Shown piece by piece: positions 1 through 32,890 of a stretch of DNA of 32,890 bases; within the stretch, counting starts at the first letter, position 1, and each line of letters starts with the position of its first letter. The notes beneath the pieces are model-generated. The model was not told where the DNA came from. It worked only from the letters and a program-made list of their open reading frames with translations, and searched no databases. The DNA is taken from contig JAIRYV010000022.1 of assembly GCA_031267685.1 (NCBI GenBank), forward strand, positions 1-32,890, written 5' to 3'. Origin of the DNA: Treponema sp. Lineage in GTDB: Bacteria > Spirochaetota > Spirochaetia > Treponematales > Breznakiellaceae. The position numbers were made by a program, and so were the translations under genes.

Positions 1-119
1 GCTATAGCCTTTGGGTGAAGAGCTATAGCCTTTGGGTGAAGAGCTATAGCCTTTGGGTGAAGAGCTATAGCCTTTGGGTGAAGAGCTATAGCCTTTGGGT
101 GAAGAGCTATAGCCTTTGA
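1..119. repeat. Tandem direct-repeat array 1. The 21-bp unit gctatagcctttgggtgaaga occurs as 5 perfect copies plus a 14-bp partial copy. The unit contains the perfect 8-bp palindrome gctatagc. The array may continue upstream of the window edge.
   Basis: Read directly: identical copies at 1-21, 22-42, 43-63, 64-84 and 85-105, and a truncated copy at 106-119. Confidence 0.95.
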
Positions 120-131
120 TTCCGATACTTG

Positions 132-160
132 TTGACATTGAGAAAAAGATAGCTTACACT
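132..160 (+). promoter_or_regulatory. Putative sigma70-type promoter: TTGACA (132-137), a 17-nt spacer, then TACACT (155-160). It lies immediately 3' of array 1 and about 140 nt upstream of the CDS starting at 302.
   Basis: Consensus -35 hexamer, 17-nt spacing, 4/6 match at -10, and the orientation fits the downstream gene. Confidence 0.45.
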
Positions 161-301
161 CAATCCATGAAGATACAGAGCATTTTCAAAGCGCATGCCT
201 ATCTAAGCGATGAACAGCAGGGCTTTTTGAACAAGACTCGTAGATGCCGCTGCTTTCTGTATAAGCCCCAGGCTTTAGGCACGGGGTTCTGACAGGCATA
301 T

Positions 302-1537
302 ATGGGTAAGACAAAGCTCCCTAATCAGACACAGCTTAAAGAAATCTATGACGCATACTTAGCTGTGCGGGTTTTAGTTACCAAAGACCTTGAACAGAGT
401 ATAGAAAAAGCGCTCTGTCCCATGCAATCTCACCCTACTGTCAAGGGCAGAGTTAAAGAGTTCGATAGCTTTTATAAAAAGTATCTCGGCCTGCTTAAAA
501 AAGGCGGCTCTGGGCTGCTTATAACCGATTTGGTCGGAATCAGGGTTATCTGCCCCTTCTTTGAGGATATTTTTGTTGTTGAAAATGTCCTCAAACAAAC
601 CTTTGAAGTTGTTGAAGTTGAACGCAAAGGGTCAAACTATTCTTTCAAAGAATTCGGCTATGAATCGACCCACCTGCTGATAAAACTTCCTAGCGAAGTC
701 AGAGAACAACGGGGGGATTGCGGTATTGACGTGGTTGAAGTGCAGATTCGTACAATACTGCAGGATGCCTGGGCTGAGGTTGAGCATGAGCTGGTGTACA
801 AGGCTGAGTTTACCCCTTTTGATGAACCTATGAAGCGTAAAATCGCGGCGCTCAACGCTAATCTCTTTCTTGCTGATACAATCTTTCAGGAAATCAGAGA
901 ACATCAGCGTAAGCTCAATGGCGAACTGGGCAAACGGCGCGGCTCTTTTTTTAAAAAGGTCGAAGAATCGACTGACCGGTTTTTGTTTGTCGAAGAAACC
1001 CTCGCGAACATTCGCGCAGGCGGTGAGCAAAGCGACCTGCTCCCGACCATACATTCCTCTCGTGCATCCATCGACGAGCTTTTGCTCAATGCCCTCTATG
1101 CCCATAACCGGAATCAGTTTGAGCAGGCTATTACGTTTTACACTCGCATCCTTGAGCTGCATCCCGATAACACCGTCTGTTCCCTTATTTATAAACATCG
1201 GGGCATGGCGAACTTTGCCCGCTCTCACTACGAGGATGCTATCACGGACTTTACTCAGGCGCTGGAACTGGACCCCAGCTCCTACAAGGCTCCGTATTAT
1301 CGGGGAATCGTGAAGGCTATATTACAGCGGTTCTCCGAAGCCATTGATGATTTCAGTCTTTCGCTTACCATGAACGCCTATCAGCCTTTCTGCCTGTATC
1401 GCCGCGGTCAAGCCTACTACCATGTTGGAGACCTGCTCCAGGCACTCACGGACTGTGAATCCGCGCTGAAACTAGAACCTAATTGTGAATCTGTACTGAA
1501 ATTCAAGGAGTTCCTGCTTGAGAAGCTCAAGATGTGA
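302..1537 (+). CDS. RelA/SpoT-family (p)ppGpp synthetase domain protein of the small-alarmone-synthetase type, with C-terminal TPR repeats
   Basis: N-terminal half carries synthetase-domain motifs (LITDLVGIRVICPFFEDI, YESTHLLIKLP, VEVQIRTILQDAWAEVEHELVYK). The C-terminal roughly 150 aa has 3-4 TPR-like repeats (AITFYTRILELHPDN, YEDAITDFTQALELDPSS, LLQALTDCESALKLEPN). ATG start. Confidence 0.9.
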   Translation: MGKTKLPNQTQLKEIYDAYLAVRVLVTKDLEQSIEKALCPMQSHPTVKGRVKEFDSFYKKYLGLLKKGGSGLLITDLVGIRVICPFFEDIFVVENVLKQTFEVVEVERKGSNYSFKEFGYESTHLLIKLPSEVREQRGDCGIDVVEVQIRTILQDAWAEVEHELVYKAEFTPFDEPMKRKIAALNANLFLADTIFQEIREHQRKLNGELGKRRGSFFKKVEESTDRFLFVEETLANIRAGGEQSDLLPTIHSSRASIDELLLNALYAHNRNQFEQAITFYTRILELHPDNTVCSLIYKHRGMANFARSHYEDAITDFTQALELDPSSYKAPYYRGIVKAILQRFSEAIDDFSLSLTMNAYQPFCLYRRGQAYYHVGDLLQALTDCESALKLEPNCESVLKFKEFLLEKLKM

Positions 1538-1638
1538 TTGGATACAGACACATCTCACGAACTTGCGCTTGAGTGAGCGCTCGTCATGTTTGAATCAGTC
1601 TAGCAATAAACGCCCTCTCCTTGTATAGTAACGCCATT

Positions 1639-3360
1639 ATGCGACATACAGGAGCAAGGATTTTGATTGAAGCCCTGATTGAACAGGGCGTGGATACGGT
1701 GTTTGGGTATCCGGGCGGCAAGGTGCTGGATATTTATGACGAGCTGTACCAGTGCCGGGACCGGATTCGGCATATTCTGGTGAGCCATGAGCAACATGCG
1801 GCGCATGCTGCCGACGGCTATGCCCGCTCAAGCGGCAAGGTGGGAGTTTGCCTTGCCACCTCTGGCCCGGGCGCGACTAATCTCGTAACCGGCATTGCCA
1901 CAGCCTATATGGACTCAGTACCGTTGGTGGCAATCACGGGCAATGTCGGCAGATCACTCTTAGGCAAGGACAGCTTTCAGGAAGTAGACACCGCTGGCAT
2001 CACCATGCCCATTGTTAAGCATAACTGGATCGTAAAAAGTGTAGAAGACCTGGCTGAAATCGTCCGCGAGGCGTTTATCGTGGCTGTTAGTGGCCGCCCT
2101 GGTCCCGTGCTTATCGACATTCCTGCAGACATCAGCGCGCTTGAGGCGGAAGTGCCTCTGATAGGAACGCTGGCGTCGCTCCCGATTCAGGGTGCGCGGG
2201 CATGGCGCCTGTCCCAGCGGAGTCTGAGGCAGACCTTTACGGAGGCTGACATTGACCGCGCTGTTAGTTTACTGGTCAAGGCAAAACGTCCGGCGATTTA
2301 CGCAGGCGGCGGCGTGATCATTTCTGGCGCATCTGCCAGACTGGTCGCACTTGCCGAGCGGCTGGACGCGCCAGTGAGCCTCAGCCTCATGGGGCTGGGA
2401 GCCATGCCATATGAACATCCGCTCTATACCGGCATGGTTGGTATGCACGGAAGTGTGGCGTCTAACAAGGCTATACAGCAGGCCGACCTCCTGATAGCAA
2501 TCGGCGTGCGTTTCTCAGACCGCGTTACTAGTAGTCCCGACAAGTTTGCGAGTAAGGCCAGGGTTTTGCACTTTGACATTGATCCGGCTGAGATTAACAA
2601 AAACATTCAAGCCGAAGTTTCGGTCATTGGGAATATCCACGATACCCTGAGCCATGTGCTTGAGAAGCTCCCGGCAGACATCAAGACCGAGTGGAATGAC
2701 GATATTAGCACATGGAAAAACGAGGTTCCTCATACGCATCACCGGAAAACCGCGCTCTATCCGCGCTTTATCATTGAAGAAACGGCAAAGGCGCTCAGAA
2801 CACTCGACAATGACGCTATTATTGTTACTGACGTTGGGCAGCATCAGATGTGGACAGCGCAGTTCTATCCCTTTTCAAAGCCGCGTTCCTTCCTTACTTC
2901 CGGCGGACTGGGAACCATGGGCTTTGGGCTTGGCGCAGCCTTGGGCGCAAAGGTCGCCAACCCGTTACGTCCGGTTGTGCTTTTCACTGGCGACGGCTGT
3001 TTCCGCATGAACTGCGCTGAACTGGGAACCTTGAGCGCCTATCACTTGCCCGTGCTGCTGGTGGTGTTCAGTAACGGCGTTCTCGGCATGGTGAGGCAGT
3101 GGCAGACTATTTTTTACGAAGGCCGCTACTCGGAAACCAACCTTGACCGTCCGCCTGATTTCGTGAAACTGGCCTCTGCATATAGCGTTGCAGGCTTCCG
3201 CGCTGACAGCGAAGCCAGCTTCATGGCCGCGCTTGAGGCTGCCATGCGGGAACTTGCCACAGGCCGTGCCGCTGTCATTGACGCCCATATCGACAAGGAC
3301 GAGCGCGTATTGCCAATGGTTCCCGGTGGCAAACCCATTGACGAGCAGATTCTGTCGTAG
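1639..3360 (+). CDS. Acetolactate synthase large-subunit-type thiamine-pyrophosphate enzyme. No small-subunit gene is adjacent, so it may be a catabolic ALS or a related TPP enzyme.
   Basis: 574 aa. The N-terminus reads GARILIEALIEQGVDTVFGYPGG. A TPP-binding motif (GDGCFRMN) is present. The whole length is AHAS-like. The ORF track begins at a TTG at 1621, but the ATG at 1639 fits AHAS N-termini better. Confidence 0.85.
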   Translation: MRHTGARILIEALIEQGVDTVFGYPGGKVLDIYDELYQCRDRIRHILVSHEQHAAHAADGYARSSGKVGVCLATSGPGATNLVTGIATAYMDSVPLVAITGNVGRSLLGKDSFQEVDTAGITMPIVKHNWIVKSVEDLAEIVREAFIVAVSGRPGPVLIDIPADISALEAEVPLIGTLASLPIQGARAWRLSQRSLRQTFTEADIDRAVSLLVKAKRPAIYAGGGVIISGASARLVALAERLDAPVSLSLMGLGAMPYEHPLYTGMVGMHGSVASNKAIQQADLLIAIGVRFSDRVTSSPDKFASKARVLHFDIDPAEINKNIQAEVSVIGNIHDTLSHVLEKLPADIKTEWNDDISTWKNEVPHTHHRKTALYPRFIIEETAKALRTLDNDAIIVTDVGQHQMWTAQFYPFSKPRSFLTSGGLGTMGFGLGAALGAKVANPLRPVVLFTGDGCFRMNCAELGTLSAYHLPVLLVVFSNGVLGMVRQWQTIFYEGRYSETNLDRPPDFVKLASAYSVAGFRADSEASFMAALEAAMRELATGRAAVIDAHIDKDERVLPMVPGGKPIDEQILS

Positions 3361-3363
3361 CTT

Positions 3364-3984
3364 TCACCTTTCCGTGAGTGCGCGCCAGGGGTTTTGCCTG
3401 AAGCGGATGAGCAGATACAGCCAGCCAAAGGCAAAACCCGCGAGGTGTGTTAAATGAGCTACGCTGCGCTGAAGCCCGAAGAATGAAGACGCCAGCTCAA
3501 TAATGGTGAAGACTAGCACCATAACTGGCGCACGCATGGGCAGAATCCCCCAGATGGCGATCACCGCATTGGGAAAAAACGTGGCGTAGGCGAGCTGTAC
3601 TGCGAAGATAGCGCCAGACGCGCCCAGAAGCCAGACCGTGTACGAGCCAGTGAGACAGTACACCGCAAGGGAAAAAGCGCCGGCAAGAAAGCCCGTAATC
3701 AGGTAGTAGCAGAGAAACTCAACGCTCCCCGTATACCGTTCAACCTGAGTCCCGAACATGAACAGGGCAAGCATATTAAGCAAGAGGTGGCTGATATTGC
3801 CGTGAGCAAACATATAGGTAAACACTTGCCATACCCATTTATTGCCGATTACCGCCAGAGGGTTCATGGCAAGGTAGACGCTAGTCATTGGGGCAAGCTG
3901 TTGTAGAGCAAAAACTACGACATTGATGCCAATGAGGATCAAGGCTACGTTGCCGGATTGGTAAAAACGATTAACTATTCTCAT
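3364..3984 (-). CDS. Rhomboid-family intramembrane serine protease
   Basis: 206 aa and polytopic. It has the GASGAIF (GxSG) catalytic-serine motif and a downstream AHLTHLAGFAFG histidine helix. It is convergent with the upstream gene, with only 3 nt between stop codons. Confidence 0.85.
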   Translation of the reverse strand: MRIVNRFYQSGNVALILIGINVVVFALQQLAPMTSVYLAMNPLAVIGNKWVWQVFTYMFAHGNISHLLLNMLALFMFGTQVERYTGSVEFLCYYLITGFLAGAFSLAVYCLTGSYTVWLLGASGAIFAVQLAYATFFPNAVIAIWGILPMRAPVMVLVFTIIELASSFFGLQRSVAHLTHLAGFAFGWLYLLIRFRQNPWRALTER

Positions 3985-4096
3985 AGTATGAAGATACGCT
4001 TGTTCTTGACGCTCGTAAAGCCATGATGAAGCACTTCCCTTTCTCTTAGTAGTTTACTATGATATATACACAAGTTTAATAATTAAGGAAGTTTGT

Positions 4097-5287
4097 ATGA
4101 CTGAACGTCAGGTCTATATTGATTATAACGCGACTACGCCTCTCCGTGCGGAGGTCAGAGCTGCTATGGTAACAGATCTCGATGTCTATGGAAATGCATC
4201 GAGTCAGCACGCACACGGGCGTTTAGCTCGTGCGCGGATTGAGGAAGCACGGGCTTCAGTGGGGGCGCTGGTGGGAGCGCCGCCTGATCGTATCATTTTT
4301 ACGTCAGGAGGCTCAGAATCAAACAACACTGTGTTCCAGACCATGCGCCAGCAGGGAACAGCTGAGGATGGGCATGTACTGGGCGGAAGAAGTGAGATTA
4401 TCACAAGCGCCATTGAGCATCCCTGTGTGCTTAACTCAGCCGCATTCCTGAAAAGTCTGGGGTTTAAGGTAACGTTCCTACCGGTTGACGGGCAGGGACT
4501 GGTGAAGCTGGACGCGCTCAAGGCTGCGCTTAACGAAAATACCCTCTTTGTGTCAATAATGATGGCCAATAACGAGATCGGGACCGTGCAGGATATCAAG
4601 GAAATCAGCCGGCTTGTGAAAGAGGCTGGCGCGTTCCTGCATAGCGACGCGGTACAGGCTGTGGGCAAGATTCCGGTGCACGTGGATGAGTTGGGCCTTG
4701 ATTATCTCACTATGTCTGCGCATAAGATTTACGGGCCAAAAGGGGTTGGGGCTTTGTATGTGAGGAAGGGAGCGCCTTTACTTCCCCTTATTCACGGCGG
4801 TCATCAGGAAGACGGGTTCCGTGCTGGAACATACAATAATATCGGCATACTGGGCTTTGGGCTGGCGGCTTCACTGGCGCTTGGGGAACTTGGCTCGTAT
4901 AGCCGGCACACAGCTGCCCTGCGCGACCGGCTGCGGGACGGCTTGCTGAAAAGAGTGCCAGACATCAAGATTAATGGTCATCCCACAGCAGTGCTTCCAA
5001 ACACGCTGAATGTTTCGTTTCCAGGAGCAGAAGGCGAGTCGATTCTGCTTTCAATGGACATTGAGGGTATTGAAGCATCGACCGGTTCAGCCTGCGCTTC
5101 AGGCAGCCTTGAGCCATCGCATGTACTCATGGCTATCGGCGTTGGGCCAGAGCTTGCCCACGGTTCCATCCGCTTCAGTCTTGGCTGGAACCTGAATGTG
5201 GACGATATTGACTATATCCTGCAAAAACTGCCGCCCATTATCATGCGGCTTCGTGCCATGTCCACTCTACGAAAGAAGGAGGAATAA
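4097..5287 (+). CDS. nifS: Cysteine desulfurase (NifS/IscS family, class V aminotransferase)
   Basis: 396 aa. PLP-lysine region SAHKIYGPKGVGALYVRK. C-terminal active-site Cys loop ASTGSACASGSLEPSHVL. AAGGAAG RBS before the ATG. Confidence 0.9.
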   Translation: MTERQVYIDYNATTPLRAEVRAAMVTDLDVYGNASSQHAHGRLARARIEEARASVGALVGAPPDRIIFTSGGSESNNTVFQTMRQQGTAEDGHVLGGRSEIITSAIEHPCVLNSAAFLKSLGFKVTFLPVDGQGLVKLDALKAALNENTLFVSIMMANNEIGTVQDIKEISRLVKEAGAFLHSDAVQAVGKIPVHVDELGLDYLTMSAHKIYGPKGVGALYVRKGAPLLPLIHGGHQEDGFRAGTYNNIGILGFGLAASLALGELGSYSRHTAALRDRLRDGLLKRVPDIKINGHPTAVLPNTLNVSFPGAEGESILLSMDIEGIEASTGSACASGSLEPSHVLMAIGVGPELAHGSIRFSLGWNLNVDDIDYILQKLPPIIMRLRAMSTLRKKEE

Positions 5288-5288
5288 T

Positions 5289-5882
5289 ATGGCTGGCTGG
5301 TTGTATTCAGATACGGTGAAAGAGCATTTCACCAATCCCCGGAACGCACTATTCGAGGATGAAGCGGATTTCCCCTGCGATGCACGTGGACAGACCGGAA
5401 ATATCAAGTGTGGGGATCAGATGCTCATGCTCCTCAGAATCAAGGACGATGTCATTACCGACGTGCGCTGGAAAACCTATGGCTGCGCTAGCGCTATTGC
5501 CTCGACAAGTATGCTGTCCGAGACCATCAAGGGCATGAACATCAGGGAGGCGTACTCGATTAGGCCGGAAGACCTGGTGCAAAAGCTCGGAGGTCTGCCC
5601 GATTACAAGATACATTGCTCGGTATTGGGGGACAAGGCGCTGCGAGCAGCTATTGATGACTATCTTGAAAAAACCGGACGCGCCGGTATGCTCAAAGAAG
5701 CGGCAACCACGATCTGCCAGTGTTTAGGCATCACTGATAAGGACATTGAAAACGCTTTTCAGAATGGCGCCCACAACTGGGAACAGCTCCAGCAGGCCAC
5801 CAAGATCGGTACAGTCTGTGGAAACTGTAAAGAGAAAGCCCTAGAACTATTGCACGAGTTCGTTCATATCTACGGTATTTGA
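5289..5882 (+). CDS. nifU: NifU-type Fe-S cluster scaffold: an IscU-like N-domain plus a BFD-like [2Fe-2S] C-domain
   Basis: The ATG at 5289 is preceded by AAGGAGGAATAAT, and it is 1 nt after the nifS stop. IscU motifs are present (CGDQMLM, GCASAIASTSM, HCSVLGDKALRAAIDDY). The C-terminal portion is CQCLGITDKD...CGNCK. The ORF track's 5196 start is a spurious 5' extension overlapping nifS. Confidence 0.9.
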   Translation: MAGWLYSDTVKEHFTNPRNALFEDEADFPCDARGQTGNIKCGDQMLMLLRIKDDVITDVRWKTYGCASAIASTSMLSETIKGMNIREAYSIRPEDLVQKLGGLPDYKIHCSVLGDKALRAAIDDYLEKTGRAGMLKEAATTICQCLGITDKDIENAFQNGAHNWEQLQQATKIGTVCGNCKEKALELLHEFVHIYGI

Positions 5883-5928
5883 CACGACTGCTTATAACAA
5901 GAGCCGCCTTCTGGCGGCTCTTCGTGTC
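5881..5928. terminator. Bipartite hairpin between the convergent nifU and 5928..8888 genes. Inner stem agagccgcc / ggcggctct (5900-5921, loop ttct). Outer stem gacacga / tcgtgtc.
   Basis: Perfect 9-bp GC-rich inner stem flanked by a perfect 7-bp outer stem, positioned between two convergent stop codons. T-tracts are weak (ttcgtgtc on plus; ttgttataag on minus). Confidence 0.45.
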
Positions 5929-8888
5929 TAAAGCCTTTCGGTCAGGTCATTCGCGTTAAGCATGACCGGCTGACCACCAGCACTTTGTATCAGGATAATA
6001 TCGCCCTGAAAACTGGCCGTCGCATAAGGGTGTATCTGGGTCGCGGATTTCGCGGCAAGCGGGATAACGCCATCGGCAATCGCAGCAGTATCAAAGCGGG
6101 CAAGATAAAGCGCACTGCCTGAACTGACAATGGTGTATATGCTAGCCTCCCGAACCCAGAGCGGCGCGTCAGCATACAGAGAATCAACACCATTGTCGCT
6201 GACCTGTGCGCCAACACCCATGTTTTCCTGATCAATTTGAATAAGCTGGACAAGATTGCCCGGCAATGTCAGTGTCGCAAAAACCTCCTGCTCTTCTCCC
6301 TCACCAATGGCTATTAAGGAACGCGCATTGATGGTGGTGAGGTTTGAAATATTGGTCCTTGCGCCTGTCGCAAGGTTAAGCTCTATGAGAACACCTAAGG
6401 GCGAATCAGACTGCGTCAACTCAATCATAATAACTTTTGTTCCACCCTCATCTTCACTAGCAGTAAAGCCACCCGCCACTGCCTGTCGCGCTGCCTCTTC
6501 CTCAGCCACCTGTTGCGCTGCCTCCGCTTCGGCTGCAAGCCGCGTAGCTTCTTCCGCCGCCTGCCGTGCTATCTCAGCCTGTCGTACAGCCTCTTCCGCC
6601 GCTTGTCGTGCAAGCTCCGTCTGTTGCGCTGCCGCGTCTGCGCTTTGACCCGGGACATTCGCCGCTGCCGCTTGCGCTGTATCAGCCTGCCGTGCCGCTT
6701 CTTCCGCCGCGTCTTGTGCTATCTGCGCCTGCTGCGCCACCGCTTCATCCTGTGGCACGATGTTTTCCGCTGCCTGCTGCGCTATCTCGGCCTGTCGCGC
6801 CGCTTCTTCCGCCGCTTGCCGTGCTATCTCAGCTTGTCGCGCTGCCTCTCCCGCTGCCTGCTGCGCTATCTCGGCCTGTCGTGCCGCTTCTTCCGCCGCC
6901 TGCTGCGCTATCTCCACCTGACGCGCTGCCTCTTCCTCAGCCGCCTGTTGCGCTGCTTCCGCTTCGGCTGCAAGCCGCGTAGCTTCTTCCGCCGCTTGCC
7001 GTGCTATCTCAGCCTGACGTGCCGCCTCTTCAGCCGCTTGCCGCGCTATCTCAGCCTGCTGCGCCACTGCTTCATTCTCAGGTGCCGCTTCATCTGCCGC
7101 CTGCCGTGCTATCTCCGCCTGTCGCGCCGCCTCTTCCGCTGCTTGCCGCGCTATCTCAGCCTGCTGCGCCACTGCTTCATTCTCAGGTGCCGCTTCTTCT
7201 GCCGCCTGCCGTGCTATCTCGGCCTGACGCGCCGCCTCTTCAGCCGCTTGTTGCGCTATCTCAGCCTGTTGCGTTGCCTCTTCATCCGCCGCCTGCTGAG
7301 CCACTGCCTCAGCCTGTTGCGTTGCTGCTGCCTCAGTCGCCTGCTGAGCTGCTGCCTCAGCCTGTTGTGTTGCCGCTTCATCCGCCGCCTGCTGAGCCGC
7401 TGCCTCAGCCTGCTGCGCTGCCGCTTCATCCGCCGCCTGCTGCGCTGCCGCTGCCTCAGCCGCCTGCTGCGCTATCTCAGCTTGCCGTGCGGCTGCCGCT
7501 TCGGCAGCAAGCCGCGAGGCTTCCTCCGCCGCTTGCCGTGCTATCTCAGCCTGTCGCACAGCCTCTTCAGCCGCTTGCCGCACAAGCTCTGTCTGCTGCG
7601 CTGCCGCATCTGCCCCCTGACGCGGGATACTCGCCGCCGCCACTTGCGCTGCATCAGCTTGACGCGCCGCTTCGTCAGCCGCACTTTGCGCTATCTCAGC
7701 CTGTCGCGCCGCTGCTTCATTCTGCGGCATAACGTCTTCCACTGCCTGTTGCGCTCTCTCAGCCTGACGCGCCGCCTCTTCAGCCGCACCTTGCGCTATC
7801 CCAGCCTGTCGCGCCGCTTCGTCAGCCGCCTGACGCGCTATCTCGGCCTGCCGCGCCGCCTCTTCAGCCGCCTGACGCGCAGCTTCCACTTGACGCGCTG
7901 ACTCGGCCCGTCGCTCAGCTTCCGCAGCAATGCCGCCATTCTGATCAATAGCAATATCCTCACGATCGCTTTGAGCATCAAGCATCTTCCGCTCTGCCAT
8001 ACGCTCCGCCTCATCGGCCAGCCTACGCTGTTCTTCCAACGCCCTTTCCCGATCAGCAAGCTCATTCTCAATACGCCGCGCCTCTTCCGGCGACGCCTGT
8101 TGCACCCGCCGACGCTCCGCCGCAATCCTGGCTTCCTCCACCGCAATAGCTTCACGTAAATCCGCAGCCCGCGCCTCAGCCTCGTCCGCCTCACGCTCCT
8201 TTAACTCAACCATCTCTTTCCGTACGTCAAGCCCCTGATTCGGATCACGCCGCAACTCCTCAAGCACGCCCTCATCGCTCACCGCCGATGTGTCTATGGC
8301 ACTCAATGACCCAGGACTCGCGTTACCAAGCGGGATTACAATGAGCGTCCGCCCTGGCCATTCATCAAAACGTACAGAAAGACCAACACGATCAGCGCTC
8401 AAGTCTCCCAGAACCGCTTGTTTATAACGAGAACTGAAAAAGTCCCAGTTACCCCGATAAAATGCGTTATAAATCGTAATATATTGGGCAAGTAACCGCG
8501 CATCTGCCGCCGAGTAGTTATAGGCCCCTTCAAGATAGCCCTGTATGATGAGCCTCAGATTCCGTATGTGGTCTACTCCCACGCCAGACCCTAAGCCAAA
8601 AATGTCTGCATCTATCCGCTCTCCTTCTGGAGCTGTAACCGAATGAATCACAAAGTACCGATTCATAGCGCCTGAACGAGTCGCCCCACGCCGAACCGCA
8701 AGACCCTGTTCATAACCAATGTTCCGAATCTGCGCAACCGTATCAATCCGCGTAACCGGCCCCGTATAATTATAGAACTCAATCGACCCTTGCCCCTGCT
8801 GTAACTCATTGGTATTCACCTGCGCACATAACAATGACGCAAGCAACCCCATCAGTGCAGCGCAAACATAGCTAATCCGTTTATTCAT
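5928..8888 (-). CDS. Large secreted or surface protein (986 aa). It has an N-terminal signal peptide (possibly a lipoprotein), a globular N-domain of about 300 aa, a central Ala/Gln/Glu/Arg-rich coiled-coil-like tandem-repeat region of about 450 aa, and a C-terminal domain of about 170 aa.
   Basis: MNKRISYVCAALMGLLASLLCAQ signal sequence. AAAGAGG RBS upstream. Central repeats of the AARQAEIA(R/Q)QAAEEA type are encoded by near-identical DNA repeats. Confidence 0.85.
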   Translation of the reverse strand: MNKRISYVCAALMGLLASLLCAQVNTNELQQGQGSIEFYNYTGPVTRIDTVAQIRNIGYEQGLAVRRGATRSGAMNRYFVIHSVTAPEGERIDADIFGLGSGVGVDHIRNLRLIIQGYLEGAYNYSAADARLLAQYITIYNAFYRGNWDFFSSRYKQAVLGDLSADRVGLSVRFDEWPGRTLIVIPLGNASPGSLSAIDTSAVSDEGVLEELRRDPNQGLDVRKEMVELKEREADEAEARAADLREAIAVEEARIAAERRRVQQASPEEARRIENELADRERALEEQRRLADEAERMAERKMLDAQSDREDIAIDQNGGIAAEAERRAESARQVEAARQAAEEAARQAEIARQAADEAARQAGIAQGAAEEAARQAERAQQAVEDVMPQNEAAARQAEIAQSAADEAARQADAAQVAAASIPRQGADAAAQQTELVRQAAEEAVRQAEIARQAAEEASRLAAEAAAARQAEIAQQAAEAAAAQQAADEAAAQQAEAAAQQAADEAATQQAEAAAQQATEAAATQQAEAVAQQAADEEATQQAEIAQQAAEEAARQAEIARQAAEEAAPENEAVAQQAEIARQAAEEAARQAEIARQAADEAAPENEAVAQQAEIARQAAEEAARQAEIARQAAEEATRLAAEAEAAQQAAEEEAARQVEIAQQAAEEAARQAEIAQQAAGEAARQAEIARQAAEEAARQAEIAQQAAENIVPQDEAVAQQAQIAQDAAEEAARQADTAQAAAANVPGQSADAAAQQTELARQAAEEAVRQAEIARQAAEEATRLAAEAEAAQQVAEEEAARQAVAGGFTASEDEGGTKVIMIELTQSDSPLGVLIELNLATGARTNISNLTTINARSLIAIGEGEEQEVFATLTLPGNLVQLIQIDQENMGVGAQVSDNGVDSLYADAPLWVREASIYTIVSSGSALYLARFDTAAIADGVIPLAAKSATQIHPYATASFQGDIILIQSAGGQPVMLNANDLTERL
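6480..7910. repeat. Intragenic near-perfect tandem DNA repeats with periods of about 48 and 108 bp, encoding the coiled-coil repeat region of the 986-aa protein
   Basis: For example, 7024-7115 and 7133-7224 are near-identical, as are 6486-6560 and 6925-7000. The ORF track's plus-strand Arg/Cys/Leu-rich and Pro-rich ORFs here are frame artefacts of the repeats. Confidence 0.85.
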
Positions 8889-8927
8889 AAGACCTGACCT
8901 CTTTCCCCTATTTATAAAAACATATCA

Positions 8928-10082
8928 TTACATAATCGGTAGAAATGACAATGTATTGACAGAGGATTTTGCTACAGACCGCGCACGACTGTCAGTCTCC
9001 CTGATTGCGTCAAACTCAAGCTTACCGTCCCAGTTCTGCTCCAGTGCTAGTGCCACAACACGGGCAATGTCAGGAAAGCGTATCTGCCCCGCGAGAAACG
9101 CCGCGACCGCAACCTCATTGGCCGCGTTATACACGACCGGATATAAATCTCCGGCACTCAACGCCTGATATGCAAGGGGGACCATGGGGAACTTTTCCCC
9201 ATCCGGCTGCTCAAAACTGAGCGTAAGCTGCTTAAAGTCAAGTGCTTCAAAGCCTAAAGGTGCATGTACAGGGTAATAAAGCGCATTCTGAATAGGAAGG
9301 CGCATATCAGGCCGTGAAAGCTGCGCATAAATCGCCCCATCTTTCAGGCTAATCATCGAATGAACAATACTCTGAGGATGAACCAGAACCTGTATCACAT
9401 CAGTTGCGGCGCTTATCGGTATATCAAACAGTCGTACAGCCTCAATGACCTCAAGGCCCTTGTTTGCCATACTTGCCGAGTCAATCGTGATCTTAGCGCC
9501 CATGTTCCATGTGGGATGCTTGAGCGCGTCCTGTGCCTGCACTCTGCCCAACTGTTCCTGCGTGTATGCGCGAAACGGCCCGCCCGACGCGGTTAAGAGG
9601 ATTGTTGCCAGATTCTCCCTGCCATGAGCCTCAAGCAACTGAAAGATAGCGGAATGTTCGGAATCAACTGGCAGTATCCGCGCCTTCTTTGCTTGAGCCA
9701 GAGCGCGTATCAGAGGCCCGGCCATGACAATGGTTTCTTTATTAGCCAGTGCCAAGTCTATACCTGCCTCTAATGCCGCGACAGACGGCGCAAGTCCAGC
9801 CGCGCCCGCAATCCCGTTAACCACAATATCCGCGCCGCAGCCACTGATTGCCCGCAACAAACCTTCACTGCCAACATAGCCAGCACGGAATCCGCCTTGT
9901 TCCACGCCTGAGAGCGCCAGCACTGCATCAGGAAACTCCGCACCGAGCGCCTCTAAGCCAGCCCTATCAGTATGGCTTGAAAAAAGGACAACCTCAAACA
10001 TATCTTTCCCTCGACGCAGCACATCAAGCGTGCTTTTTCCAATAGAACCAGTAGCGCCGAGCAGAGCAACTTTCTTTCTCAT
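8928..10082 (-). CDS. dxr: 1-deoxy-D-xylulose 5-phosphate reductoisomerase
   Basis: 384 aa. N-terminal NADPH-binding motif KKVALLGATGSIGKSTLDV and Dxr-like sequence throughout. Confidence 0.95.
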   Translation of the reverse strand: MRKKVALLGATGSIGKSTLDVLRRGKDMFEVVLFSSHTDRAGLEALGAEFPDAVLALSGVEQGGFRAGYVGSEGLLRAISGCGADIVVNGIAGAAGLAPSVAALEAGIDLALANKETIVMAGPLIRALAQAKKARILPVDSEHSAIFQLLEAHGRENLATILLTASGGPFRAYTQEQLGRVQAQDALKHPTWNMGAKITIDSASMANKGLEVIEAVRLFDIPISAATDVIQVLVHPQSIVHSMISLKDGAIYAQLSRPDMRLPIQNALYYPVHAPLGFEALDFKQLTLSFEQPDGEKFPMVPLAYQALSAGDLYPVVYNAANEVAVAAFLAGQIRFPDIARVVALALEQNWDGKLEFDAIRETDSRARSVAKSSVNTLSFLPIM

Positions 10083-10295
10083 ATTGATAGCTCAGTATAC
10101 CGTTATTTACAAATAAAATCAAGATATCATGGCCGATTCTCTGCAGAGCTATGAACTATATGAACCAGGCGAATTTTTATCTTTGATCATAAGGAGAAAC
10201 GAAGACTATCCTATTCTGTTCGTGTGGTTCGGGTAGTTCATGGTACAATTCTTTTCTATGCGTTTATCATGATCGATTCCGCTCCTAAGCAAGAG

Positions 10296-10555
10296 CCTTT
10301 TCCGAGCTTAGGAACGTATCCTTTCCTAAGCTCGGAGTGTACCCTTTCCTAGCTTAGGAGTGTACCCTTTCCTAGTATTAGGAAAGCACCCTTTCCTAAT
10401 ACTAGGAGTGTACCCTTTCCTAGTACTAGGAAAGCACCCTTTCCTAATACTAGGAAAGCACCCTTTCCTAATACTAGGAAAGCACCCTCTCCGAGCTTAG
10501 GAAAGCACCCTAAACTCGGCTAAGAGCGTATCTTCTCCGAGCGCTGGGAAAGTAT
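10296..10555. repeat. Tandem direct-repeat array 2: about 11 copies of a 23-24 bp unit (consensus cctttcctaatactaggaaagcac). Each unit is itself an imperfect palindrome (cctttcct-N6-aggaaag).
   Basis: Read directly. Central copies are perfect or nearly perfect and flanking copies are degenerate (ccgagcttagg variants). The array is intergenic, 210-470 bp upstream of the dxr start. Confidence 0.9.
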
Positions 10556-10591
10556 CGAGCAAGGAAGTGAGAGTGATGCTGGTTATGAAGG

Positions 10592-10641
10592 TTTAGCGAA
10601 GCACTGGGGATGTTGATCTTTATGCTTCGCTAAAGATCAAC
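10592..10641. other. Pair of mutually exclusive perfect hairpins: stem A tttagcgaagca (10592-10603) with tgcttcgctaaa (10623-10634), and stem B gttgatcttt (10612-10621) with aaagatcaac (10632-10641)
   Basis: Perfect 12-bp and 10-bp inverted repeats with overlapping arms. Located 45-90 bp 3' of the DUF368 gene stop. No U-tract follows on either strand. Confidence 0.4.
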
Positions 10642-10684
10642 GATTGAAGGATTCACATCAAGAGCGAAACGCTATGCTCACCTA

Positions 10685-11506
10685 TCAAGAAGCTCCCTTG
10701 TACTTGTCATCGAGTTTGCTCATCCAATAGGCAAGGATGATGCCGGCGATACAGGCGATAACGCAGATCAGCGTTGTCCAGCTCATATAGTTGAACTCAC
10801 GCGGGATAATCATCAAGGTTGAGGCAACTACTATGCCGAGAATGAAGTGAAACATGCCCGCATACGCACGGGCAAGCAGCGCGTCAATCACTTTGGAAAG
10901 ACCAAAAAGGCATATCGCACCACCAAGCGCCAGAGGAAGCAGCGCTAGTACGTCTAGGGTCTTGAAGGCGTCTACCATGGGCTGATACATACCGAGGTAC
11001 ACAAGAAAATTCGATGGACTTAAGCCCGGCACAAGTACTCCAAGGGCAATGAGCGCGCCTGCCAACATCCATGTACCAAAGTTAAGCGGTATCTGCCCCT
11101 TGAAAAGAGATTCCCCGGTATACAGAAACACAAAGCCTACGACTGCTGACACTATGAGTATAAGTACGTGGCGCTTACTCCGGCCCTTTTTGCCAACTTC
11201 CCGCCATAGCGCGGGTAGAGTTCCTAAAATACAGCCGACAAAGAACCAGAGTACCTGTGTCTCGTAATTGGTGAGCAGGAAGCTCACGCCAAAGGAGAGT
11301 ATGAAGATGCCAGTCAGCGCGCCCAGTCCGACGGGCAGGAAGAACAGGACATTAGCCTTAAAGTCATGGGTGATATGGGCAATGAAGCTGATGATACGTT
11401 CATAGATGCCAAAAATTGCTGCTAACGCGCCGCCGCTCACGCCGGGCAGTATAAACCCAGTGCCAATAAACGCACCCTTCACAAAACGAAACATCCAGTC
11501 TTTCAT
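10685..11506 (-). CDS. DUF368-family polytopic membrane protein (a family implicated in undecaprenyl-phosphate recycling)
   Basis: N-terminus MKDWMFRFVKGAFIGTGFILPGVSGGALAAIFGIYERI is typical of DUF368. About 8 TM helices. The preferred ATG at 11506 overlaps the upstream GNAT stop as ATGA. The track start at 11521 is a TTG. Confidence 0.8.
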   Translation of the reverse strand: MKDWMFRFVKGAFIGTGFILPGVSGGALAAIFGIYERIISFIAHITHDFKANVLFFLPVGLGALTGIFILSFGVSFLLTNYETQVLWFFVGCILGTLPALWREVGKKGRSKRHVLILIVSAVVGFVFLYTGESLFKGQIPLNFGTWMLAGALIALGVLVPGLSPSNFLVYLGMYQPMVDAFKTLDVLALLPLALGGAICLFGLSKVIDALLARAYAGMFHFILGIVVASTLMIIPREFNYMSWTTLICVIACIAGIILAYWMSKLDDKYKGAS

Positions 11507-11985
11507 ACCAATAACTCCCAATAGCCCACGTTCAGCCAGTTTCCGAGCTTAAAGCCAATCTCGTCAAGCTGGCCTATCTTACGGAAGCCTAGCTTCTCAT
11601 GCAAGCCCACGCTCCCTTCATTAGGAACGGTGATTCCCGCAACCATCGCGTGTAAGGAACGCCTCTGCGCCTCGTGTATCAGGCTTGAGAGAAGCGCTGT
11701 GCCGATACCTTTTCGCTCATGCCCCCTTTTGATATAGACGGAATCTTCTACCGCAAAACGATAGGCGCGCCGTTCCTTCCATTTATTCAAATAGGCATAG
11801 CCAAGAACCTCGTTGTTTTCCTCCCAGACGATGTATGGATACTCAGCGCTTATTGTGCGGATACGCGCCTCCATGGTGTTAAGCGAAACCGGCGCTTCCT
11901 CAAAGCTGATGGCGGTTTGCTCAATGTAGGGATTGTAGATAGCAGCTATGGCAGCTGCATCAGCAACGTTTACTGGACGAATCAT
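11503..11985 (-). CDS. GNAT-family N-acetyltransferase (phosphinothricin-acetyltransferase-like)
   Basis: 160 aa. MIRPVNVADAAAIAAIYNPYIEQTAISFEE with an acetyl-CoA motif RKGIGTALL. Its start lies 2 nt after the flotillin stop. Confidence 0.85.
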   Translation of the reverse strand: MIRPVNVADAAAIAAIYNPYIEQTAISFEEAPVSLNTMEARIRTISAEYPYIVWEENNEVLGYAYLNKWKERRAYRFAVEDSVYIKRGHERKGIGTALLSSLIHEAQRRSLHAMVAGITVPNEGSVGLHEKLGFRKIGQLDEIGFKLGNWLNVGYWELLV

Positions 11986-11987
11986 GC

Positions 11988-13661
11988 CTACGCCTCATGC
12001 CCAGTGTCAGACACCACGCTTTGCGCCGCGTGTCCGGTGTCAGACACCACGCTTTGCGACAGGGCGTCCATAGTACCCAAGAACCCAGGCAGCTCAAGAC
12101 CCGCCTGTGCCGCAATGTCGTGGAGGGGCGGCAGTGTTTTAACCAAATTACGCATGAAGTTCGCGGTAGTACTGGAATCAGCGCTGGGGTTATCCCACAC
12201 AGTGAGCTTATCGATCTTGATATTTTTAAGTGCTTCGGTTTGCAGTTTAACCAGGTCTTCCAACTTTTCAACGAGGAGCAGTGTTGCTGCGCTCTTAGCG
12301 TCACTGTTTGCCGCCTTAACCAGTGTCTCATACCCTGCGGCCTTTGCGTCTAGCACTTTTTTGAGGCCTTGTGCCTCAGCTGCTTTGACGAGCAGTATTG
12401 CGTCAGCCTCACCTTGTGCAAGTAGGCGCTGCTGTTCAGCCCGTGCTGCTGCGTCTATTTCGAGCTTACGCTTCTCGATTTCACGAGGTACAACCTGCTC
12501 AACCTCCAGGCGCCGCTGTTCAGCAAGGGCCTTTGCCTGCTGAATTTCTGCGAATGCGGACTGCTGCGCTATTTCTCCGCGCTGTTTTGCCTCAGCTTCA
12601 CGCTCGGCAAGTGTGGCGTTTGATATGGCAATCTCAGCCTTTGCGGTGTTTTCACCCTCAACTGCCTGTGCATTATACTCAGCGGTCTGTATCCGCTGTT
12701 CCCTGCCAAATTCAGCTACTTTCACCTGCTTTTCCTTGTCAAGTTCAGCAATGCGTACCTGCTGTTCAATACTAAACGACGTGGTCTTTACTTGCTGTTC
12801 CTTGCTGTATTCAGCTACCTTCACCTGCTGTTCGCTCTGATACTGAGCTTTCTTGACCTCCCGTTCAGTGGCGAACTGGGCAAGCTGCACTTGTTGTTCC
12901 TTATCAAGTTCAGCGGTTTGTACCTGTTGTTCTTTGTTAAACTGGGCGATCTGAACCTGCTGTTCTTTGGTGAACTGTGCCACCCGTATTTGCTGTTCCT
13001 TACGTGCCTCTGCCTCGCCAATAGCGCCCTTCTTGTCCTGCTCCGCCACATCAACCTTTGCCTGGTTAATAGCTGTGAGCGCGGCTTTTTTACCAATGCT
13101 CTCGATATAGCCTGACTCGTCGGTGATGTCGGTAACGTTCACGTTGATGAGGCAGAGGCCGATTTTATCAAGCTCAAGGTCGATGTTCTTACGGATTGCG
13201 TCGAGGAAACGTTCTCGATCTTGATTGATCTGCTCAATCGTGAGAGAGGCTACCGTGAGTCTGAGTTGTCCGAGTATGATTTCCGTTGCCATTGACTCGA
13301 TTGTGTCGCGGTTCAGTCCCAGCAGGCGCACTGCTGCTGAGTTCATACTTTCTTCCTCAGTGGCAATGGCCACGGTAAAAGTGCTTGGCACGTTGACGCG
13401 GATGTTTTGCTGAGATAAGGCGCCCTTGAGGGGGATGTTAATCGTCATGGGCGTAAGGTCAAGATAGTTGTAATCTTGAATGAGCGGCCAGATGAATGCC
13501 CCGCCTCCGTGCATACAGCGCGACGACTTCCCGCCCCCGACTTTCCCGTACACCACAAGAATCTGGTTTGACGAACACCGTTTATACCTGCTTGCCAGAA
13601 ACAGGATAAGTACGAACAAGAATACCGCGAGAAATGAGGTTCCAATGAGAACAAAGTTCAT
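11988..13661 (-). CDS. Flotillin / SPFH (band-7) family protein, YqiK-like
   Basis: 557 aa. N-terminal TM helix followed by an SPFH domain (ILVVYGKVGG...GGGAFIWPLIQDYNYLDLTPMTINIPLKGALSQQNIRVNV). Long EQQVQ/EA-rich coiled coil. The last 20 aa are a tandem duplication (AAQSVVSDTGH x2). Confidence 0.9.
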   Translation of the reverse strand: MNFVLIGTSFLAVFLFVLILFLASRYKRCSSNQILVVYGKVGGGKSSRCMHGGGAFIWPLIQDYNYLDLTPMTINIPLKGALSQQNIRVNVPSTFTVAIATEEESMNSAAVRLLGLNRDTIESMATEIILGQLRLTVASLTIEQINQDRERFLDAIRKNIDLELDKIGLCLINVNVTDITDESGYIESIGKKAALTAINQAKVDVAEQDKKGAIGEAEARKEQQIRVAQFTKEQQVQIAQFNKEQQVQTAELDKEQQVQLAQFATEREVKKAQYQSEQQVKVAEYSKEQQVKTTSFSIEQQVRIAELDKEKQVKVAEFGREQRIQTAEYNAQAVEGENTAKAEIAISNATLAEREAEAKQRGEIAQQSAFAEIQQAKALAEQRRLEVEQVVPREIEKRKLEIDAAARAEQQRLLAQGEADAILLVKAAEAQGLKKVLDAKAAGYETLVKAANSDAKSAATLLLVEKLEDLVKLQTEALKNIKIDKLTVWDNPSADSSTTANFMRNLVKTLPPLHDIAAQAGLELPGFLGTMDALSQSVVSDTGHAAQSVVSDTGHEA

Positions 13662-13712
13662 ATAAGCTCCTTAGAATATCTGTTAGTGAGTAGTTGCTCA
13701 TGACTACTTAGT

Positions 13713-14252
13713 TTAGCTTTCAAAGCGTACAACGGCTACTGTGTGAGAATCAATCACCCGTGTAATGAGGGTTTTTTCAAACGAGGGTATGAGTTCTGCG
13801 GTGTCAGACACTGCGTCGGTCTGATGCTTGACACCGTTGAGGACAAAGGAGATTCGTCCTTTTCCCTGAGTTGGGATACGGAGATACACCTCAGCCTCAC
13901 AGCCGACCGCGTCTTTCAAGGAGAACCGTGCGCCGCTGCTCCGTAGTTGCATTGCTCCATAAAAGACGAGCGCGGTACTCAGCATGGCGACAAGCCCTGC
14001 ACCTGCGCCTGCGAGTAGGCTCAACGGCAGGTTAAGGCCGAACTGTGCCTGTGCAGCGAGTCCGCCCCAGCCGAACATGGCAGTAAAGCCGGTGAGTGAA
14101 TTGAGCGACAGCAGCCTGAACGCCCCGTTTCCTGCCTCAGCTATGTCTGTATCGCCGCTGTCATCATCGCCGCCTGCGCCTGCAATGAAGAGAATCACGC
14201 GCAAAAGGAAAAACACCGAGCCAAACACTGCTGCTCCCCAGAAACAAAGCAT
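13713..14252 (-). CDS. NfeD-like (YqiJ-type) membrane protein, the usual partner of flotillin
   Basis: 179 aa. Several TM helices are followed by a C-terminal beta-rich soluble domain (GKGRISFVLNGVKHQTD). It sits immediately upstream of the flotillin gene, in the conserved gene order. Confidence 0.75.
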   Translation of the reverse strand: MLCFWGAAVFGSVFFLLRVILFIAGAGGDDDSGDTDIAEAGNGAFRLLSLNSLTGFTAMFGWGGLAAQAQFGLNLPLSLLAGAGAGLVAMLSTALVFYGAMQLRSSGARFSLKDAVGCEAEVYLRIPTQGKGRISFVLNGVKHQTDAVSDTAELIPSFEKTLITRVIDSHTVAVVRFES

Positions 14253-14431
14253 AAAACGCCCCCTTATACCTACTTGACCTATTCTCTGTATTCATACAAT
14301 ATAGCCTTATGTTATGGTTATCGCAAGTGTTTTACTATTGAATGATATCATACGCTCATCCATGTCGTGCCAACTGGTCGTTCAAGGTTATACACAGCGA
14401 TTATCTTAAAAAAGCTGAGAAGAGTTATTAT

Positions 14432-15277
14432 ATGTATTGGAAGTATCCAGAAACTGATTTAGAGCGTCATTTAAGCGCATTGCTGAACAGACGCATCCAG
14501 AGCTGTACGCATAAGTCCGCAGGCCCGGAGTTGGCGCGGCTTCACAGTGTGGAAGACTTTGTCGCCGAGCTTGAGCATGGCGGTGTTCAGCTTGAGGGGT
14601 TTACGACAACAAGGCGCGAGGAATGCTCGAACAGACTTCGGCCGAAGTCTGTTCACACCATCTACACCATAACCTGTGATGCGCTTCCTGCGTCTGAGTG
14701 TTTTGTGTGCATTGAGTGTGGGAGCGTTTCTGCAACGAAGTTGTCTTCTGAGACTGGCGAGTGTTACAGTTCTCCCGTGCAATTTTATGCGCGTCTATAT
14801 GACGCAATGATGTATTATGGTCAAACGATATATGATAATGATTTTGGTTTTGTGTTTAGGTTTCTGGAACGCTTTGAGGAGATTGCCTCTGAAGTGCCTC
14901 TTATCCGCGCAAAGTTCCAGAAGCAGCGGAAAATTAAAGAGCTTACGCAGGACAGTATTAAGGCGTGGTTTGTTCAGATTTGTGAGGAATTGGGTTGTCC
15001 CTATTTTATAGAAGTAAAGAGAGTGCAGAGCAAACTGTATGTGCGGCTTAATGAGAAAACACAGCTTGAGATAGTAGTTCCGCACGCTACCTTTCAGAAA
15101 GTGATGCCTGAACTGAGCGGTATTATTCAGACATATACTGCTCTGTTTGAAAGCACTAAGGCGCGTGTGCTTATGAGCAACGTTGCGCCTGGTAATTACT
15201 GGCGGGAACCCGGAAAAAAGCAGGATGAGGGCAAGTATGAAGATGACGATGATGAAGATGACGATGGTGAGGTCTGA
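14432..15277 (+). CDS. Hypothetical protein (281 aa from the ATG at 14432) with a Cys cluster (CFVCIEC...GEC) and a poly-acidic C-terminal tail (YEDDDDEDDDGEV). It is the first gene of an operon with the AAA+ and VWA genes.
   Basis: Long ORF followed tightly by the next gene (24-nt gap). No recognisable family. The 14342 start given in the track has no RBS, so the first in-frame ATG at 14432 (MYWKYPETDLERHL) is preferred. Confidence 0.6.
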   Translation: MYWKYPETDLERHLSALLNRRIQSCTHKSAGPELARLHSVEDFVAELEHGGVQLEGFTTTRREECSNRLRPKSVHTIYTITCDALPASECFVCIECGSVSATKLSSETGECYSSPVQFYARLYDAMMYYGQTIYDNDFGFVFRFLERFEEIASEVPLIRAKFQKQRKIKELTQDSIKAWFVQICEELGCPYFIEVKRVQSKLYVRLNEKTQLEIVVPHATFQKVMPELSGIIQTYTALFESTKARVLMSNVAPGNYWREPGKKQDEGKYEDDDDEDDDGEV

Positions 15278-15301
15278 AATGTACGGATATGTACGGGAAA
15301 A

Positions 15302-16381
15302 ATGGAGCGGCTTATGGGAGTAAATGTTAATGTCACTGAGTTATTACACGTTATAGAACTCACGCCATGTCATCAGAATATTATGCTGGTGGGAAAGCAT
15401 GGCATTGGCAAGTCGCGGATTATCGCGGACTTTTTTGAGAAACAGGGAAAGCCGGTGATAACGCTTTTTCTGGGACAGATGAGCGATCCTGGTGATATTA
15501 TTGGGCTTCCAGCGCTTGACGCTACAGTGGGAAAAACCGATTTTCGCCCGCCCTGGTGGTTTCCGCTTGATGGTAATCCTATTGTGTTGTTTCTCGACGA
15601 ATTGAACCGTGCTCGGCCTGAGATTCTGCAATGCGTGATGGACCTGACGCTTAACAAAATGCTTGCCGGGAAAAAACTGCCGGCGGGAAGCCAGATTATT
15701 TCCGCAGTGAATGAGGGTGAGGAATATCAGCTTACTGATCTTGATCCAGCGCTGGTGTCGCGTTTTAATGTGTATTATTTTGTTCCCTCGCCGGCGGAGT
15801 GGCTTTTGTGGGCAGAGCGAAATAATATCGACAAACGGGTTGTCGCCTTTATCGAGAAAAACAGTGACGTTCTTGACAGTGAGGCTTCGATTGACGCTGG
15901 TCTGAGCAAAACGCCTGATCGCCGCGCATGGGAGCGTGTCTCGCAGATTATCGCGCCGCTGGATCACATAGACCGGATTGTCGAGAAAATTATCGCTGGT
16001 GTGGTGGGGAATAGTGCGGCGCTCAAGTTCGCGCTATTTACGCGGGAAAACACGGGCCTGAACCCACTGTTGATTTTAACCCATTTTGAACAGAACAAGC
16101 AAAGGCTTGAAAACCTTGCTATTCACGAACTCACGCCTCTCAACGAGGGCTGTTTCCGCATGATAGAGCTTGAGCGGAATCAGAAAAAAGTGAAGGGATA
16201 TGTGAGTAACCTTGAGCACTATATCAAGTGGCTTATTGAAAACAAGCGGAATGAAGTGATTGCGCACTGGGCAACGCTGTACCAGTCTTCGGCCTATCCG
16301 CAGGCAAAGGTCGCTATACTCAGCAACTCGCCCTCTATTTTCCAGAGTATTGTGGGATTTATCAAGGATATTAAAATATAA
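15302..16381 (+). CDS. MoxR-like AAA+ ATPase (AAA_5-type)
   Basis: Walker A GKHGIGKS, Walker B IVLFLDELNRA, and arginine-finger region DPALVSRF. An alternative start at 15314 (MGVNVNV) has a better GGAG RBS. Confidence 0.85.
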   Translation: MERLMGVNVNVTELLHVIELTPCHQNIMLVGKHGIGKSRIIADFFEKQGKPVITLFLGQMSDPGDIIGLPALDATVGKTDFRPPWWFPLDGNPIVLFLDELNRARPEILQCVMDLTLNKMLAGKKLPAGSQIISAVNEGEEYQLTDLDPALVSRFNVYYFVPSPAEWLLWAERNNIDKRVVAFIEKNSDVLDSEASIDAGLSKTPDRRAWERVSQIIAPLDHIDRIVEKIIAGVVGNSAALKFALFTRENTGLNPLLILTHFEQNKQRLENLAIHELTPLNEGCFRMIELERNQKKVKGYVSNLEHYIKWLIENKRNEVIAHWATLYQSSAYPQAKVAILSNSPSIFQSIVGFIKDIKI

Positions 16382-16415
16382 CGGCAGCTTTGCTGCTAGT
16401 GCGAATTGGTAAAGC

Positions 16416-17768
16416 ATGGGGTTAAATATGGCTAAAAAGGCGCGGAAAACTATTTCAGCAGAGGAGCGTATACGGCTCGTGAGCGATGCGTGGTATATCA
16501 GGGAACCCGCGTTGTTTATGGTATTTACGTCGCACATATTCACCGCAAATCCATTGATTCGGGGCATACGAACTGGGCATGGCCACGTTGAGTATAACCC
16601 GGCGTATCTGGCCGCGTTAAGCGCGAAGGAAGCTGAGGAAGCACTGAAAGCCGAAATGATCCGCATACTCTTGCGCCACCCTTATCGCTGGCCACCGCGC
16701 AGCGCGGAAGTTTCATACATAGCAAGCAATATCACCCTGAACGAATATTACCGTTTCAGTTCTTTACCCCATCGCGTTTCTGATTTCTGGGATGATCCTG
16801 AATATACAAAGCGGAACTTCGAGTTTTATTACCGTGAATATCTTGAACTGGCGCAGCAACAGGCGGGAACCATGGGCGATGAGCAGGGCAATGGCAAAAA
16901 TCAGCGTGCGCAAAACAATAATAGCCAGGCGCCCGGCAGCGCGGGAAACAGTGGCGGCGAAAACAGTGATAGCGGCGACGGCGCGGGAAACAGTGGCGGT
17001 AACAGTAGTGCGAAAAACAGTGGCGACGGTGCGGGAAATAACGGCGACAGTACGGAAAACAACGGCAACGAGACACGCGCCCATAACGCGGAAAACGCGG
17101 CGCTTTGGACGAACGACGATTTTATGGACATGAAAGTGCGTGAAGTCATTGAATTTACCCAGCAGAATATGCTGTCATGGGGAACTATACCTGGGGAACT
17201 TGCGCAAAGCATACTCGCCACACTCAAGCCAATACTCGACTACCGCAAAGTTCTGAGTGGCTTTCGCGCTACTGTGCTGTCAAGCAACATGACGCTCACC
17301 CGCTTTCGTCCCAGCCGCCGCTATGGTTTTGTCTACATGGGTAAAAAAAGCCGCTTCACTACGCGCCTCTTAATCGGCGTTGATGTGAGTAGTTCCATCA
17401 GCGATAAAGAAATAAACCTGTTTTATTCAACGGTCAACCATTTTTTCAAATATGGCATAGAAGAAACCGACGTTCTGCAATTTGACGCTGACTTACAGGG
17501 TGAGCCGCTCCTCATAAAAAAAGCGCGAAAGGAAATTCTGGTAAAAGGTCGGGGCGGAACCTGTTTTCAGCCCATCATTGATTATTTTGCGGCAAACCGG
17601 AATACCTACAACGGCCTTATCATCTTCACTGATGGTTACGCGCACCAGCCCACTATATCGCTGCGGGACACGTACAAAGTTCTTTGGATATGCAGCAATA
17701 AACAAAGCTACGAAGCGCATCAGAACTGGATGAGTAAGCAAGGGCGCTGTTGCTGGATACAGGCGTGA
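16416..17768 (+). CDS. VWA-domain protein of the COG3864/DUF2201 type: an N-terminal peptidase-like region plus a C-terminal VWA domain, separated by a Gly/Asn/Ser-rich low-complexity insert
   Basis: MIDAS-like motif LLIGVDVSSSIS and later IIFTDGYAHQP. The N-region (GHGHVEYNPAYLAAL...MIRILLRHPYRW) resembles the DUF2201_N family, but no HExxH is evident. The gene is 34 nt downstream of the AAA+ gene. Confidence 0.8.
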   Translation: MGLNMAKKARKTISAEERIRLVSDAWYIREPALFMVFTSHIFTANPLIRGIRTGHGHVEYNPAYLAALSAKEAEEALKAEMIRILLRHPYRWPPRSAEVSYIASNITLNEYYRFSSLPHRVSDFWDDPEYTKRNFEFYYREYLELAQQQAGTMGDEQGNGKNQRAQNNNSQAPGSAGNSGGENSDSGDGAGNSGGNSSAKNSGDGAGNNGDSTENNGNETRAHNAENAALWTNDDFMDMKVREVIEFTQQNMLSWGTIPGELAQSILATLKPILDYRKVLSGFRATVLSSNMTLTRFRPSRRYGFVYMGKKSRFTTRLLIGVDVSSSISDKEINLFYSTVNHFFKYGIEETDVLQFDADLQGEPLLIKKARKEILVKGRGGTCFQPIIDYFAANRNTYNGLIIFTDGYAHQPTISLRDTYKVLWICSNKQSYEAHQNWMSKQGRCCWIQA

Positions 17769-17800
17769 TAGTCGCGGGGCGATTTGGTTTATTCATACAC

Positions 17801-17830
17801 TTGACCTATTTGAAAAAGAAATGCTAGACT
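17801..17830 (+). promoter_or_regulatory. Putative promoter: TTGACC (17801-17806), an 18-nt spacer, then TAGACT (17825-17830), upstream of the ABC binding-protein gene. A GGGAGAG RBS lies at 17848-17854.
   Basis: Hexamer matches and a position 29 nt upstream of the start codon. Confidence 0.35.
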
Positions 17831-17858
17831 TCTCTCAGATTTTTATAGGGAGAGTATA

Positions 17859-19241
17859 ATGAAAAGAATCGTGATTATGACGCTGGTTATGACCCTTGCC
17901 GCGTCAGTCAGCTTTGCGGCAGGCAGCAGGCAGCAAGCCCGGCCATCCGACGGCCCTCAGCCTGTTACCCTCAAGTGGGTGGGTTTTGGGTTCGAGGCGA
18001 ATAGGACTGCGGCGAACCTTATCGAGCGTTACAAGCAGGTAGCTCCGAATGTTACCATCGACTATCAGGAACTGGGTTCAGTCGCTGATATCGATGGCCT
18101 TGCGCGGCTGGACACGCTCATCGCGGGCGGGCAGCAGATTGACCTGGTGTATCTGACCACCAGCGACCTCATGCGGCGGGCAGTCAATGGCGCGGCGCTG
18201 CCACTCAACGACGCTATCGCGGCTAACGGCGACAACTTCGAGGCTGACTATGGCAAGCTCGGAGCAAACGCCACTGCCTTTCAGGGCAATATCTATGGCG
18301 TACCCCGCGCTGGTAACACCTTCAAAGTCTTCTATAATAAAACCCTTGCCGATGCTCATGGCATTAGTGTCCCAGACCAGATGACAATGGCAGAGTTTCT
18401 TGCGGTAACCAAGCAATTCGCGGCAGTACCCGGCCTGAAGTATCCAGCCAGTATTCAGGCGCTCTGGGTACAGATCACCTACGGCGCGGCGTCGATTGCT
18501 GGTTGGCAGATGGTGAAGAAGGACGCCTCCGGGCGCATAGTAACAAACTTCGACGACCAACGCTTCCGCGACAGTCTCCAGTTCTACCACGACTTCGCCC
18601 GCGTGGAACACCTCGCCCCTGACGCCGCGACCTATGCTGCCGAAAGCCTGAATCGCCGTCGTGCGCTGGCCCTGGGCGAAACCGGCCTCATCCTCGACGG
18701 CCCCTTTGCACTGATCTGGTTACAGGGCTTCCAGTTCAATGACCCAGGCGAAGGCAAGCTGGACTTTGAGATCGGCGTCTCAGAACTACCCGTCTTAACC
18801 GAAGCTGACAAGACAAAGTCCTCCTACAACGAGCTTGCCGGCGCGTTCTATGCCCCCAGCACTTGCAAGAATCTGCTTGAGGCATATCGCTTCATGCGCT
18901 TTGTCTGTAACGACAACTTCGACATCAACGGCACGTATATGCCGGTGTACTCTGGCGCAAACCTCGAAACTGCGGTCAGCACTTTCACTCGTTTCACCGA
19001 TTCCAAGGGCAACCTGCACACCGACATCTACCCGGTAGAGTCCACCATCAAAGCTGTTACGGTTCCGAATGATTCGTTCCTCGGCGTGTTTCCAGTAGAC
19101 CCATCGCTCATCAACTATGTGCCGTCACTGGACGCCCTGCTTGAGGAGCAGCTCACGCTCTATCTCAACGATGAAATGACGCTTGACGCCTTCATCGCGG
19201 ATATCACAAAGCGTGGCCAAGAGATTTTAGATAACCTGTAG
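17859..19241 (+). CDS. ABC transporter periplasmic solute-binding protein (family 1, carbohydrate-type)
   Basis: 460 aa. Signal peptide MKRIVIMTLVMTLAASVSFAAGS. Typical sugar-binding-protein length. Followed by two permease genes. Confidence 0.85.
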   Translation: MKRIVIMTLVMTLAASVSFAAGSRQQARPSDGPQPVTLKWVGFGFEANRTAANLIERYKQVAPNVTIDYQELGSVADIDGLARLDTLIAGGQQIDLVYLTTSDLMRRAVNGAALPLNDAIAANGDNFEADYGKLGANATAFQGNIYGVPRAGNTFKVFYNKTLADAHGISVPDQMTMAEFLAVTKQFAAVPGLKYPASIQALWVQITYGAASIAGWQMVKKDASGRIVTNFDDQRFRDSLQFYHDFARVEHLAPDAATYAAESLNRRRALALGETGLILDGPFALIWLQGFQFNDPGEGKLDFEIGVSELPVLTEADKTKSSYNELAGAFYAPSTCKNLLEAYRFMRFVCNDNFDINGTYMPVYSGANLETAVSTFTRFTDSKGNLHTDIYPVESTIKAVTVPNDSFLGVFPVDPSLINYVPSLDALLEEQLTLYLNDEMTLDAFIADITKRGQEILDNL

Positions 19242-19291
19242 TTAGTAGTAGGGTAAGGGCGCTCATCACTCTTACCCCAACACTAAACACT

Positions 19292-20233
19292 ATGACACAG
19301 CGCTCGAAAGCCCGCCTCATTGAAAACTTCTGGGGCTACCTTTTTATACTACCGAATCTTATCGGTTTTCTCGTGTTCACCCTTGGCGGCGTGGTCTTCT
19401 CAGTAGGCATGAGCTTCACTGACTGGAACCTGCTGCGCGGTGTTGACAAGGCGAAGTTCATCGGGCTTGCAAACTATACGCGGCTATTTGCGGCGTCGGA
19501 TTTCTGGATATCGCTGCGGAACAACCTCTTTTTACTGCTGGCGATTCCAATCTCCATCATGCTGAGTGTGGTCATCGCGGCACTCTTACACCAGAAACCC
19601 ACGCACCGCCACGGTTATGCCCAGAAACTGAGCAACTGGGGACGCACCGGTATGCGAGCGCTCTATTTCCTTCCATACATTACGAATGTTGTGGCGGTAA
19701 GTACAGTGTGGCGGGCGCTGTTTCACCCCAGCGAAGGCCCAATCAATATGTTCCTCAAGTGGCTGGGCGTTCCGGGCGACAGTCTACCCGGCTGGCTGTC
19801 GTCGTCGAAGTGGTTCCTGCCAGCAATCATGATCATCGTGATATGGCAGAACCTCGGCTACTATATCCTGATGTACTCCGCGGGCTTGCAGAGTATCTCC
19901 CGCGACTACTATGAAGCTGTGGCAGTGGATGGCGGCAATGCCTATCACAAGTTCCGCTACATCACCATACCCCTGCTTGCGCCAACCACCTTTGTTGTCA
20001 GTGTGCTGGGCGTAATCTCCAGCCTCCAGATGTGGCTCATCGTACAGACCCTCACGCCAAACTCACGCGGCTTTGGCACAGCCTCGTACACCCTGTCGTA
20101 CTACATCTACCGTTCATCGTTCATTGATTACCGAAGCGGCTATGCGGCTGCGCTATCGCTGATCCTCTGCGCAATCACCCTTATCATCACTCTGATTCAG
20201 TGGACAGGGCAGAAAAAGTGGGATTATACATGA
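19292..20233 (+). CDS. ABC transporter permease, MalF/UgpA-like
   Basis: 313 aa, about 6 TM helices, and an EAA-like loop (YEAVAVDGGNAYHKFRYITIPLLAP). Confidence 0.85.
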   Translation: MTQRSKARLIENFWGYLFILPNLIGFLVFTLGGVVFSVGMSFTDWNLLRGVDKAKFIGLANYTRLFAASDFWISLRNNLFLLLAIPISIMLSVVIAALLHQKPTHRHGYAQKLSNWGRTGMRALYFLPYITNVVAVSTVWRALFHPSEGPINMFLKWLGVPGDSLPGWLSSSKWFLPAIMIIVIWQNLGYYILMYSAGLQSISRDYYEAVAVDGGNAYHKFRYITIPLLAPTTFVVSVLGVISSLQMWLIVQTLTPNSRGFGTASYTLSYYIYRSSFIDYRSGYAAALSLILCAITLIITLIQWTGQKKWDYT

Positions 20234-21072
20234 CATTTAAGCGAATCAGGACACACACACTCAACATTATGGTCTCGGCGCTGATATGGGGCGGGGGCAT
20301 ACTGTGTATATTCCCCTTCCTATGGATGATTTCCACCTCCTTTAAGGGTGTCAACGACGTTTACACCTTCCCGATTGAGTGGATTCCCTCGCGCCCCACC
20401 ATAGCCGCCTATACAAAACTCTTTGCCGGCGACTTTTCGTTCATCACCTTTTACCAGAACTCGGTGTTTGTGAGCGCAATGGCGCTGCTCGGTACATTCT
20501 TTTCCTGCACTCTCGCCGGTTATGCCTACGCCAAAATCAACTTCGCCGGACGCGACAAGCTCTTTTTGGTAAAGCTATCCACCACCATGATTCCCGGCAT
20601 GGTAACCATGTTACCGACCTTTGTTATCTACCGTACTCTCGGTCTGGTGAATAGCCTCACGGCGCTGTGGCTGCCCTTGTTTTTTGGTGGCGCGTTTGGC
20701 GTGATGCTCATGCGGCAGGCAATGATTGCCGTGCCAAACGAGCTGATGGAGTCAGCCAAGATAGATGGCGCCAGCCACCCGGCAATCTATTGGCACATCA
20801 TGCTCCCCTGTGTGAAGCCGTCCATAGCGACACTCCTGTTTATGTACTTTTTGTGGACATGGAACGATTACGAGCGCCCACTCCTGTATATCCAGAGCCG
20901 CGCCCTCTTCACCCTGCCCTTTGCCGTGAAGTATTTTTCAAACGAGCAGGCATCGAATGTGCCGGCGATCATGGCGGCCAATGTCGTAAGTATCTGTGTT
21001 ATCATTGTGCTATTCTTCTTCTGTCAAAAATACTTTGTACAGAGTGTAGTCAATTCAGGGATAAAAGGATGA
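20230..21072 (+). CDS. ABC transporter permease, MalG/UgpE-like
   Basis: The ATG at 20230 overlaps the upstream stop as ATGA. EAA motif ESAKIDGASHPAIYWHIMLP. The track's 20200 start is an upstream extension. Confidence 0.85.
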   Translation: MTFKRIRTHTLNIMVSALIWGGGILCIFPFLWMISTSFKGVNDVYTFPIEWIPSRPTIAAYTKLFAGDFSFITFYQNSVFVSAMALLGTFFSCTLAGYAYAKINFAGRDKLFLVKLSTTMIPGMVTMLPTFVIYRTLGLVNSLTALWLPLFFGGAFGVMLMRQAMIAVPNELMESAKIDGASHPAIYWHIMLPCVKPSIATLLFMYFLWTWNDYERPLLYIQSRALFTLPFAVKYFSNEQASNVPAIMAANVVSICVIIVLFFFCQKYFVQSVVNSGIKG

Positions 21073-21164
21073 AACGTCTGACTTCACCACTGTTTGTGCT
21101 TAAATCTGGCCAACTAGACCCATTGTACTGTCTGCTGATATGTTTATATCAAAGAGGTATCATT

Positions 21165-22103
21165 ATGCGGAGATTTATCATCGGTTTGCTTGCGGCGTTC
21201 TGTTTATCGGCTGCTGGCTGTGTTTCATCTGGCAAGGCAGCACCCGAACTTCACTACCAGCTGTATAAGGATGTAAGCTACGGTCCTCATGAGCGGAATC
21301 TGATAGACATCTCAATACCCGTCGAGGCGGCAGCGTCCCAAGGGGTGATTCTCTTTATTCACGGCGGAATATGGATGTATGGTGGTAAGGAAAACTACCC
21401 AGTTTTCCTTGATGGTTTTCGGGACAGGTTCACCGTCGCGTCCATGAGCCATCGCTATATTGATGAAACTACCCACATAACCGATCTGATGGACGATGTA
21501 AGCGCTGCCGTGTCCTTTCTGCGGGACTTTTCCACGCAAAACAACGCGAACCCGGGAAAACTGATCATCATGGGACATTCCTCCGGCGCACACCTTGCAA
21601 TGCTCTATGCCTACCAACAGTATGAGACAAGTTCCATACCAATAGCGTTGTGTGTAAGCATGGCAGGCCCGTCAGACTTAGGCGACATCGCCTTTCTCTA
21701 TAACTTCAAAAAGATGGGCGGGGAAAAGTTTTTCTACCAGTTGGCTGAAAAGTTGAGCGGCTATCACGTTGTAGACGGCGATGTTACCAGCGAGGGGTAC
21801 AGCGAATCCGGCAGGGAAATGCTGGCAGCCATTTCTCCCCTCTCTTTCGTAAGCCCCGACAGTCCGCCGACCATTATCGTACACGATGCCGCAGATACGC
21901 TGGTTCCCTACGCGAACTCGGCAGCCCTGCACACTGCACTCAAGGTGTATGGCGTTGACCATTACTTTATGGCTTCCTACTCTGGCATCGGCCATGTGCT
22001 TGGCGCCAAATCAACTAAGGAAAAAGCATTACGCTACGACGCGGCTCTGGAGTCATGGTTAGTCCGCATAATGAACGAGTATATAGAAAAGATGAAGGGA
22101 TAA
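21165..22103 (+). CDS. Alpha/beta-hydrolase esterase or lipase (HGGG and GxSxG type), predicted lipoprotein
   Basis: Start MRRFIIGLLAAFCLSAAGC, a lipobox-like signal, with an AAGAGG RBS. Oxyanion motif HGGIWMYGG. Nucleophile motif GHSSGAHLA. The track ORF 20667..22103 is a spurious 5' extension overlapping the permease gene. Confidence 0.8.
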   Translation: MRRFIIGLLAAFCLSAAGCVSSGKAAPELHYQLYKDVSYGPHERNLIDISIPVEAAASQGVILFIHGGIWMYGGKENYPVFLDGFRDRFTVASMSHRYIDETTHITDLMDDVSAAVSFLRDFSTQNNANPGKLIIMGHSSGAHLAMLYAYQQYETSSIPIALCVSMAGPSDLGDIAFLYNFKKMGGEKFFYQLAEKLSGYHVVDGDVTSEGYSESGREMLAAISPLSFVSPDSPPTIIVHDAADTLVPYANSAALHTALKVYGVDHYFMASYSGIGHVLGAKSTKEKALRYDAALESWLVRIMNEYIEKMKG

Positions 22104-22191
22104 AATGTCTGATGTCGCCATTGCTTATCGAGAAGCGCCGCGCACAGCTCTGTAAAGAACGGCGCACGGCATCACTGTTTTGATAAAACCA

Positions 22192-22605
22192 TTAAGTCGT
22201 CGGTGTTTCAGGTGTTTCAGGTGTTTCTGCAGGTATCTCAAAAGTTATATCTTCAAGACTGCGTTTAAGCTCAGGAGACGGCAAAAATAACATCTTTACA
22301 CCCTTTACATACCGGGCGTTTAGTTCTTTTGCCGTTGCCGCTCCTTCGCTGGAAACCGAAATACGGAACGTACCGAAACCCTCAAGGTTCACCGTCTGCC
22401 CCAGCTTGAGGAAAACGGGTAACACTTCTACTAAATTGGAGAGAACGCTCTGCACGTCCCCTGGCGAAAGTGCCGACCGCCCCTCAATTTCCCTTGAGAT
22501 GTCCTTCATCCCTACGCTTCCCGATTTTTCCTGCGTCAGATACCATTTTTCCTGCGTTTCACTCAGAGGATTCCTTCTCTGGATTTTTTTGAGCCAAAGC
22601 GCCAT
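22192..22605 (-). CDS. HU/IHF-like DNA-binding protein (divergent HU family)
   Basis: The central segment SALSPGDVQSVLSNLVEVLPVFLKLGQTVNLEGFGTFRISV matches the HU fold pattern (helix, then the GFGTF arm). The start is uncertain: the ATG at 22605 (MALWLKK) is preferred over the track's 22668. Confidence 0.6.
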   Translation of the reverse strand: MALWLKKIQRRNPLSETQEKWYLTQEKSGSVGMKDISREIEGRSALSPGDVQSVLSNLVEVLPVFLKLGQTVNLEGFGTFRISVSSEGAATAKELNARYVKGVKMLFLPSPELKRSLEDITFEIPAETPETPETPTT

Positions 22606-22722
22606 ATACGCCTCCTCTATATAAAATATGCATACACTATAATATACTATATTAAAAATAGCAAGCACTTTTATTACTGAAAGTTAGAATGAATCGCCTC
22701 AGAGACACACCTAACTTGCCTT

Positions 22723-22970
22723 AGAGAGTTGTACATCTCAAATCAGAGAGTTGTACATCTCAAACCAGAGAGTTGTACATCTCAAATCAGAGAGTTGTAC
22801 ATCTCAAACCAGAGAGTTGTACATCTCAAATCAGAGAGTTGTACATCTCAAATCAGAGAGTTGTACATCTCAAACCAGAGAGTTGTACATCTCAAACCAG
22901 AGAGTTGTACATCTCAAATCAGAGAGTTGTACATCTCAAATCAGAGAGTTGTACATCTCAAACCAGAGAG
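22723..22970. repeat. Tandem direct-repeat array 3: 11 copies of the 22-bp unit agagagttgtacatctcaaa(t/c)c. The unit contains the near-palindrome gagTtgtacaTctc.
   Basis: Read directly. The only variation is t/c at one position. The array lies in the 5' region of the HU-like gene. The three ORF-track ORFs here are frame artefacts. Confidence 0.95.
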
Positions 22971-22996
22971 ATGCGGGAGTCTATACCTCGTATTCC

Positions 22997-24274
22997 TCAT
23001 TGGGACGGTCTGATTGTCGTCGCTGAATCAGCGAGGGGCTCATGGCTGCTAATCAGCACTTTGTCGATTCGGTTGCCATCCATACTCAGAATCATGAACT
23101 GGTAACCGTTGTGGGAAAAAGTCTCGCCGACGTGAGGGATTTTACCGGCAAGGTTGAGGATAAAACCAGCCAACGTGTGGTATTCCTGATGTTCGCCAAC
23201 AAGCGTTTCCAGACAGAGTACGTCAGCAACTTCATCAATATTGGCGCCGCCTTCCACGAGTAAGGAACCGTCGTCCTGCTGAAGTATCTCGGCCTGGTCT
23301 TTGGCCTCAGTCGAGAATTCGCCGACAAGCTCTGCCATCAAGTCCTGTATGGAAAGAATACCGACAAAGCCGCTGTATTCGTCCATAACCATAAGCAGGG
23401 TTTCCTGCCTGAACGCTTCAAATGTCTTGAGCGCAGATATGGTTTCTGGTATGAAGTAGGGCTTTTTCATAATGCTCCGCAGCCCAGGCCAGACGCCATG
23501 AAGCAGAGCGCGAAGAATGTCCTCGACCGAAACTACGCCACAAATCTCGTCAAGCGTCCCGTTCGCTACAGGAAAAGAACGCTGCGCCTTGACGTTAAGA
23601 ACGAGATTTCGTGCAGTTTCCGCATCAGCGTTAATGTCTAGCCACTCAATCTCTGAACGATGAGTCATAAACGTTCCCGCTTCCCGGTCGCCCAGGTATA
23701 AAACGCCCTCAACCATAGTTCGCTCTTTGCTTTCAACAACGCCGGAACGTTCCCCTTCGACAAGAGCGATATGGAACTCATCCGCAGTCATGTTGCCCTC
23801 AGCGCGACCAGCTTTGGTACGGGAAAGACTGTGGGCAATGAGTATAAGCGGCAGGCCGAATAAGGTCAGGAGGGTGATGATGAACTGCTCCGGCATGTTA
23901 CGGGCAAGGAGGCGAGGAAGAATTTCGCCCAGAATAAGCGTGATCAGCGAAACCCCGAGGCTTACCAGCATGATCACCAGCACGTTATGACTGACTACAG
24001 TGGGCGCTGCTACCATGACCACGCCGATACCAGTCACTACGCCAGCCAGTATGCCTAGAAAAGTGCCAACATTTCTCAGCGGGAAACGTTCCGGCGACTC
24101 AAGTAGCTTGAGAGCCGCCGAGAGCGCCTTACGTTGTCTGGTGTCAGAGACGCTTTCAATTCTGGAACGGAGTGCGGTCTTCCGCGTTGAAAACAAAACG
24201 CTTTCCAGCAGCGTGCATAAGATTTTTAAGATGATAAGAAGAATAAACAAAAAGGACGGTAAGGGGTCTTCCAT
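22997..24274 (-). CDS. CNNM/CorC/HlyC-family transporter-associated protein (DUF21 TM domain, CBS pair, CorC_HlyC C-domain)
   Basis: 425 aa. N-terminal 4-TM DUF21 segment, two CBS-like segments, and a C-terminal transporter-associated domain. Confidence 0.9.
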   Translation of the reverse strand: MEDPLPSFLFILLIILKILCTLLESVLFSTRKTALRSRIESVSDTRQRKALSAALKLLESPERFPLRNVGTFLGILAGVVTGIGVVMVAAPTVVSHNVLVIMLVSLGVSLITLILGEILPRLLARNMPEQFIITLLTLFGLPLILIAHSLSRTKAGRAEGNMTADEFHIALVEGERSGVVESKERTMVEGVLYLGDREAGTFMTHRSEIEWLDINADAETARNLVLNVKAQRSFPVANGTLDEICGVVSVEDILRALLHGVWPGLRSIMKKPYFIPETISALKTFEAFRQETLLMVMDEYSGFVGILSIQDLMAELVGEFSTEAKDQAEILQQDDGSLLVEGGANIDEVADVLCLETLVGEHQEYHTLAGFILNLAGKIPHVGETFSHNGYQFMILSMDGNRIDKVLISSHEPLADSATTIRPSQ

Positions 24275-24306
24275 ATATATTCAATCTCGGATTGTTGACA
24301 TAGCGG

Positions 24307-25386
24307 CTATGCAGGTTCGACTTCACTGCGATTGAGGATGCGCGTGATAGTGATACCGTTTTCGCTGGTCTGTATATTCGCTTCCTCTCCCAGAACCTGT
24401 ACCACAGGGAAAGAGAGGTTTTCCGGCTGTACATCTACAACTCGCGCCTTTTTCCCGTTGGAGAGAAGTACATACAGGCCCACTGGGTAGGGCGAAAGGG
24501 CAAGTAACAATGCCTTAACAACGATGCTATTGTACCCTTTATCCTTATTTTGGAAGAGAGTTATCAGGTTGGCATTGCTATCCTCTCCCTGTTTATACGG
24601 TCTATGCGACATAATTGCATCATAGGAACAGGCTATGCCGATGATTTTGGCGTAAAGACTGATTTTATCTGCGGCAAGCTTCTGGGGATACCCCTTACCA
24701 TTTTCCCGTTCGTGGTGTTCCAGGGCGGCAAGGCATACTGGAAGGGGAAAGTTAAAAGACTTGAGCATATTATAGCCCACTACTGGGTGGACGTATAAGG
24801 CTTTTCGTTCTTCGAGGGTGAGTTTTTTTGTTTCAAAGTAGCTTTGAGAAACAAGTTTGATCATGCCAATCTCATGAAAAAGCGCAGCAACGCCAAGCTC
24901 GATAAGGCGGTTTTCCGGTAACTTTAAGGAAAGACCAATGATAATAGAGATGACCATAGAGGTAACTGCATGGAAAGCGCTATAGTCTACATCAACATGA
25001 TAGGTTTTCTGGAAGTTGAGCAGGAGATAGGGGTCTTGTATGAGTGGATAGATGCTTTGCACTTTATCCGCGACCGTTTTGTAGTCAAGCTGGCCATTTT
25101 TCGCGACCTGCATGAAGATATCTTTCATATATTCCTCAGTATTTACAAAAAAGTCCTCAATCTCTTTCATTTTACCCGTATCAGTTATGGCTTCAACCGG
25201 CTCTTGCGCGATGGCTTTAGGAGAGCCTATGCTGGAAACCTCTCTACAGCGCCATTCAAGGAGCGTGGCTCTCAGTTCTTGTGAAAACGGTAGTTCTGAT
25301 GTTGTCAGGATAAACCACTTATCAAGATACAGACCTCGTGAGAACCCGCTTCCCACTTGAATATCTTTTACTACATATTTGTTCAT
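24307..25386 (-). CDS. HD-GYP domain phosphodiesterase (cyclic-di-GMP-type)
   Basis: HD motif AALFHEIGMIKL and the HHERENGKGYP motif. Confidence 0.9.
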   Translation of the reverse strand: MNKYVVKDIQVGSGFSRGLYLDKWFILTTSELPFSQELRATLLEWRCREVSSIGSPKAIAQEPVEAITDTGKMKEIEDFFVNTEEYMKDIFMQVAKNGQLDYKTVADKVQSIYPLIQDPYLLLNFQKTYHVDVDYSAFHAVTSMVISIIIGLSLKLPENRLIELGVAALFHEIGMIKLVSQSYFETKKLTLEERKALYVHPVVGYNMLKSFNFPLPVCLAALEHHERENGKGYPQKLAADKISLYAKIIGIACSYDAIMSHRPYKQGEDSNANLITLFQNKDKGYNSIVVKALLLALSPYPVGLYVLLSNGKKARVVDVQPENLSFPVVQVLGEEANIQTSENGITITRILNRSEVEPA

Positions 25387-25502
25387 TACTCACCTACTTA
25401 CCCGAATTGACGGATACTTTTTTAATCTTCTATAGTTTTGATACTAGTTTAGTTTAAGATTATAAATAGTATTGGAAAGTTTGGCAACAATGAGGTAGGG
25501 AC

Positions 25503-26330
25503 TTGAGGCTTAGGTATGTTTTGTGCGTTCTTAACAGTATCACGATTGGTGTATCAGTCGTCGCGCTTTTGCTCTGGCGCTCGAGTTGGCTTTTTGTGGT
25601 GGTCTTTGTTGTCTTGACGTTGGCCATTGACGCTTATGTTCTGGCGAACCGGTGTCTGTTTCGGCTGCTGGAACGGGAAGACTGGCCGGCGCTCTGTGTC
25701 TGGCTTGAACAGCGTGTGTTTGTGCAAAGGCGCTATACTGCTTGTTTGACGCGGATGCTTGCCAACACCTACCTGGCGCTTGCTGATTCTGTGGCAGTGC
25801 GGGAGCTTGAGCAGAAAACTGCGCTAGTGAATCCTGGTCTTATTGAAGAAAATGCGCTGGTTTTTGGTGTGGCGCGGATTCTCAGCAAGGATACAGCGGG
25901 CGTGGCGTCTTTCTTTTCGGCAAGGCTTGACGCTGCGGTTCGTGTACCCAGTATGGTGCGTAAACGTGCGTTCAGTGTCCGTAGTTGGCTTCGCTGGTAC
26001 TATGGTTTTTCCCTCTTGCTTGATCGGCAGTATCCCCGTGCTTCGGAGCAGTTTATCATACTGATAAACGAAATTTCTCCTTCTCCGCTCATCAATGGCC
26101 TATCAGCCTTCCTACTTGTTGATACTTTTAGTAAGGCGCTGGTCGAGCGTAAGGCTGAGTTCCTTACTGTTGCCGAGAATGGACGCAGGCAAACGCGGAA
26201 ACGCCTGCCTGGTATACGGGACTGGAACAAGGCGGTTTCTGAGGCGTGCAGCGAGGTTCACGTGGTGATACTGTTGCCGCGTCTGCAGGAGGCCGGCGAA
26301 TGGCTATACACTGACTCCGGCGTTCGTTAG
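25503..26330 (+). CDS. Hypothetical protein with two N-terminal TM helices
   Basis: 275-aa ORF that fills the gap between the HD-GYP and GH genes. It has a TTG start in the track and no in-frame ATG nearby. No recognisable domain. Confidence 0.45.
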   Translation: MRLRYVLCVLNSITIGVSVVALLLWRSSWLFVVVFVVLTLAIDAYVLANRCLFRLLEREDWPALCVWLEQRVFVQRRYTACLTRMLANTYLALADSVAVRELEQKTALVNPGLIEENALVFGVARILSKDTAGVASFFSARLDAAVRVPSMVRKRAFSVRSWLRWYYGFSLLLDRQYPRASEQFIILINEISPSPLINGLSAFLLVDTFSKALVERKAEFLTVAENGRRQTRKRLPGIRDWNKAVSEACSEVHVVILLPRLQEAGEWLYTDSGVR

Positions 26331-26340
26331 TTCTTGTGGA

Positions 26341-28320
26341 TCACAGCTTGTCGATAAGCATTGAGCATTTCCCCGAAGGGATAGGCAGGGTCTTTTTCTT
26401 CTTCTCCAGTATATTGATAGTGAAGTAGTAGAGTTTTTCGCTTTCCATGTGGATTTCCCAGCCCCTGCCGCTCTTGTTCGAGAGTATGGTGATCATGTTC
26501 TTCTTGAGCGAGAGGTTTTCCACACCCATGATTTCCAGATTGGGAATGATCCAGTCTACGGTTTTACGGGGCAGGGAAATGAAAAGCCCTACAATGTTTT
26601 CTATCATAAGGCAGATTGTTGACAGTGCGTCATAGGTGAGGTACTGGACACGAGGGAAGTCTGGGTTATCAGGCCAGATAGCGTGTCCCTCCTGCAGGGG
26701 AAGATAGGCTTCCCAGAGATTGCCCCGGTGTGAGCTGTGATGACCATTGGCATGGCCTTCGGTCATGGAATCAAGCACGAAGTAGAGGTGGCGTATGGCG
26801 CACTCGCGCGCCAGGTCCCAGCGCTGGTAACGCTCCAGTCCTTTTATCACCATGAAGGTGAGGTGAGGATAAACCGAACCCCGATAACCGCAGCCGTTTT
26901 CGTCAAAACAAGGTTCATTCACTGCCAGTGTGGGGAAGGGATGAGGAGCGCCAAAAAACTGGGGGTCCTGTAGCTTGGCGATGAGCCGTTCAGCCTTATC
27001 ATCATTAGGGATTTCTGCAAGGAGTGGCCAGTAACCTGCGATGGTTTTTACCGGAATCTGTTTCTCGTCCCGGTCAATATCGTAGTAAAAGCCATCATCG
27101 GCGTTCCACATGAGGCTGTTAATCCGCGTCTTGAGTGAAAAGTAGATTTTCTTATAGTGGAAGCTGGCATCCTTATCATTAAGAATATCCGAGAGCGCTG
27201 ACATATAGAGTACATTGATGGCCATCATGGTATTGAAGTCCATGGGATAGACTGTCTGTTCACGCGGGGTGTTCTCCATGTCTGTAGCGATGAGAGGCAC
27301 TTCGTAAAGACCATTAGGCCGTTTGAAAGTGGCGTCAATCCACTCAATATACCTATGCAAAACAGGTAGTATGTCCTTCACCCGTTTTTTGTTTGCTGAC
27401 TTATGATAGAGGTTGAATTCAGCCCAGGCAAACAGGGGGATTCCAATGCCCTCTGGGTTATCAGGGGTAAACACAGGGAGTCCGGTCTCGATACTGTAGG
27501 CATTACGAATCGCTCCGTTAGGTTCCTGACGCTCATAAAAGATATCAAGGGTTGGGTGCGCTTGATAGATGCGGTTTGAGTAAACAAGGAAAAACGAGGA
27601 GTAGATTGCATCGGCCTGCCGCGTCACGGAGCTGCCCGGGTATGCAAAGAACTTTCCTTCGATGATGTGCGGTGTATTGAAGAGCGGCTTCTCCTCAGCC
27701 TGAGCCGGCTCTTCTGGCAACACTGATTCAGCGCCTTGCTCAGGCGTGCTTCCCTCAGCCTGAGCCGGCTCTTCTGGCAACGCTGGTTCAGGCGTGCTTC
27801 CCTCAGCCTGAGCCGGTTCTTCTGGCAACGCTGGCTCAACGCCTTGCTCAGGCGTGCTTCCCTCAGCCTGAGCCGGCTCTTCTGGCAACGCTGGCTCAAC
27901 GCCTTGCTCAGGCACGCTTCCCTCAGCCTGAGTCGGCTCTTCTGGCAACACTGGCTCAGCGCCTTGCTCAGGCACGATCTCGGTTCCTGCCGATATGGTT
28001 TCCGCGCTTGCCGTACTGTTACCAGGCACTGAAAGCACTATGGGTAAAACCATCGGGGAATCTGCCAATATGACAGGCGGCGAAAGTTCCTCGTTAACCA
28101 TGATTTCCACCGGGAAATCAGGAACCGTAGCAGCTTGCGTCGCTTCATCAGCGGACGGTACGTCAGATGTGACGTCTCCTCCAAGCGCGGTATGTACTAT
28201 GGCTACCTTCTCATTACCCGAACTCCAGCAATCTTGAATCCACGCCCACGTTTTATCATAGATATCAACGAAATCCTGATCGTAAAAATGTATTTTGGGG
28301 AAATCACGCTTTATCAACAT
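26341..28320 (-). CDS. Cytoplasmic glycoside hydrolase of the (alpha/alpha)6-barrel type (tentatively GH63 / MGH1 / GDE_C-like), interrupted by a Pro/Glu-rich 20-aa tandem-repeat segment
   Basis: 659 aa with no signal peptide. A large conserved C-terminal catalytic-looking domain. Five repeats of PEQGVEPALPEEPAQAEGST near the N-terminus. Confidence 0.7.
   Translation of the reverse strand: MLIKRDFPKIHFYDQDFVDIYDKTWAWIQDCWSSGNEKVAIVHTALGGDVTSDVPSADEATQAATVPDFPVEIMVNEELSPPVILADSPMVLPIVLSVPGNSTASAETISAGTEIVPEQGAEPVLPEEPTQAEGSVPEQGVEPALPEEPAQAEGSTPEQGVEPALPEEPAQAEGSTPEPALPEEPAQAEGSTPEQGAESVLPEEPAQAEEKPLFNTPHIIEGKFFAYPGSSVTRQADAIYSSFFLVYSNRIYQAHPTLDIFYERQEPNGAIRNAYSIETGLPVFTPDNPEGIGIPLFAWAEFNLYHKSANKKRVKDILPVLHRYIEWIDATFKRPNGLYEVPLIATDMENTPREQTVYPMDFNTMMAINVLYMSALSDILNDKDASFHYKKIYFSLKTRINSLMWNADDGFYYDIDRDEKQIPVKTIAGYWPLLAEIPNDDKAERLIAKLQDPQFFGAPHPFPTLAVNEPCFDENGCGYRGSVYPHLTFMVIKGLERYQRWDLARECAIRHLYFVLDSMTEGHANGHHSSHRGNLWEAYLPLQEGHAIWPDNPDFPRVQYLTYDALSTICLMIENIVGLFISLPRKTVDWIIPNLEIMGVENLSLKKNMITILSNKSGRGWEIHMESEKLYYFTINILEKKKKTLPIPSGKCSMLIDKL
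27693..27975. repeat. Intragenic 60-bp tandem DNA repeat of about 4.8 copies, one of which carries a 12-bp deletion. It encodes the PEQG...AEGST repeats of the glycoside hydrolase.
   Basis: Read directly: unit cctcagcctgagccggctcttctggcaacgctggctcaacgccttgctcaggcgtgcttc. Confidence 0.9.
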
Positions 28321-28529
28321 CTGCTCCTTACGAACGTTCTATCCATTATTTCCTCTAGGGTAATCTATGACCCAACAAAAGTCAAATAGAACTTATCTTA
28401 TTATAAAGGAGTAGGATAACAAATGGTTTCATCTTTACCCTCTTTTTGAAACATAATATTTCACGTATATTAGACTTAGTGGCCGCCTCTGTGGGTGTGC
28501 CGGCAAGTTCAATTTTAAGAGGAGAGAAT

Positions 28530-29153
28530 ATGAAAAAACAGGTGCTAAACCTAGTCTGTGGTGTCATGGCGTTCATTGTGTTGAGTGCGTGCAGTTCAAG
28601 TCCCAGTGTGAACCGCGTTGATGCGGATACACAGGTCGATCTAAGCGGTGAGTGGAATGACACTGATGTGCGGCAGGCGTGTGAGAGCCTTGTCGCCGAT
28701 TGTCTGAAAAACCCCCGCGTCGCGCCGTTCATCGATCAGTACGTCGCTGAAAACAAAGGCGCACTGCCCACCATCATTGTTGGCCGTTTCAGTAACAAGA
28801 GTAGCGAGCATATCGACATGGGACTCATTTCCAAGAACATGGAAATCGCGCTGATAAACAGCGGCAGGCTTGAGTTTGTGGCAGGGGGCGAAACGCGACA
28901 AGAACTGCGGGCAGAGCGCCAAGACCAACTCGCTAATGCCAGCGACAATACAACGCCAGCTCTCGGTAATGAAACCGCCGCAATCTTCATGCTCACCGGT
29001 ACAGTGGAATCCATTGTCAGAAAGGTGGATAATGTTACCAGCAGGTATTACTCGGTCAGTGCGGAGCTGACCAATATCGAAACCACAGCCCGTTGGTGGA
29101 TGGGACAGCACGAAATCAAGAAAGTTATCCAACAACCCAGATCAAGGCTCTAG
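28530..29153 (+). CDS. LpoB-like (COG3417-type) lipoprotein
   Basis: Start MKKQVLNLVCGVMAFIVLSAC (lipobox LSAC) with a GGAGAG RBS. The body matches the LpoB-fold pattern (IIVGRFSNKS...LINSGRLEFV...IFMLTGTVESI). The track's 28446 start lacks a signal sequence. Confidence 0.6.
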   Translation: MKKQVLNLVCGVMAFIVLSACSSSPSVNRVDADTQVDLSGEWNDTDVRQACESLVADCLKNPRVAPFIDQYVAENKGALPTIIVGRFSNKSSEHIDMGLISKNMEIALINSGRLEFVAGGETRQELRAERQDQLANASDNTTPALGNETAAIFMLTGTVESIVRKVDNVTSRYYSVSAELTNIETTARWWMGQHEIKKVIQQPRSRL

Positions 29154-29294
29154 TTTAGAAAGCCACTCCCTGATTGGAGCTGGCCTCAGTCGCATGTTAT
29201 GGCACGCCATGTATAGCGCACCATAACATAGCGAGACTTCTTGCCAAGCACTCCCTTTTCAAGCTAGTGCTATAAAAAATAAGGACGATTCATC

Positions 29295-30626
29295 ATGCAA
29301 TTCAAATCTACCTTGCAATCTTCTTCACCCAGCCTTGCCATGCCCCTAGTCTCTTTCAAAGATGCGGTTCTCCAGTGTCTGCCGCCAGAGGGCGGCTTGT
29401 ATGTTCCAAGCTCGGTGTTGGATATGCGGCAGTTCTTTTTGTACATGGACGCCAGCACAACGTACCCGGAACTCGTTGAGACGCTTACACCAGTGCTTTT
29501 GCAGGGAGACCTTAACCCAGTTTCTGCGGCACTGCTTGCCCAGAGTGCCTTTAACTTTGAGCCTGAACTCGTGCAACTCGACGAGCGATTCTCACTCCTA
29601 AAGCTGTACAATGGACCAACCGGCCTTTTTAAGGACTTTGGTACTGGTTTCCTTGCGGCAGCTATGGAGGAATTCCTCAAGAACAACGAGCATAGCATGG
29701 TTCTGTCAGCAGTGCGAGACGCCACTGGCATAAGCATTGCCCGCGCATTTGCCGGACGACAGAACATAACGTGCTGTCTGCTCTACCCATCAGGCCCAAT
29801 TCACGGCCTTGACCTGTCTACGTTTGTACCTAATGGCGGGAACATCCTTCCCATTCAAATACGAGGCACTTTTGACGACTGCCAGCGGCTCACCACCGAG
29901 AGCATCTATGACACCCCTTTCGCCGAGCGTTACCATATCACCACTGCCAACGCCCGTAATCCAGGACGACTCCTGCCTCAATCCTTCTATTACATCTACG
30001 CTTTCCTCAAGCTGAAAAAGCAGTTGCTAGGCAACCTGATATTCAGTGTGCCTTCCGGTAACTTCGGAAACCTCATCGCGGGCCTATACGCATGGAAGTT
30101 TGGTTTACCAGCAGGTGGTTTTATCGCGGCCATGAACGCTAATAACTCTGTTGGCGACTTTATTCAGGGTAAACCATTCAAACCCAAGCTGCCAATTGCC
30201 ACGATTTCCCCGGGGCTGGACGTGGCCGTACCTTCAAACTATGCGCGACTATCATCGTTCTACGCAGAAGCGCCTGCGGTTATGCGAAACATGGTGTTTC
30301 CCGCATCCATTGACGATAAGACGACCGTTGCCACCATTGGTCAGGTCTGGAAGAAGTATGGCGTCTTGCTTGATCCTCATGCAGCAGTCGCCTTTGCCGC
30401 TGCAGAACGCCTGATCGAGGCTCACGGCCTCTCAAGCAGCGAAGCACATATCGTGGTGCTTGCCACTGGCCATCCAGCAATAGAGGGCGGCCTTATCAGG
30501 GAAATCACCGGTCAGACTATCAAGATGCCAGAACACCTCATTGCCCTGCGGAAAAGAACTGACCCCATAGCGATTATCGATCCTCAGCTTGAGTCCCTAG
30601 AAAGCGCTATAGCGAGCTGTGTTTAA
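29295..30626 (+). CDS. thrC: Threonine synthase (long form)
   Basis: PLP-lysine motif GPTGLFKDFG. Length and N-terminal region are ThrC-like. An alternative start at 29340 (MPLVSFKDAV) is possible. Confidence 0.9.
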   Translation: MQFKSTLQSSSPSLAMPLVSFKDAVLQCLPPEGGLYVPSSVLDMRQFFLYMDASTTYPELVETLTPVLLQGDLNPVSAALLAQSAFNFEPELVQLDERFSLLKLYNGPTGLFKDFGTGFLAAAMEEFLKNNEHSMVLSAVRDATGISIARAFAGRQNITCCLLYPSGPIHGLDLSTFVPNGGNILPIQIRGTFDDCQRLTTESIYDTPFAERYHITTANARNPGRLLPQSFYYIYAFLKLKKQLLGNLIFSVPSGNFGNLIAGLYAWKFGLPAGGFIAAMNANNSVGDFIQGKPFKPKLPIATISPGLDVAVPSNYARLSSFYAEAPAVMRNMVFPASIDDKTTVATIGQVWKKYGVLLDPHAAVAFAAAERLIEAHGLSSSEAHIVVLATGHPAIEGGLIREITGQTIKMPEHLIALRKRTDPIAIIDPQLESLESAIASCV

Positions 30627-30661
30627 CAAGCAATGTGCATTAGCAGTGCCGTATACCTTGT

Positions 30662-32092
30662 ATGAGATTGACGCCAGTTTTATGTGCCGCGTTTGGCGCT
30701 GCACTCGCTTATTACAGCGGTAGTACGTTTTTACTCGTGGTATTCGGTTTTGTTGTCAGCCTTATGCGGACGCTTGCCTATACGCCTATACGACTTGGGT
30801 CTCATTACAGTTTTCGTGTAGTGAGGGTCTCTGTTATTGCCTTTACCATCGGCCTGAGTGTGGGGCTTGCTGCTGCTAATGTTGCCAGGGGCGTGAAACC
30901 TCGATTGGGTTTGTCCATAAGCAAGAACATCGTGGGACTGCGCGGAACGCTCCGCGACGACCCACGGGCTTTTTCTCAAGGTGGCGGCATAGGCTCTGTT
31001 GCGCTCAAACGGGTGTCTGGCTCAGGCGGCCTGAGCGTGTCCGCGTCAGGAAACGTACAGGTGTTTTTTCCAACCACAACGATTCCACGAGTGAAAGGCT
31101 TTGGACGGGGCGCTGAGGTATATATCGAAGGCACGTTTCAGCCAGCTAAAGACGGGACGCGGGAACAGACGTTTCGCGCATACACTGTTCATGTTATAGG
31201 CAATGCTCCGGCTCTGGAGCGCCTGCGAACCAGTGTCCGCACGCGGCTGGTGGAACGCTTCAGTGGCTTTGAGTGGGGCGGACTTGCCGCTGCCTTGCTT
31301 CTGGGCGTGAAGGACGAGCTTGACACTTCGCTTGCCGTTGCGTATCAGAACGCGGGCTGCTCTCACATACTGGCGCTGTCTGGTATGCACCTTGCCATAA
31401 TCGCCGCGCTCATTGCCTTTGTCCTGAAACGGCCATTAGGGATATGTCCTGCCGCGCTTATCGGTTCTGCACTCATTCTCCTCTATGTATACCTTGTAGG
31501 AAACCTGCCGTCCCTGAATCGCGCCGCCATCATGTATCTGCTAGGAACGCTTATACTCCTTGCCACCTTACCTAAGCAGGGTGCATCACTTCTGGGCATG
31601 AGTTTTCTGATACAACTCATACTCCAGCCAGAGGCTGCTCATACCCTATCTTTCATCTTGTCCTATCTAGCGCTTGCCGGCATTTTATCCATCGGCGAAG
31701 TCATCTATGCGCTTATTCGTGGTTCACTTCCTGACCTTGTAGCAAAGCCGCTTGCCGCCTCACTTGGCGCGTTTCTAGCAACTGCCACTGTAGTAGCCGC
31801 CTGTTTCGGTGTTCTGCGCCCTATCGGTATCATTGCAAGCCTAGCCCTCGTCCCGCTCACTACGGTATTCATGCTCATAGCGATACTTTTTCTTGCGGTG
31901 AGCAATGTCGCGTCTCTCTTATCCCTGCTCTACAACGTGCTTATTGCGCTTTCGACTCTTGCAGCCCGCGCTCCAGCCCTACCTGCTGCGCCTCTTCTGG
32001 TTCTGCTCGTATCTGCGCTCCTTATTACGCTTAGCCTCTTTTTACACTACCGGCGTGCTATAACACCCTTGCCTTTAGACATGGAGATATAA
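30662..32092 (+). CDS. comEC: ComEC/Rec2-family DNA-uptake channel protein (DUF4131 plus competence domain). No metallo-beta-lactamase C-domain.
   Basis: Competence-domain signature YQNAGCSHILALSGMHLAIIAALIAFV. Polytopic. The gene ends immediately before repeat array 4. Confidence 0.85.
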   Translation: MRLTPVLCAAFGAALAYYSGSTFLLVVFGFVVSLMRTLAYTPIRLGSHYSFRVVRVSVIAFTIGLSVGLAAANVARGVKPRLGLSISKNIVGLRGTLRDDPRAFSQGGGIGSVALKRVSGSGGLSVSASGNVQVFFPTTTIPRVKGFGRGAEVYIEGTFQPAKDGTREQTFRAYTVHVIGNAPALERLRTSVRTRLVERFSGFEWGGLAAALLLGVKDELDTSLAVAYQNAGCSHILALSGMHLAIIAALIAFVLKRPLGICPAALIGSALILLYVYLVGNLPSLNRAAIMYLLGTLILLATLPKQGASLLGMSFLIQLILQPEAAHTLSFILSYLALAGILSIGEVIYALIRGSLPDLVAKPLAASLGAFLATATVVAACFGVLRPIGIIASLALVPLTTVFMLIAILFLAVSNVASLLSLLYNVLIALSTLAARAPALPAAPLLVLLVSALLITLSLFLHYRRAITPLPLDMEI

Positions 32093-32640
32093 GGAGTGGG
32101 AAGCCTCTTCTAACTAGAAGAAGGCGGCTCTTCTAACTAGAAGAAGTCAGCTCTTCTAACTAGAGTGAGATGACTCTTCTAACTAGAAGAAGGCGACTCT
32201 TCTAACTAGAAGAAGGCGACTCTTCTAACTAGAAGAATGTGGCTCTTCTAACTAGAGTGGGAAGCCTCTTCTAACTAGAAGAAGGCGACTCTTCTAACTA
32301 GAATGAGATGACTCTTCTAACTAGAAGAAGGCGACTCTTCTAACTAGAATGAGATGACTCTTCTAACTAGAAGAAGGCGGCTCTTCTAACTAGAGTGAGA
32401 TGACTCTTCTAACTAGAATGAGATGACTCTTCTAACTAGAAGAAGGCAACTCTTCTAACTAGAATGAGATGACTCTTCTAACTAGAAGAAGGCGATTCTT
32501 CTAACTAGAATGAGATGACTCTTCTAACTAGAATGAGATGACTCTTCTAACTAGAAGAAGGCGCTTACCTACCTTATGACAAGACTCTTCTAACTAGAAG
32601 AAGGCGCTTACCTACCTTATGACAAGACTCTTCTAACTAG
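32093..32640. repeat. Tandem direct-repeat array 4: 22 copies of a 23-bp unit, each an invariant 13-nt core ctcttctaactag plus a 10-nt variable segment (aagaaggcgN, a[ag]tgagatga, aagaagtcag, aagaatgtgg, agtgggaagc). The last 2 units carry an identical 20-bp insertion.
   Basis: Read directly. It starts 1 nt after the comEC stop and ends at a CTAG immediately before the putative IS left end. Confidence 0.95.
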
Positions 32641-32679
32641 GGTGTGTTCACATTACACGCAATAAGCTATACTGGGGAT

Positions 32680-32890
32680 ATGGAAATAAGTGAAGAACAA
32701 TACCGGAGGATTCAAAACCTTTTGCCCACGCAAAGAGGGCATGTAACAATAGCGAACTTGACCTTACTGAACGCTCTGATCTACCGCTGTGAGAACGGTA
32801 GTAAATGGCGAGCGTTGCCTGAAAGGTTTGGCCATTGGCATGTTATCTCTATGCGATTGAATCGCTGGGCAAAGAGCGGGGTACTGGAAC
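32680..32890 (+). mobile_element. IS5-family transposase (DUF4096-type N-terminal domain), 5' partial that runs off the window. The putative IS left end begins about 32641, right after a CTAG.
   Basis: MEISEEQYRRIQNLLPTQRGHVTIANLTLLNALIYRCENGSKWRALPERFGHWHVISMRLNRWAKSGVL matches the conserved N-terminal pattern of IS5-family transposases (EEQW..I..LLP / LNAI.Y....G..WR.LP..FG.W..V..RF.RW...GV). Confidence 0.7.

Follow-up and report, generated by a model that had tools for sequence, protein, structure and literature searches.

The window analysed here is a complete contig of 32,890 bp, deposited as 'MAG: Treponema sp.', whose relatives are termite-gut treponemes. TRF and direct reading of the sequence identified four tandem arrays in it, with 5.6 copies of a 21-bp unit, 11 of a 24-bp unit, 11.3 of a 22-bp unit and 22 of a 23-bp unit (Table 1). 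All four lie outside long ORFs, are non-coding and consist of contiguous head-to-tail copies. The first-pass annotation had placed four intergenic arrays at these positions and had seen no common sequence between them, and both points were confirmed. Each unit matched its own array only when searched with blastn-short against about 2 Mb of fetched DNA, including 150 kb from the clade, and searches for viral or plasmid similarity gave no matches. Arrays 1 and 3 lie, as had been proposed, 5' of genes for a signalling protein (RelA_SpoT+TPR) and a DNA-binding protein (HU-HIG). The RelA_SpoT/TPR promoter-like site has its -35 hexamer 13 bp downstream of the end of array 1, while array 3 starts 26 bp past the stop of a CNNM/CBS/CorC gene and ends 59 bp upstream of the HU-HIG -35 hexamer. 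The first base of array 4 directly follows the ComEC stop codon.

Table 1. Positions and composition of the arrays and neighbouring features in the window
Feature	Position	Strand	Description
Array 1	1..119 (end 118/119)	none	21-bp unit GCTATAGCCTTTGGGTGAAGA, 5.6 copies, 100% identical (TRF, sequence)
Promoter-like site	132..160	+	TTGACA-17-TACACT, RelA_SpoT/TPR gene (302-1537); outside array 1
Gap VCA0040-like gene/dxr	10083..10684	none	602 bp, contains array 2
dxr promoter-like segment	10094-10122		One of the two shared ends of the array 2 gap
Array 2	10296..10555	none	11 units of 23-24 bp, consensus CCTTTCCTAATACTAGGAAAGCAC (TRF, direct reading)
Array 3	22723..22970	none	22-bp unit AGAGAGTTGTACATCTCAAA[T/C]C, 11.3 copies, 96% identical
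Array 4	32093..32640	none	Partial unit, 19 units of 23 bp, two 43-bp units, cut unit
IS4/IS5-family element, left end	32641..32890	+	Putative end GGTGTGTTCACATTACACG; runs off the contig

The arrays differ in their internal regularity. Array 1 begins at the first base of the contig and is thus truncated, so that the copies counted are a minimum. Array 2 has degenerate edge units and higher-order periods of 48 and 72 bp, and array 3 varies at a single T/C position with an aperiodic pattern. In array 4, unit positions 1-14 form an invariant, asymmetric block (CTCTTCTAACTAGA), followed at positions 15-23 by a few recurring variants, of which two are common. The right end of this array is not natural: an IS5-family element begins after the CTAG of the last unit, and the N-terminus of its transposase (DUF4096; Pfam PF13340, E=1.2e-17) starts at 32680. 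As only one junction is visible, the cut unit is what points to an insertion of the element into the array.

We then considered the palindromes, around which each unit had been described as being built. This description applied to two of the four arrays. Array 2 has dyad arms of 8 bp (P=0.001 against shuffled units; ssDNA fold z=-4.6), each of its central units forming a hairpin with an 8-bp stem and a 4-nt loop, and array 4 has arms of 7 bp (P=0.009; z=-2.5), with the full dyad in only about half of the units. The 14-bp dyad of array 3, GAGtTGTACAtCTC, is imperfect and its hairpin is not significant (z=-1.2), and the dyad of array 1 is at chance level (z=-1.6, not significant). Among the arrays of related loci, dyads exceeded chance in L003 and L005b; they did not in seven other unit types, and several of the sister arrays (L001a, L001b, L131a and L133a) had no dyad at all.

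To place these arrays in context, the clade was sampled through 12 loci, the window among them, from about 10 closely related genomes whose Dxr proteins are at least 81% identical, amounting to only about 150 kb (150.6 kb) of short-read MAG contigs in which array lengths may be mis-assembled. This sample holds 13 clear non-coding arrays and one ambiguous one (TRF), a density of about 86 per Mb, or about one per 10 kb. In the controls the density was 3.8 per Mb for other spirochaete and gut-bacterial loci (1.31 Mb) and 5.7 per Mb for unrelated metagenome DNA (0.53 Mb). With the window left out, the clade still holds 9-10 arrays in 118 kb. Periods of the 13 clear arrays were 21 bp (six arrays), 22 bp (three), 23 bp (three) and 24 bp (one), and the 21-24 bp range was kept by all 13-14 non-coding arrays regardless of how they differ in sequence, in hairpin content or in GC content (29-65%). 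Among them there are also higher-order periods of 42-48, 63 and 72 bp. Arrays of 21-24 bp are nearly missing from both sets of control DNA (1.3 and 0.5 Mb). The suggestions that four arrays in 33 kb exceed chance and that they form a lineage-specific class are therefore borne out. Published medians for prokaryotes are 0-3 satellites per Mb, with bacterial maxima of about 23 per Mb (Subirana & Messeguer 2019, PMC6749651); the Treponema density lies above these values, which were obtained under different criteria, and its 21-24 bp units differ from the broad length distribution of that survey, rich in multiples of three. Two loci of unrelated gut bacteria (L075 and L077) contain 22-bp palindromic arrays of 3-4 copies with an operator-like look.

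Short-read metagenome assembly could create such repeats through de Bruijn graph loops or chimeric joins. Array 1, a perfect repeat of 118-119 bp at a contig end, is close in length to the largest k-mer of the assembly (k119 appears in the names of sister MAG contigs), and several contigs end in arrays, those of the window, L005, L136 and L131 starting within one. However, the variants in arrays 2 and 4 are numerous and non-periodic, as would be expected of real sequence only, the T/C pattern of array 3 is aperiodic, the same arrays were reproduced in independent JGI and Logan assemblies (L001/L002 and L131/L132), and control loci from the same kinds of assembler lack them. We consider an artefactual origin extremely improbable: copy number is in doubt, the existence of the arrays is not.

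Comparison with congeners revealed a rapid turnover. At orthologous sites whose flanking proteins are 82-90% identical, arrays are absent, present or replaced from one genome to another. Upstream of RelA_SpoT, array 1 in the window corresponds to no array in L135 and to an unrelated 21/22-bp array of 15 copies in L136. Past the CNNM gene, L133 has neither an array nor any unit-like sequence. In L001 and L138 the orthologous gap measures 81 bp and does not contain array 2; about 520 bp of the window correspond to about 15 bp there. The gap is shared with relatives only at its two ends, a 17-bp inverted-repeat arm adjoining the stop codon and the dxr promoter-like segment, and inspection by eye of the junctions of the extra DNA revealed no terminal inverted repeats. 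At the 3' end of ComEC, the window, L133 and L139 each have a different array, all with 22-23 bp units, and there is none in L134 and L131.

These last two relatives give an indication of where the arrays came from. The orthologous gap of L134 contains one unit-like copy that matches the array 4 unit (P=0.004), and L131 has, where L139 carries its ComEC-end array, a two-unit single-copy stretch to which the L139 unit can be aligned (P=0.02). Furthermore, the 43-bp units at the right end of array 4 carry '...taccttatgacaaga', which by eye resembles the ancestral ComEC tail 'acccttatgacgaca'. The matches in array-less relatives suggest that, for these two arrays, local DNA was amplified, and judging from sequence at least some arrays appear to have arisen in place. 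No progenitor was detected for arrays 1, 2 and 3.

Unlike the arrays, the neighbouring promoter-like sites are conserved in relatives, and the predicted core promoters lie outside the arrays. The RelA_SpoT promoter is kept in L135 and L136, and its GTTGAC and AGCTTA blocks do not vary across the three-genome alignment. This arrangement bears on the idea that the arrays act as copy-number-variable cis-regulatory rheostats or contingency loci, the length of which would shift the geometry of the upstream DNA, or the distance to an activator, at the promoters of RelA_SpoT, dxr and HU-HIG and would affect 3'-end structure or insulation at the convergent ComEC/ksgA pair. Conserved -35 hexamers are indeed close by (13 bp from array 1 and about 22 bp from the end of L001a), another -35 hexamer lies 59 bp from array 3, a 21-bp period keeps helical phase, and arrays recur both 5' of RelA_SpoT and 3' of ComEC. 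However, the same promoters are array-free in close relatives, periods of 22-24 bp lose phase, and arrays occupy tandem, divergent and convergent gaps with no bias. They also lack terminator-like features: in or at arrays 2 and 3 we found no terminator-like site, and intrinsic terminators were rejected, there being no GC-rich hairpin followed by a T run at these arrays and no T runs in the units. A regulatory role of this kind therefore seems unlikely.

The first-pass annotation had favoured phased protein-binding sites, iteron- or operator-like, over minisatellites. In this scheme dimeric sequence-specific proteins would bind each unit, as in iterons, operators or the sopC and parC sites. The R6K gamma origin has seven contiguous 22-bp iterons, and the Treponema units share with plasmid iterons their contiguity, direct orientation and length of about two helical turns. 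In contrast to iterons, they are chromosomal, lie amid housekeeping genes, reach at least 22 copies, and are array-unique and not conserved. A Pfam scan of the 28 window ORFs revealed no Rep initiator gene, and the composition profile of the window has no origin-like switch; DnaA-box searches gave 10 one-mismatch matches against 5.25 expected, with no cluster and none at the arrays. With no AT-rich or DnaA-box origin module, no plasmid similarity and repeats that are not kept in relatives, plasmid iterons were rejected and the origin-like reading did not hold. The sopC site of F comprises 12 copies of 43 bp with an inverted repeat in each, and parC of R1 and pSK41 is likewise a centromere-like site made of tandem repeats. 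Arrays 2 and 4 resemble these sites in having a dyad in each unit; unlike them, the Treponema arrays number at least four, unrelated, on one chromosome segment, and are not conserved. No parA, parB, parR, parM or sopAB gene was found among the window ORFs or the called genes of related loci, and a partition centromere was discarded for want of a neighbouring par operon and of conservation.

Several further points could be quoted for binding sites, namely the strong dyads of arrays 2 and 4, the HU-HIG gene next to array 3 and the operator-like arrays of L075 and L077. HU-type proteins have no sequence specificity, however, and most arrays have no significant dyad. As every array has a sequence of its own, each would need its own cognate protein, and no rep, par or partner regulator genes accompany the arrays. 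We regard phased binding sites as very unlikely; their non-conservation at orthologous sites already largely refutes them.

Two other families of repeats were compared. Like CRISPR repeats, the units are partly palindromic and about 21-24 bp long, and in array 4 a conserved 14-nt core is followed by a variable block; unlike CRISPR, the copies are contiguous without unique spacers, and the variable blocks are 7-9 nt long and recurrent. No Cas families were found in the window ORFs and no CRISPR match in Rfam, and CRISPR was excluded. REP/BIME and MITE sequences are also short, intergenic and hairpin-forming, but REP constitutes one family at hundreds of loci in alternating orientation, whereas each Treponema unit is head-to-tail at a single locus; the confinement of each unit to its own array in the blastn-short search led us to reject this class.

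The resemblance is closer to minisatellites, or VNTRs, such as MLVA loci, the intergenic satellites of Leptospira interrogans and the short-unit satellites of Methanosarcina included in the survey by Subirana & Messeguer, which are non-coding head-to-tail repeats of units of tens of bp. By TRF the Treponema arrays are head-to-tail copies of units within the 10-100 bp range of this class. They have degenerate edges, higher-order periods and no partner gene, and their presence or copy number differs between related genomes, a likeness that comes from comparison between congeneric genomes. No two arrays have a unit in common, which sets them apart from the transposed families of Leptospira. The contig breaks within arrays, together with the degenerate edges and the higher-order periods, are signs of unstable satellites. 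We propose that the four arrays are probably VNTR-type non-coding minisatellites, part of a lineage-specific burst in an uncultured, Breznakiellaceae-like clade of termite-gut Treponema. A local segment of about 21-24 bp, in many but not all cases with a hairpin-forming dyad of the kind common in intergenic DNA, would be duplicated in place by slipped-strand mispairing. The resulting proto-array would then grow, shrink and homogenise through replication slippage and unequal sister-strand exchange, giving rise to degenerate edges, higher-order periods of 2-3 units, rapid unit replacement and frequent loss. Arrays would survive only at harmless sites, that is upstream of core promoters, past stop codons or in dispensable C-terminal tails, with no conserved sequence-specific partner and only incidental, copy-number-dependent effects on neighbouring genes. 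Both the motor (slippage and unequal exchange) and the neutrality are what we infer from these patterns.

Some observations fit this proposal less well. Low variation of the hairpin region, relative to loop or spacer, in arrays 2 and 4 could reflect structural selection; recurrence at the RelA_SpoT 5' and ComEC 3' sites could mean a position-specific function rather than a persisting mutational seed; and arrays 1, 2 and 3 lack a detected progenitor. Purely neutral slippage does not predict that all 13-14 arrays fall within a 4-bp range of unit length, which argues for an additional constraint or mechanism. As a working guess, duplications may become rarer with length while efficient RecA-dependent unequal exchange needs about 20-30 bp of identity (MEPS), so that units would lie just above this threshold. 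Tentatively, the clade might possess a sequence-independent process that creates or preserves tandem duplications very close to two helical turns (21-24 bp) and gives rise to about 100 arrays per Mb. It might be due to an undescribed staggered-cut/fill-in activity, akin to target-site or CRISPR-repeat duplication but lacking spacers, to a nucleoid protein imposing a two-turn register or to an unusually sharp recombination threshold.

That the arrays are made or selected by a dedicated ruler, which would make them traces of an undescribed mutational or chromatin process, we judge rather unlikely. Such a ruler could be an integrase-, transposase- or nuclease-like enzyme nicking about two turns apart, followed by fill-in and re-ligation as in target-site or CRISPR-repeat duplication, or else an abundant nucleoid protein favouring arrays phased over two turns. 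It would account for a period that ignores sequence, GC content and hairpins and for the shared 22-23 bp unit size of the otherwise unlike ComEC 3' arrays, and a trait restricted to one clade is expected with a lineage-specific gene. However, no candidate enzyme adjoins any array, the sole transposase being that of the ordinary IS5-family element within array 4. Ordinary satellite dynamics also fit the degenerate edges and higher-order periods, the RecA threshold could yield the same peak without a new enzyme, and the sample is small.

These arrays have practical consequences, as they fragment short-read MAGs of termite-gut spirochaetes and give rise to spurious ORFs, such as the 'genes' of 150-188 aa annotated in L003, L131 and L136 where 21- and 24-bp arrays lie. 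They also remodel gene 3' ends, such as ComEC tails, and could be used to distinguish strains at high resolution. Should the density and the 21-24 bp ruler apply to whole genomes of this lineage, it would rank with the bacteria richest in satellites, and Methanosarcina among archaea would be the closest comparison. The lineage would then offer a natural system to determine what sets the unit length of prokaryote minisatellites, for which recombination thresholds, repair defects, dedicated enzymes and chromatin phasing are candidates. A two-turn process, if true, would represent a new bacterial mutational or chromatin phenomenon, beyond ordinary VNTR noise.

The four arrays of the window were delimited with Tandem Repeats Finder, and their sequences were read and split into units. 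As the first-pass annotation had described, all four are non-coding, composed of strictly contiguous head-to-tail copies and located between long ORFs, at the positions listed in the table below. They do not share sequence either: no unit resembles another array or any other sequence in the ~2 Mb of DNA fetched. Units of array 2 are nearly identical in the centre and degenerate at the edges, with higher-order periods of 48 and 72 bp. Array 1 starts at base 1 of the contig, and its 118-119 bp of perfect repeats is close in length to a large k-mer of the kind used in assembly (contigs of sister MAGs carry the name k119); because the contig begins inside k-mer-sized perfect repeats, its copy number is probably a lower bound. 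At the other end, an IS4/IS5-family element cuts array 4 directly after the CTAG of the last unit. Array 4 may originally have been longer than what is visible, and this IS family may target the array through the CTAG present in each of its units.

Arrays, promoter-like sites and insertion element located in the window
Feature	Position	Strand	Description
Array 1	1-118/119		21 bp x5.6, 100% identical (Tandem Repeats Finder)
Promoter-like site, RelA_SpoT side	132-160	+	Conserved in relatives; outside array 1
Promoter-like site, dxr	10122-10094	-	Conserved with locus L001; array 2 at least 174 bp upstream
Array 2	10296-10555		Eleven 23-24-bp units (Tandem Repeats Finder, unit splitting)
Promoter-like site, HU-HIG	22664-22636	-	Array 3 starts 59 bp upstream
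Array 3	22723-22970		22 bp x11.3; single T/C variable position, aperiodic order
Array 4	32093-32640		Partial unit, nineteen 23-bp units, two 43-bp units, truncated unit
IS4/IS5-family element, left end	32641-32890		DUF4096 transposase N-terminus from 32680; runs off contig

The existence of the arrays is secure, since arrays 2 and 4 contain many aperiodic variants and the T/C pattern of array 3 is also aperiodic, since the arrays of two relatives (loci L001 and L131) recur in Logan assemblies made independently (L002 and L132), and since control contigs from similar assemblers are devoid of such arrays; copy numbers alone are uncertain. The window and three contigs of relatives (L005, L136 and L131) start inside arrays, which shows that arrays break assemblies.

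The relatives of the window are termite-gut treponemes, among them Leadbettera, Hollandina and Breznakiella at ~60-64% identity. Its genes are ordinary chromosomal ones, coding for RelA_SpoT+TPR, TPP enzyme, rhomboid, NifS/NifU, P83/100-like repeat, Dxr, GNAT, Band 7, ABC permease, HU-HIG, CNNM/CBS/CorC, HD, glycoside hydrolase, LpoB, threonine synthase and ComEC proteins. No rep, par or cas gene was present among the ORFs, and Rfam and tRNA scans of the window gave no match. The three promoter-like sites (RelA_SpoT, dxr and HU-HIG) all fall outside the arrays, array 1 ending 13 bp upstream of the -35 hexamer of the first. The HU-HIG ORF is listed from a GTG at 22668, and an ATG near 22605 follows a GGAGG ribosome-binding site (window 22603-22668); this ATG is more likely the true start. 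The GTG would put the promoter-like site inside the ORF. Two genes of the window carry coding tandem repeats. In that of the P83/100-like (Borrelia) protein (5928-8888) they are GC-rich (59-65% GC), span 6482-7898 and have periods of 42, 105 and 435 bp; the protein measures 986, 945, 848 and 726 aa in the window and in its orthologues of L001 (11196-14033), L003 (8934-11480) and L140 (1973-4153), respectively. The MGH1-like glycoside hydrolase gene (26341-28320) contains 60/108-bp repeats at 27687-27973, and its L134 and L139 orthologues have comparable ones.

In order to compare the window with its relatives, orthologous loci were obtained with Dxr, ComEC and RelA_SpoT homologues as entry points. 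A CNNM protein search of metagenome contigs gave matches of at most 28% identity and no orthologous loci, and these contigs were reused as unrelated control DNA. The clade census covered 150.6 kb in 12 non-redundant loci (Dxr ≥81%, mostly 87-90% identical) and retained arrays of at least 3 copies. It yielded 13 clear non-coding arrays and one ambiguous, with periods of 21 (six), 22 (three), 23 (three) and 24 bp (one, plus the ambiguous array), and not a single array with a period of 10-20 or 25-60 bp in these 150.6 kb. This unit of 21-24 bp is held whatever the sequence, the GC content (29-65%) or the structure of the array. The density reached 86 arrays per Mb, whereas loci of other spirochaetes and gut bacteria (1.31 Mb) gave 3.8 per Mb and unrelated metagenome DNA (0.53 Mb) gave 5.7 per Mb; the arrays form a lineage-specific, dense class. 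When the window, which had been picked for its arrays, was removed, 9-10 arrays were still counted in 118 kb. Prokaryotic satellites have been described at medians of 0-3 per Mb and bacterial maxima of ~23 per Mb, under detection rules that differ from ours (PMC6749651). Literature searches turned up no description of arrays of this kind, either in Treponema or in spirochaetes of the termite gut.

The ambiguous array, a 24-bp one in L131, leaves an ORF uninterrupted, which reads as 8-aa DPDLRELx repeats, and its variation is confined to one contiguous 8-nt block, like that of array 4; it is probably non-coding. A coding origin of the arrays was rejected, as periods of 22 and 23 bp are incompatible with coding. 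Gene callers place ORFs of 150-188 aa with no Pfam match over 21-/24-bp arrays (L131 5175-5741, L003 5355-5807, L136 2-541); these are probably spurious proteins, produced by arrays with a period divisible by three. Other short arrays were seen outside the clade. L007, from a more distant termite-gut spirochaete (MS502-67), contains three arrays of ~3 copies (2545-2592, 16068-16108, 17583-17636), with 15-18-bp units shorter than those of the focal clade and some of them palindromic, e.g. AGACCTTCGGTCTGT. In unrelated gut bacteria (a Bacteroidaceae MAG and Ca. Treponema faecavium), L077 (5872-6038, 19038-19212) and L075 (54-133, 13409-13600) contain several short arrays whose 22-bp units, present in 2-3.6 copies, have clearly palindromic cores (AAGATAgtTATCTT; TTTGCCGAcGGCAAA); their resemblance to operators or iterons is greater than that of the Treponema arrays. 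An 18-bp non-coding unit, TAACCTGAAGGTCACACG, in up to 7 tandem copies, is common to unrelated metagenome contigs (L093 8396-8450; L107 3856-3912, 4729-4855), where it occupies several sites and may represent a family of dispersed repeats.

The arrays are not conserved between relatives. Array 2 is missing from the gap between the VCA0040-like gene and dxr in L001 and L138, where an 81-bp gap is homologous to the two ends of the window gap only. The window gap (10083-10684) is flanked by 17-bp inverted arms (TAGGTGAGCATAGCGTT ... AACGGTATACTGAGCTA) and also holds an 11-bp-stem hairpin (~10615-10644) and a 9-bp x2.4 repeat (10218-10239). In L001 and L138, the same arms only ~45 nt apart form a stem-loop between the two genes; the conserved arms are native flanks. 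A MITE origin of the 520 bp of extra DNA round array 2 was discarded: its junctions, read by eye, showed no terminal inverted repeats, and there are no other copies. Upstream of RelA_SpoT, array 1 of the window has no counterpart in L135 and is replaced in L136 by an unrelated 21/22-bp x15 array. The 3' end of ComEC carries three unlike 22-23-bp arrays in the window (CTCTTCTAACTAGAAGAAGGCGA), L133 (CCGAGCGTATCAAACACCTTGAT) and L139 (CTAGACCCCGATGGGGTGAAGAC), and none in L131, where ComEC overlaps ksgA, or in the 592-bp gap of L134. These arrays reach up to or across the stop codon of ComEC (L133 11389-11455, L139 6133-6169, window 32060-32092) and remodel the C-terminus: the final 10-25 residues of this 467-489-aa protein are encoded by repeat units and differ wholly between relatives. 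Conversely, arrays are present where the window has none in L001 (6165-6239 and 14444-14782), L003 (5576-5800) and L131 (5197-5739 and 9698-9906). The window gap orthologous to the first of these (14253-14341) is array-free. That L001 array lies ~22 bp upstream of a conserved -35-like hexamer, and two of its three full 21-bp units contain TATCCACA, an 8/9 DnaA-box match.

Each unit had been proposed to be built around a palindrome, and we compared each consensus unit with its own shuffled versions. Perfect arms exceeded chance only in array 2 (8-bp arms, 4-nt loop, P=0.001) and array 4 (7-bp arms, P=0.009), and DNA folding of three units gave z=-4.6 for array 2, -2.5 for array 4, -1.6 for array 1 and -1.2 for array 3. 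The proposal thus holds for arrays 2 and 4 and loosely for array 3, but not beyond chance for array 1. Even in array 4 the 7-bp dyad is complete in only about half of the units, positions 1-14 being invariant and 15-23 occurring in a few variants that recur, of which two are common. Hairpin-forming units were enriched overall among the arrays (folding P values combined by Fisher's method, ~3e-5 in a rough hand calculation), an enrichment driven by four arrays. It could result from hairpin-promoted slippage or from the amplification of intergenic DNA that was already palindrome-rich.

These observations do not favour the iteron- or operator-like protein-binding arrays first suggested. Sequence-specific binding appears unlikely from the sequences compared, because no two arrays have the same sequence, no array is conserved together with its promoter, partner genes are absent and the dyad is not general. 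The likeness to 22-bp plasmid iterons and to sopC/parC centromeres is one of geometry only, the arrays lacking the partner genes and conservation of both, and the origin modules of the former. A phage, plasmid or iteron source was rejected, as neither scans of viral sequences with the four units nor BLAST of arrays 2 and 4 against plasmids gave a match, and a replication origin was rejected as well, the DnaA-box search of the window revealing no cluster. A CsrA sponge or multi-hairpin RNA was also discarded, since the units, as read, share no sequence and no common GGA-loop motif. The arrays differ from CRISPR in having neither spacers nor cas, and from REP, BIME and MITE elements in that their units are not dispersed; nor are they terminators. 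Their testable features are those of VNTR-type minisatellites, a likeness known here from comparison between relatives.

At least some arrays appear, from sequence matches, to have arisen in place. The single-copy ComEC tail of L131 contains two degenerate 23-24-bp units, GGAGAGCGGGCTTACTCCCCAAA and GGAGAGCAGACTAGACCACACATC, which can be aligned to units 1 and 2 of the L139 array at the same position, L139 having more copies (P=0.02 for the L139 unit against L131 in the progenitor search). For the array-4 unit, the orthologous gap of L134 holds one matching copy, AGAAGCGCCTTCATCTAACTAGGTGAAG (P=0.004), and by eye the two 43-bp units of array 4 include a stretch resembling the ancestral ComEC tail. 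Because searches in array-less relatives were not significant for arrays 1, 2 and 3 and the L133 array, we claim such an origin for array 4 and the L139 array only.

Altogether, the arrays fit unstable minisatellites. They would be born by short tandem duplication of local intergenic or gene-tail DNA, then expanded, contracted and homogenised by slippage and unequal sister exchange, which would generate degenerate edges, higher-order periods and a rapid turnover of unit sequence. Their survival would be restricted to harmless sites, namely the DNA ahead of core promoters, the DNA that follows stop codons and C-terminal tails that are dispensable. The uniform length of 21-24 bp, found in every non-coding array of the clade, the three unlike arrays of the ComEC site included, is not expected from simple slippage. 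We infer a peak set by two factors: new duplications would become rarer as length grows, and RecA-dependent unequal exchange between two copies would require a minimal identical segment. Shen and Huang reportedly placed this segment at 23-27 bp in 1986. In bacteria it has been reported to be at most ~30 bp (PMC8918686). Alternatively, the same length could be imposed by an enzyme making staggered cuts, followed by fill-in, with a two-turn measure, or by a nucleoid protein setting the register. The arrays are best read as uniform-period, hyperabundant non-coding minisatellites in one bacterial clade.

What the first reader, a model, noticed from the sequence alone, without database searches (positions are those of the whole stretch)
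302..1537. A small alarmone synthetase domain fused to C-terminal TPR repeats
Residues of about 40-170 are an unmistakable RelA/SpoT-type nucleotidyltransferase (synthetase) domain with no hydrolase domain. Residues of about 260-411 form 3-4 TPR repeats. Stand-alone small alarmone synthetases are normally about 200-250 aa. A TPR partner-binding module suggests (p)ppGpp or pppApp synthesis gated by protein-protein interaction. Some single-domain members of this fold are toxins in toxin-antitoxin or anti-phage contexts, so the product should be determined rather than assumed.
Basis: partly seen in the sequence, partly recalled or inferred. Interest (0 to 1): 0.55.

Follow-up and report, generated by a model that had tools for sequence, protein, structure and literature searches.

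The report
Known TPR-braked spirochaete alarmone synthetase

Summary
Window 302-1537 (+) is an intact 411-aa ORF. It has a RelA/SpoT synthetase domain (aa 49-168, Pfam E=5.5e-21), no hydrolase domain, a variable linker (aa 226-256) and four TPR motifs (aa 257-395).

The architecture is not new. It defines the published DsRel ("SAS-TPR") family of RelA/SpoT homologues. One member, Treponema denticola Tde-SAS (TDE1711, 410 aa), has been characterised biochemically (PMC10434055). It is a tetramer that makes ppGpp in preference to pppGpp and pGpp, and only traces of (pp)pApp. Alarmones do not stimulate it allosterically, and it is not toxic in E. coli. Its TPR domain acts as a brake: deleting it raises catalytic efficiency for ppGpp about 18-fold.

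The window protein is 43% identical to Tde-SAS over 389 aa and 58-59% identical to the T. primitia, T. azotonutricium and T. caldarium members used in the published tree. It nests inside DsRel (83/100 bootstraps) and keeps every catalytic residue checked. It lacks the RelQ allosteric motifs and the RelP zinc histidines, as reported for Tde-SAS.

Its neighbours are housekeeping genes. No antitoxin-like partner or defence gene is present, and toxSAS families score 35 bits or less.

The TPR ligand is still unknown. An incidental finding is that flaA sits immediately upstream across treponemes.

The parts
302..1537 (+). Complete gene for a 411-aa DsRel-family (SAS-TPR) small alarmone synthetase, stop codon included.
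   Evidence: ORF listing and translation. The identical protein is on record from this 32,890-nt contig, named 'tetratricopeptide repeat protein [Treponema sp.]' by NCBI and 'putative GTP pyrophosphokinase' by JGI. BLASTP to DsRel references gives 256-482 bits.
446..805 (+). RelA/SpoT nucleotidyltransferase (synthetase) core, aa 49-168. It includes Asp76 (nt 527-529) and Glu146 (nt 737-739).
   Evidence: Pfam PF04607, E=5.5e-21. In the alignment, D76 lines up with B. subtilis RelQ D72 and RelP D87, and E146 with RelQ E139 and RelP E154. R50, K52, R81, Y120, H124, Q148 and R150 are also conserved. These positions are at least 95% conserved across 93 family members.
806..976 (+). Post-core helical region, aa 169-225. 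It is the most conserved stretch of the family and is probably an oligomerisation or regulatory helix.
   Evidence: The commonest residue has a mean frequency of 0.80, and 24 of 57 columns are at least 90% conserved. AF2 predicts one long helix (172-228) with pLDDT below 50 in a monomer. Tde-SAS and its 1-246 truncation are tetramers. The role as an interface is inferred.
977..1069 (+). Variable interdomain linker, aa 226-256.
   Evidence: It is the least conserved region (0.24, with no conserved columns) and varies in length. pLDDT is 34-47. It corresponds to the protease-sensitive linker at about residues 230-250 of Tde-SAS.
1070..1486 (+). Four tetratricopeptide repeats: TPR1 aa 257-290, TPR2 294-327, TPR3 328-361, TPR4 362-395.
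   Evidence: Pfam TPR_1, TPR_2 and related models. The repeats map one-to-one onto Tde-SAS TPR1-4 (255-288, 292-325, 326-359, 360-393). pLDDT is 83-95. Foldseek gives TM 0.90-0.95 to four-repeat consensus TPR proteins. This half matches only DsRel TPR domains among the SAS reference proteins.
1487..1534 (+). C-terminal capping helix after TPR4, aa 396-411.
   Evidence: AF2 helix 396-410. The paper describes an extended helix C-terminal to TPR4 in Tde-SAS.
132..160 (+). Possible sigma-70-type promoter (TTGACA-17-TACACT) about 140 nt upstream of the start codon. This is weak evidence only.
   Evidence: Consensus scan, 10 of 12 matches. Only 1 site was found in the region against 2.4 expected from shuffles, so it is not significant on its own.

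Best explanation
The gene encodes a DsRel-family ('SAS-TPR') small alarmone synthetase of a termite-gut-type Treponema, orthologous to T. denticola Tde-SAS (TDE1711). Shown here: it has an intact RelA/SpoT synthetase domain with all catalytic and substrate-binding residues checked, no hydrolase domain, a flexible linker and four C-terminal TPR motifs. It nests phylogenetically within DsRel. Inferred by homology to the characterised orthologue: the N-terminal domain transfers pyrophosphate from ATP to the 3'-OH of GDP, and less well to GTP or GMP, giving ppGpp in preference to pppGpp and pGpp, with only minor (pp)pApp. The enzyme is probably a homotetramer and is not allosterically activated by its products. 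The TPR domain holds the catalytic domain in a low-activity state (higher Km, lower kcat). Speculative, both in the literature and here: binding of an unidentified ligand to the TPR groove releases this brake under stress, and the alarmone is removed by a separately encoded hydrolase that is not in this window.
For: Domain architecture by profile and fold. BLASTP against family-labelled references from the published tree puts all 17 DsRel references at 256-482 bits over the full length. Tde-SAS is 43.4% identical over 389 aa (E=2e-108), and T. azotonutricium, T. caldarium and T. primitia are 58-59% identical. The best non-DsRel family reaches only 86 bits. A bootstrapped NJ tree on 159 catalytic-domain columns gives a DsRel-plus-window clade in 83 of 100 replicates, and a subclade with T. 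primitia, T. azotonutricium, T. caldarium and Treponema sp. J25 in 93 of 100. Catalytic Asp76 and Glu146 and seven further substrate-binding residues are conserved. The RelQ allosteric motifs (KxKxKxxR, EFVT, LAMNFWAT) and the S. aureus RelP His73/His74 zinc site are absent, as reported for Tde-SAS. The four TPRs are in register with those of Tde-SAS. Both halves are under comparable constraint across 93 members (core 0.69, TPRs 0.68-0.71, linker 0.24), so the fusion is an old, selected unit. More than 120 protein clusters of about 385-442 aa share the architecture, and at least 588 species-level genomes encode a relative. The biochemistry of the orthologue is taken from PMC10434055.
Against: No experiment exists on this protein or on any termite-clade member. 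Identity to the characterised enzyme is only 43% (49% in the catalytic domain, 41% in the TPR domain), so substrate preference, oligomeric state and the strength of the brake could differ. The AF2 model does not resolve how the TPR domain contacts the catalytic domain (pTM 0.42, linker and post-core helix below pLDDT 50), so the structural basis of inhibition is unknown. The tree is a simple distance tree built on reference sequences that the supplement truncates at 400 residues. The all-Treponema clade is supported in only 52 of 100 replicates.
Confidence: 0.9

Rival explanations
1. It is a toxic small alarmone synthetase (toxSAS) of a toxin-antitoxin or anti-phage defence system. It would make pppApp or pyrophosphorylate tRNA, with the TPR domain acting as the sensor, by analogy with the C-terminal sensor domain of fused CapRel.
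For: A weak PADLOC hit to the candidate defence model PDC-S33 (E=3.5e-11, 41 bits, covering only the synthetase core at aa 13-158). Tde-SAS makes small amounts of (pp)pApp in vitro.
Against: toxSAS references score 35 bits or less (PhRel 35, CapRel 35 and 30, FaRel 26, PhRel2 23), against 256-482 bits for DsRel, and they fall on distant branches. No conserved small ORF lies upstream or downstream in 80 related loci. The recurrent flanking families are all upstream and are flaA, GerMN and an amidase, or shadow ORFs within them. The window's 58-aa ORF at 116-292 lies in DNA that does not align even with the 90%-identical relatives. Window neighbours are housekeeping genes. The gene occurs as a conserved chromosomal orthologue in at least 588 species-level genomes rather than patchily. 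[quoted passage not shown]
Confidence: 0.02
2. It is a genuine DsRel enzyme, but the termite-gut and free-living subclade has diverged in product. For example it might prefer GTP or GMP, or make substantial (p)ppApp. It might also differ in regulation, with the TPR domain no longer inhibitory.
For: Identity to Tde-SAS is only 43%. The window protein belongs to a well-supported subclade distinct from the oral and host-associated treponeme clade (93 of 100). Termite treponemes such as T. primitia also carry RelP, and the paper states that most treponemes other than T. denticola, T. pallidum, T. putidum and T. pedis have a long RSH. The division of labour may therefore differ.
Against: All substrate-binding residues aligned with RelP and RelQ are identical to those of Tde-SAS. 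The TPR domain is as conserved as the catalytic core, with motifs in register. Deleting the TPR domain did not change substrate preference in Tde-SAS.
Confidence: 0.07
3. It is a catalytically dead scaffold: a TPR adaptor that keeps a degenerate synthetase fold.
For: NCBI's annotation pipeline names the protein only 'tetratricopeptide repeat protein'. The NCBIfam equivalog scores are far below their cutoffs (YjbM 66 bits against 320).
Against: D76, E146, R50, K52, R81, Y120, H124, Q148 and R150 are all present and at least 95% conserved family-wide. The low NCBIfam score simply reflects that the model is specific to RelQ. The Pfam domain passes its cutoff nearly three-fold.
Confidence: 0.01

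Closest known systems
Tde-SAS (TDE1711, WP_002679418) of Treponema denticola, the only characterised member of the DsRel / SAS-TPR family (Wang, Tang, Xie and Watt 2023, PMC10434055)
   Same: Length is 410 aa against 411 aa. The order is the same: synthetase domain, protease-sensitive linker, four TPRs in register, then a capping helix. Identity is 43% over 389 aa (49% in the catalytic domain, 41% in the TPR domain). The catalytic and substrate-binding residues are identical. Both lack the RelQ allosteric motifs and the RelP zinc histidines. Both have flaA immediately upstream (TDE1712 and TDE1711)..
   Different: The window protein belongs to the termite-gut and free-living subclade (with T. 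primitia, T. azotonutricium and T. caldarium), not the oral clade. The linker sequence is unrelated. In this lineage the flaA-SAS intergenic region is expanded and carries tandem repeats. No biochemistry exists for this subclade.
T. primitia ZAS-2 TREPR_2457, T. azotonutricium ZAS-9 Treaz_1200 and T. caldarium Spica_1616, DsRel members listed in the published tree
   Same: They are 58-59% identical over the full length. The TPR domain is 64-69% identical. They share the subclade (93 of 100 bootstraps)..
   Different: They come from different species, and none has been studied experimentally.
RelP (SAS2) and RelQ (SAS1) of Firmicutes (PDB 6EWZ, 6FGK, 5DEC, 5DED)
   Same: They share the synthetase fold and catalytic residues. 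Foldseek TM is 0.63-0.69 on the target, and sequence E-values are about 1e-15. Tde-SAS is reported to form a homotetramer like RelP and RelQ.
   Different: RelP and RelQ are single-domain proteins of about 210-230 aa with no TPR domain. RelQ is allosterically activated by pppGpp through motifs that are absent here. RelP has a zinc-binding His pair that is absent here. They form separate clades.
Long RSH enzymes (Rel, RelA, SpoT)
   Same: The logic is analogous: a C-terminal regulatory region restrains the synthetase until a macromolecular partner relieves the restraint. This rests on established knowledge of long RSHs and is an analogy only.
   Different: Long RSHs carry a hydrolase or pseudo-hydrolase domain and TGS, helical, ZFD and RRM regulatory domains, and they sense the ribosome. 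None of these is present here. The TIGR00691 score is 22 bits against a cutoff of 499.
toxSAS families (FaRel, PhRel, PhRel2, CapRel)
   Same: Only the distant RelA/SpoT synthetase fold is shared.
   Different: Scores are 35 bits or less. There is no adjacent antitoxin, no mobile or defence context, and the phylogenetic positions are distant.

Membership tests
DsRel / SAS-TPR small alarmone synthetases | N-terminal RelA/SpoT synthetase domain with intact synthesis motifs and no hydrolase domain | tested here: met
   PF04607 at aa 49-168, E=5.5e-21. No HD-type family appears in the listed hits. D76, E146, R50, K52, R81, Y120, H124, Q148 and R150 are conserved relative to RelP, RelQ and Tde-SAS.
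DsRel / SAS-TPR small alarmone synthetases | C-terminal domain of four TPR motifs following a linker. [quoted passage not shown] | tested here: met
   The TPRs lie at aa 257-290, 294-327, 328-361 and 362-395, in register with Tde-SAS TPR1-4. The TPR half alone hits only DsRel TPR domains among the SAS references (90-214 bits).
DsRel / SAS-TPR small alarmone synthetases | Phylogenetic placement of the catalytic domain inside the DsRel clade | tested here: met
   NJ tree with 46 family-labelled references and 159 columns. The DsRel-plus-window split is recovered in 83 of 100 bootstraps, and the window protein is sister to T. primitia. The bit-score gap is 256 or more for DsRel against 86 or less for other families. 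Caveat: this is a distance method with a reduced reference set.
DsRel / SAS-TPR small alarmone synthetases | Biochemical behaviour of the characterised member: preference for ppGpp, homotetramer, no product activation, inhibition by the TPR domain | not testable with these tools
   Known only for Tde-SAS. AF2 could not resolve the interdomain arrangement.
RelQ (SAS1) | Allosteric pppGpp-binding motifs KxKxKxxR, EFVT and LAMNFWAT | tested here: not met
   The aligned window segments read EQSIEKAL, PTVKG and ILQDAWAE. The NCBIfam YjbM equivalog scores 66 bits against a cutoff of 320. RelQ forms a separate clade.
RelP (SAS2) | Single-domain protein of about 210-230 aa with a zinc-binding His-His pair at the dimer interface (S. 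aureus His73/His74), and membership of the RelP clade | tested here: not met
   The aligned residues are Pro45 and Thr46. The protein is 411 aa with a TPR domain. RelP forms a separate clade.
toxSAS toxin-antitoxin or defence systems (FaRel, PhRel, PhRel2, CapRel) | Membership of a toxSAS subfamily, plus a conserved adjacent antitoxin gene or a fused antitoxin domain | tested here: not met
   Scores to toxSAS references are 35 bits or less and the branches are distant. No recurrent small partner ORF was found in 80 loci, and no downstream family recurs. The neighbours are housekeeping genes.
PADLOC candidate defence gene PDC-S33 | Full-length match to the 349-position model | tested here: not met
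   Only profile positions 34-175 match, at 41 bits (E=3.5e-11). This is the shared synthetase core.
Long RSH (Rel, RelA, SpoT) | Hydrolase or pseudo-hydrolase domain plus TGS and other C-terminal regulatory domains | tested here: not met
   TIGR00691 scores 22 bits against a cutoff of 499. No HD_4 or TGS hits appear in the listed results.

The most novel reading that the evidence does not exclude
The near-universal placement of the SAS-TPR gene directly downstream of flaA, the flagellar sheath gene and an 'orphan' flagellar gene within an envelope gene cluster, may reflect function. It holds in 76 of 80 related loci here and as TDE1712/TDE1711 in T. denticola. On this reading the TPR brake would be released by a component of periplasmic-flagellum or envelope assembly, such as unassembled FlaA precursor or its chaperone. 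That would link motility or envelope status to alarmone signalling in treponemes. The published speculation instead proposes transcription or translation machinery as the partner. My evidence shows only conserved adjacency on the same strand. It shows neither co-transcription nor interaction.
Probability: 0.08. Interest if true: 0.5.

Novelty: already known. Interest (0 to 1): 0.12.

Why it matters
It matters little as a discovery. The residual value is twofold. First, public annotation of this protein and many relatives as merely 'tetratricopeptide repeat protein' under-describes them, and they can be confidently re-labelled as DsRel-family (p)ppGpp synthetases. Second, the open question for the family is what binds the TPR domain and releases the brake. 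The strong conservation of the TPR surface, and the conserved flaA adjacency noticed here, could guide pull-down experiments.

Tried and rejected
1. toxSAS or defence reading. I tested it with PADLOC, family-labelled BLASTP, a tree and a search for recurrent flanking ORFs. I rejected it.

2. Operon link to the downstream acetolactate-synthase-type TPP enzyme, which lies 84 nt away on the same strand and might have suggested a link between branched-chain amino acids and the stringent response. tblastn of six window neighbours against 80 related loci showed this arrangement only in the two relatives at about 90% identity, L001 and L002. I rejected it as lineage-specific.

3. The 58-aa ORF at 116-292 as a candidate partner or antitoxin. 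The surrounding DNA is unalignable with L001 and L002, and no such family recurs. I rejected it.

4. AF2, to see how the TPR domain docks on the active site. The individual domains are confident, but pTM is 0.42 and the linker and post-core helix are below pLDDT 50, so no conclusion can be drawn.

5. The genome-contig scan did not return T. denticola among its best 80 loci. I took the Tde-SAS sequence from the paper's supplement instead. Those reference sequences are truncated at 400 residues.

6. The first tree script timed out. I reran it with a vectorised distance calculation.

7. One Pfam call failed on a bad coordinate reference and was repeated.

8. I searched the window for an SAH, a RelP or a long RSH. 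None was found. The HD_5 protein at 24307-25386 is not an RSH-type hydrolase.

9. A literature search for a newer SAS-TPR structure or partner found only the 2023 paper in the held library.

Full report
**Observation**

Window 302-1537 (+) is an uninterrupted ORF from ATG to a stop codon, encoding 411 aa. Pfam places a RelA_SpoT synthetase domain at aa 49-168 (E=5.5e-21, 75 bits against a gathering score of 27). It also places a stack of overlapping TPR models over aa 254-407, led by TPR_1 (E=1e-24) and TPR_2 (E=6e-21). No hydrolase (HD) family appears in the listed Pfam or NCBIfam hits.

Against PDB sequences the protein splits in two. Residues 46-218 match the RelP and RelQ small alarmone synthetases at E about 1e-15 to 1e-13 (6FGK, 6EWZ, 5DED). 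Residues 259-403 match natural and designed TPR proteins.

**Provenance and spread**

The identical protein is on record from a 32,890-nt contig of a Treponema sp. metagenome-assembled genome. NCBI calls it only 'tetratricopeptide repeat protein', and JGI calls it 'putative GTP pyrophosphokinase'. The 120 best protein clusters are 58-89% identical (excluding the query's own record). They are about 385-442 aa long, carry the same Pfam combination, and come from Treponema, Spirochaetaceae, Breznakiella and T. primitia.

A scan of one genome per species found at least 588 stretches encoding a relative. The best 80 (L001-L080, 51-90% identity) are almost all termite-gut or free-living treponemes. 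This is a widespread chromosomal orthologue, not a sporadic fusion.

**It is a known family**

A full-text search found Wang, Tang, Xie and Watt 2023 (PMC10434055). The paper characterises T. denticola Tde-SAS (TDE1711, 410 aa). [quoted passage not shown]

Tde-SAS has these reported properties:
- It is a homotetramer.
- It prefers GDP, making ppGpp in preference to pppGpp and pGpp.
- It makes (pp)pApp tens to hundreds of times more slowly.
- It is neither stimulated nor inhibited by (p)ppGpp.
- It rescues an E. coli relA spoT strain without toxicity.

Deleting the TPR domain (Tde-SAS 1-246) lowers Km(GDP) about five-fold and raises catalytic efficiency for ppGpp about 18-fold, so the TPR domain acts as a 'brake'. 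The authors speculate that a protein partner from the transcription or translation machinery binds the TPR domain and derepresses synthesis.

**Membership tests**

The paper's supplement lists the family-labelled sequences behind its SAS tree. I used 46 of them. They comprise 17 DsRel sequences from treponemes, other spirochaetes and Deltaproteobacteria/Caldithrix. The rest are RelP, RelQ, ActRel1-3, MixRel, MixRel5, AaRel, FabRel, BdRel, gRel, PsRel, RelV, FpRel2 and the toxSAS families FaRel, CapRel, PhRel and PhRel2.

BLASTP gave the following:
- All 17 DsRel references score 256-482 bits over essentially the full length.
- T. azotonutricium, T. caldarium and T. primitia are 58-59% identical.
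- Tde-SAS is 43.4% identical over 389 aa, E=2e-108.
- The best non-DsRel family (AaRel) reaches 86 bits, RelP 78 bits, and toxSAS families 35 bits or less.
- The TPR half alone matches only DsRel TPR domains (90-214 bits).

A neighbour-joining tree on 159 catalytic-domain columns recovers DsRel plus the window protein in 83 of 100 bootstraps. A subclade with T. primitia, T. azotonutricium, T. caldarium and Treponema sp. J25 is recovered in 93 of 100. The all-Treponema clade is weaker, at 52 of 100.

In the alignment, Asp76 corresponds to B. subtilis RelQ D72 and RelP D87, and Glu146 to RelQ E139 and RelP E154. R50, K52, R81, Y120, H124, Q148 and R150 are conserved. The RelQ allosteric motifs and the S. 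aureus RelP His73/His74 zinc site are absent, the same pattern the paper reports for Tde-SAS. The four TPRs map in register to aa 257-290, 294-327, 328-361 and 362-395, and the protease-sensitive linker maps to about aa 226-252. Every sequence-level defining feature of DsRel is met. The biochemical features cannot be tested here.

**Constraint and structure**

I compared 93 family members: the window protein, 75 near-full-length homologues from the loci, and the 17 DsRel references. The mean frequency of the commonest residue is:

| Region | Mean frequency |
|---|---|
| Synthetase core | 0.69 |
| TPR motifs | 0.68-0.71 |
| Post-core helices, aa 169-225 | 0.80 |
| Linker | 0.24 |

The TPR domain is thus as constrained as the catalytic domain. 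That fits a conserved interface, whether intramolecular or with a conserved partner.

AF2 with a 16-sequence alignment models each domain confidently. The core blocks reach pLDDT 80-92 and the TPR domain 83-95. The model leaves residues 172-228 as one long low-confidence helix and the linker disordered, with pTM 0.42. It cannot show how the brake works. The highly conserved but unsupported helix is most simply read as an oligomer interface, which is an inference.

Foldseek matches the N half to RelQ and RelP crystal structures (target TM 0.63-0.69) and the C half to four-repeat consensus TPR proteins (TM 0.90-0.95, 1.1-1.7 A). No solved chain covers both halves.

**Genomic context**

Downstream in the window lie the following genes:
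- an acetolactate-synthase-type TPP enzyme (1621-3360, +)
- a rhomboid protease (3364-3984, -)
- NifS and NifU
- a P83/100-family protein
- Dxr
- transporters, hydrolases and other ordinary genes

There is no SAH, RelP or long RSH in the window. The downstream arrangement is shared only with the two relatives at about 90% identity, L001 and L002.

Upstream, by contrast, is strongly conserved. In 76 of 80 loci a same-strand gene of about 352 aa ends a median of about 120 nt before the SAS-TPR start, preceded by genes of about 169, 366 and 536 aa. In L001 these are FlaA (PF04620, E=5e-67), a GerMN-domain protein, an Amidase_3 and a cytidylyltransferase. A second example, from L069, is also FlaA.

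In T. denticola, FlaA is TDE1712. It is described as an 'orphan' flagellar gene in a co-directional cluster running TDE1716 to TDE1706 (PMC9481697), so it sits next to TDE1711, which is Tde-SAS. The 2023 paper does not mention this linkage.

No recurrent small ORF lies between flaA and the SAS gene or after it. The small recurrent 'families' are shadow ORFs inside flaA and its neighbours. None of this resembles a toxin-antitoxin or defence locus.

**The upstream 301 nt of the window**

Positions 1-118 are a perfect 21-nt tandem repeat (5.6 copies) running off the contig end. L001 carries a different tandem repeat in its 548-nt flaA-SAS spacer, and the spacers do not align. A TTGACA-17-TACACT match at 132-160 could be the gene's own promoter, but one match is no more than chance expectation.

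**Verdict**

The gene is an orthologue within the described DsRel / SAS-TPR family. It most likely makes mainly ppGpp under autoinhibition by its TPR domain. The ligand that releases the brake is unknown for the whole family.

Novelty: already known. Interest is low. The only mildly new item is the conserved flaA adjacency, which I record as a lead and not as a finding.

Noticed in passing
L001:4311-5453 and 6001-7239; 76 of L001-L080. The window itself stops 301 nt upstream of the gene.: flaA, the flagellar filament outer-layer protein (PF04620), lies immediately upstream of the SAS-TPR gene on the same strand in 76 of 80 related loci, with a median gap of about 120 nt. It is preceded by GerMN-domain, Amidase_3 and cytidylyltransferase genes. 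In T. denticola the same adjacency exists: FlaA is TDE1712 and Tde-SAS is TDE1711, within the cluster TDE1716 to TDE1706. The paper that characterised Tde-SAS does not mention it.
   Followed up: partly
window 1-118: A perfect 21-nt tandem repeat (GCTATAGCCTTTGGGTGAAGA, 5.6 copies, 100% matches) runs off the 5' end of the contig and probably caused the assembly break. The 90%-identical relative L001 has a different tandem repeat at the equivalent place in a 548-nt flaA-SAS spacer.
   Followed up: partly
window 5928-8888 (-): A 986-aa protein has an N-terminal Borrelia_P83/100 domain (PF05262, 254 bits). This is followed by several hundred residues of Ala/Gln/Glu/Arg-rich imperfect repeats of the type AARQAEIAQQAAEE. 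The repeats raise local G+C to 65% and give a strongly negative GC skew.
   Followed up: no
window 15302-17768 (+): An adjacent pair of genes: an AAA_5 (MoxR/dynein-type) ATPase and a protein with DUF2201_N (putative metallopeptidase) and DUF2201 (VWA-like) domains. The 311-aa ORF upstream at 14342-15277 has no Pfam hit.
   Followed up: no
window 24307-25386 (-): An HD_5/HD-domain protein (HD-GYP-like). It is not an RSH-type alarmone hydrolase. It sits next to a CNNM/CBS/CorC transporter gene at 22997-24274.
   Followed up: no
window 806-976 (aa 169-225 of the SAS-TPR protein): The helical stretch after the synthetase core is the most conserved part of the whole family (mean 0.80). AF2 nevertheless models it as a lone 57-residue helix with pLDDT below 50. 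It is probably a tetramer or regulatory interface that a monomer prediction cannot place.
   Followed up: partly
window 1621-3360 (+): An acetolactate-synthase-type TPP enzyme starts 84 nt downstream of the SAS-TPR gene on the same strand. This linkage is seen only in the two closest relatives (L001 and L002), so it is lineage-specific and not a conserved operon.
   Followed up: yes
window 13713-14252 (-), 17859-19241 (+), 25503-26330 (+): Three sizeable ORFs (179, 460 and 275 aa) have no Pfam match at E<=1e-5. The 460-aa ORF precedes two ABC-type permease (BPD_transp_1) genes, so it may be a divergent solute-binding protein.
   Followed up: no

Follow-up and report, generated by a model that had tools for sequence, protein, structure and literature searches.

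We describe a three-gene operon from a Treponema in which a MoxR-type AAA+ ATPase and a VWA protein with a degenerate zincin-like domain are encoded next to a third protein, here called G1. Judged by its sequence, G1 is a member of a previously undescribed, fast-evolving protein family, and as far as gene order can tell this family is genomically locked to the AAA_5/DUF2201 pair. Our main reading, to which we give a probability of about 0.5, is that the operon encodes a self-contained, horizontally spread remodelling machine together with G1 as its dedicated partner, with conflict as its most likely field of action. We tentatively infer a role in inter-genomic conflict (defence or mobile-element function) rather than in enzyme cofactor insertion.

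The operon and its surroundings

The window, that is the whole stretch of 32,890 nucleotides that was analyzed, comes from a termite-gut-type Treponema genome. The reading frames, coordinates and gaps given in the preliminary description were all verified, and every feature below lies on the + strand. Gene 1 (G1, 14432-15277) encodes 281 aa and is a 'hypothetical protein' at NCBI (MDR1398818.1). Gene 2 (15302-16381, 359 aa, MDR1398819.1) encodes an AAA_5 (MoxR-type) AAA+ ATPase and gene 3 (16416-17768, 450 aa, MDR1398820.1) a protein with a DUF2201_N (zincin-like) and a DUF2201 (VWA) domain. The genes are separated by 24 nt (gene 1/gene 2) and 34 nt (gene 2/gene 3). The NCBI annotation contains the same three genes but places the starts of genes 2 and 3 four codons further downstream; because homologue alignments agree with these later starts, the true starts are probably 15314 (355 aa) and 16428 (446 aa). 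An alternative upstream ATG at 14342 could lengthen G1. At homologous loci, the junctions between module genes overlap or span 1-15 nt.

A terminator-like hairpin follows directly 3′ of the gene 3 stop (17770-17794) and a promoter-like site lies 5′ of the ABC-transporter genes (17801-17830); being products of a consensus scan only, both count as weak evidence. The flanks in the window are of housekeeping type (flotillin/NfeD, GNAT, ABC sugar transporter). In this neighbourhood no nor, cbb or cox genes lie near the operon, no phage or integrase genes adjoin the module, and no direct repeats or att sites were found flanking the cassette. Rfam and tRNA scans of the whole window returned no matches.

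The ATPase and its VWA co-factor

The assignment of gene 2 as a MoxR-like AAA+ ATPase holds, with a Pfam AAA_5 (PF07728) match of 33.6 bits against a cut-off of 22 (E 4.6e-8) and a match to phrog_1297 at E 2e-47; the Pfam bpMoxR match stays below threshold (12.5 bits, cut-off 27). Walker A (GKHGIGKS, 15392-15415), Walker B (LFLDE, 15587-15601), the putative sensor-1 Asn (N137 in AVN, 15701-15718) and the putative Arg finger (R154 in SRF, 15755-15769), the last two assigned by position, are invariant in the subfamily alignment A6. The Walker A motif had been called divergent, which it is not, since GKHGIGKS fits the canonical GxxxxGK[ST] and is invariant in the subfamily. By these motifs gene 2 is an AAA_5/MoxR-type ATPase with its predicted catalytic machinery fully intact. 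Its C-terminal region of about 190 aa is conserved and matches no known family. The best PDB matches are the AAA modules of Midasin (E 1e-8 to 2e-10).

Gene 3 had been described as a VWA protein of the COG3864/DUF2201 type, and both of its Pfam domains score above their thresholds: DUF2201_N with 51.9 bits (cut-off 23.2, E 1.1e-13) and DUF2201 with 46.5 bits (cut-off 26.4, residues 319-433, E 4.7e-12). It also matches phrog_1314 (E 1.6e-42). The VWA domain (DUF2201 match, 17370-17714) has retained its MIDAS motifs, namely DVSSS (17382-17396; D323-x-S325-x-S327), GRGGT (17547-17561; T382) and FTDG (17625-17636; D406), and DxSxS, GRGGT and TDG are kept in essentially all homologues. Gene 3 has the features of a VWA co-factor of gene 2 with a predicted intact MIDAS metal site.

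The N-terminal region of gene 3 indeed lacks HExxH, as first noted. In place of HExxHxxxxH it carries AEMIRILLRH (residues 79-88, 16650-16679), which aligns with HEIEHVWRHH of phage PEV2 gp35; both His of HExxH are gone and the second has become Arg. The pattern xExxRxxLxH is present in 86 of 86 cellular homologues examined, while N4-like and other phage homologues retain HExxH. This loss of both His, shared by the entire cellular subfamily, strengthens the earlier guess that the peptidase-like domain may be inactive. Gene 3 also contains the reported Gly/Asn/Ser-rich low-complexity insert, though its extent is 79 aa (residues 147-225, 16854-17090, 56% G/N/S) rather than 75. Imperfect DNA repeats at 16934-17079 encode it, its length varies or it is missing among homologues, and it is probably a disordered linker.

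The G1 family and its linkage to the pair

The proposal of a three-gene MoxR-VWA system with an uncharacterised first component stands, since neither of the two refuting conditions named with it was borne out. Genes 2 and 3 have Pfam matches and G1 has none. Searches of Pfam, NCBIfam, PADLOC and PHROGs with G1 gave no significant match, consistent with a protein of no recognisable family; its best PADLOC match is OloA at E 0.053 (PADLOC-DB 2.0.0), and a profile-versus-PDB sequence search returned nothing. We define the G1 family by the residues of its C-terminal module together with its position beside an AAA_5/DUF2201 pair. As the query, G1 of the window belongs to the family by construction; the linkage to the pair is an independent result. 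An AlphaFold2 model built from 139 sequences has an antiparallel alpha+beta fold, without resemblance to P-loop, propeller or FtsH folds and without a recognisable nucleic-acid-binding fold. It supersedes a first model from 8 sequences that was dropped, the fold matches of which are meaningless at its pLDDT of 56.

The conserved C-terminal module of G1 (14873-15202), delimited by conservation and model secondary structure, is predicted to consist of a long helix (residues 148-187), a three-strand beta-meander (191-217) and a helix (218-241), ending in an extended tail, KARVLMSNVAPGNYW (residues 243-257). Almost all positions conserved family-wide fall within this module: K164, K167, W179, Y191, L202, F221, Q222, P226 and I232, and in the extended tail K/R245, I248, N250 and W257. 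Most profile matches span the C-terminal module alone. In other proteins this module occurs duplicated or joined to additional domains, either LRR_5 or TPR together with a zinc ribbon. The module is preceded by a variable N-terminal alpha+beta module (residues 1-147, 14432-14872) with low and patchy alignment occupancy and conservation, which is swapped for a BspA-type LRR_5 domain in two relatives, P0119 and P0125. The acidic tail noted at the C-terminal end, EGKYEDDDDEDDDGEV (residues 266-281, 15227-15274), is present and clade-specific, being found in most of the closest homologues and missing from the homologue P0008 and from distant members; a 15-nt tandem repeat at 15237-15270 lies in its coding part.

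A zinc ribbon had been suggested for the Cys cluster of G1 and is rejected, as these Cys residues lack conservation. The CFVCIEC stretch (14699-14719) sits in the variable N-terminal module. Only C90 is invariant, and this among 8 close homologues alone, while C93 and C96 vary and no Cys of the stretch is conserved family-wide. A zinc ribbon requires two conserved CxxC-type Cys pairs, which G1 lacks, and residues 90-96 form a beta-strand in the model.

The expectation that G1 homologues travel with the AAA_5/DUF2201 pair is borne out by close relatives (loci L001, L002 and L010) as well as by members of only ~20-25% identity (P0030, P0141, P0062, P0119), all of them beside the pair. In a G1-seeded metagenome scan, which used an alignment narrower than the family-wide one, all 15 loci with enough sequence have the AAA gene immediately downstream of G1. 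An AAA-seeded genome scan detected G1 at 46 of 80 loci, in one to three copies upstream or downstream of the pair; the other 34 are without detectable G1 and some of these carry other small genes. In hhalign, neither these small genes nor the genes that recur upstream (c5/c6 membrane proteins, c14/c19, c33 and others) show a relationship to the G1 profile, and so they are not hidden G1 members. The AAA and VWA genes themselves are neighbours in 86 of 88 loci; of the remaining two, one is a contig end. The arrangement is far beyond chance, because homologues of all three genes share it across many independent contigs. Identity falls from AAA to VWA to G1, from 90%, 82% and 65% at L010 to ~52%, ~40% and 20-25% at distant loci, so that G1 diverges much faster than the gene 2 ATPase.

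The module is found in Spirochaetes, Bacteroidales, Clostridia, a Helicobacter and a Methanomethylophilaceae archaeon, with AAA identities of ~50-67% across these hosts, and a one-genome-per-species collection contains at least 551 matches to the DUF2201-type pair. Flanking genes are unrelated between loci, 814 genes falling into 421 clusters, which together with the AAA identities across hosts speaks for mobility of the module. A survey of 146 neighbour-cluster representatives (PADLOC and Pfam), descriptive and without a control set, gave a mixture of housekeeping and defence-type genes. The latter include PDC-S01, PDC-S10, PDC-S48/DEDDh, IetA-like, DpdE/ZorD-like SNF2, WYL and GmrSD; many of the neighbours at other loci are housekeeping genes too.

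Proposed mechanism and rival explanations

An AAA_5 ring combined with MIDAS capture has established precedent in Rea1/Midasin, CbbQO and NorQD. In Rea1/Midasin, which acts in eukaryotic ribosome assembly, the MIDAS domain binds a partner and detaches it from a complex. The operon shares the AAA_5 ring and MIDAS domain with Midasin, however Midasin is one giant polypeptide with six AAA modules and a UBL-domain ligand, whereas here motor and MIDAS domain reside in two proteins and the partner is of an unrelated family. By analogy with other MoxR proteins, gene 2 would form an ATP-hydrolysing ring onto which gene 3 would dock, its MIDAS gripping the partner, and the dead peptidase cleft of gene 3 may bind an extended peptide non-catalytically. 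The C-terminal module of G1 (helix, beta-meander, helix and K-x-x-I-x-N...W tail) would be the handle seen by the machine, and the hypervariable N-terminal module, an LRR in some relatives, would determine which target is sensed or bound. The result would be ATP-powered remodelling or release of G1 or its ligand.

Among the closest known systems are the MoxR-vWA 'ternary' conflict systems (Kaur, Burroughs, Iyer & Aravind 2020; PMC7159879), in which the third protein is variable and rapidly evolving (types VMAP, iSTAND, FtsH and beta-propeller), vWA-fused peptidase domains are often catalytically dead, and the suggested logic, as here, assigns peptide capture to the vWA and remodelling of the complex to MoxR. 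The operon likewise combines a MoxR AAA+ protein, a vWA protein with a dead peptidase domain and a variable, fast-evolving third protein. Yet G1 is not VMAP, iSTAND, FtsH or beta-propeller (no Pfam match; model fold), the zincin-like domain is N-terminal to the VWA, the array of C-terminal effectors is absent, and the hosts are gut anaerobes rather than multicellular bacteria. The operon is therefore none of the published ternary systems. A more specific version of the conflict reading, that G1, the AAA_5 ATPase and the pseudo-zincin-VWA protein form an unrecognised defence or counter-defence system common in gut Bacteroidales, Spirochaetes and Clostridia, is possible, though we would bet against it. 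In such a system the G1 paralogues, which are hypervariable and in some cases include LRR or TPR modules, would be sensors or decoys for invader proteins, the MoxR/MIDAS machine would turn binding into an ATP-driven response, and HExxH-bearing N4 gp24/gp25 would represent this machinery on the phage side. The defence-type genes among the neighbours count in favour of our main reading. Counting against it are the lack of an obvious effector (toxin, nuclease) in the three core genes, the housekeeping flanks in the window and many housekeeping neighbours elsewhere, and the absence of a PADLOC match for any of the three proteins (PADLOC-DB 2.0.0). Further points against it are the 34 of 80 AAA-seeded loci without detectable G1 and the absence across G1 of a conserved acidic residue able to serve as a MIDAS ligand.

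The pair could instead be a cellular or prophage copy of N4 gp24/gp25-type genes that serves an element rather than host defence, aiding the element's replication, its takeover of the host or counter-defence; G1 would then be an accessory specific to the element. This is rather unlikely, despite strong PHROG matches and tblastn matches in 207 phage records, mostly N4-like. N4 gp24 (AAA_5) and gp25 (vWFA/'putative metallopeptidase'), PHROG 1297 and 1314, belong to the same two families in the same order, AAA first and then DUF2201_N plus DUF2201 with intact MIDAS. Both count among the 14 genes that form the core of N4-like phages, and they are located in the early/middle region beside replication genes (PMC4193335), a setting unlike that of the operon. 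The pair was found on 12 IMG/VR contigs, of which 5 show the degenerate motif, and an integrase is inserted within the G1 paralogue of one locus, L003. Against this, the phage proteins are only 24-32% identical to those of the window (N4 gp24/gp25-type copies 24-26%), and the N4-like copies keep HExxH (HEIEH), are without a G1-family gene and have an unrelated small ORF between both genes. The module has no adjoining phage or integrase genes in the window and at most loci, flanking direct repeats are absent, and a plasmid collection gave distant matches only (at most ~30% identity).

Were G1 only a client, the folding, assembly or disassembly of its oligomer (structural or storage) being chaperoned by the pair without any sensing, its fast divergence, paralogue expansion and LRR/TPR swapping would be unusual, and the pair would have to do without it at the loci that lack G1; we regard this as improbable. 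Processing of nucleic-acid or protein damage, such as DNA-protein crosslink repair, would have the pseudo-zincin/VWA protein and AAA+ motor extract or present adducts, with G1 as a basic DNA- or protein-binding adaptor. At about 9 loci the operon includes small active zincins (YgjP/SprT/WLM-like c7 with HELCH; SprT-like c26 with HEYAH), ATP-dependent DNA ligase, SNF2 helicase, DEDDh exonuclease, PLD nuclease, FtsK-gamma protein and WYL regulator genes recur as neighbours, and the G1 family is basic (median pI 8.8) with K164 and K167 near-invariant. Such neighbours are found in a minority of loci and are absent from the window, they also fit a defence island, and the G1 model has no fold of the kind an adaptor for nucleic acids would suggest, which makes this explanation very unlikely. 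Least probable of all, at long odds, is a chaperone for cofactor insertion or enzyme reactivation, with its enzyme encoded elsewhere. NorQ/NorD, CbbQ/CbbO, CoxD/CoxE and RavA/ViaA do share the two-gene AAA+/VWA-MIDAS architecture, and CbbQ and NorQ are weak PDB matches of gene 2 (E 0.003-0.005). Unlike these, the operon has a VWA protein with an N-terminal zincin-like domain, which gives no PDB match at E<=1 as single sequence or profile, a dedicated G1 partner and no adjacent target enzyme; no target enzyme gene is conserved near the module in ~90 loci, no NCBIfam equivalog matches the operon genes, and the distribution is patchy and crosses phyla. The identification with NorQ/NorD or CbbQ/CbbO that the preliminary description had raised as a counter-case thus falls away.

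Few of the AAA+ machines that are still poorly understood are as widespread as MoxR-VWA pairs, and the literature searched contains no functional description of the AAA_5/DUF2201 pair or of G1. The tie between this pair and a dedicated, fast-evolving, structurally novel partner offers a first concrete handle on the substrate of the machine and adds a protein family and domain not described before, represented by the C-terminal module of G1. Because a Porphyromonas isolate and a Helicobacter isolate that carry the operon are in culture, experiments are tractable. If the conflict reading is true, the operon would represent a new class of immune-like system in human, ruminant and termite gut bacteria and would hint at the function of two orphan core genes of N4.

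Organization of the operon and its surroundings

Comparative analysis shows a conserved, self-contained operon with three parts: an intact AAA_5 motor; a VWA protein that is MIDAS-competent and bears a conserved, dead zincin domain; and a dedicated partner family that evolves fast, here called G1. The window comes from a metagenome-assembled genome of Treponema sp. (32.9-kb contig). Its three genes lie on the plus strand: G1 (14432-15277; 281 aa; NCBI MDR1398818.1, 'hypothetical protein'), gene 2 (15302-16381; ORF of 359 aa; MDR1398819.1, 'AAA family ATPase', 355 aa) and gene 3 (16416-17768; ORF of 450 aa; MDR1398820.1, 'VWA-like domain-containing protein', 446 aa). The ORF coordinates agree with the spacings of 24 and 34 nt given in the preliminary description, and the slightly later NCBI starts of genes 2 and 3 match the N-termini of aligned homologues. 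Consensus scans weakly indicate a terminator-like hairpin 3′ of gene 3 and a promoter-like site 5′ of the downstream ABC-transporter genes.

The flanks are housekeeping, with GNAT, flotillin/SPFH and NfeD-like genes upstream on the minus strand and a sugar ABC transporter downstream. The flotillin/SPFH gene (11988-13661, minus strand), in whose product there are 'KEQQVQ...'-type peptide repeats and the C-terminal SVVSDTGH motif is duplicated, is paired with the NfeD-like membrane protein gene (13713-14252, minus strand), and this left flank is conserved in two homologous loci (L003 and L010). Four apparently intergenic tandem arrays of 21-24-nt units (1-118, 10299-10511, 22723-22970 and 32105-32640) contain 5.6, 9, 11.3 and 22 copies, with identity reaching 100%, and in two of the arrays the units are palindromic; none matches Rfam, and a CRISPR-like nature is ruled out because spacers are absent. 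Elsewhere in the window a 986-aa Borrelia_P83/100-like ORF (5928-8888, minus strand) contains in-frame 42-, 105- and 435-nt repeats at 6482-7898, in the region of highest GC (0.59-0.65) and strong negative AT skew.

Gene 2 scores above the Pfam threshold for AAA_5. Its Walker A motif, GKHGIGKS, previously read as divergent, is canonical and, like Walker B (DE), N137 and R154, invariant in the subfamily alignment. The only clear PDB relatives are Midasin AAA modules (E 1e-8, or 2e-10 with a profile), and the ~190 conserved C-terminal residues match no known family.

In Pfam, gene 3 hits both DUF2201_N and DUF2201, and alignment shows its MIDAS residues (D323-x-S-x-S327, T382, D406) to be intact. 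The suspicion that its peptidase-like domain lacks HExxH and may be inactive is borne out: at the position where the N4 gp25-like homologue of Pseudomonas phage PEV2 has HEIEHVWRHH, gene 3 has AEMIRILLRH. The pattern xExxRxxLxH holds without exception across 86 homologous cellular loci; the first His is gone and the second replaced by an invariant Arg, while the Glu and last His are retained. Judged from sequence, the zincin domain is thus a conserved pseudo-peptidase rather than a decaying one. The Gly/Asn/Ser-rich insert noted earlier is present at residues 147-225, spanning 79 aa rather than 75; it is encoded by imperfect repeats and varies in length among homologues.

The G1 family and its linkage to the AAA/VWA pair

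G1 has no significant match in Pfam, NCBIfam, PADLOC or PHROGs. Close homologues retrieved by word-indexed search numbered just 8. When a profile was run against 1.84 billion cluster representatives, 212 proteins scored E ≤ 1e-3, of which 75 reached E ≤ 1e-10; most are of 220-260 aa and align mainly over residues ~135-260. Conserved family-wide are K164, K167, W179, Y191, L202, F221, Q222, P226 and I232, together with a tail comprising K/R245, I248, N250 and W257. The zinc ribbon proposed for the Cys cluster does not hold, since C90 alone is invariant in close homologues and the family as a whole conserves no Cys. The acidic tail is real and limited to the closest clade; no acidic position is conserved across the family. 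The conserved C-terminal module is fused to cytoplasmic BspA-type LRRs in two members (P0119, P0125), followed by TPR and a zinc ribbon in P0016, and duplicated in P0025 and P0050. Identities to the window for AAA, VWA and G1 are 90%, 82% and 65% in L010, ~65%, ~52% and ~32% elsewhere in the Spirochaetes, and ~52%, ~40% and ~20-25% in Bacteroidales; by this measure G1 evolves far faster than its partners.

The expectation that G1 homologues accompany the AAA+/VWA pair was upheld for close relatives, for distant members and in a metagenome scan seeded with G1 sequences. The G1-AAA_5-DUF2201 operon recurs with the window's synteny in L002 and L010, and at another site, beside uvrC, in L001; G1 is present as two tandem paralogues in both L002 and L003. 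In L003 (2958-4619), whose contig ends before any AAA gene, a tyrosine-integrase gene lies 3′ of a truncated second paralogue, which suggests that the operon took up a mobile element that cut this paralogue short. Distant members (17-25% identity) also adjoin the pair: P0030 (L005, L006), P0062 (L009), the LRR fusion P0119 (L102) and, 3′ of the VWA gene, P0141 (L007). The sole possible exception, P0016 (L103), lies on a contig of 3.4 kb and is followed by a TPR/zinc-ribbon protein. Seeding with G1 alone yielded 22 metagenomic loci; the AAA gene lies immediately 3′ in all 15 with sufficient downstream sequence, and in the other 7 the sequence stops within ~170 nt of G1.

A scan with the AAA alignment, using one genome per species, returned at least 551 confirmed matches, and the best 80 were examined. 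Their hosts are Spirochaetes, Bacteroidales and Clostridia living in termite, rumen and human guts, along with a Helicobacter and an archaeon of the Methanomethylophilaceae. Carriers of the operon include Porphyromonas sp. HMSC065F10 (L039). AAA and VWA genes adjoin in 86 of 88 loci (AAA-seeded and earlier loci combined), and G1-family ORFs were detected in 46 of these best 80, in one to three copies upstream or downstream. Apart from G1, AAA and VWA we found no conserved neighbour (421 clusters for 814 neighbour genes), and no other recurrent upstream gene has detectable kinship with G1. The AAA genes of Helicobacter burdigaliensis, a campylobacterote (L080), and of the archaeon (L083) are ~51-52% identical to that of Treponema, which points to horizontal transfer between gut organisms.

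Several loci depart from the basic arrangement. The order VWA gene end, G1, AAA in L121 (1-1907) suggests a tandem pair of system copies. L092, a putatively viral IMG/VR contig, has four co-directional ORFs of 240-304 aa 5′ of the AAA gene (3821-7901); one of them, and a 183-aa ORF on the minus strand just upstream (3155-3706), match the G1 profile weakly, and the locus may be an expanded G1-like array. In L080 a gene for a 733-aa BspA-type LRR protein lies immediately upstream. Six Bacteroidales loci without G1 (L043, L055, L061, L063, L070, L071) have two overlapping genes for small membrane proteins (~170 and ~206 aa, without Pfam family) abutting the AAA gene upstream, and a seventh, L029, has the 170-aa gene alone; these proteins may be an alternative third component.

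Neighbouring genes and phage relatives

Small zincins of YgjP/SprT/WLM type (cluster c7) or SprT-like type (c26, HEYAH) lie inside the operon in ~9 loci; the c7 copy of L078 has HELCH and that of L074 lacks HExxH. They stand between AAA and VWA genes in L074, L078, L081, L082 and L088, and between VWA and G1 in L050 and L060; such stand-alone zincin variants occur in some Bacteroidales and Treponema. They may provide in trans the peptidase activity lost by the VWA protein. Recurrent neighbours include an SNF2 helicase matching DpdE/ZorD models, an ATP-dependent DNA ligase, a DEDDh exonuclease (PDC-S48), a PLD nuclease, a metallophosphoesterase (PDC-S10), a 377-aa PDC-S01 protein, an IetA-like AAA protein, WYL regulators and GmrSD; many other neighbours are plain housekeeping genes, and as the survey had no control set the list records occurrence and is no claim of enrichment.

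The pair has phage relatives. Genes 2 and 3 strongly match phrog_1297 (2e-47) and phrog_1314 (1.6e-42), respectively, and tblastn hits of the VWA protein fall in 207 phage records, chiefly N4-like, where the counterpart of the pair is gp24/gp25, two of the 14 N4-like phage core genes, without assigned function (PMC4193335). IMG/VR contigs carry both zincin types, degenerate (n = 5) and HExxH (n = 6).

Relation to known systems and a proposed role

The AAA/VWA pair belongs to the already known, functionally uncharacterised DUF2201/COG3864, N4 gp24/gp25-like family. With CbbQ and NorQ only at E ~3e-3 in the gene 2 PDB search, and no PDB sequence relative found for gene 3, the operon is not of the NorQ/NorD or CbbQ/CbbO type, a match that the preliminary description had named as refuting its reading, nor of the CoxDE type. 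In outline it resembles the four published MoxR-vWA ternary systems, but their defining third component is VMAP, iSTAND, FtsH or a beta-propeller protein, and G1 is none of these. Searches of the literature turned up no functional account of either DUF2201 proteins or G1. What distinguishes the operon is G1, a new protein family joined to a known pair family.

By analogy with established MoxR/VWA and Midasin mechanisms (summarised in PMC7159879), the AAA ring and VWA protein would remodel G1 or a G1 ligand. The conserved C-terminal module and tail of G1, which together span residues 148-257, would serve as the docking handle, with specificity coming from the variable N-terminal module or from the LRRs. 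A role in inter-genomic conflict or for a mobile element is unproven, given the lack of an obvious effector and of a PADLOC match and the housekeeping context in the window; it is nevertheless favoured over enzyme maturation by the spread across phyla, the flanks unrelated between loci, the paralogue expansion and domain swapping, the rate gradient and the phage relatives.

Follow-up and report, generated by a model that had tools for sequence, protein, structure and literature searches.

A gene for a small HU-like DNA-binding protein lies in a 32.9-kb stretch of DNA from a termite-gut Treponema (the window, meaning here the whole stretch that was analysed), with a tandem array of 22-bp repeats occupying its upstream region. 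This arrangement raises the question of whether the gene and the array belong together and, if so, what the array does. The preliminary description of the DNA had offered an autoregulatory site bank, a dedicated architectural-protein target and a phase-variable promoter as possible answers. The linkage of such genes to such arrays is conserved among homologous loci and, by comparative inference, supports one or other of the first two.

Family, fold and start of the gene

The reading frame spans 22192..22668 on the minus strand and encodes 158 aa when counted from a GTG codon. The ATG at 22605 was taken as the true start because the opening pattern M-A-x-x-L-[KR]-K is conserved in 30 homologues, and the product is thus 137 aa long, as the preliminary description had it. 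This protein is 100% identical to a Treponema sp. MAG protein, and an exact look-up of it in the contig index returned no match.

Profile searches identified the 137-aa protein as an ordinary stand-alone member of the HU-HIG clade and not the divergent HU for which it was first taken. PF18291 (HU-HIG) matched with E = 6.7e-22 and 78.3 bits (cutoff 26.2), residues 6-123 corresponding to profile positions 6-124 of 125, and TIGR01201 (HU_rel) reached 84.4 bits against a cutoff of 68.6. The 30 N-terminal residues that had been called an extension are a normal part of this domain and form a beta-hairpin in the structural model. The match to PF00216 was marginal and partial (residues 34-85, 23.5 bits against a cutoff of 22.4). 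The protein yielded no further Pfam domain and ends 14 residues past the HU-HIG domain; the Pro/Glu/Thr C-terminal tail that had been described is present (PAETPETPETPTT), though it varies among homologues and is missing in many.

An AF2 model built from 127 diverse sequences (pLDDT 89; 31 close homologues gave 49.7) shows an HU fold with a beta-arm and the N-terminal beta-hairpin. The top Foldseek matches of this model were chains of 4FMR (E = 2e-5, 123-125 aligned columns). HU, IHF and Hbb came next, and a PDB sequence search with the protein returned marginal HU-alpha matches only. The protein thus shares its core fold, and presumably a dimer with beta-arms, with canonical HU and IHF. It differs from them in scoring only about 13-15 bits against the HU-alpha, IHF-alpha and IHF-beta equivalogs (NF008023, TIGR00988, NF001401; cutoffs 111-162) and in its arm tip, which carries the family-specific motif SEGxxT[PA]EEL. 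Searches for phage or defence relatives yielded no match in PADLOC, weak matches to phrog_379 ('DNA binding protein') only in PHROGs, and unannotated fragments only (24-37% identity) in a phage tblastn. Within the HU/IHF superfamily, IHF is the precedent for sequence-selective binding, and we know of no canonical hup or ihf genes with such arrays.

The HU-HIG clade was defined by Burroughs et al. 2017 as a branch of the HU/IHF superfamily whose members occur as multiple paralogues in a genome and lack conserved operon partners (PMC5499826). The present protein resembles other members in the domain matches, in the fold with its N-terminal hairpin, in having 4FMR (BVU_2165) as the closest structure, and in its genomic habit of lineage-specific expansion, with two or three HU-HIG modules in each of several MAGs and no conserved operon partner. 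It differs in being a stand-alone form of ~125-137 aa that lacks the wHTH, Ig or glycine-rich C-terminal module after which the clade is named, and in being found here in Spirochaetota rather than Bacteroidota. A profile search returned 8196 clusters (50% identity) with E <= 1e-3, including 213 with E <= 1e-30; of the 150 best matches listed, almost every one was 124-135 aa long.

The array and the promoter at this locus

The features of the locus are collected in Table 1. TRF reported the array with 96% matches, which bears out the eleven 22-bp repeats noticed earlier, and the distance to the start, put at about 120 bp, measures 117 bp to the ATG; transcription of the gene does run away from the array. 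Eleven perfect copies of the 16-bp core GAGAGTTGTACATCTC are present, where 0.14 matches would be expected at up to 3 mismatches, and there is none outside the array in the window. The sole variable position is in the linker. The units had also been called near-palindromic. They contain TGTACA and GAGA/TCTC arms, offset by one base, and their dyad score of 6/9 does not exceed that of shuffled units (P = 0.49); the symmetry is only weak.

Table 1. Features of the HU-HIG locus (positions are those of the window)
Feature	Position	Strand	Remarks
HU-HIG (TIGR01201) CDS, stand-alone, 137 aa	22192..22605	-	Stop codon 22192-22194
Shine-Dalgarno AGGAGG	22611..22616	-	5 nt before the ATG; AAGGAGG conserved in homologous loci
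Predicted sigma70-type promoter	22636..22664	-	-35 TTGCTA (22664..22659), 17-bp spacer, -10 TATAGT (22641..22636)
Promoter-array interval, 58 bp	22665..22722	-	Aligns with the degenerate units nearest the promoter in relatives
Tandem array, 22 bp x 11.3	22723..22970	.	Gene-strand unit GATTTGAGATGTACAACTCTCT; cores identical, one T/C linker position
Distal edge unit	22965..22979	-	Gene strand CTCCCGCATCTCTCT; keeps the ancestral motif of the clade (compared with units of L001, L003, L006, L030 and L060)

The predicted promoter aligns with cTTGAC-N17-TAtnnT, which is conserved in relatives, and alignment also indicates that the window array is homologous to the promoter-proximal repeats of those relatives at the same promoter. 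The units in the promoter-array interval have decayed, reading GTGTGTCTCTGAGG here and CCGCATCTCTCGGCGG in relatives. Since the array lies outside the -35/-10 spacer, ending 58 bp upstream of the -35, its copy number cannot set the spacing between the two hexamers, and the suggested phase-variable promoter of this kind is not supported.

Several other identities for the array were rejected. A bank of promoters is not supported, as there are no sigma70-like sites within it and the one promoter-like site in 22000-23100 lies outside. A coding repeat does not fit because 22 cannot be divided by 3 and the ORFs that span the array are repeat artefacts; the head-to-tail units without spacers do not make a CRISPR. 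No inverted repeats that could mark the ends of a mobile element were found around 22000-23200, and Rfam gave no credible match in 21900-23200. On its distal side the array is separated by 26 bp from the stop codon of a CorC/CNNM gene (22997..24274) on the same strand as the HU-HIG gene, and no terminator was predicted in between.

Linkage of HU-HIG genes to 21-22-bp arrays

Whether homologues also sit beside tandem arrays, or never do, was a question posed by the preliminary description, and the comparison of loci answers it in favor of an association. Self-similarity at 21/22 bp was detected in the upstream 300 bp of 29 of 35 spirochaete homologues and of 5 of 140 other genes in the same loci (Fisher p = 3e-22), and downstream of none (0/36). 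A tiled-window comparison gave 22/30 loci against 15/925 windows (p = 2e-28), with a best lag of 21 or 22 in 28 of the 30 loci, and the enrichment at HU-HIG genes amounts to ~130-fold over the upstream regions of other genes. The arrays end at or just upstream of the -35 of the HU-HIG gene's own promoter. In four close relatives (76-79% identity), arrays were present at all six loci fetched (22 bp x at least 27.9, x 4.2 and x 2.7; 21 bp x 40 and x 45). A cultured carrier is Treponema saccharophilum JCM 32279, in which WP_002701845.1 (NZ_AP025289.1 339793-340167) is preceded by repeats 70-330 bp upstream.

Repeats of this kind are not confined to HU-HIG genes. The window contains three other 21-24-bp arrays, each adjoining unrelated genes, amongst them array 1 (1-118), which ends 13 bp before a TTGACA-N17-TACACT promoter beside a RelA_SpoT/TPR gene, and one that adjoins an IS4/5-type transposase fragment. 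Additionally, 4-8% of the other genes in these genomes have 21/22-bp periodicity beside them. An adjacent HU-HIG gene is thus not a prerequisite for such arrays.

The association extends beyond spirochaetes. Amongst Bacteroidota-type homologues of ~126 aa, an array was found 2-300 bp downstream in 13 of 21 loci, compared with 3 of 55 controls (p = 5e-7; the metagenome scan with the Bacteroidota alignment comprised 13 loci only, a small sample), and many of these arrays begin 2-65 bp past the stop codon. The array is upstream in Prevotella-type loci and in one locus with Firmicutes-type WxL neighbors that was binned as Streptococcaceae. Judged from these loci, the linkage is present in at least two phyla and probably in more than two. 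The longer forms of Bacteroides, Parabacteroides and Prevotella (147-180 aa) had no 21-22-bp array. With arrays upstream in spirochaetes and downstream in most Bacteroidota, promoter autoregulation cannot be a universal role.

The position of the spirochaete arrays could suggest an upstream promoter element that acts independently of the HU-HIG protein or through another factor (phased or curved DNA, an UP-like element, an insulator or the sites of a regulator encoded elsewhere). It would tune or shield a nucleoid-protein gene that is strongly transcribed, and similar arrays would do likewise at other promoters in these genomes. Such an element would account for array 1 at the promoter beside the RelA_SpoT/TPR gene and for some classes in which the -35 hexamer falls within the last unit (L020, L025). 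It would also fit the many units with an AAAA...TTTT layout and a two-turn period, but GC-rich units, including that of the window, have no A-tracts. The 23-nt BrickBuilt minisatellite of Porphyromonas gingivalis does have promoter activity (PMC4596501); in the window, however, the sole promoter-like site is the one outside the array. We regard this reading as unlikely, as it leaves the degree of enrichment at HU-HIG genes unexplained, along with the arrays that lie 3' of the same protein family in Bacteroidota, where the following genes are unrelated and some are convergent.

The proximity of many Bacteroidota-type arrays to the stop codon points in a different direction, in which the repeats would act as hairpin-rich RNA, or as cruciform DNA, recognized by the HU-like protein through structure and not sequence. 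A comparable binding of REP-derived RNAs and cruciforms is reported for E. coli HU. The RNA would come from the 3' UTR of the HU-HIG gene in Bacteroidota and from read-through of the CorC gene here, for which the position of the window array, on the same strand and with no predicted terminator, is suitable. Six units of the array fold as a single strand better than shuffles (z = -5.0), and there is an overall tendency to dyad symmetry among units, but a lone unit of the window array gives only a weak hairpin (4-bp arms, 8-nt loop) and Rfam provided no match. Spirochaete arrays, moreover, lie upstream of the gene's own promoter, and a strict 21-22-bp period is predicted by helical phasing of a duplex and is not required by an RNA hairpin. 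Altogether, this possibility appears rather improbable.

No conserved neighbor gene was found beside the HU-HIG gene and array, the neighbors differing in every locus. A role of the array for a conserved neighbor was rejected, as no homologue in 43 loci adjoins CorC, the esterase, the HD-domain gene or any other neighbor from the window; so was a role for the genes downstream of Bacteroidota arrays, which are unrelated and in part convergent.

Plasmid iterons with Rep and parC-type centromeres with ParR/ParG-type proteins are tandem sites beside the gene of their binding protein. The layout described here is formally similar, in that helically phased head-to-tail repeats lie on one side or the other of a gene for a small, presumably dimeric DNA-binding protein, and arrays overlapping the promoter would give autoregulation. 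The module also occurs in termite-gut bins of several phyla, which suggests horizontal movement. Even so, there is only a slight chance that the array serves a mobile replicon or segregation system as a centromere- or iteron-like site, to which the HU-HIG protein would bind as an adaptor. No ParA/ParM NTPase or Rep initiator gene was found in the window or in any fetched homologous locus, the window has the gene content of an ordinary chromosome (dxr, a Borrelia_P83 homologue, ABC transporter genes, ComEC), and the module occurs in two or three copies per MAG. It further differs from iterons and parC in lacking a partner ATPase or initiator, and in an HU fold, with putative binding, in place of RHH or wHTH.

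Repeat units and a putative cognate-site bank

All 39 TRF-called arrays adjoining HU-HIG genes have a period of 21 or 22, the periods of other arrays in the same genomes being 19-24. Their unit sequences differ between lineages and between paralogues, even within one MAG (in Roe453_bin17, CCGCATCTCTC at L003 and AAATTCCCGGAG at L019), as would be expected for private sites. Copy number ranges from 2.5 to 45. Short arrays are conserved in position, with five AAAAC-N-CAGTG-NG-TTTT units that keep an invariant core in four genomes next to a diverged flank, and this comparison indicates that orthologous short arrays are under positional purifying selection.

Such selection is difficult to reconcile with a neutral or selfish minisatellite, slippage-prone or MITE-like, that became associated with HU-HIG genes through mutational bias or hitch-hiking, and we consider this origin very unlikely. 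The eleven identical cores do speak for a very recent expansion, and copy number varies widely, including between two assemblies of one Pillotina locus (40 and 45 units, both short-read assemblies). Contigs often break at the arrays, and other arrays are common in the window, one of them by the transposase fragment. On the other hand, the unit is private to each locus and not part of one dispersed family, the window array has neither flanking inverted repeats nor a further copy of its unit in the window, and at this promoter relatives have degenerate repeats to which its units are homologous. The linkage also crosses phyla with a fixed period.

Symmetry of the units was a modest trend. The mean dyad score was 6.5, against about 5.4 in shuffles, and p <= 0.05 was reached by 6 of 38 units, the window unit not among them; dyad symmetry as a universal property of the units was therefore rejected. 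Many units do have a dyad, for example AAAAGATAC and GTATCTTTT on its two sides in L068 or AAAGTGTAGG and CCTACACTTT in L078, and these would suit a homodimer. A CG[CT]ATC core is found in 12 of 38 unit consensus sequences from both phyla, where 0.56 would be expected and the maximum in 2000 shuffles was 4. Spirochaete proteins with completely different units have almost the same beta-arm tip, so any sequence specificity would sit elsewhere, e.g., in the variable loop of the N-terminal hairpin at residues 13-19. Loop and unit classes agree in several groups, with counter-examples, and a partial Mantel test of unit against loop distance, controlled for the rest of the protein, gave r = 0.11 (p = 0.055), short of significance.

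The explanation that we favor, with a probability of roughly one half, is that the array is a phased bank of putative binding sites cognate to the adjacent HU-HIG protein, gene and 21-22-bp array forming a conserved module. It resembles cognate-site arrays in consisting of gene-linked tandem repeats whose linkage is conserved in homologues, at the frequencies given above for both phyla. One HU-fold homodimer would occupy one unit, and because the 21-22-bp period corresponds to two helical turns, successive dimers would be placed on one face of the DNA, where they could form a cooperative nucleoprotein filament. In spirochaetes, with the array at or near the -35, occupancy may feed back on transcription of the HU-HIG gene itself, and in this window the array would act on that gene's own promoter. 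We infer that the feedback would most likely be negative autoregulation combined with titration, the copy number setting the size of the sink. At this locus, one ancestral unit may have been amplified to 11 identical copies as the promoter-proximal units decayed.

Some observations count against this explanation. A gap of 58 bp remains between array and -35 here, and the window unit is not significantly palindromic; the other arrays in the window, the 4-8% background, the near-invariant arm tip, the non-significant Mantel result and the change of array side between groups also fit it poorly. The authors who defined HU-HIG proteins argued that a role as sequence-specific transcription factors is improbable for members of the clade (PMC5499826).

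HU-HIG is a large family without a known function, about which the defining paper could only speculate (PMC5499826). That paper, which argues against sequence-specific roles, contains no mention of adjacent repeat arrays (PMC5499826), and no report of an HU-HIG gene associated with an adjacent array turned up in the literature searched. The linkage points to an undescribed module of a protein plus its own landing pad. The partner of an HU-HIG gene may thus be the adjacent phased array and not another gene, which would make for a concrete and cheap experiment. More tentatively, stand-alone HU-HIG genes and their arrays could constitute a widespread, unrecognized and self-contained two-part module, in which a private, fast-diversifying and copy-number-variable landing pad moves with its protein between genomes and phyla as a unit. 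Paralogues would then mark or organize their own loci as orthogonal chromatin 'addresses', possibly tied to genetic conflict, a role proposed for the HU-HIG clade (PMC5499826). Should the pairs prove cognate and mutually orthogonal, nature would offer a set of HU-fold proteins that differ in DNA specificity, useful for studying the evolution of specificity in a scaffold usually seen as non-specific and for tethering DNA with orthogonal parts. Such pairs would also explain a class of 21-22-bp intergenic minisatellites that break assemblies of termite-gut spirochaete metagenomes.

Known repeats close to these arrays are the BrickBuilt minisatellite/MITE elements of P. gingivalis (Klein et al. 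2015, PMC4596501). BrickBuilt is one family of a 23-nt unit dispersed over 19 sites and has a leader, a tail and terminal inverted repeats, whereas HU-HIG arrays have a unit of their own at each locus, a period of 21-22 bp and a link to one protein family; the window array is without terminal inverted repeats, and its unit is confined to the array within the window. Both are intergenic, spacer-less tandem repeats of ~22-23 nt near gene starts in host-associated anaerobes, and both vary in copy number (1 to about 23 copies in BrickBuilt, differing between strains). One of the 19 BrickBuilt elements adjoins a gene for a PF00216 DNA-binding protein.

Gene, protein and array in the window

The window, which spans the complete 32,890-bp contig from a termite-gut Treponema sp. 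MAG, encodes a stand-alone member of HU-HIG, the Pfam PF18291 clade of the HU/IHF superfamily (E = 6.7e-22, residues 6-123). The protein also matched TIGR01201 HU_rel (84.4 bits vs a cutoff of 68.6) and failed the HU-alpha and IHF equivalog models; the HU-like DNA-binding gene reported beside the array in the preliminary description is confirmed. Its ATG was placed by means of the M-A-x-x-L-[KR]-K N-terminus conserved in 30 homologues, and AGGAGG is located 5 nt upstream. In an AlphaFold2 model built from a 127-sequence alignment (pLDDT 89), residues 2-11 and 19-25 form an N-terminal beta-hairpin and residues 78-86 and 100-109 a beta-arm, along with two helices; the nearest Foldseek neighbour was the solved HU-HIG protein 4FMR (123-125 columns), followed by HU, IHF and Hbb. 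The model and the 4FMR placement thus identify the supposed N-extension of 30 aa as the hairpin normal for HU-HIG proteins. The Pro/Glu/Thr tail is indeed present, but is a variable appendix absent from many homologues.

The array is located 117 bp upstream of the ATG, in agreement with the approximately 120 bp first estimated, and 58 bp separate it from the -35 hexamer of a predicted promoter that aligns with the conserved cTTGAC-N17-TAtnnT of relatives. The stop codon of a CorC/CNNM gene on the same strand lies 26 bp before the array. A 16-bp core was the same in 11/11 units and absent elsewhere in the window, the sole varying position being one linker base (T or C). The units had been described as near-palindromic, a character that proved weak (dyad score 6/9, not above shuffled units). 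The window unit (CAACTCTCTGATTTGAGA) shares homology with the degenerate repeats that lie next to the promoter in relatives (CAACTCTCGCTTGAGA in locus L001, CCGCAACTCTCG in L003), and the distal array edge (22965-22979, gene strand) still reads CTCCCGCATCTCTCT, a common motif of the clade.

Repeat arrays, promoter elements and coding sequence in the window and at homologous loci
Feature	Position	Strand	Repeat or size	Remarks
Array 1	1-118		21 bp x 5.6, GCTATAGCCTTTGGGTGAAGA	units 100% identical; runs off contig start
Coding repeats	6482-7898		42/105/435-bp periodicities, in frame	inside Borrelia_P83/100 homologue, 5928-8888 (-)
Array 2	10299-10511		24 bp x ~8-9, TAGGAAAGTACCCTTTCCTAATAC	
HU-HIG CDS	22192..22605	-	137 aa	start from conserved N-terminus
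-10	22641..22636	-	TATAGT	predicted; 17-bp spacer from -35
-35	22664..22659	-	TTGCTA	predicted sigma70-type promoter, between array and gene
Array 3	22723..22970		22 bp x 11.3	TRF, 96% matches
Coding repeats	27687-27973		48/60/108 bp, in frame	inside GH63/trehalase-like gene, 26341-28320 (-)
Array 4	within 32105-32890		23 bp x 22, CTCTTCTAACTAGAAGAAGGCGA	43-bp higher-order variant
P0002 (L057)			22 bp x at least 27.9	array runs into contig end
P0002, second contig (L058)			1.2 kb	promoter-proximal repeat remnant only
P0008 (L059)			22 bp x 4.2	
P0004 (L060)			22 bp x 2.7	
P0018, Pillotina (L061, L062)			21 bp x 40.2 and x 45.2	one locus, two assemblies
L068	+10		AAAAGATACGTATCTTTTAAC x 3.7	18-bp perfect palindrome
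L063	+37		AGATACGTATCATTTTGCTCAG	
L078	upstream		AAGTGTAGGCCTGTACTTACCA x 2.5	WxL-protein neighbours; binned as Streptococcaceae

Linkage of gene and array across two phyla

In a TRF scan of 43 homologue loci, taken from one-genome-per-species contigs, about 20 carried an array of period 21 or 22 bp upstream of the HU-HIG gene, at a distance of 45-240 bp and with a different unit in each; loci without a TRF call also peaked in self-similarity at a lag of 21 or 22, near -130. This periodicity was found upstream of 22/30 spirochaete HU-HIG genes vs 15/925 tiled control windows (p = 2e-28). The preliminary description had left it to comparison whether homologues adjoin arrays or are never near repeats: the periodicity was present upstream of 29 of the 35 spirochaete HU-HIG genes vs 5/140 other genes in the same loci (p = 3e-22), and downstream in 0/36. 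Four close relatives (identity 76-79% over protein alignment A1) had arrays at all of their fetched loci, and the two Pillotina assemblies differed in length by ~107 bp, or five units. In the cultured Treponema saccharophilum, 21-bp units are located 270-330 bp upstream of the gene, and two CG[CT]ATC units, 22 bp apart, near -110.

Just distal to the Pillotina array (40-45 copies), 2-3 copies of a second, unrelated ~22-bp unit (GGGGACAGACCTCTGTCGATCT) were observed at about 2990-3075 in L061 and 2880-2965 in L062, giving two array types at one HU-HIG gene. In a strikingly large share of L012-L035 and many other homologous loci (L018, L024, L030 and L057 among them) the upstream side of the gene was cut off by a contig end at a distance of no more than a few hundred bp, which fits long arrays breaking short-read assemblies; the TRF copy numbers are therefore lower bounds.

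The same subfamily (~126 aa, conserved arm-tip motif SEGxxT[PA]EEL) is also present in Bacteroidota. Here a 21-22-bp array was located downstream (+2 to +300) in 13/21 non-redundant loci vs 3/55 other genes (p = 5e-7), with upstream counts of 2/19 vs 2/58; at the Prevotella-type loci L041 and L077 the array is upstream. Since the genes past the Bacteroidota arrays were mutually unrelated (some convergent), and none of the window neighbours was found beside any homologue in the fetched loci, the conserved unit is the gene plus its array alone. The finding is by no means particular to the window: it generalises to a conserved module of gene and array in a functionally uncharacterised family (8196 clusters, 50% identity, E <= 1e-3), and the pairing is directly testable, also in a cultured Treponema.

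At the longer HU-HIG genes (147-180 aa) of Bacteroides, Parabacteroides and Prevotella, no 21-22-bp array was found. Those at L075, L076 and L074 (Bacteroides finegoldii, Prevotella nigrescens and Parabacteroides distasonis) share a recurrent cluster in which they are accompanied by DUF4248, by a hydrolase of the cell-wall amidase or D-Ala-D-Ala carboxypeptidase family, and by a very small ORF that is hypothetical or annotated as 'smalltalk protein'; at L075, a 20-bp repeat (x 2.4) is located at -93. Near-identical members with arrays were also present in bins from termite guts that carry the labels Planctomycetaceae, Syntrophomonadaceae, Azoarcus and Streptococcaceae (L021, L026, L027, L031, L032, L078), reflecting either horizontal transfer of the module or mis-binning. 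The WxL neighbours of L078 are genuine Firmicutes-type.

The paper defining HU-HIG reported rampant lineage-specific expansion, fast divergence and gene linkage that is not conserved, and proposed that the clade acts in conflicts with invasive DNA, with repeats unmentioned (PMC5499826). The association with arrays was not found in the literature searched, the coverage of which was incomplete, and 'undescribed' is accordingly provisional.

What the arrays may be for

The period was 21 or 22 in 39/39 TRF-called arrays adjoining an HU-HIG gene, and 19-24 in other arrays of the same sequences. Copy number ranged from 2.5 to 45, and units varied from lineage to lineage and among paralogues within one MAG. 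A CG[CT]ATC core occurred in 12/38 unit consensus sequences from both phyla (0.56 expected, maximum 4 in 2000 shuffles), several of these arrays being interrelated. In the orthologous loci L002, L004, L005 and L059, five AAAAC-N-CAGTG-NG-TTTT units are kept position by position (alignment A3), whereas the neighbouring end of the upstream gene has diverged, and short arrays are thus under purifying selection. Long homogeneous arrays, the window's included, are recent amplifications.

We consider that the array may be the cognate binding target of the adjoining HU-HIG protein, with a probability of roughly one half, this being the most economical reading because an array of two-turn period persists despite changes of unit, copy number, context, side and phylum. 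Counted against it are an arm tip that hardly varies between proteins whose units are unrelated, the location of the variable protein positions (hairpin loop residues 14-19, residues 27-35 and 111-112), the lack of significance when loop distance was compared with unit distance in a partial Mantel test (p = 0.055), and the 21-24-bp arrays that also adjoin unrelated genes in the window. Altogether, the observation in the preliminary description is confirmed and its interpretation partly supported.

Spirochaete arrays abut the -35 element, and some classes include it, so that feedback on the HU-HIG gene's own promoter would be a likely local consequence of binding. As the Bacteroidota array is downstream, the general role of a cognate target would be broader than promoter feedback, namely a cis-linked nucleation or landing site; the sign of regulation, the binding of a single dimer to each unit and the formation of any filament are what we infer.

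That the array is a promoter-upstream element independent of the protein is unlikely, and a neutral or MITE-like minisatellite very improbable; it is against these two readings that the conserved linkage, the switching of sides and the purifying selection argue most strongly. The nearest described repeat, the 23-nt minisatellite/MITE BrickBuilt of P. gingivalis, consists of one family of units scattered over the genome, with a leader, a tail and terminal inverted repeats (PMC4596501), features not seen for the window array.

Recognition of the repeats as RNA or as a cruciform is a rather doubtful alternative. In its favour, six window units folded as single strands better than shuffles (z = -5.0), and units tend modestly towards dyad symmetry overall (mean score 6.5/9 vs ~5.4), very clearly so in some cases. 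Centromere and iteron arrays beside a binding-protein gene are formally alike in layout, but here no partner NTPase or initiator was found, and such a function is scarcely credible.

Other repeats in the window

Among other genes in the spirochaete loci, 21/22-bp periodicity was found downstream of 11/140 and upstream of 5/140; termite-gut Treponema chromosomes therefore hold many intergenic minisatellites outside HU-HIG loci. Array 1 stops 13 bp short of a promoter-like site, TTGACA-N17-TACACT, which precedes a RelA_SpoT + TPR gene (302..1537), the same layout of array and -35 as at the HU-HIG gene with an unrelated neighbour. Of the units in the window, that of array 2 is the most palindromic (8/9 dyad pairs, P = 0.006); this array is flanked by dxr (8928..10082, -) and a VCA0040-like gene (10685..11521, -). 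With arrays 1 and 4, each end of the contig coincides with a repeat array or lies close to one, probably because assembly broke there. After array 4, from 32693, the N-terminus of an IS4/5-family transposase (DUF4096, E = 1.2e-17) runs off the contig end.
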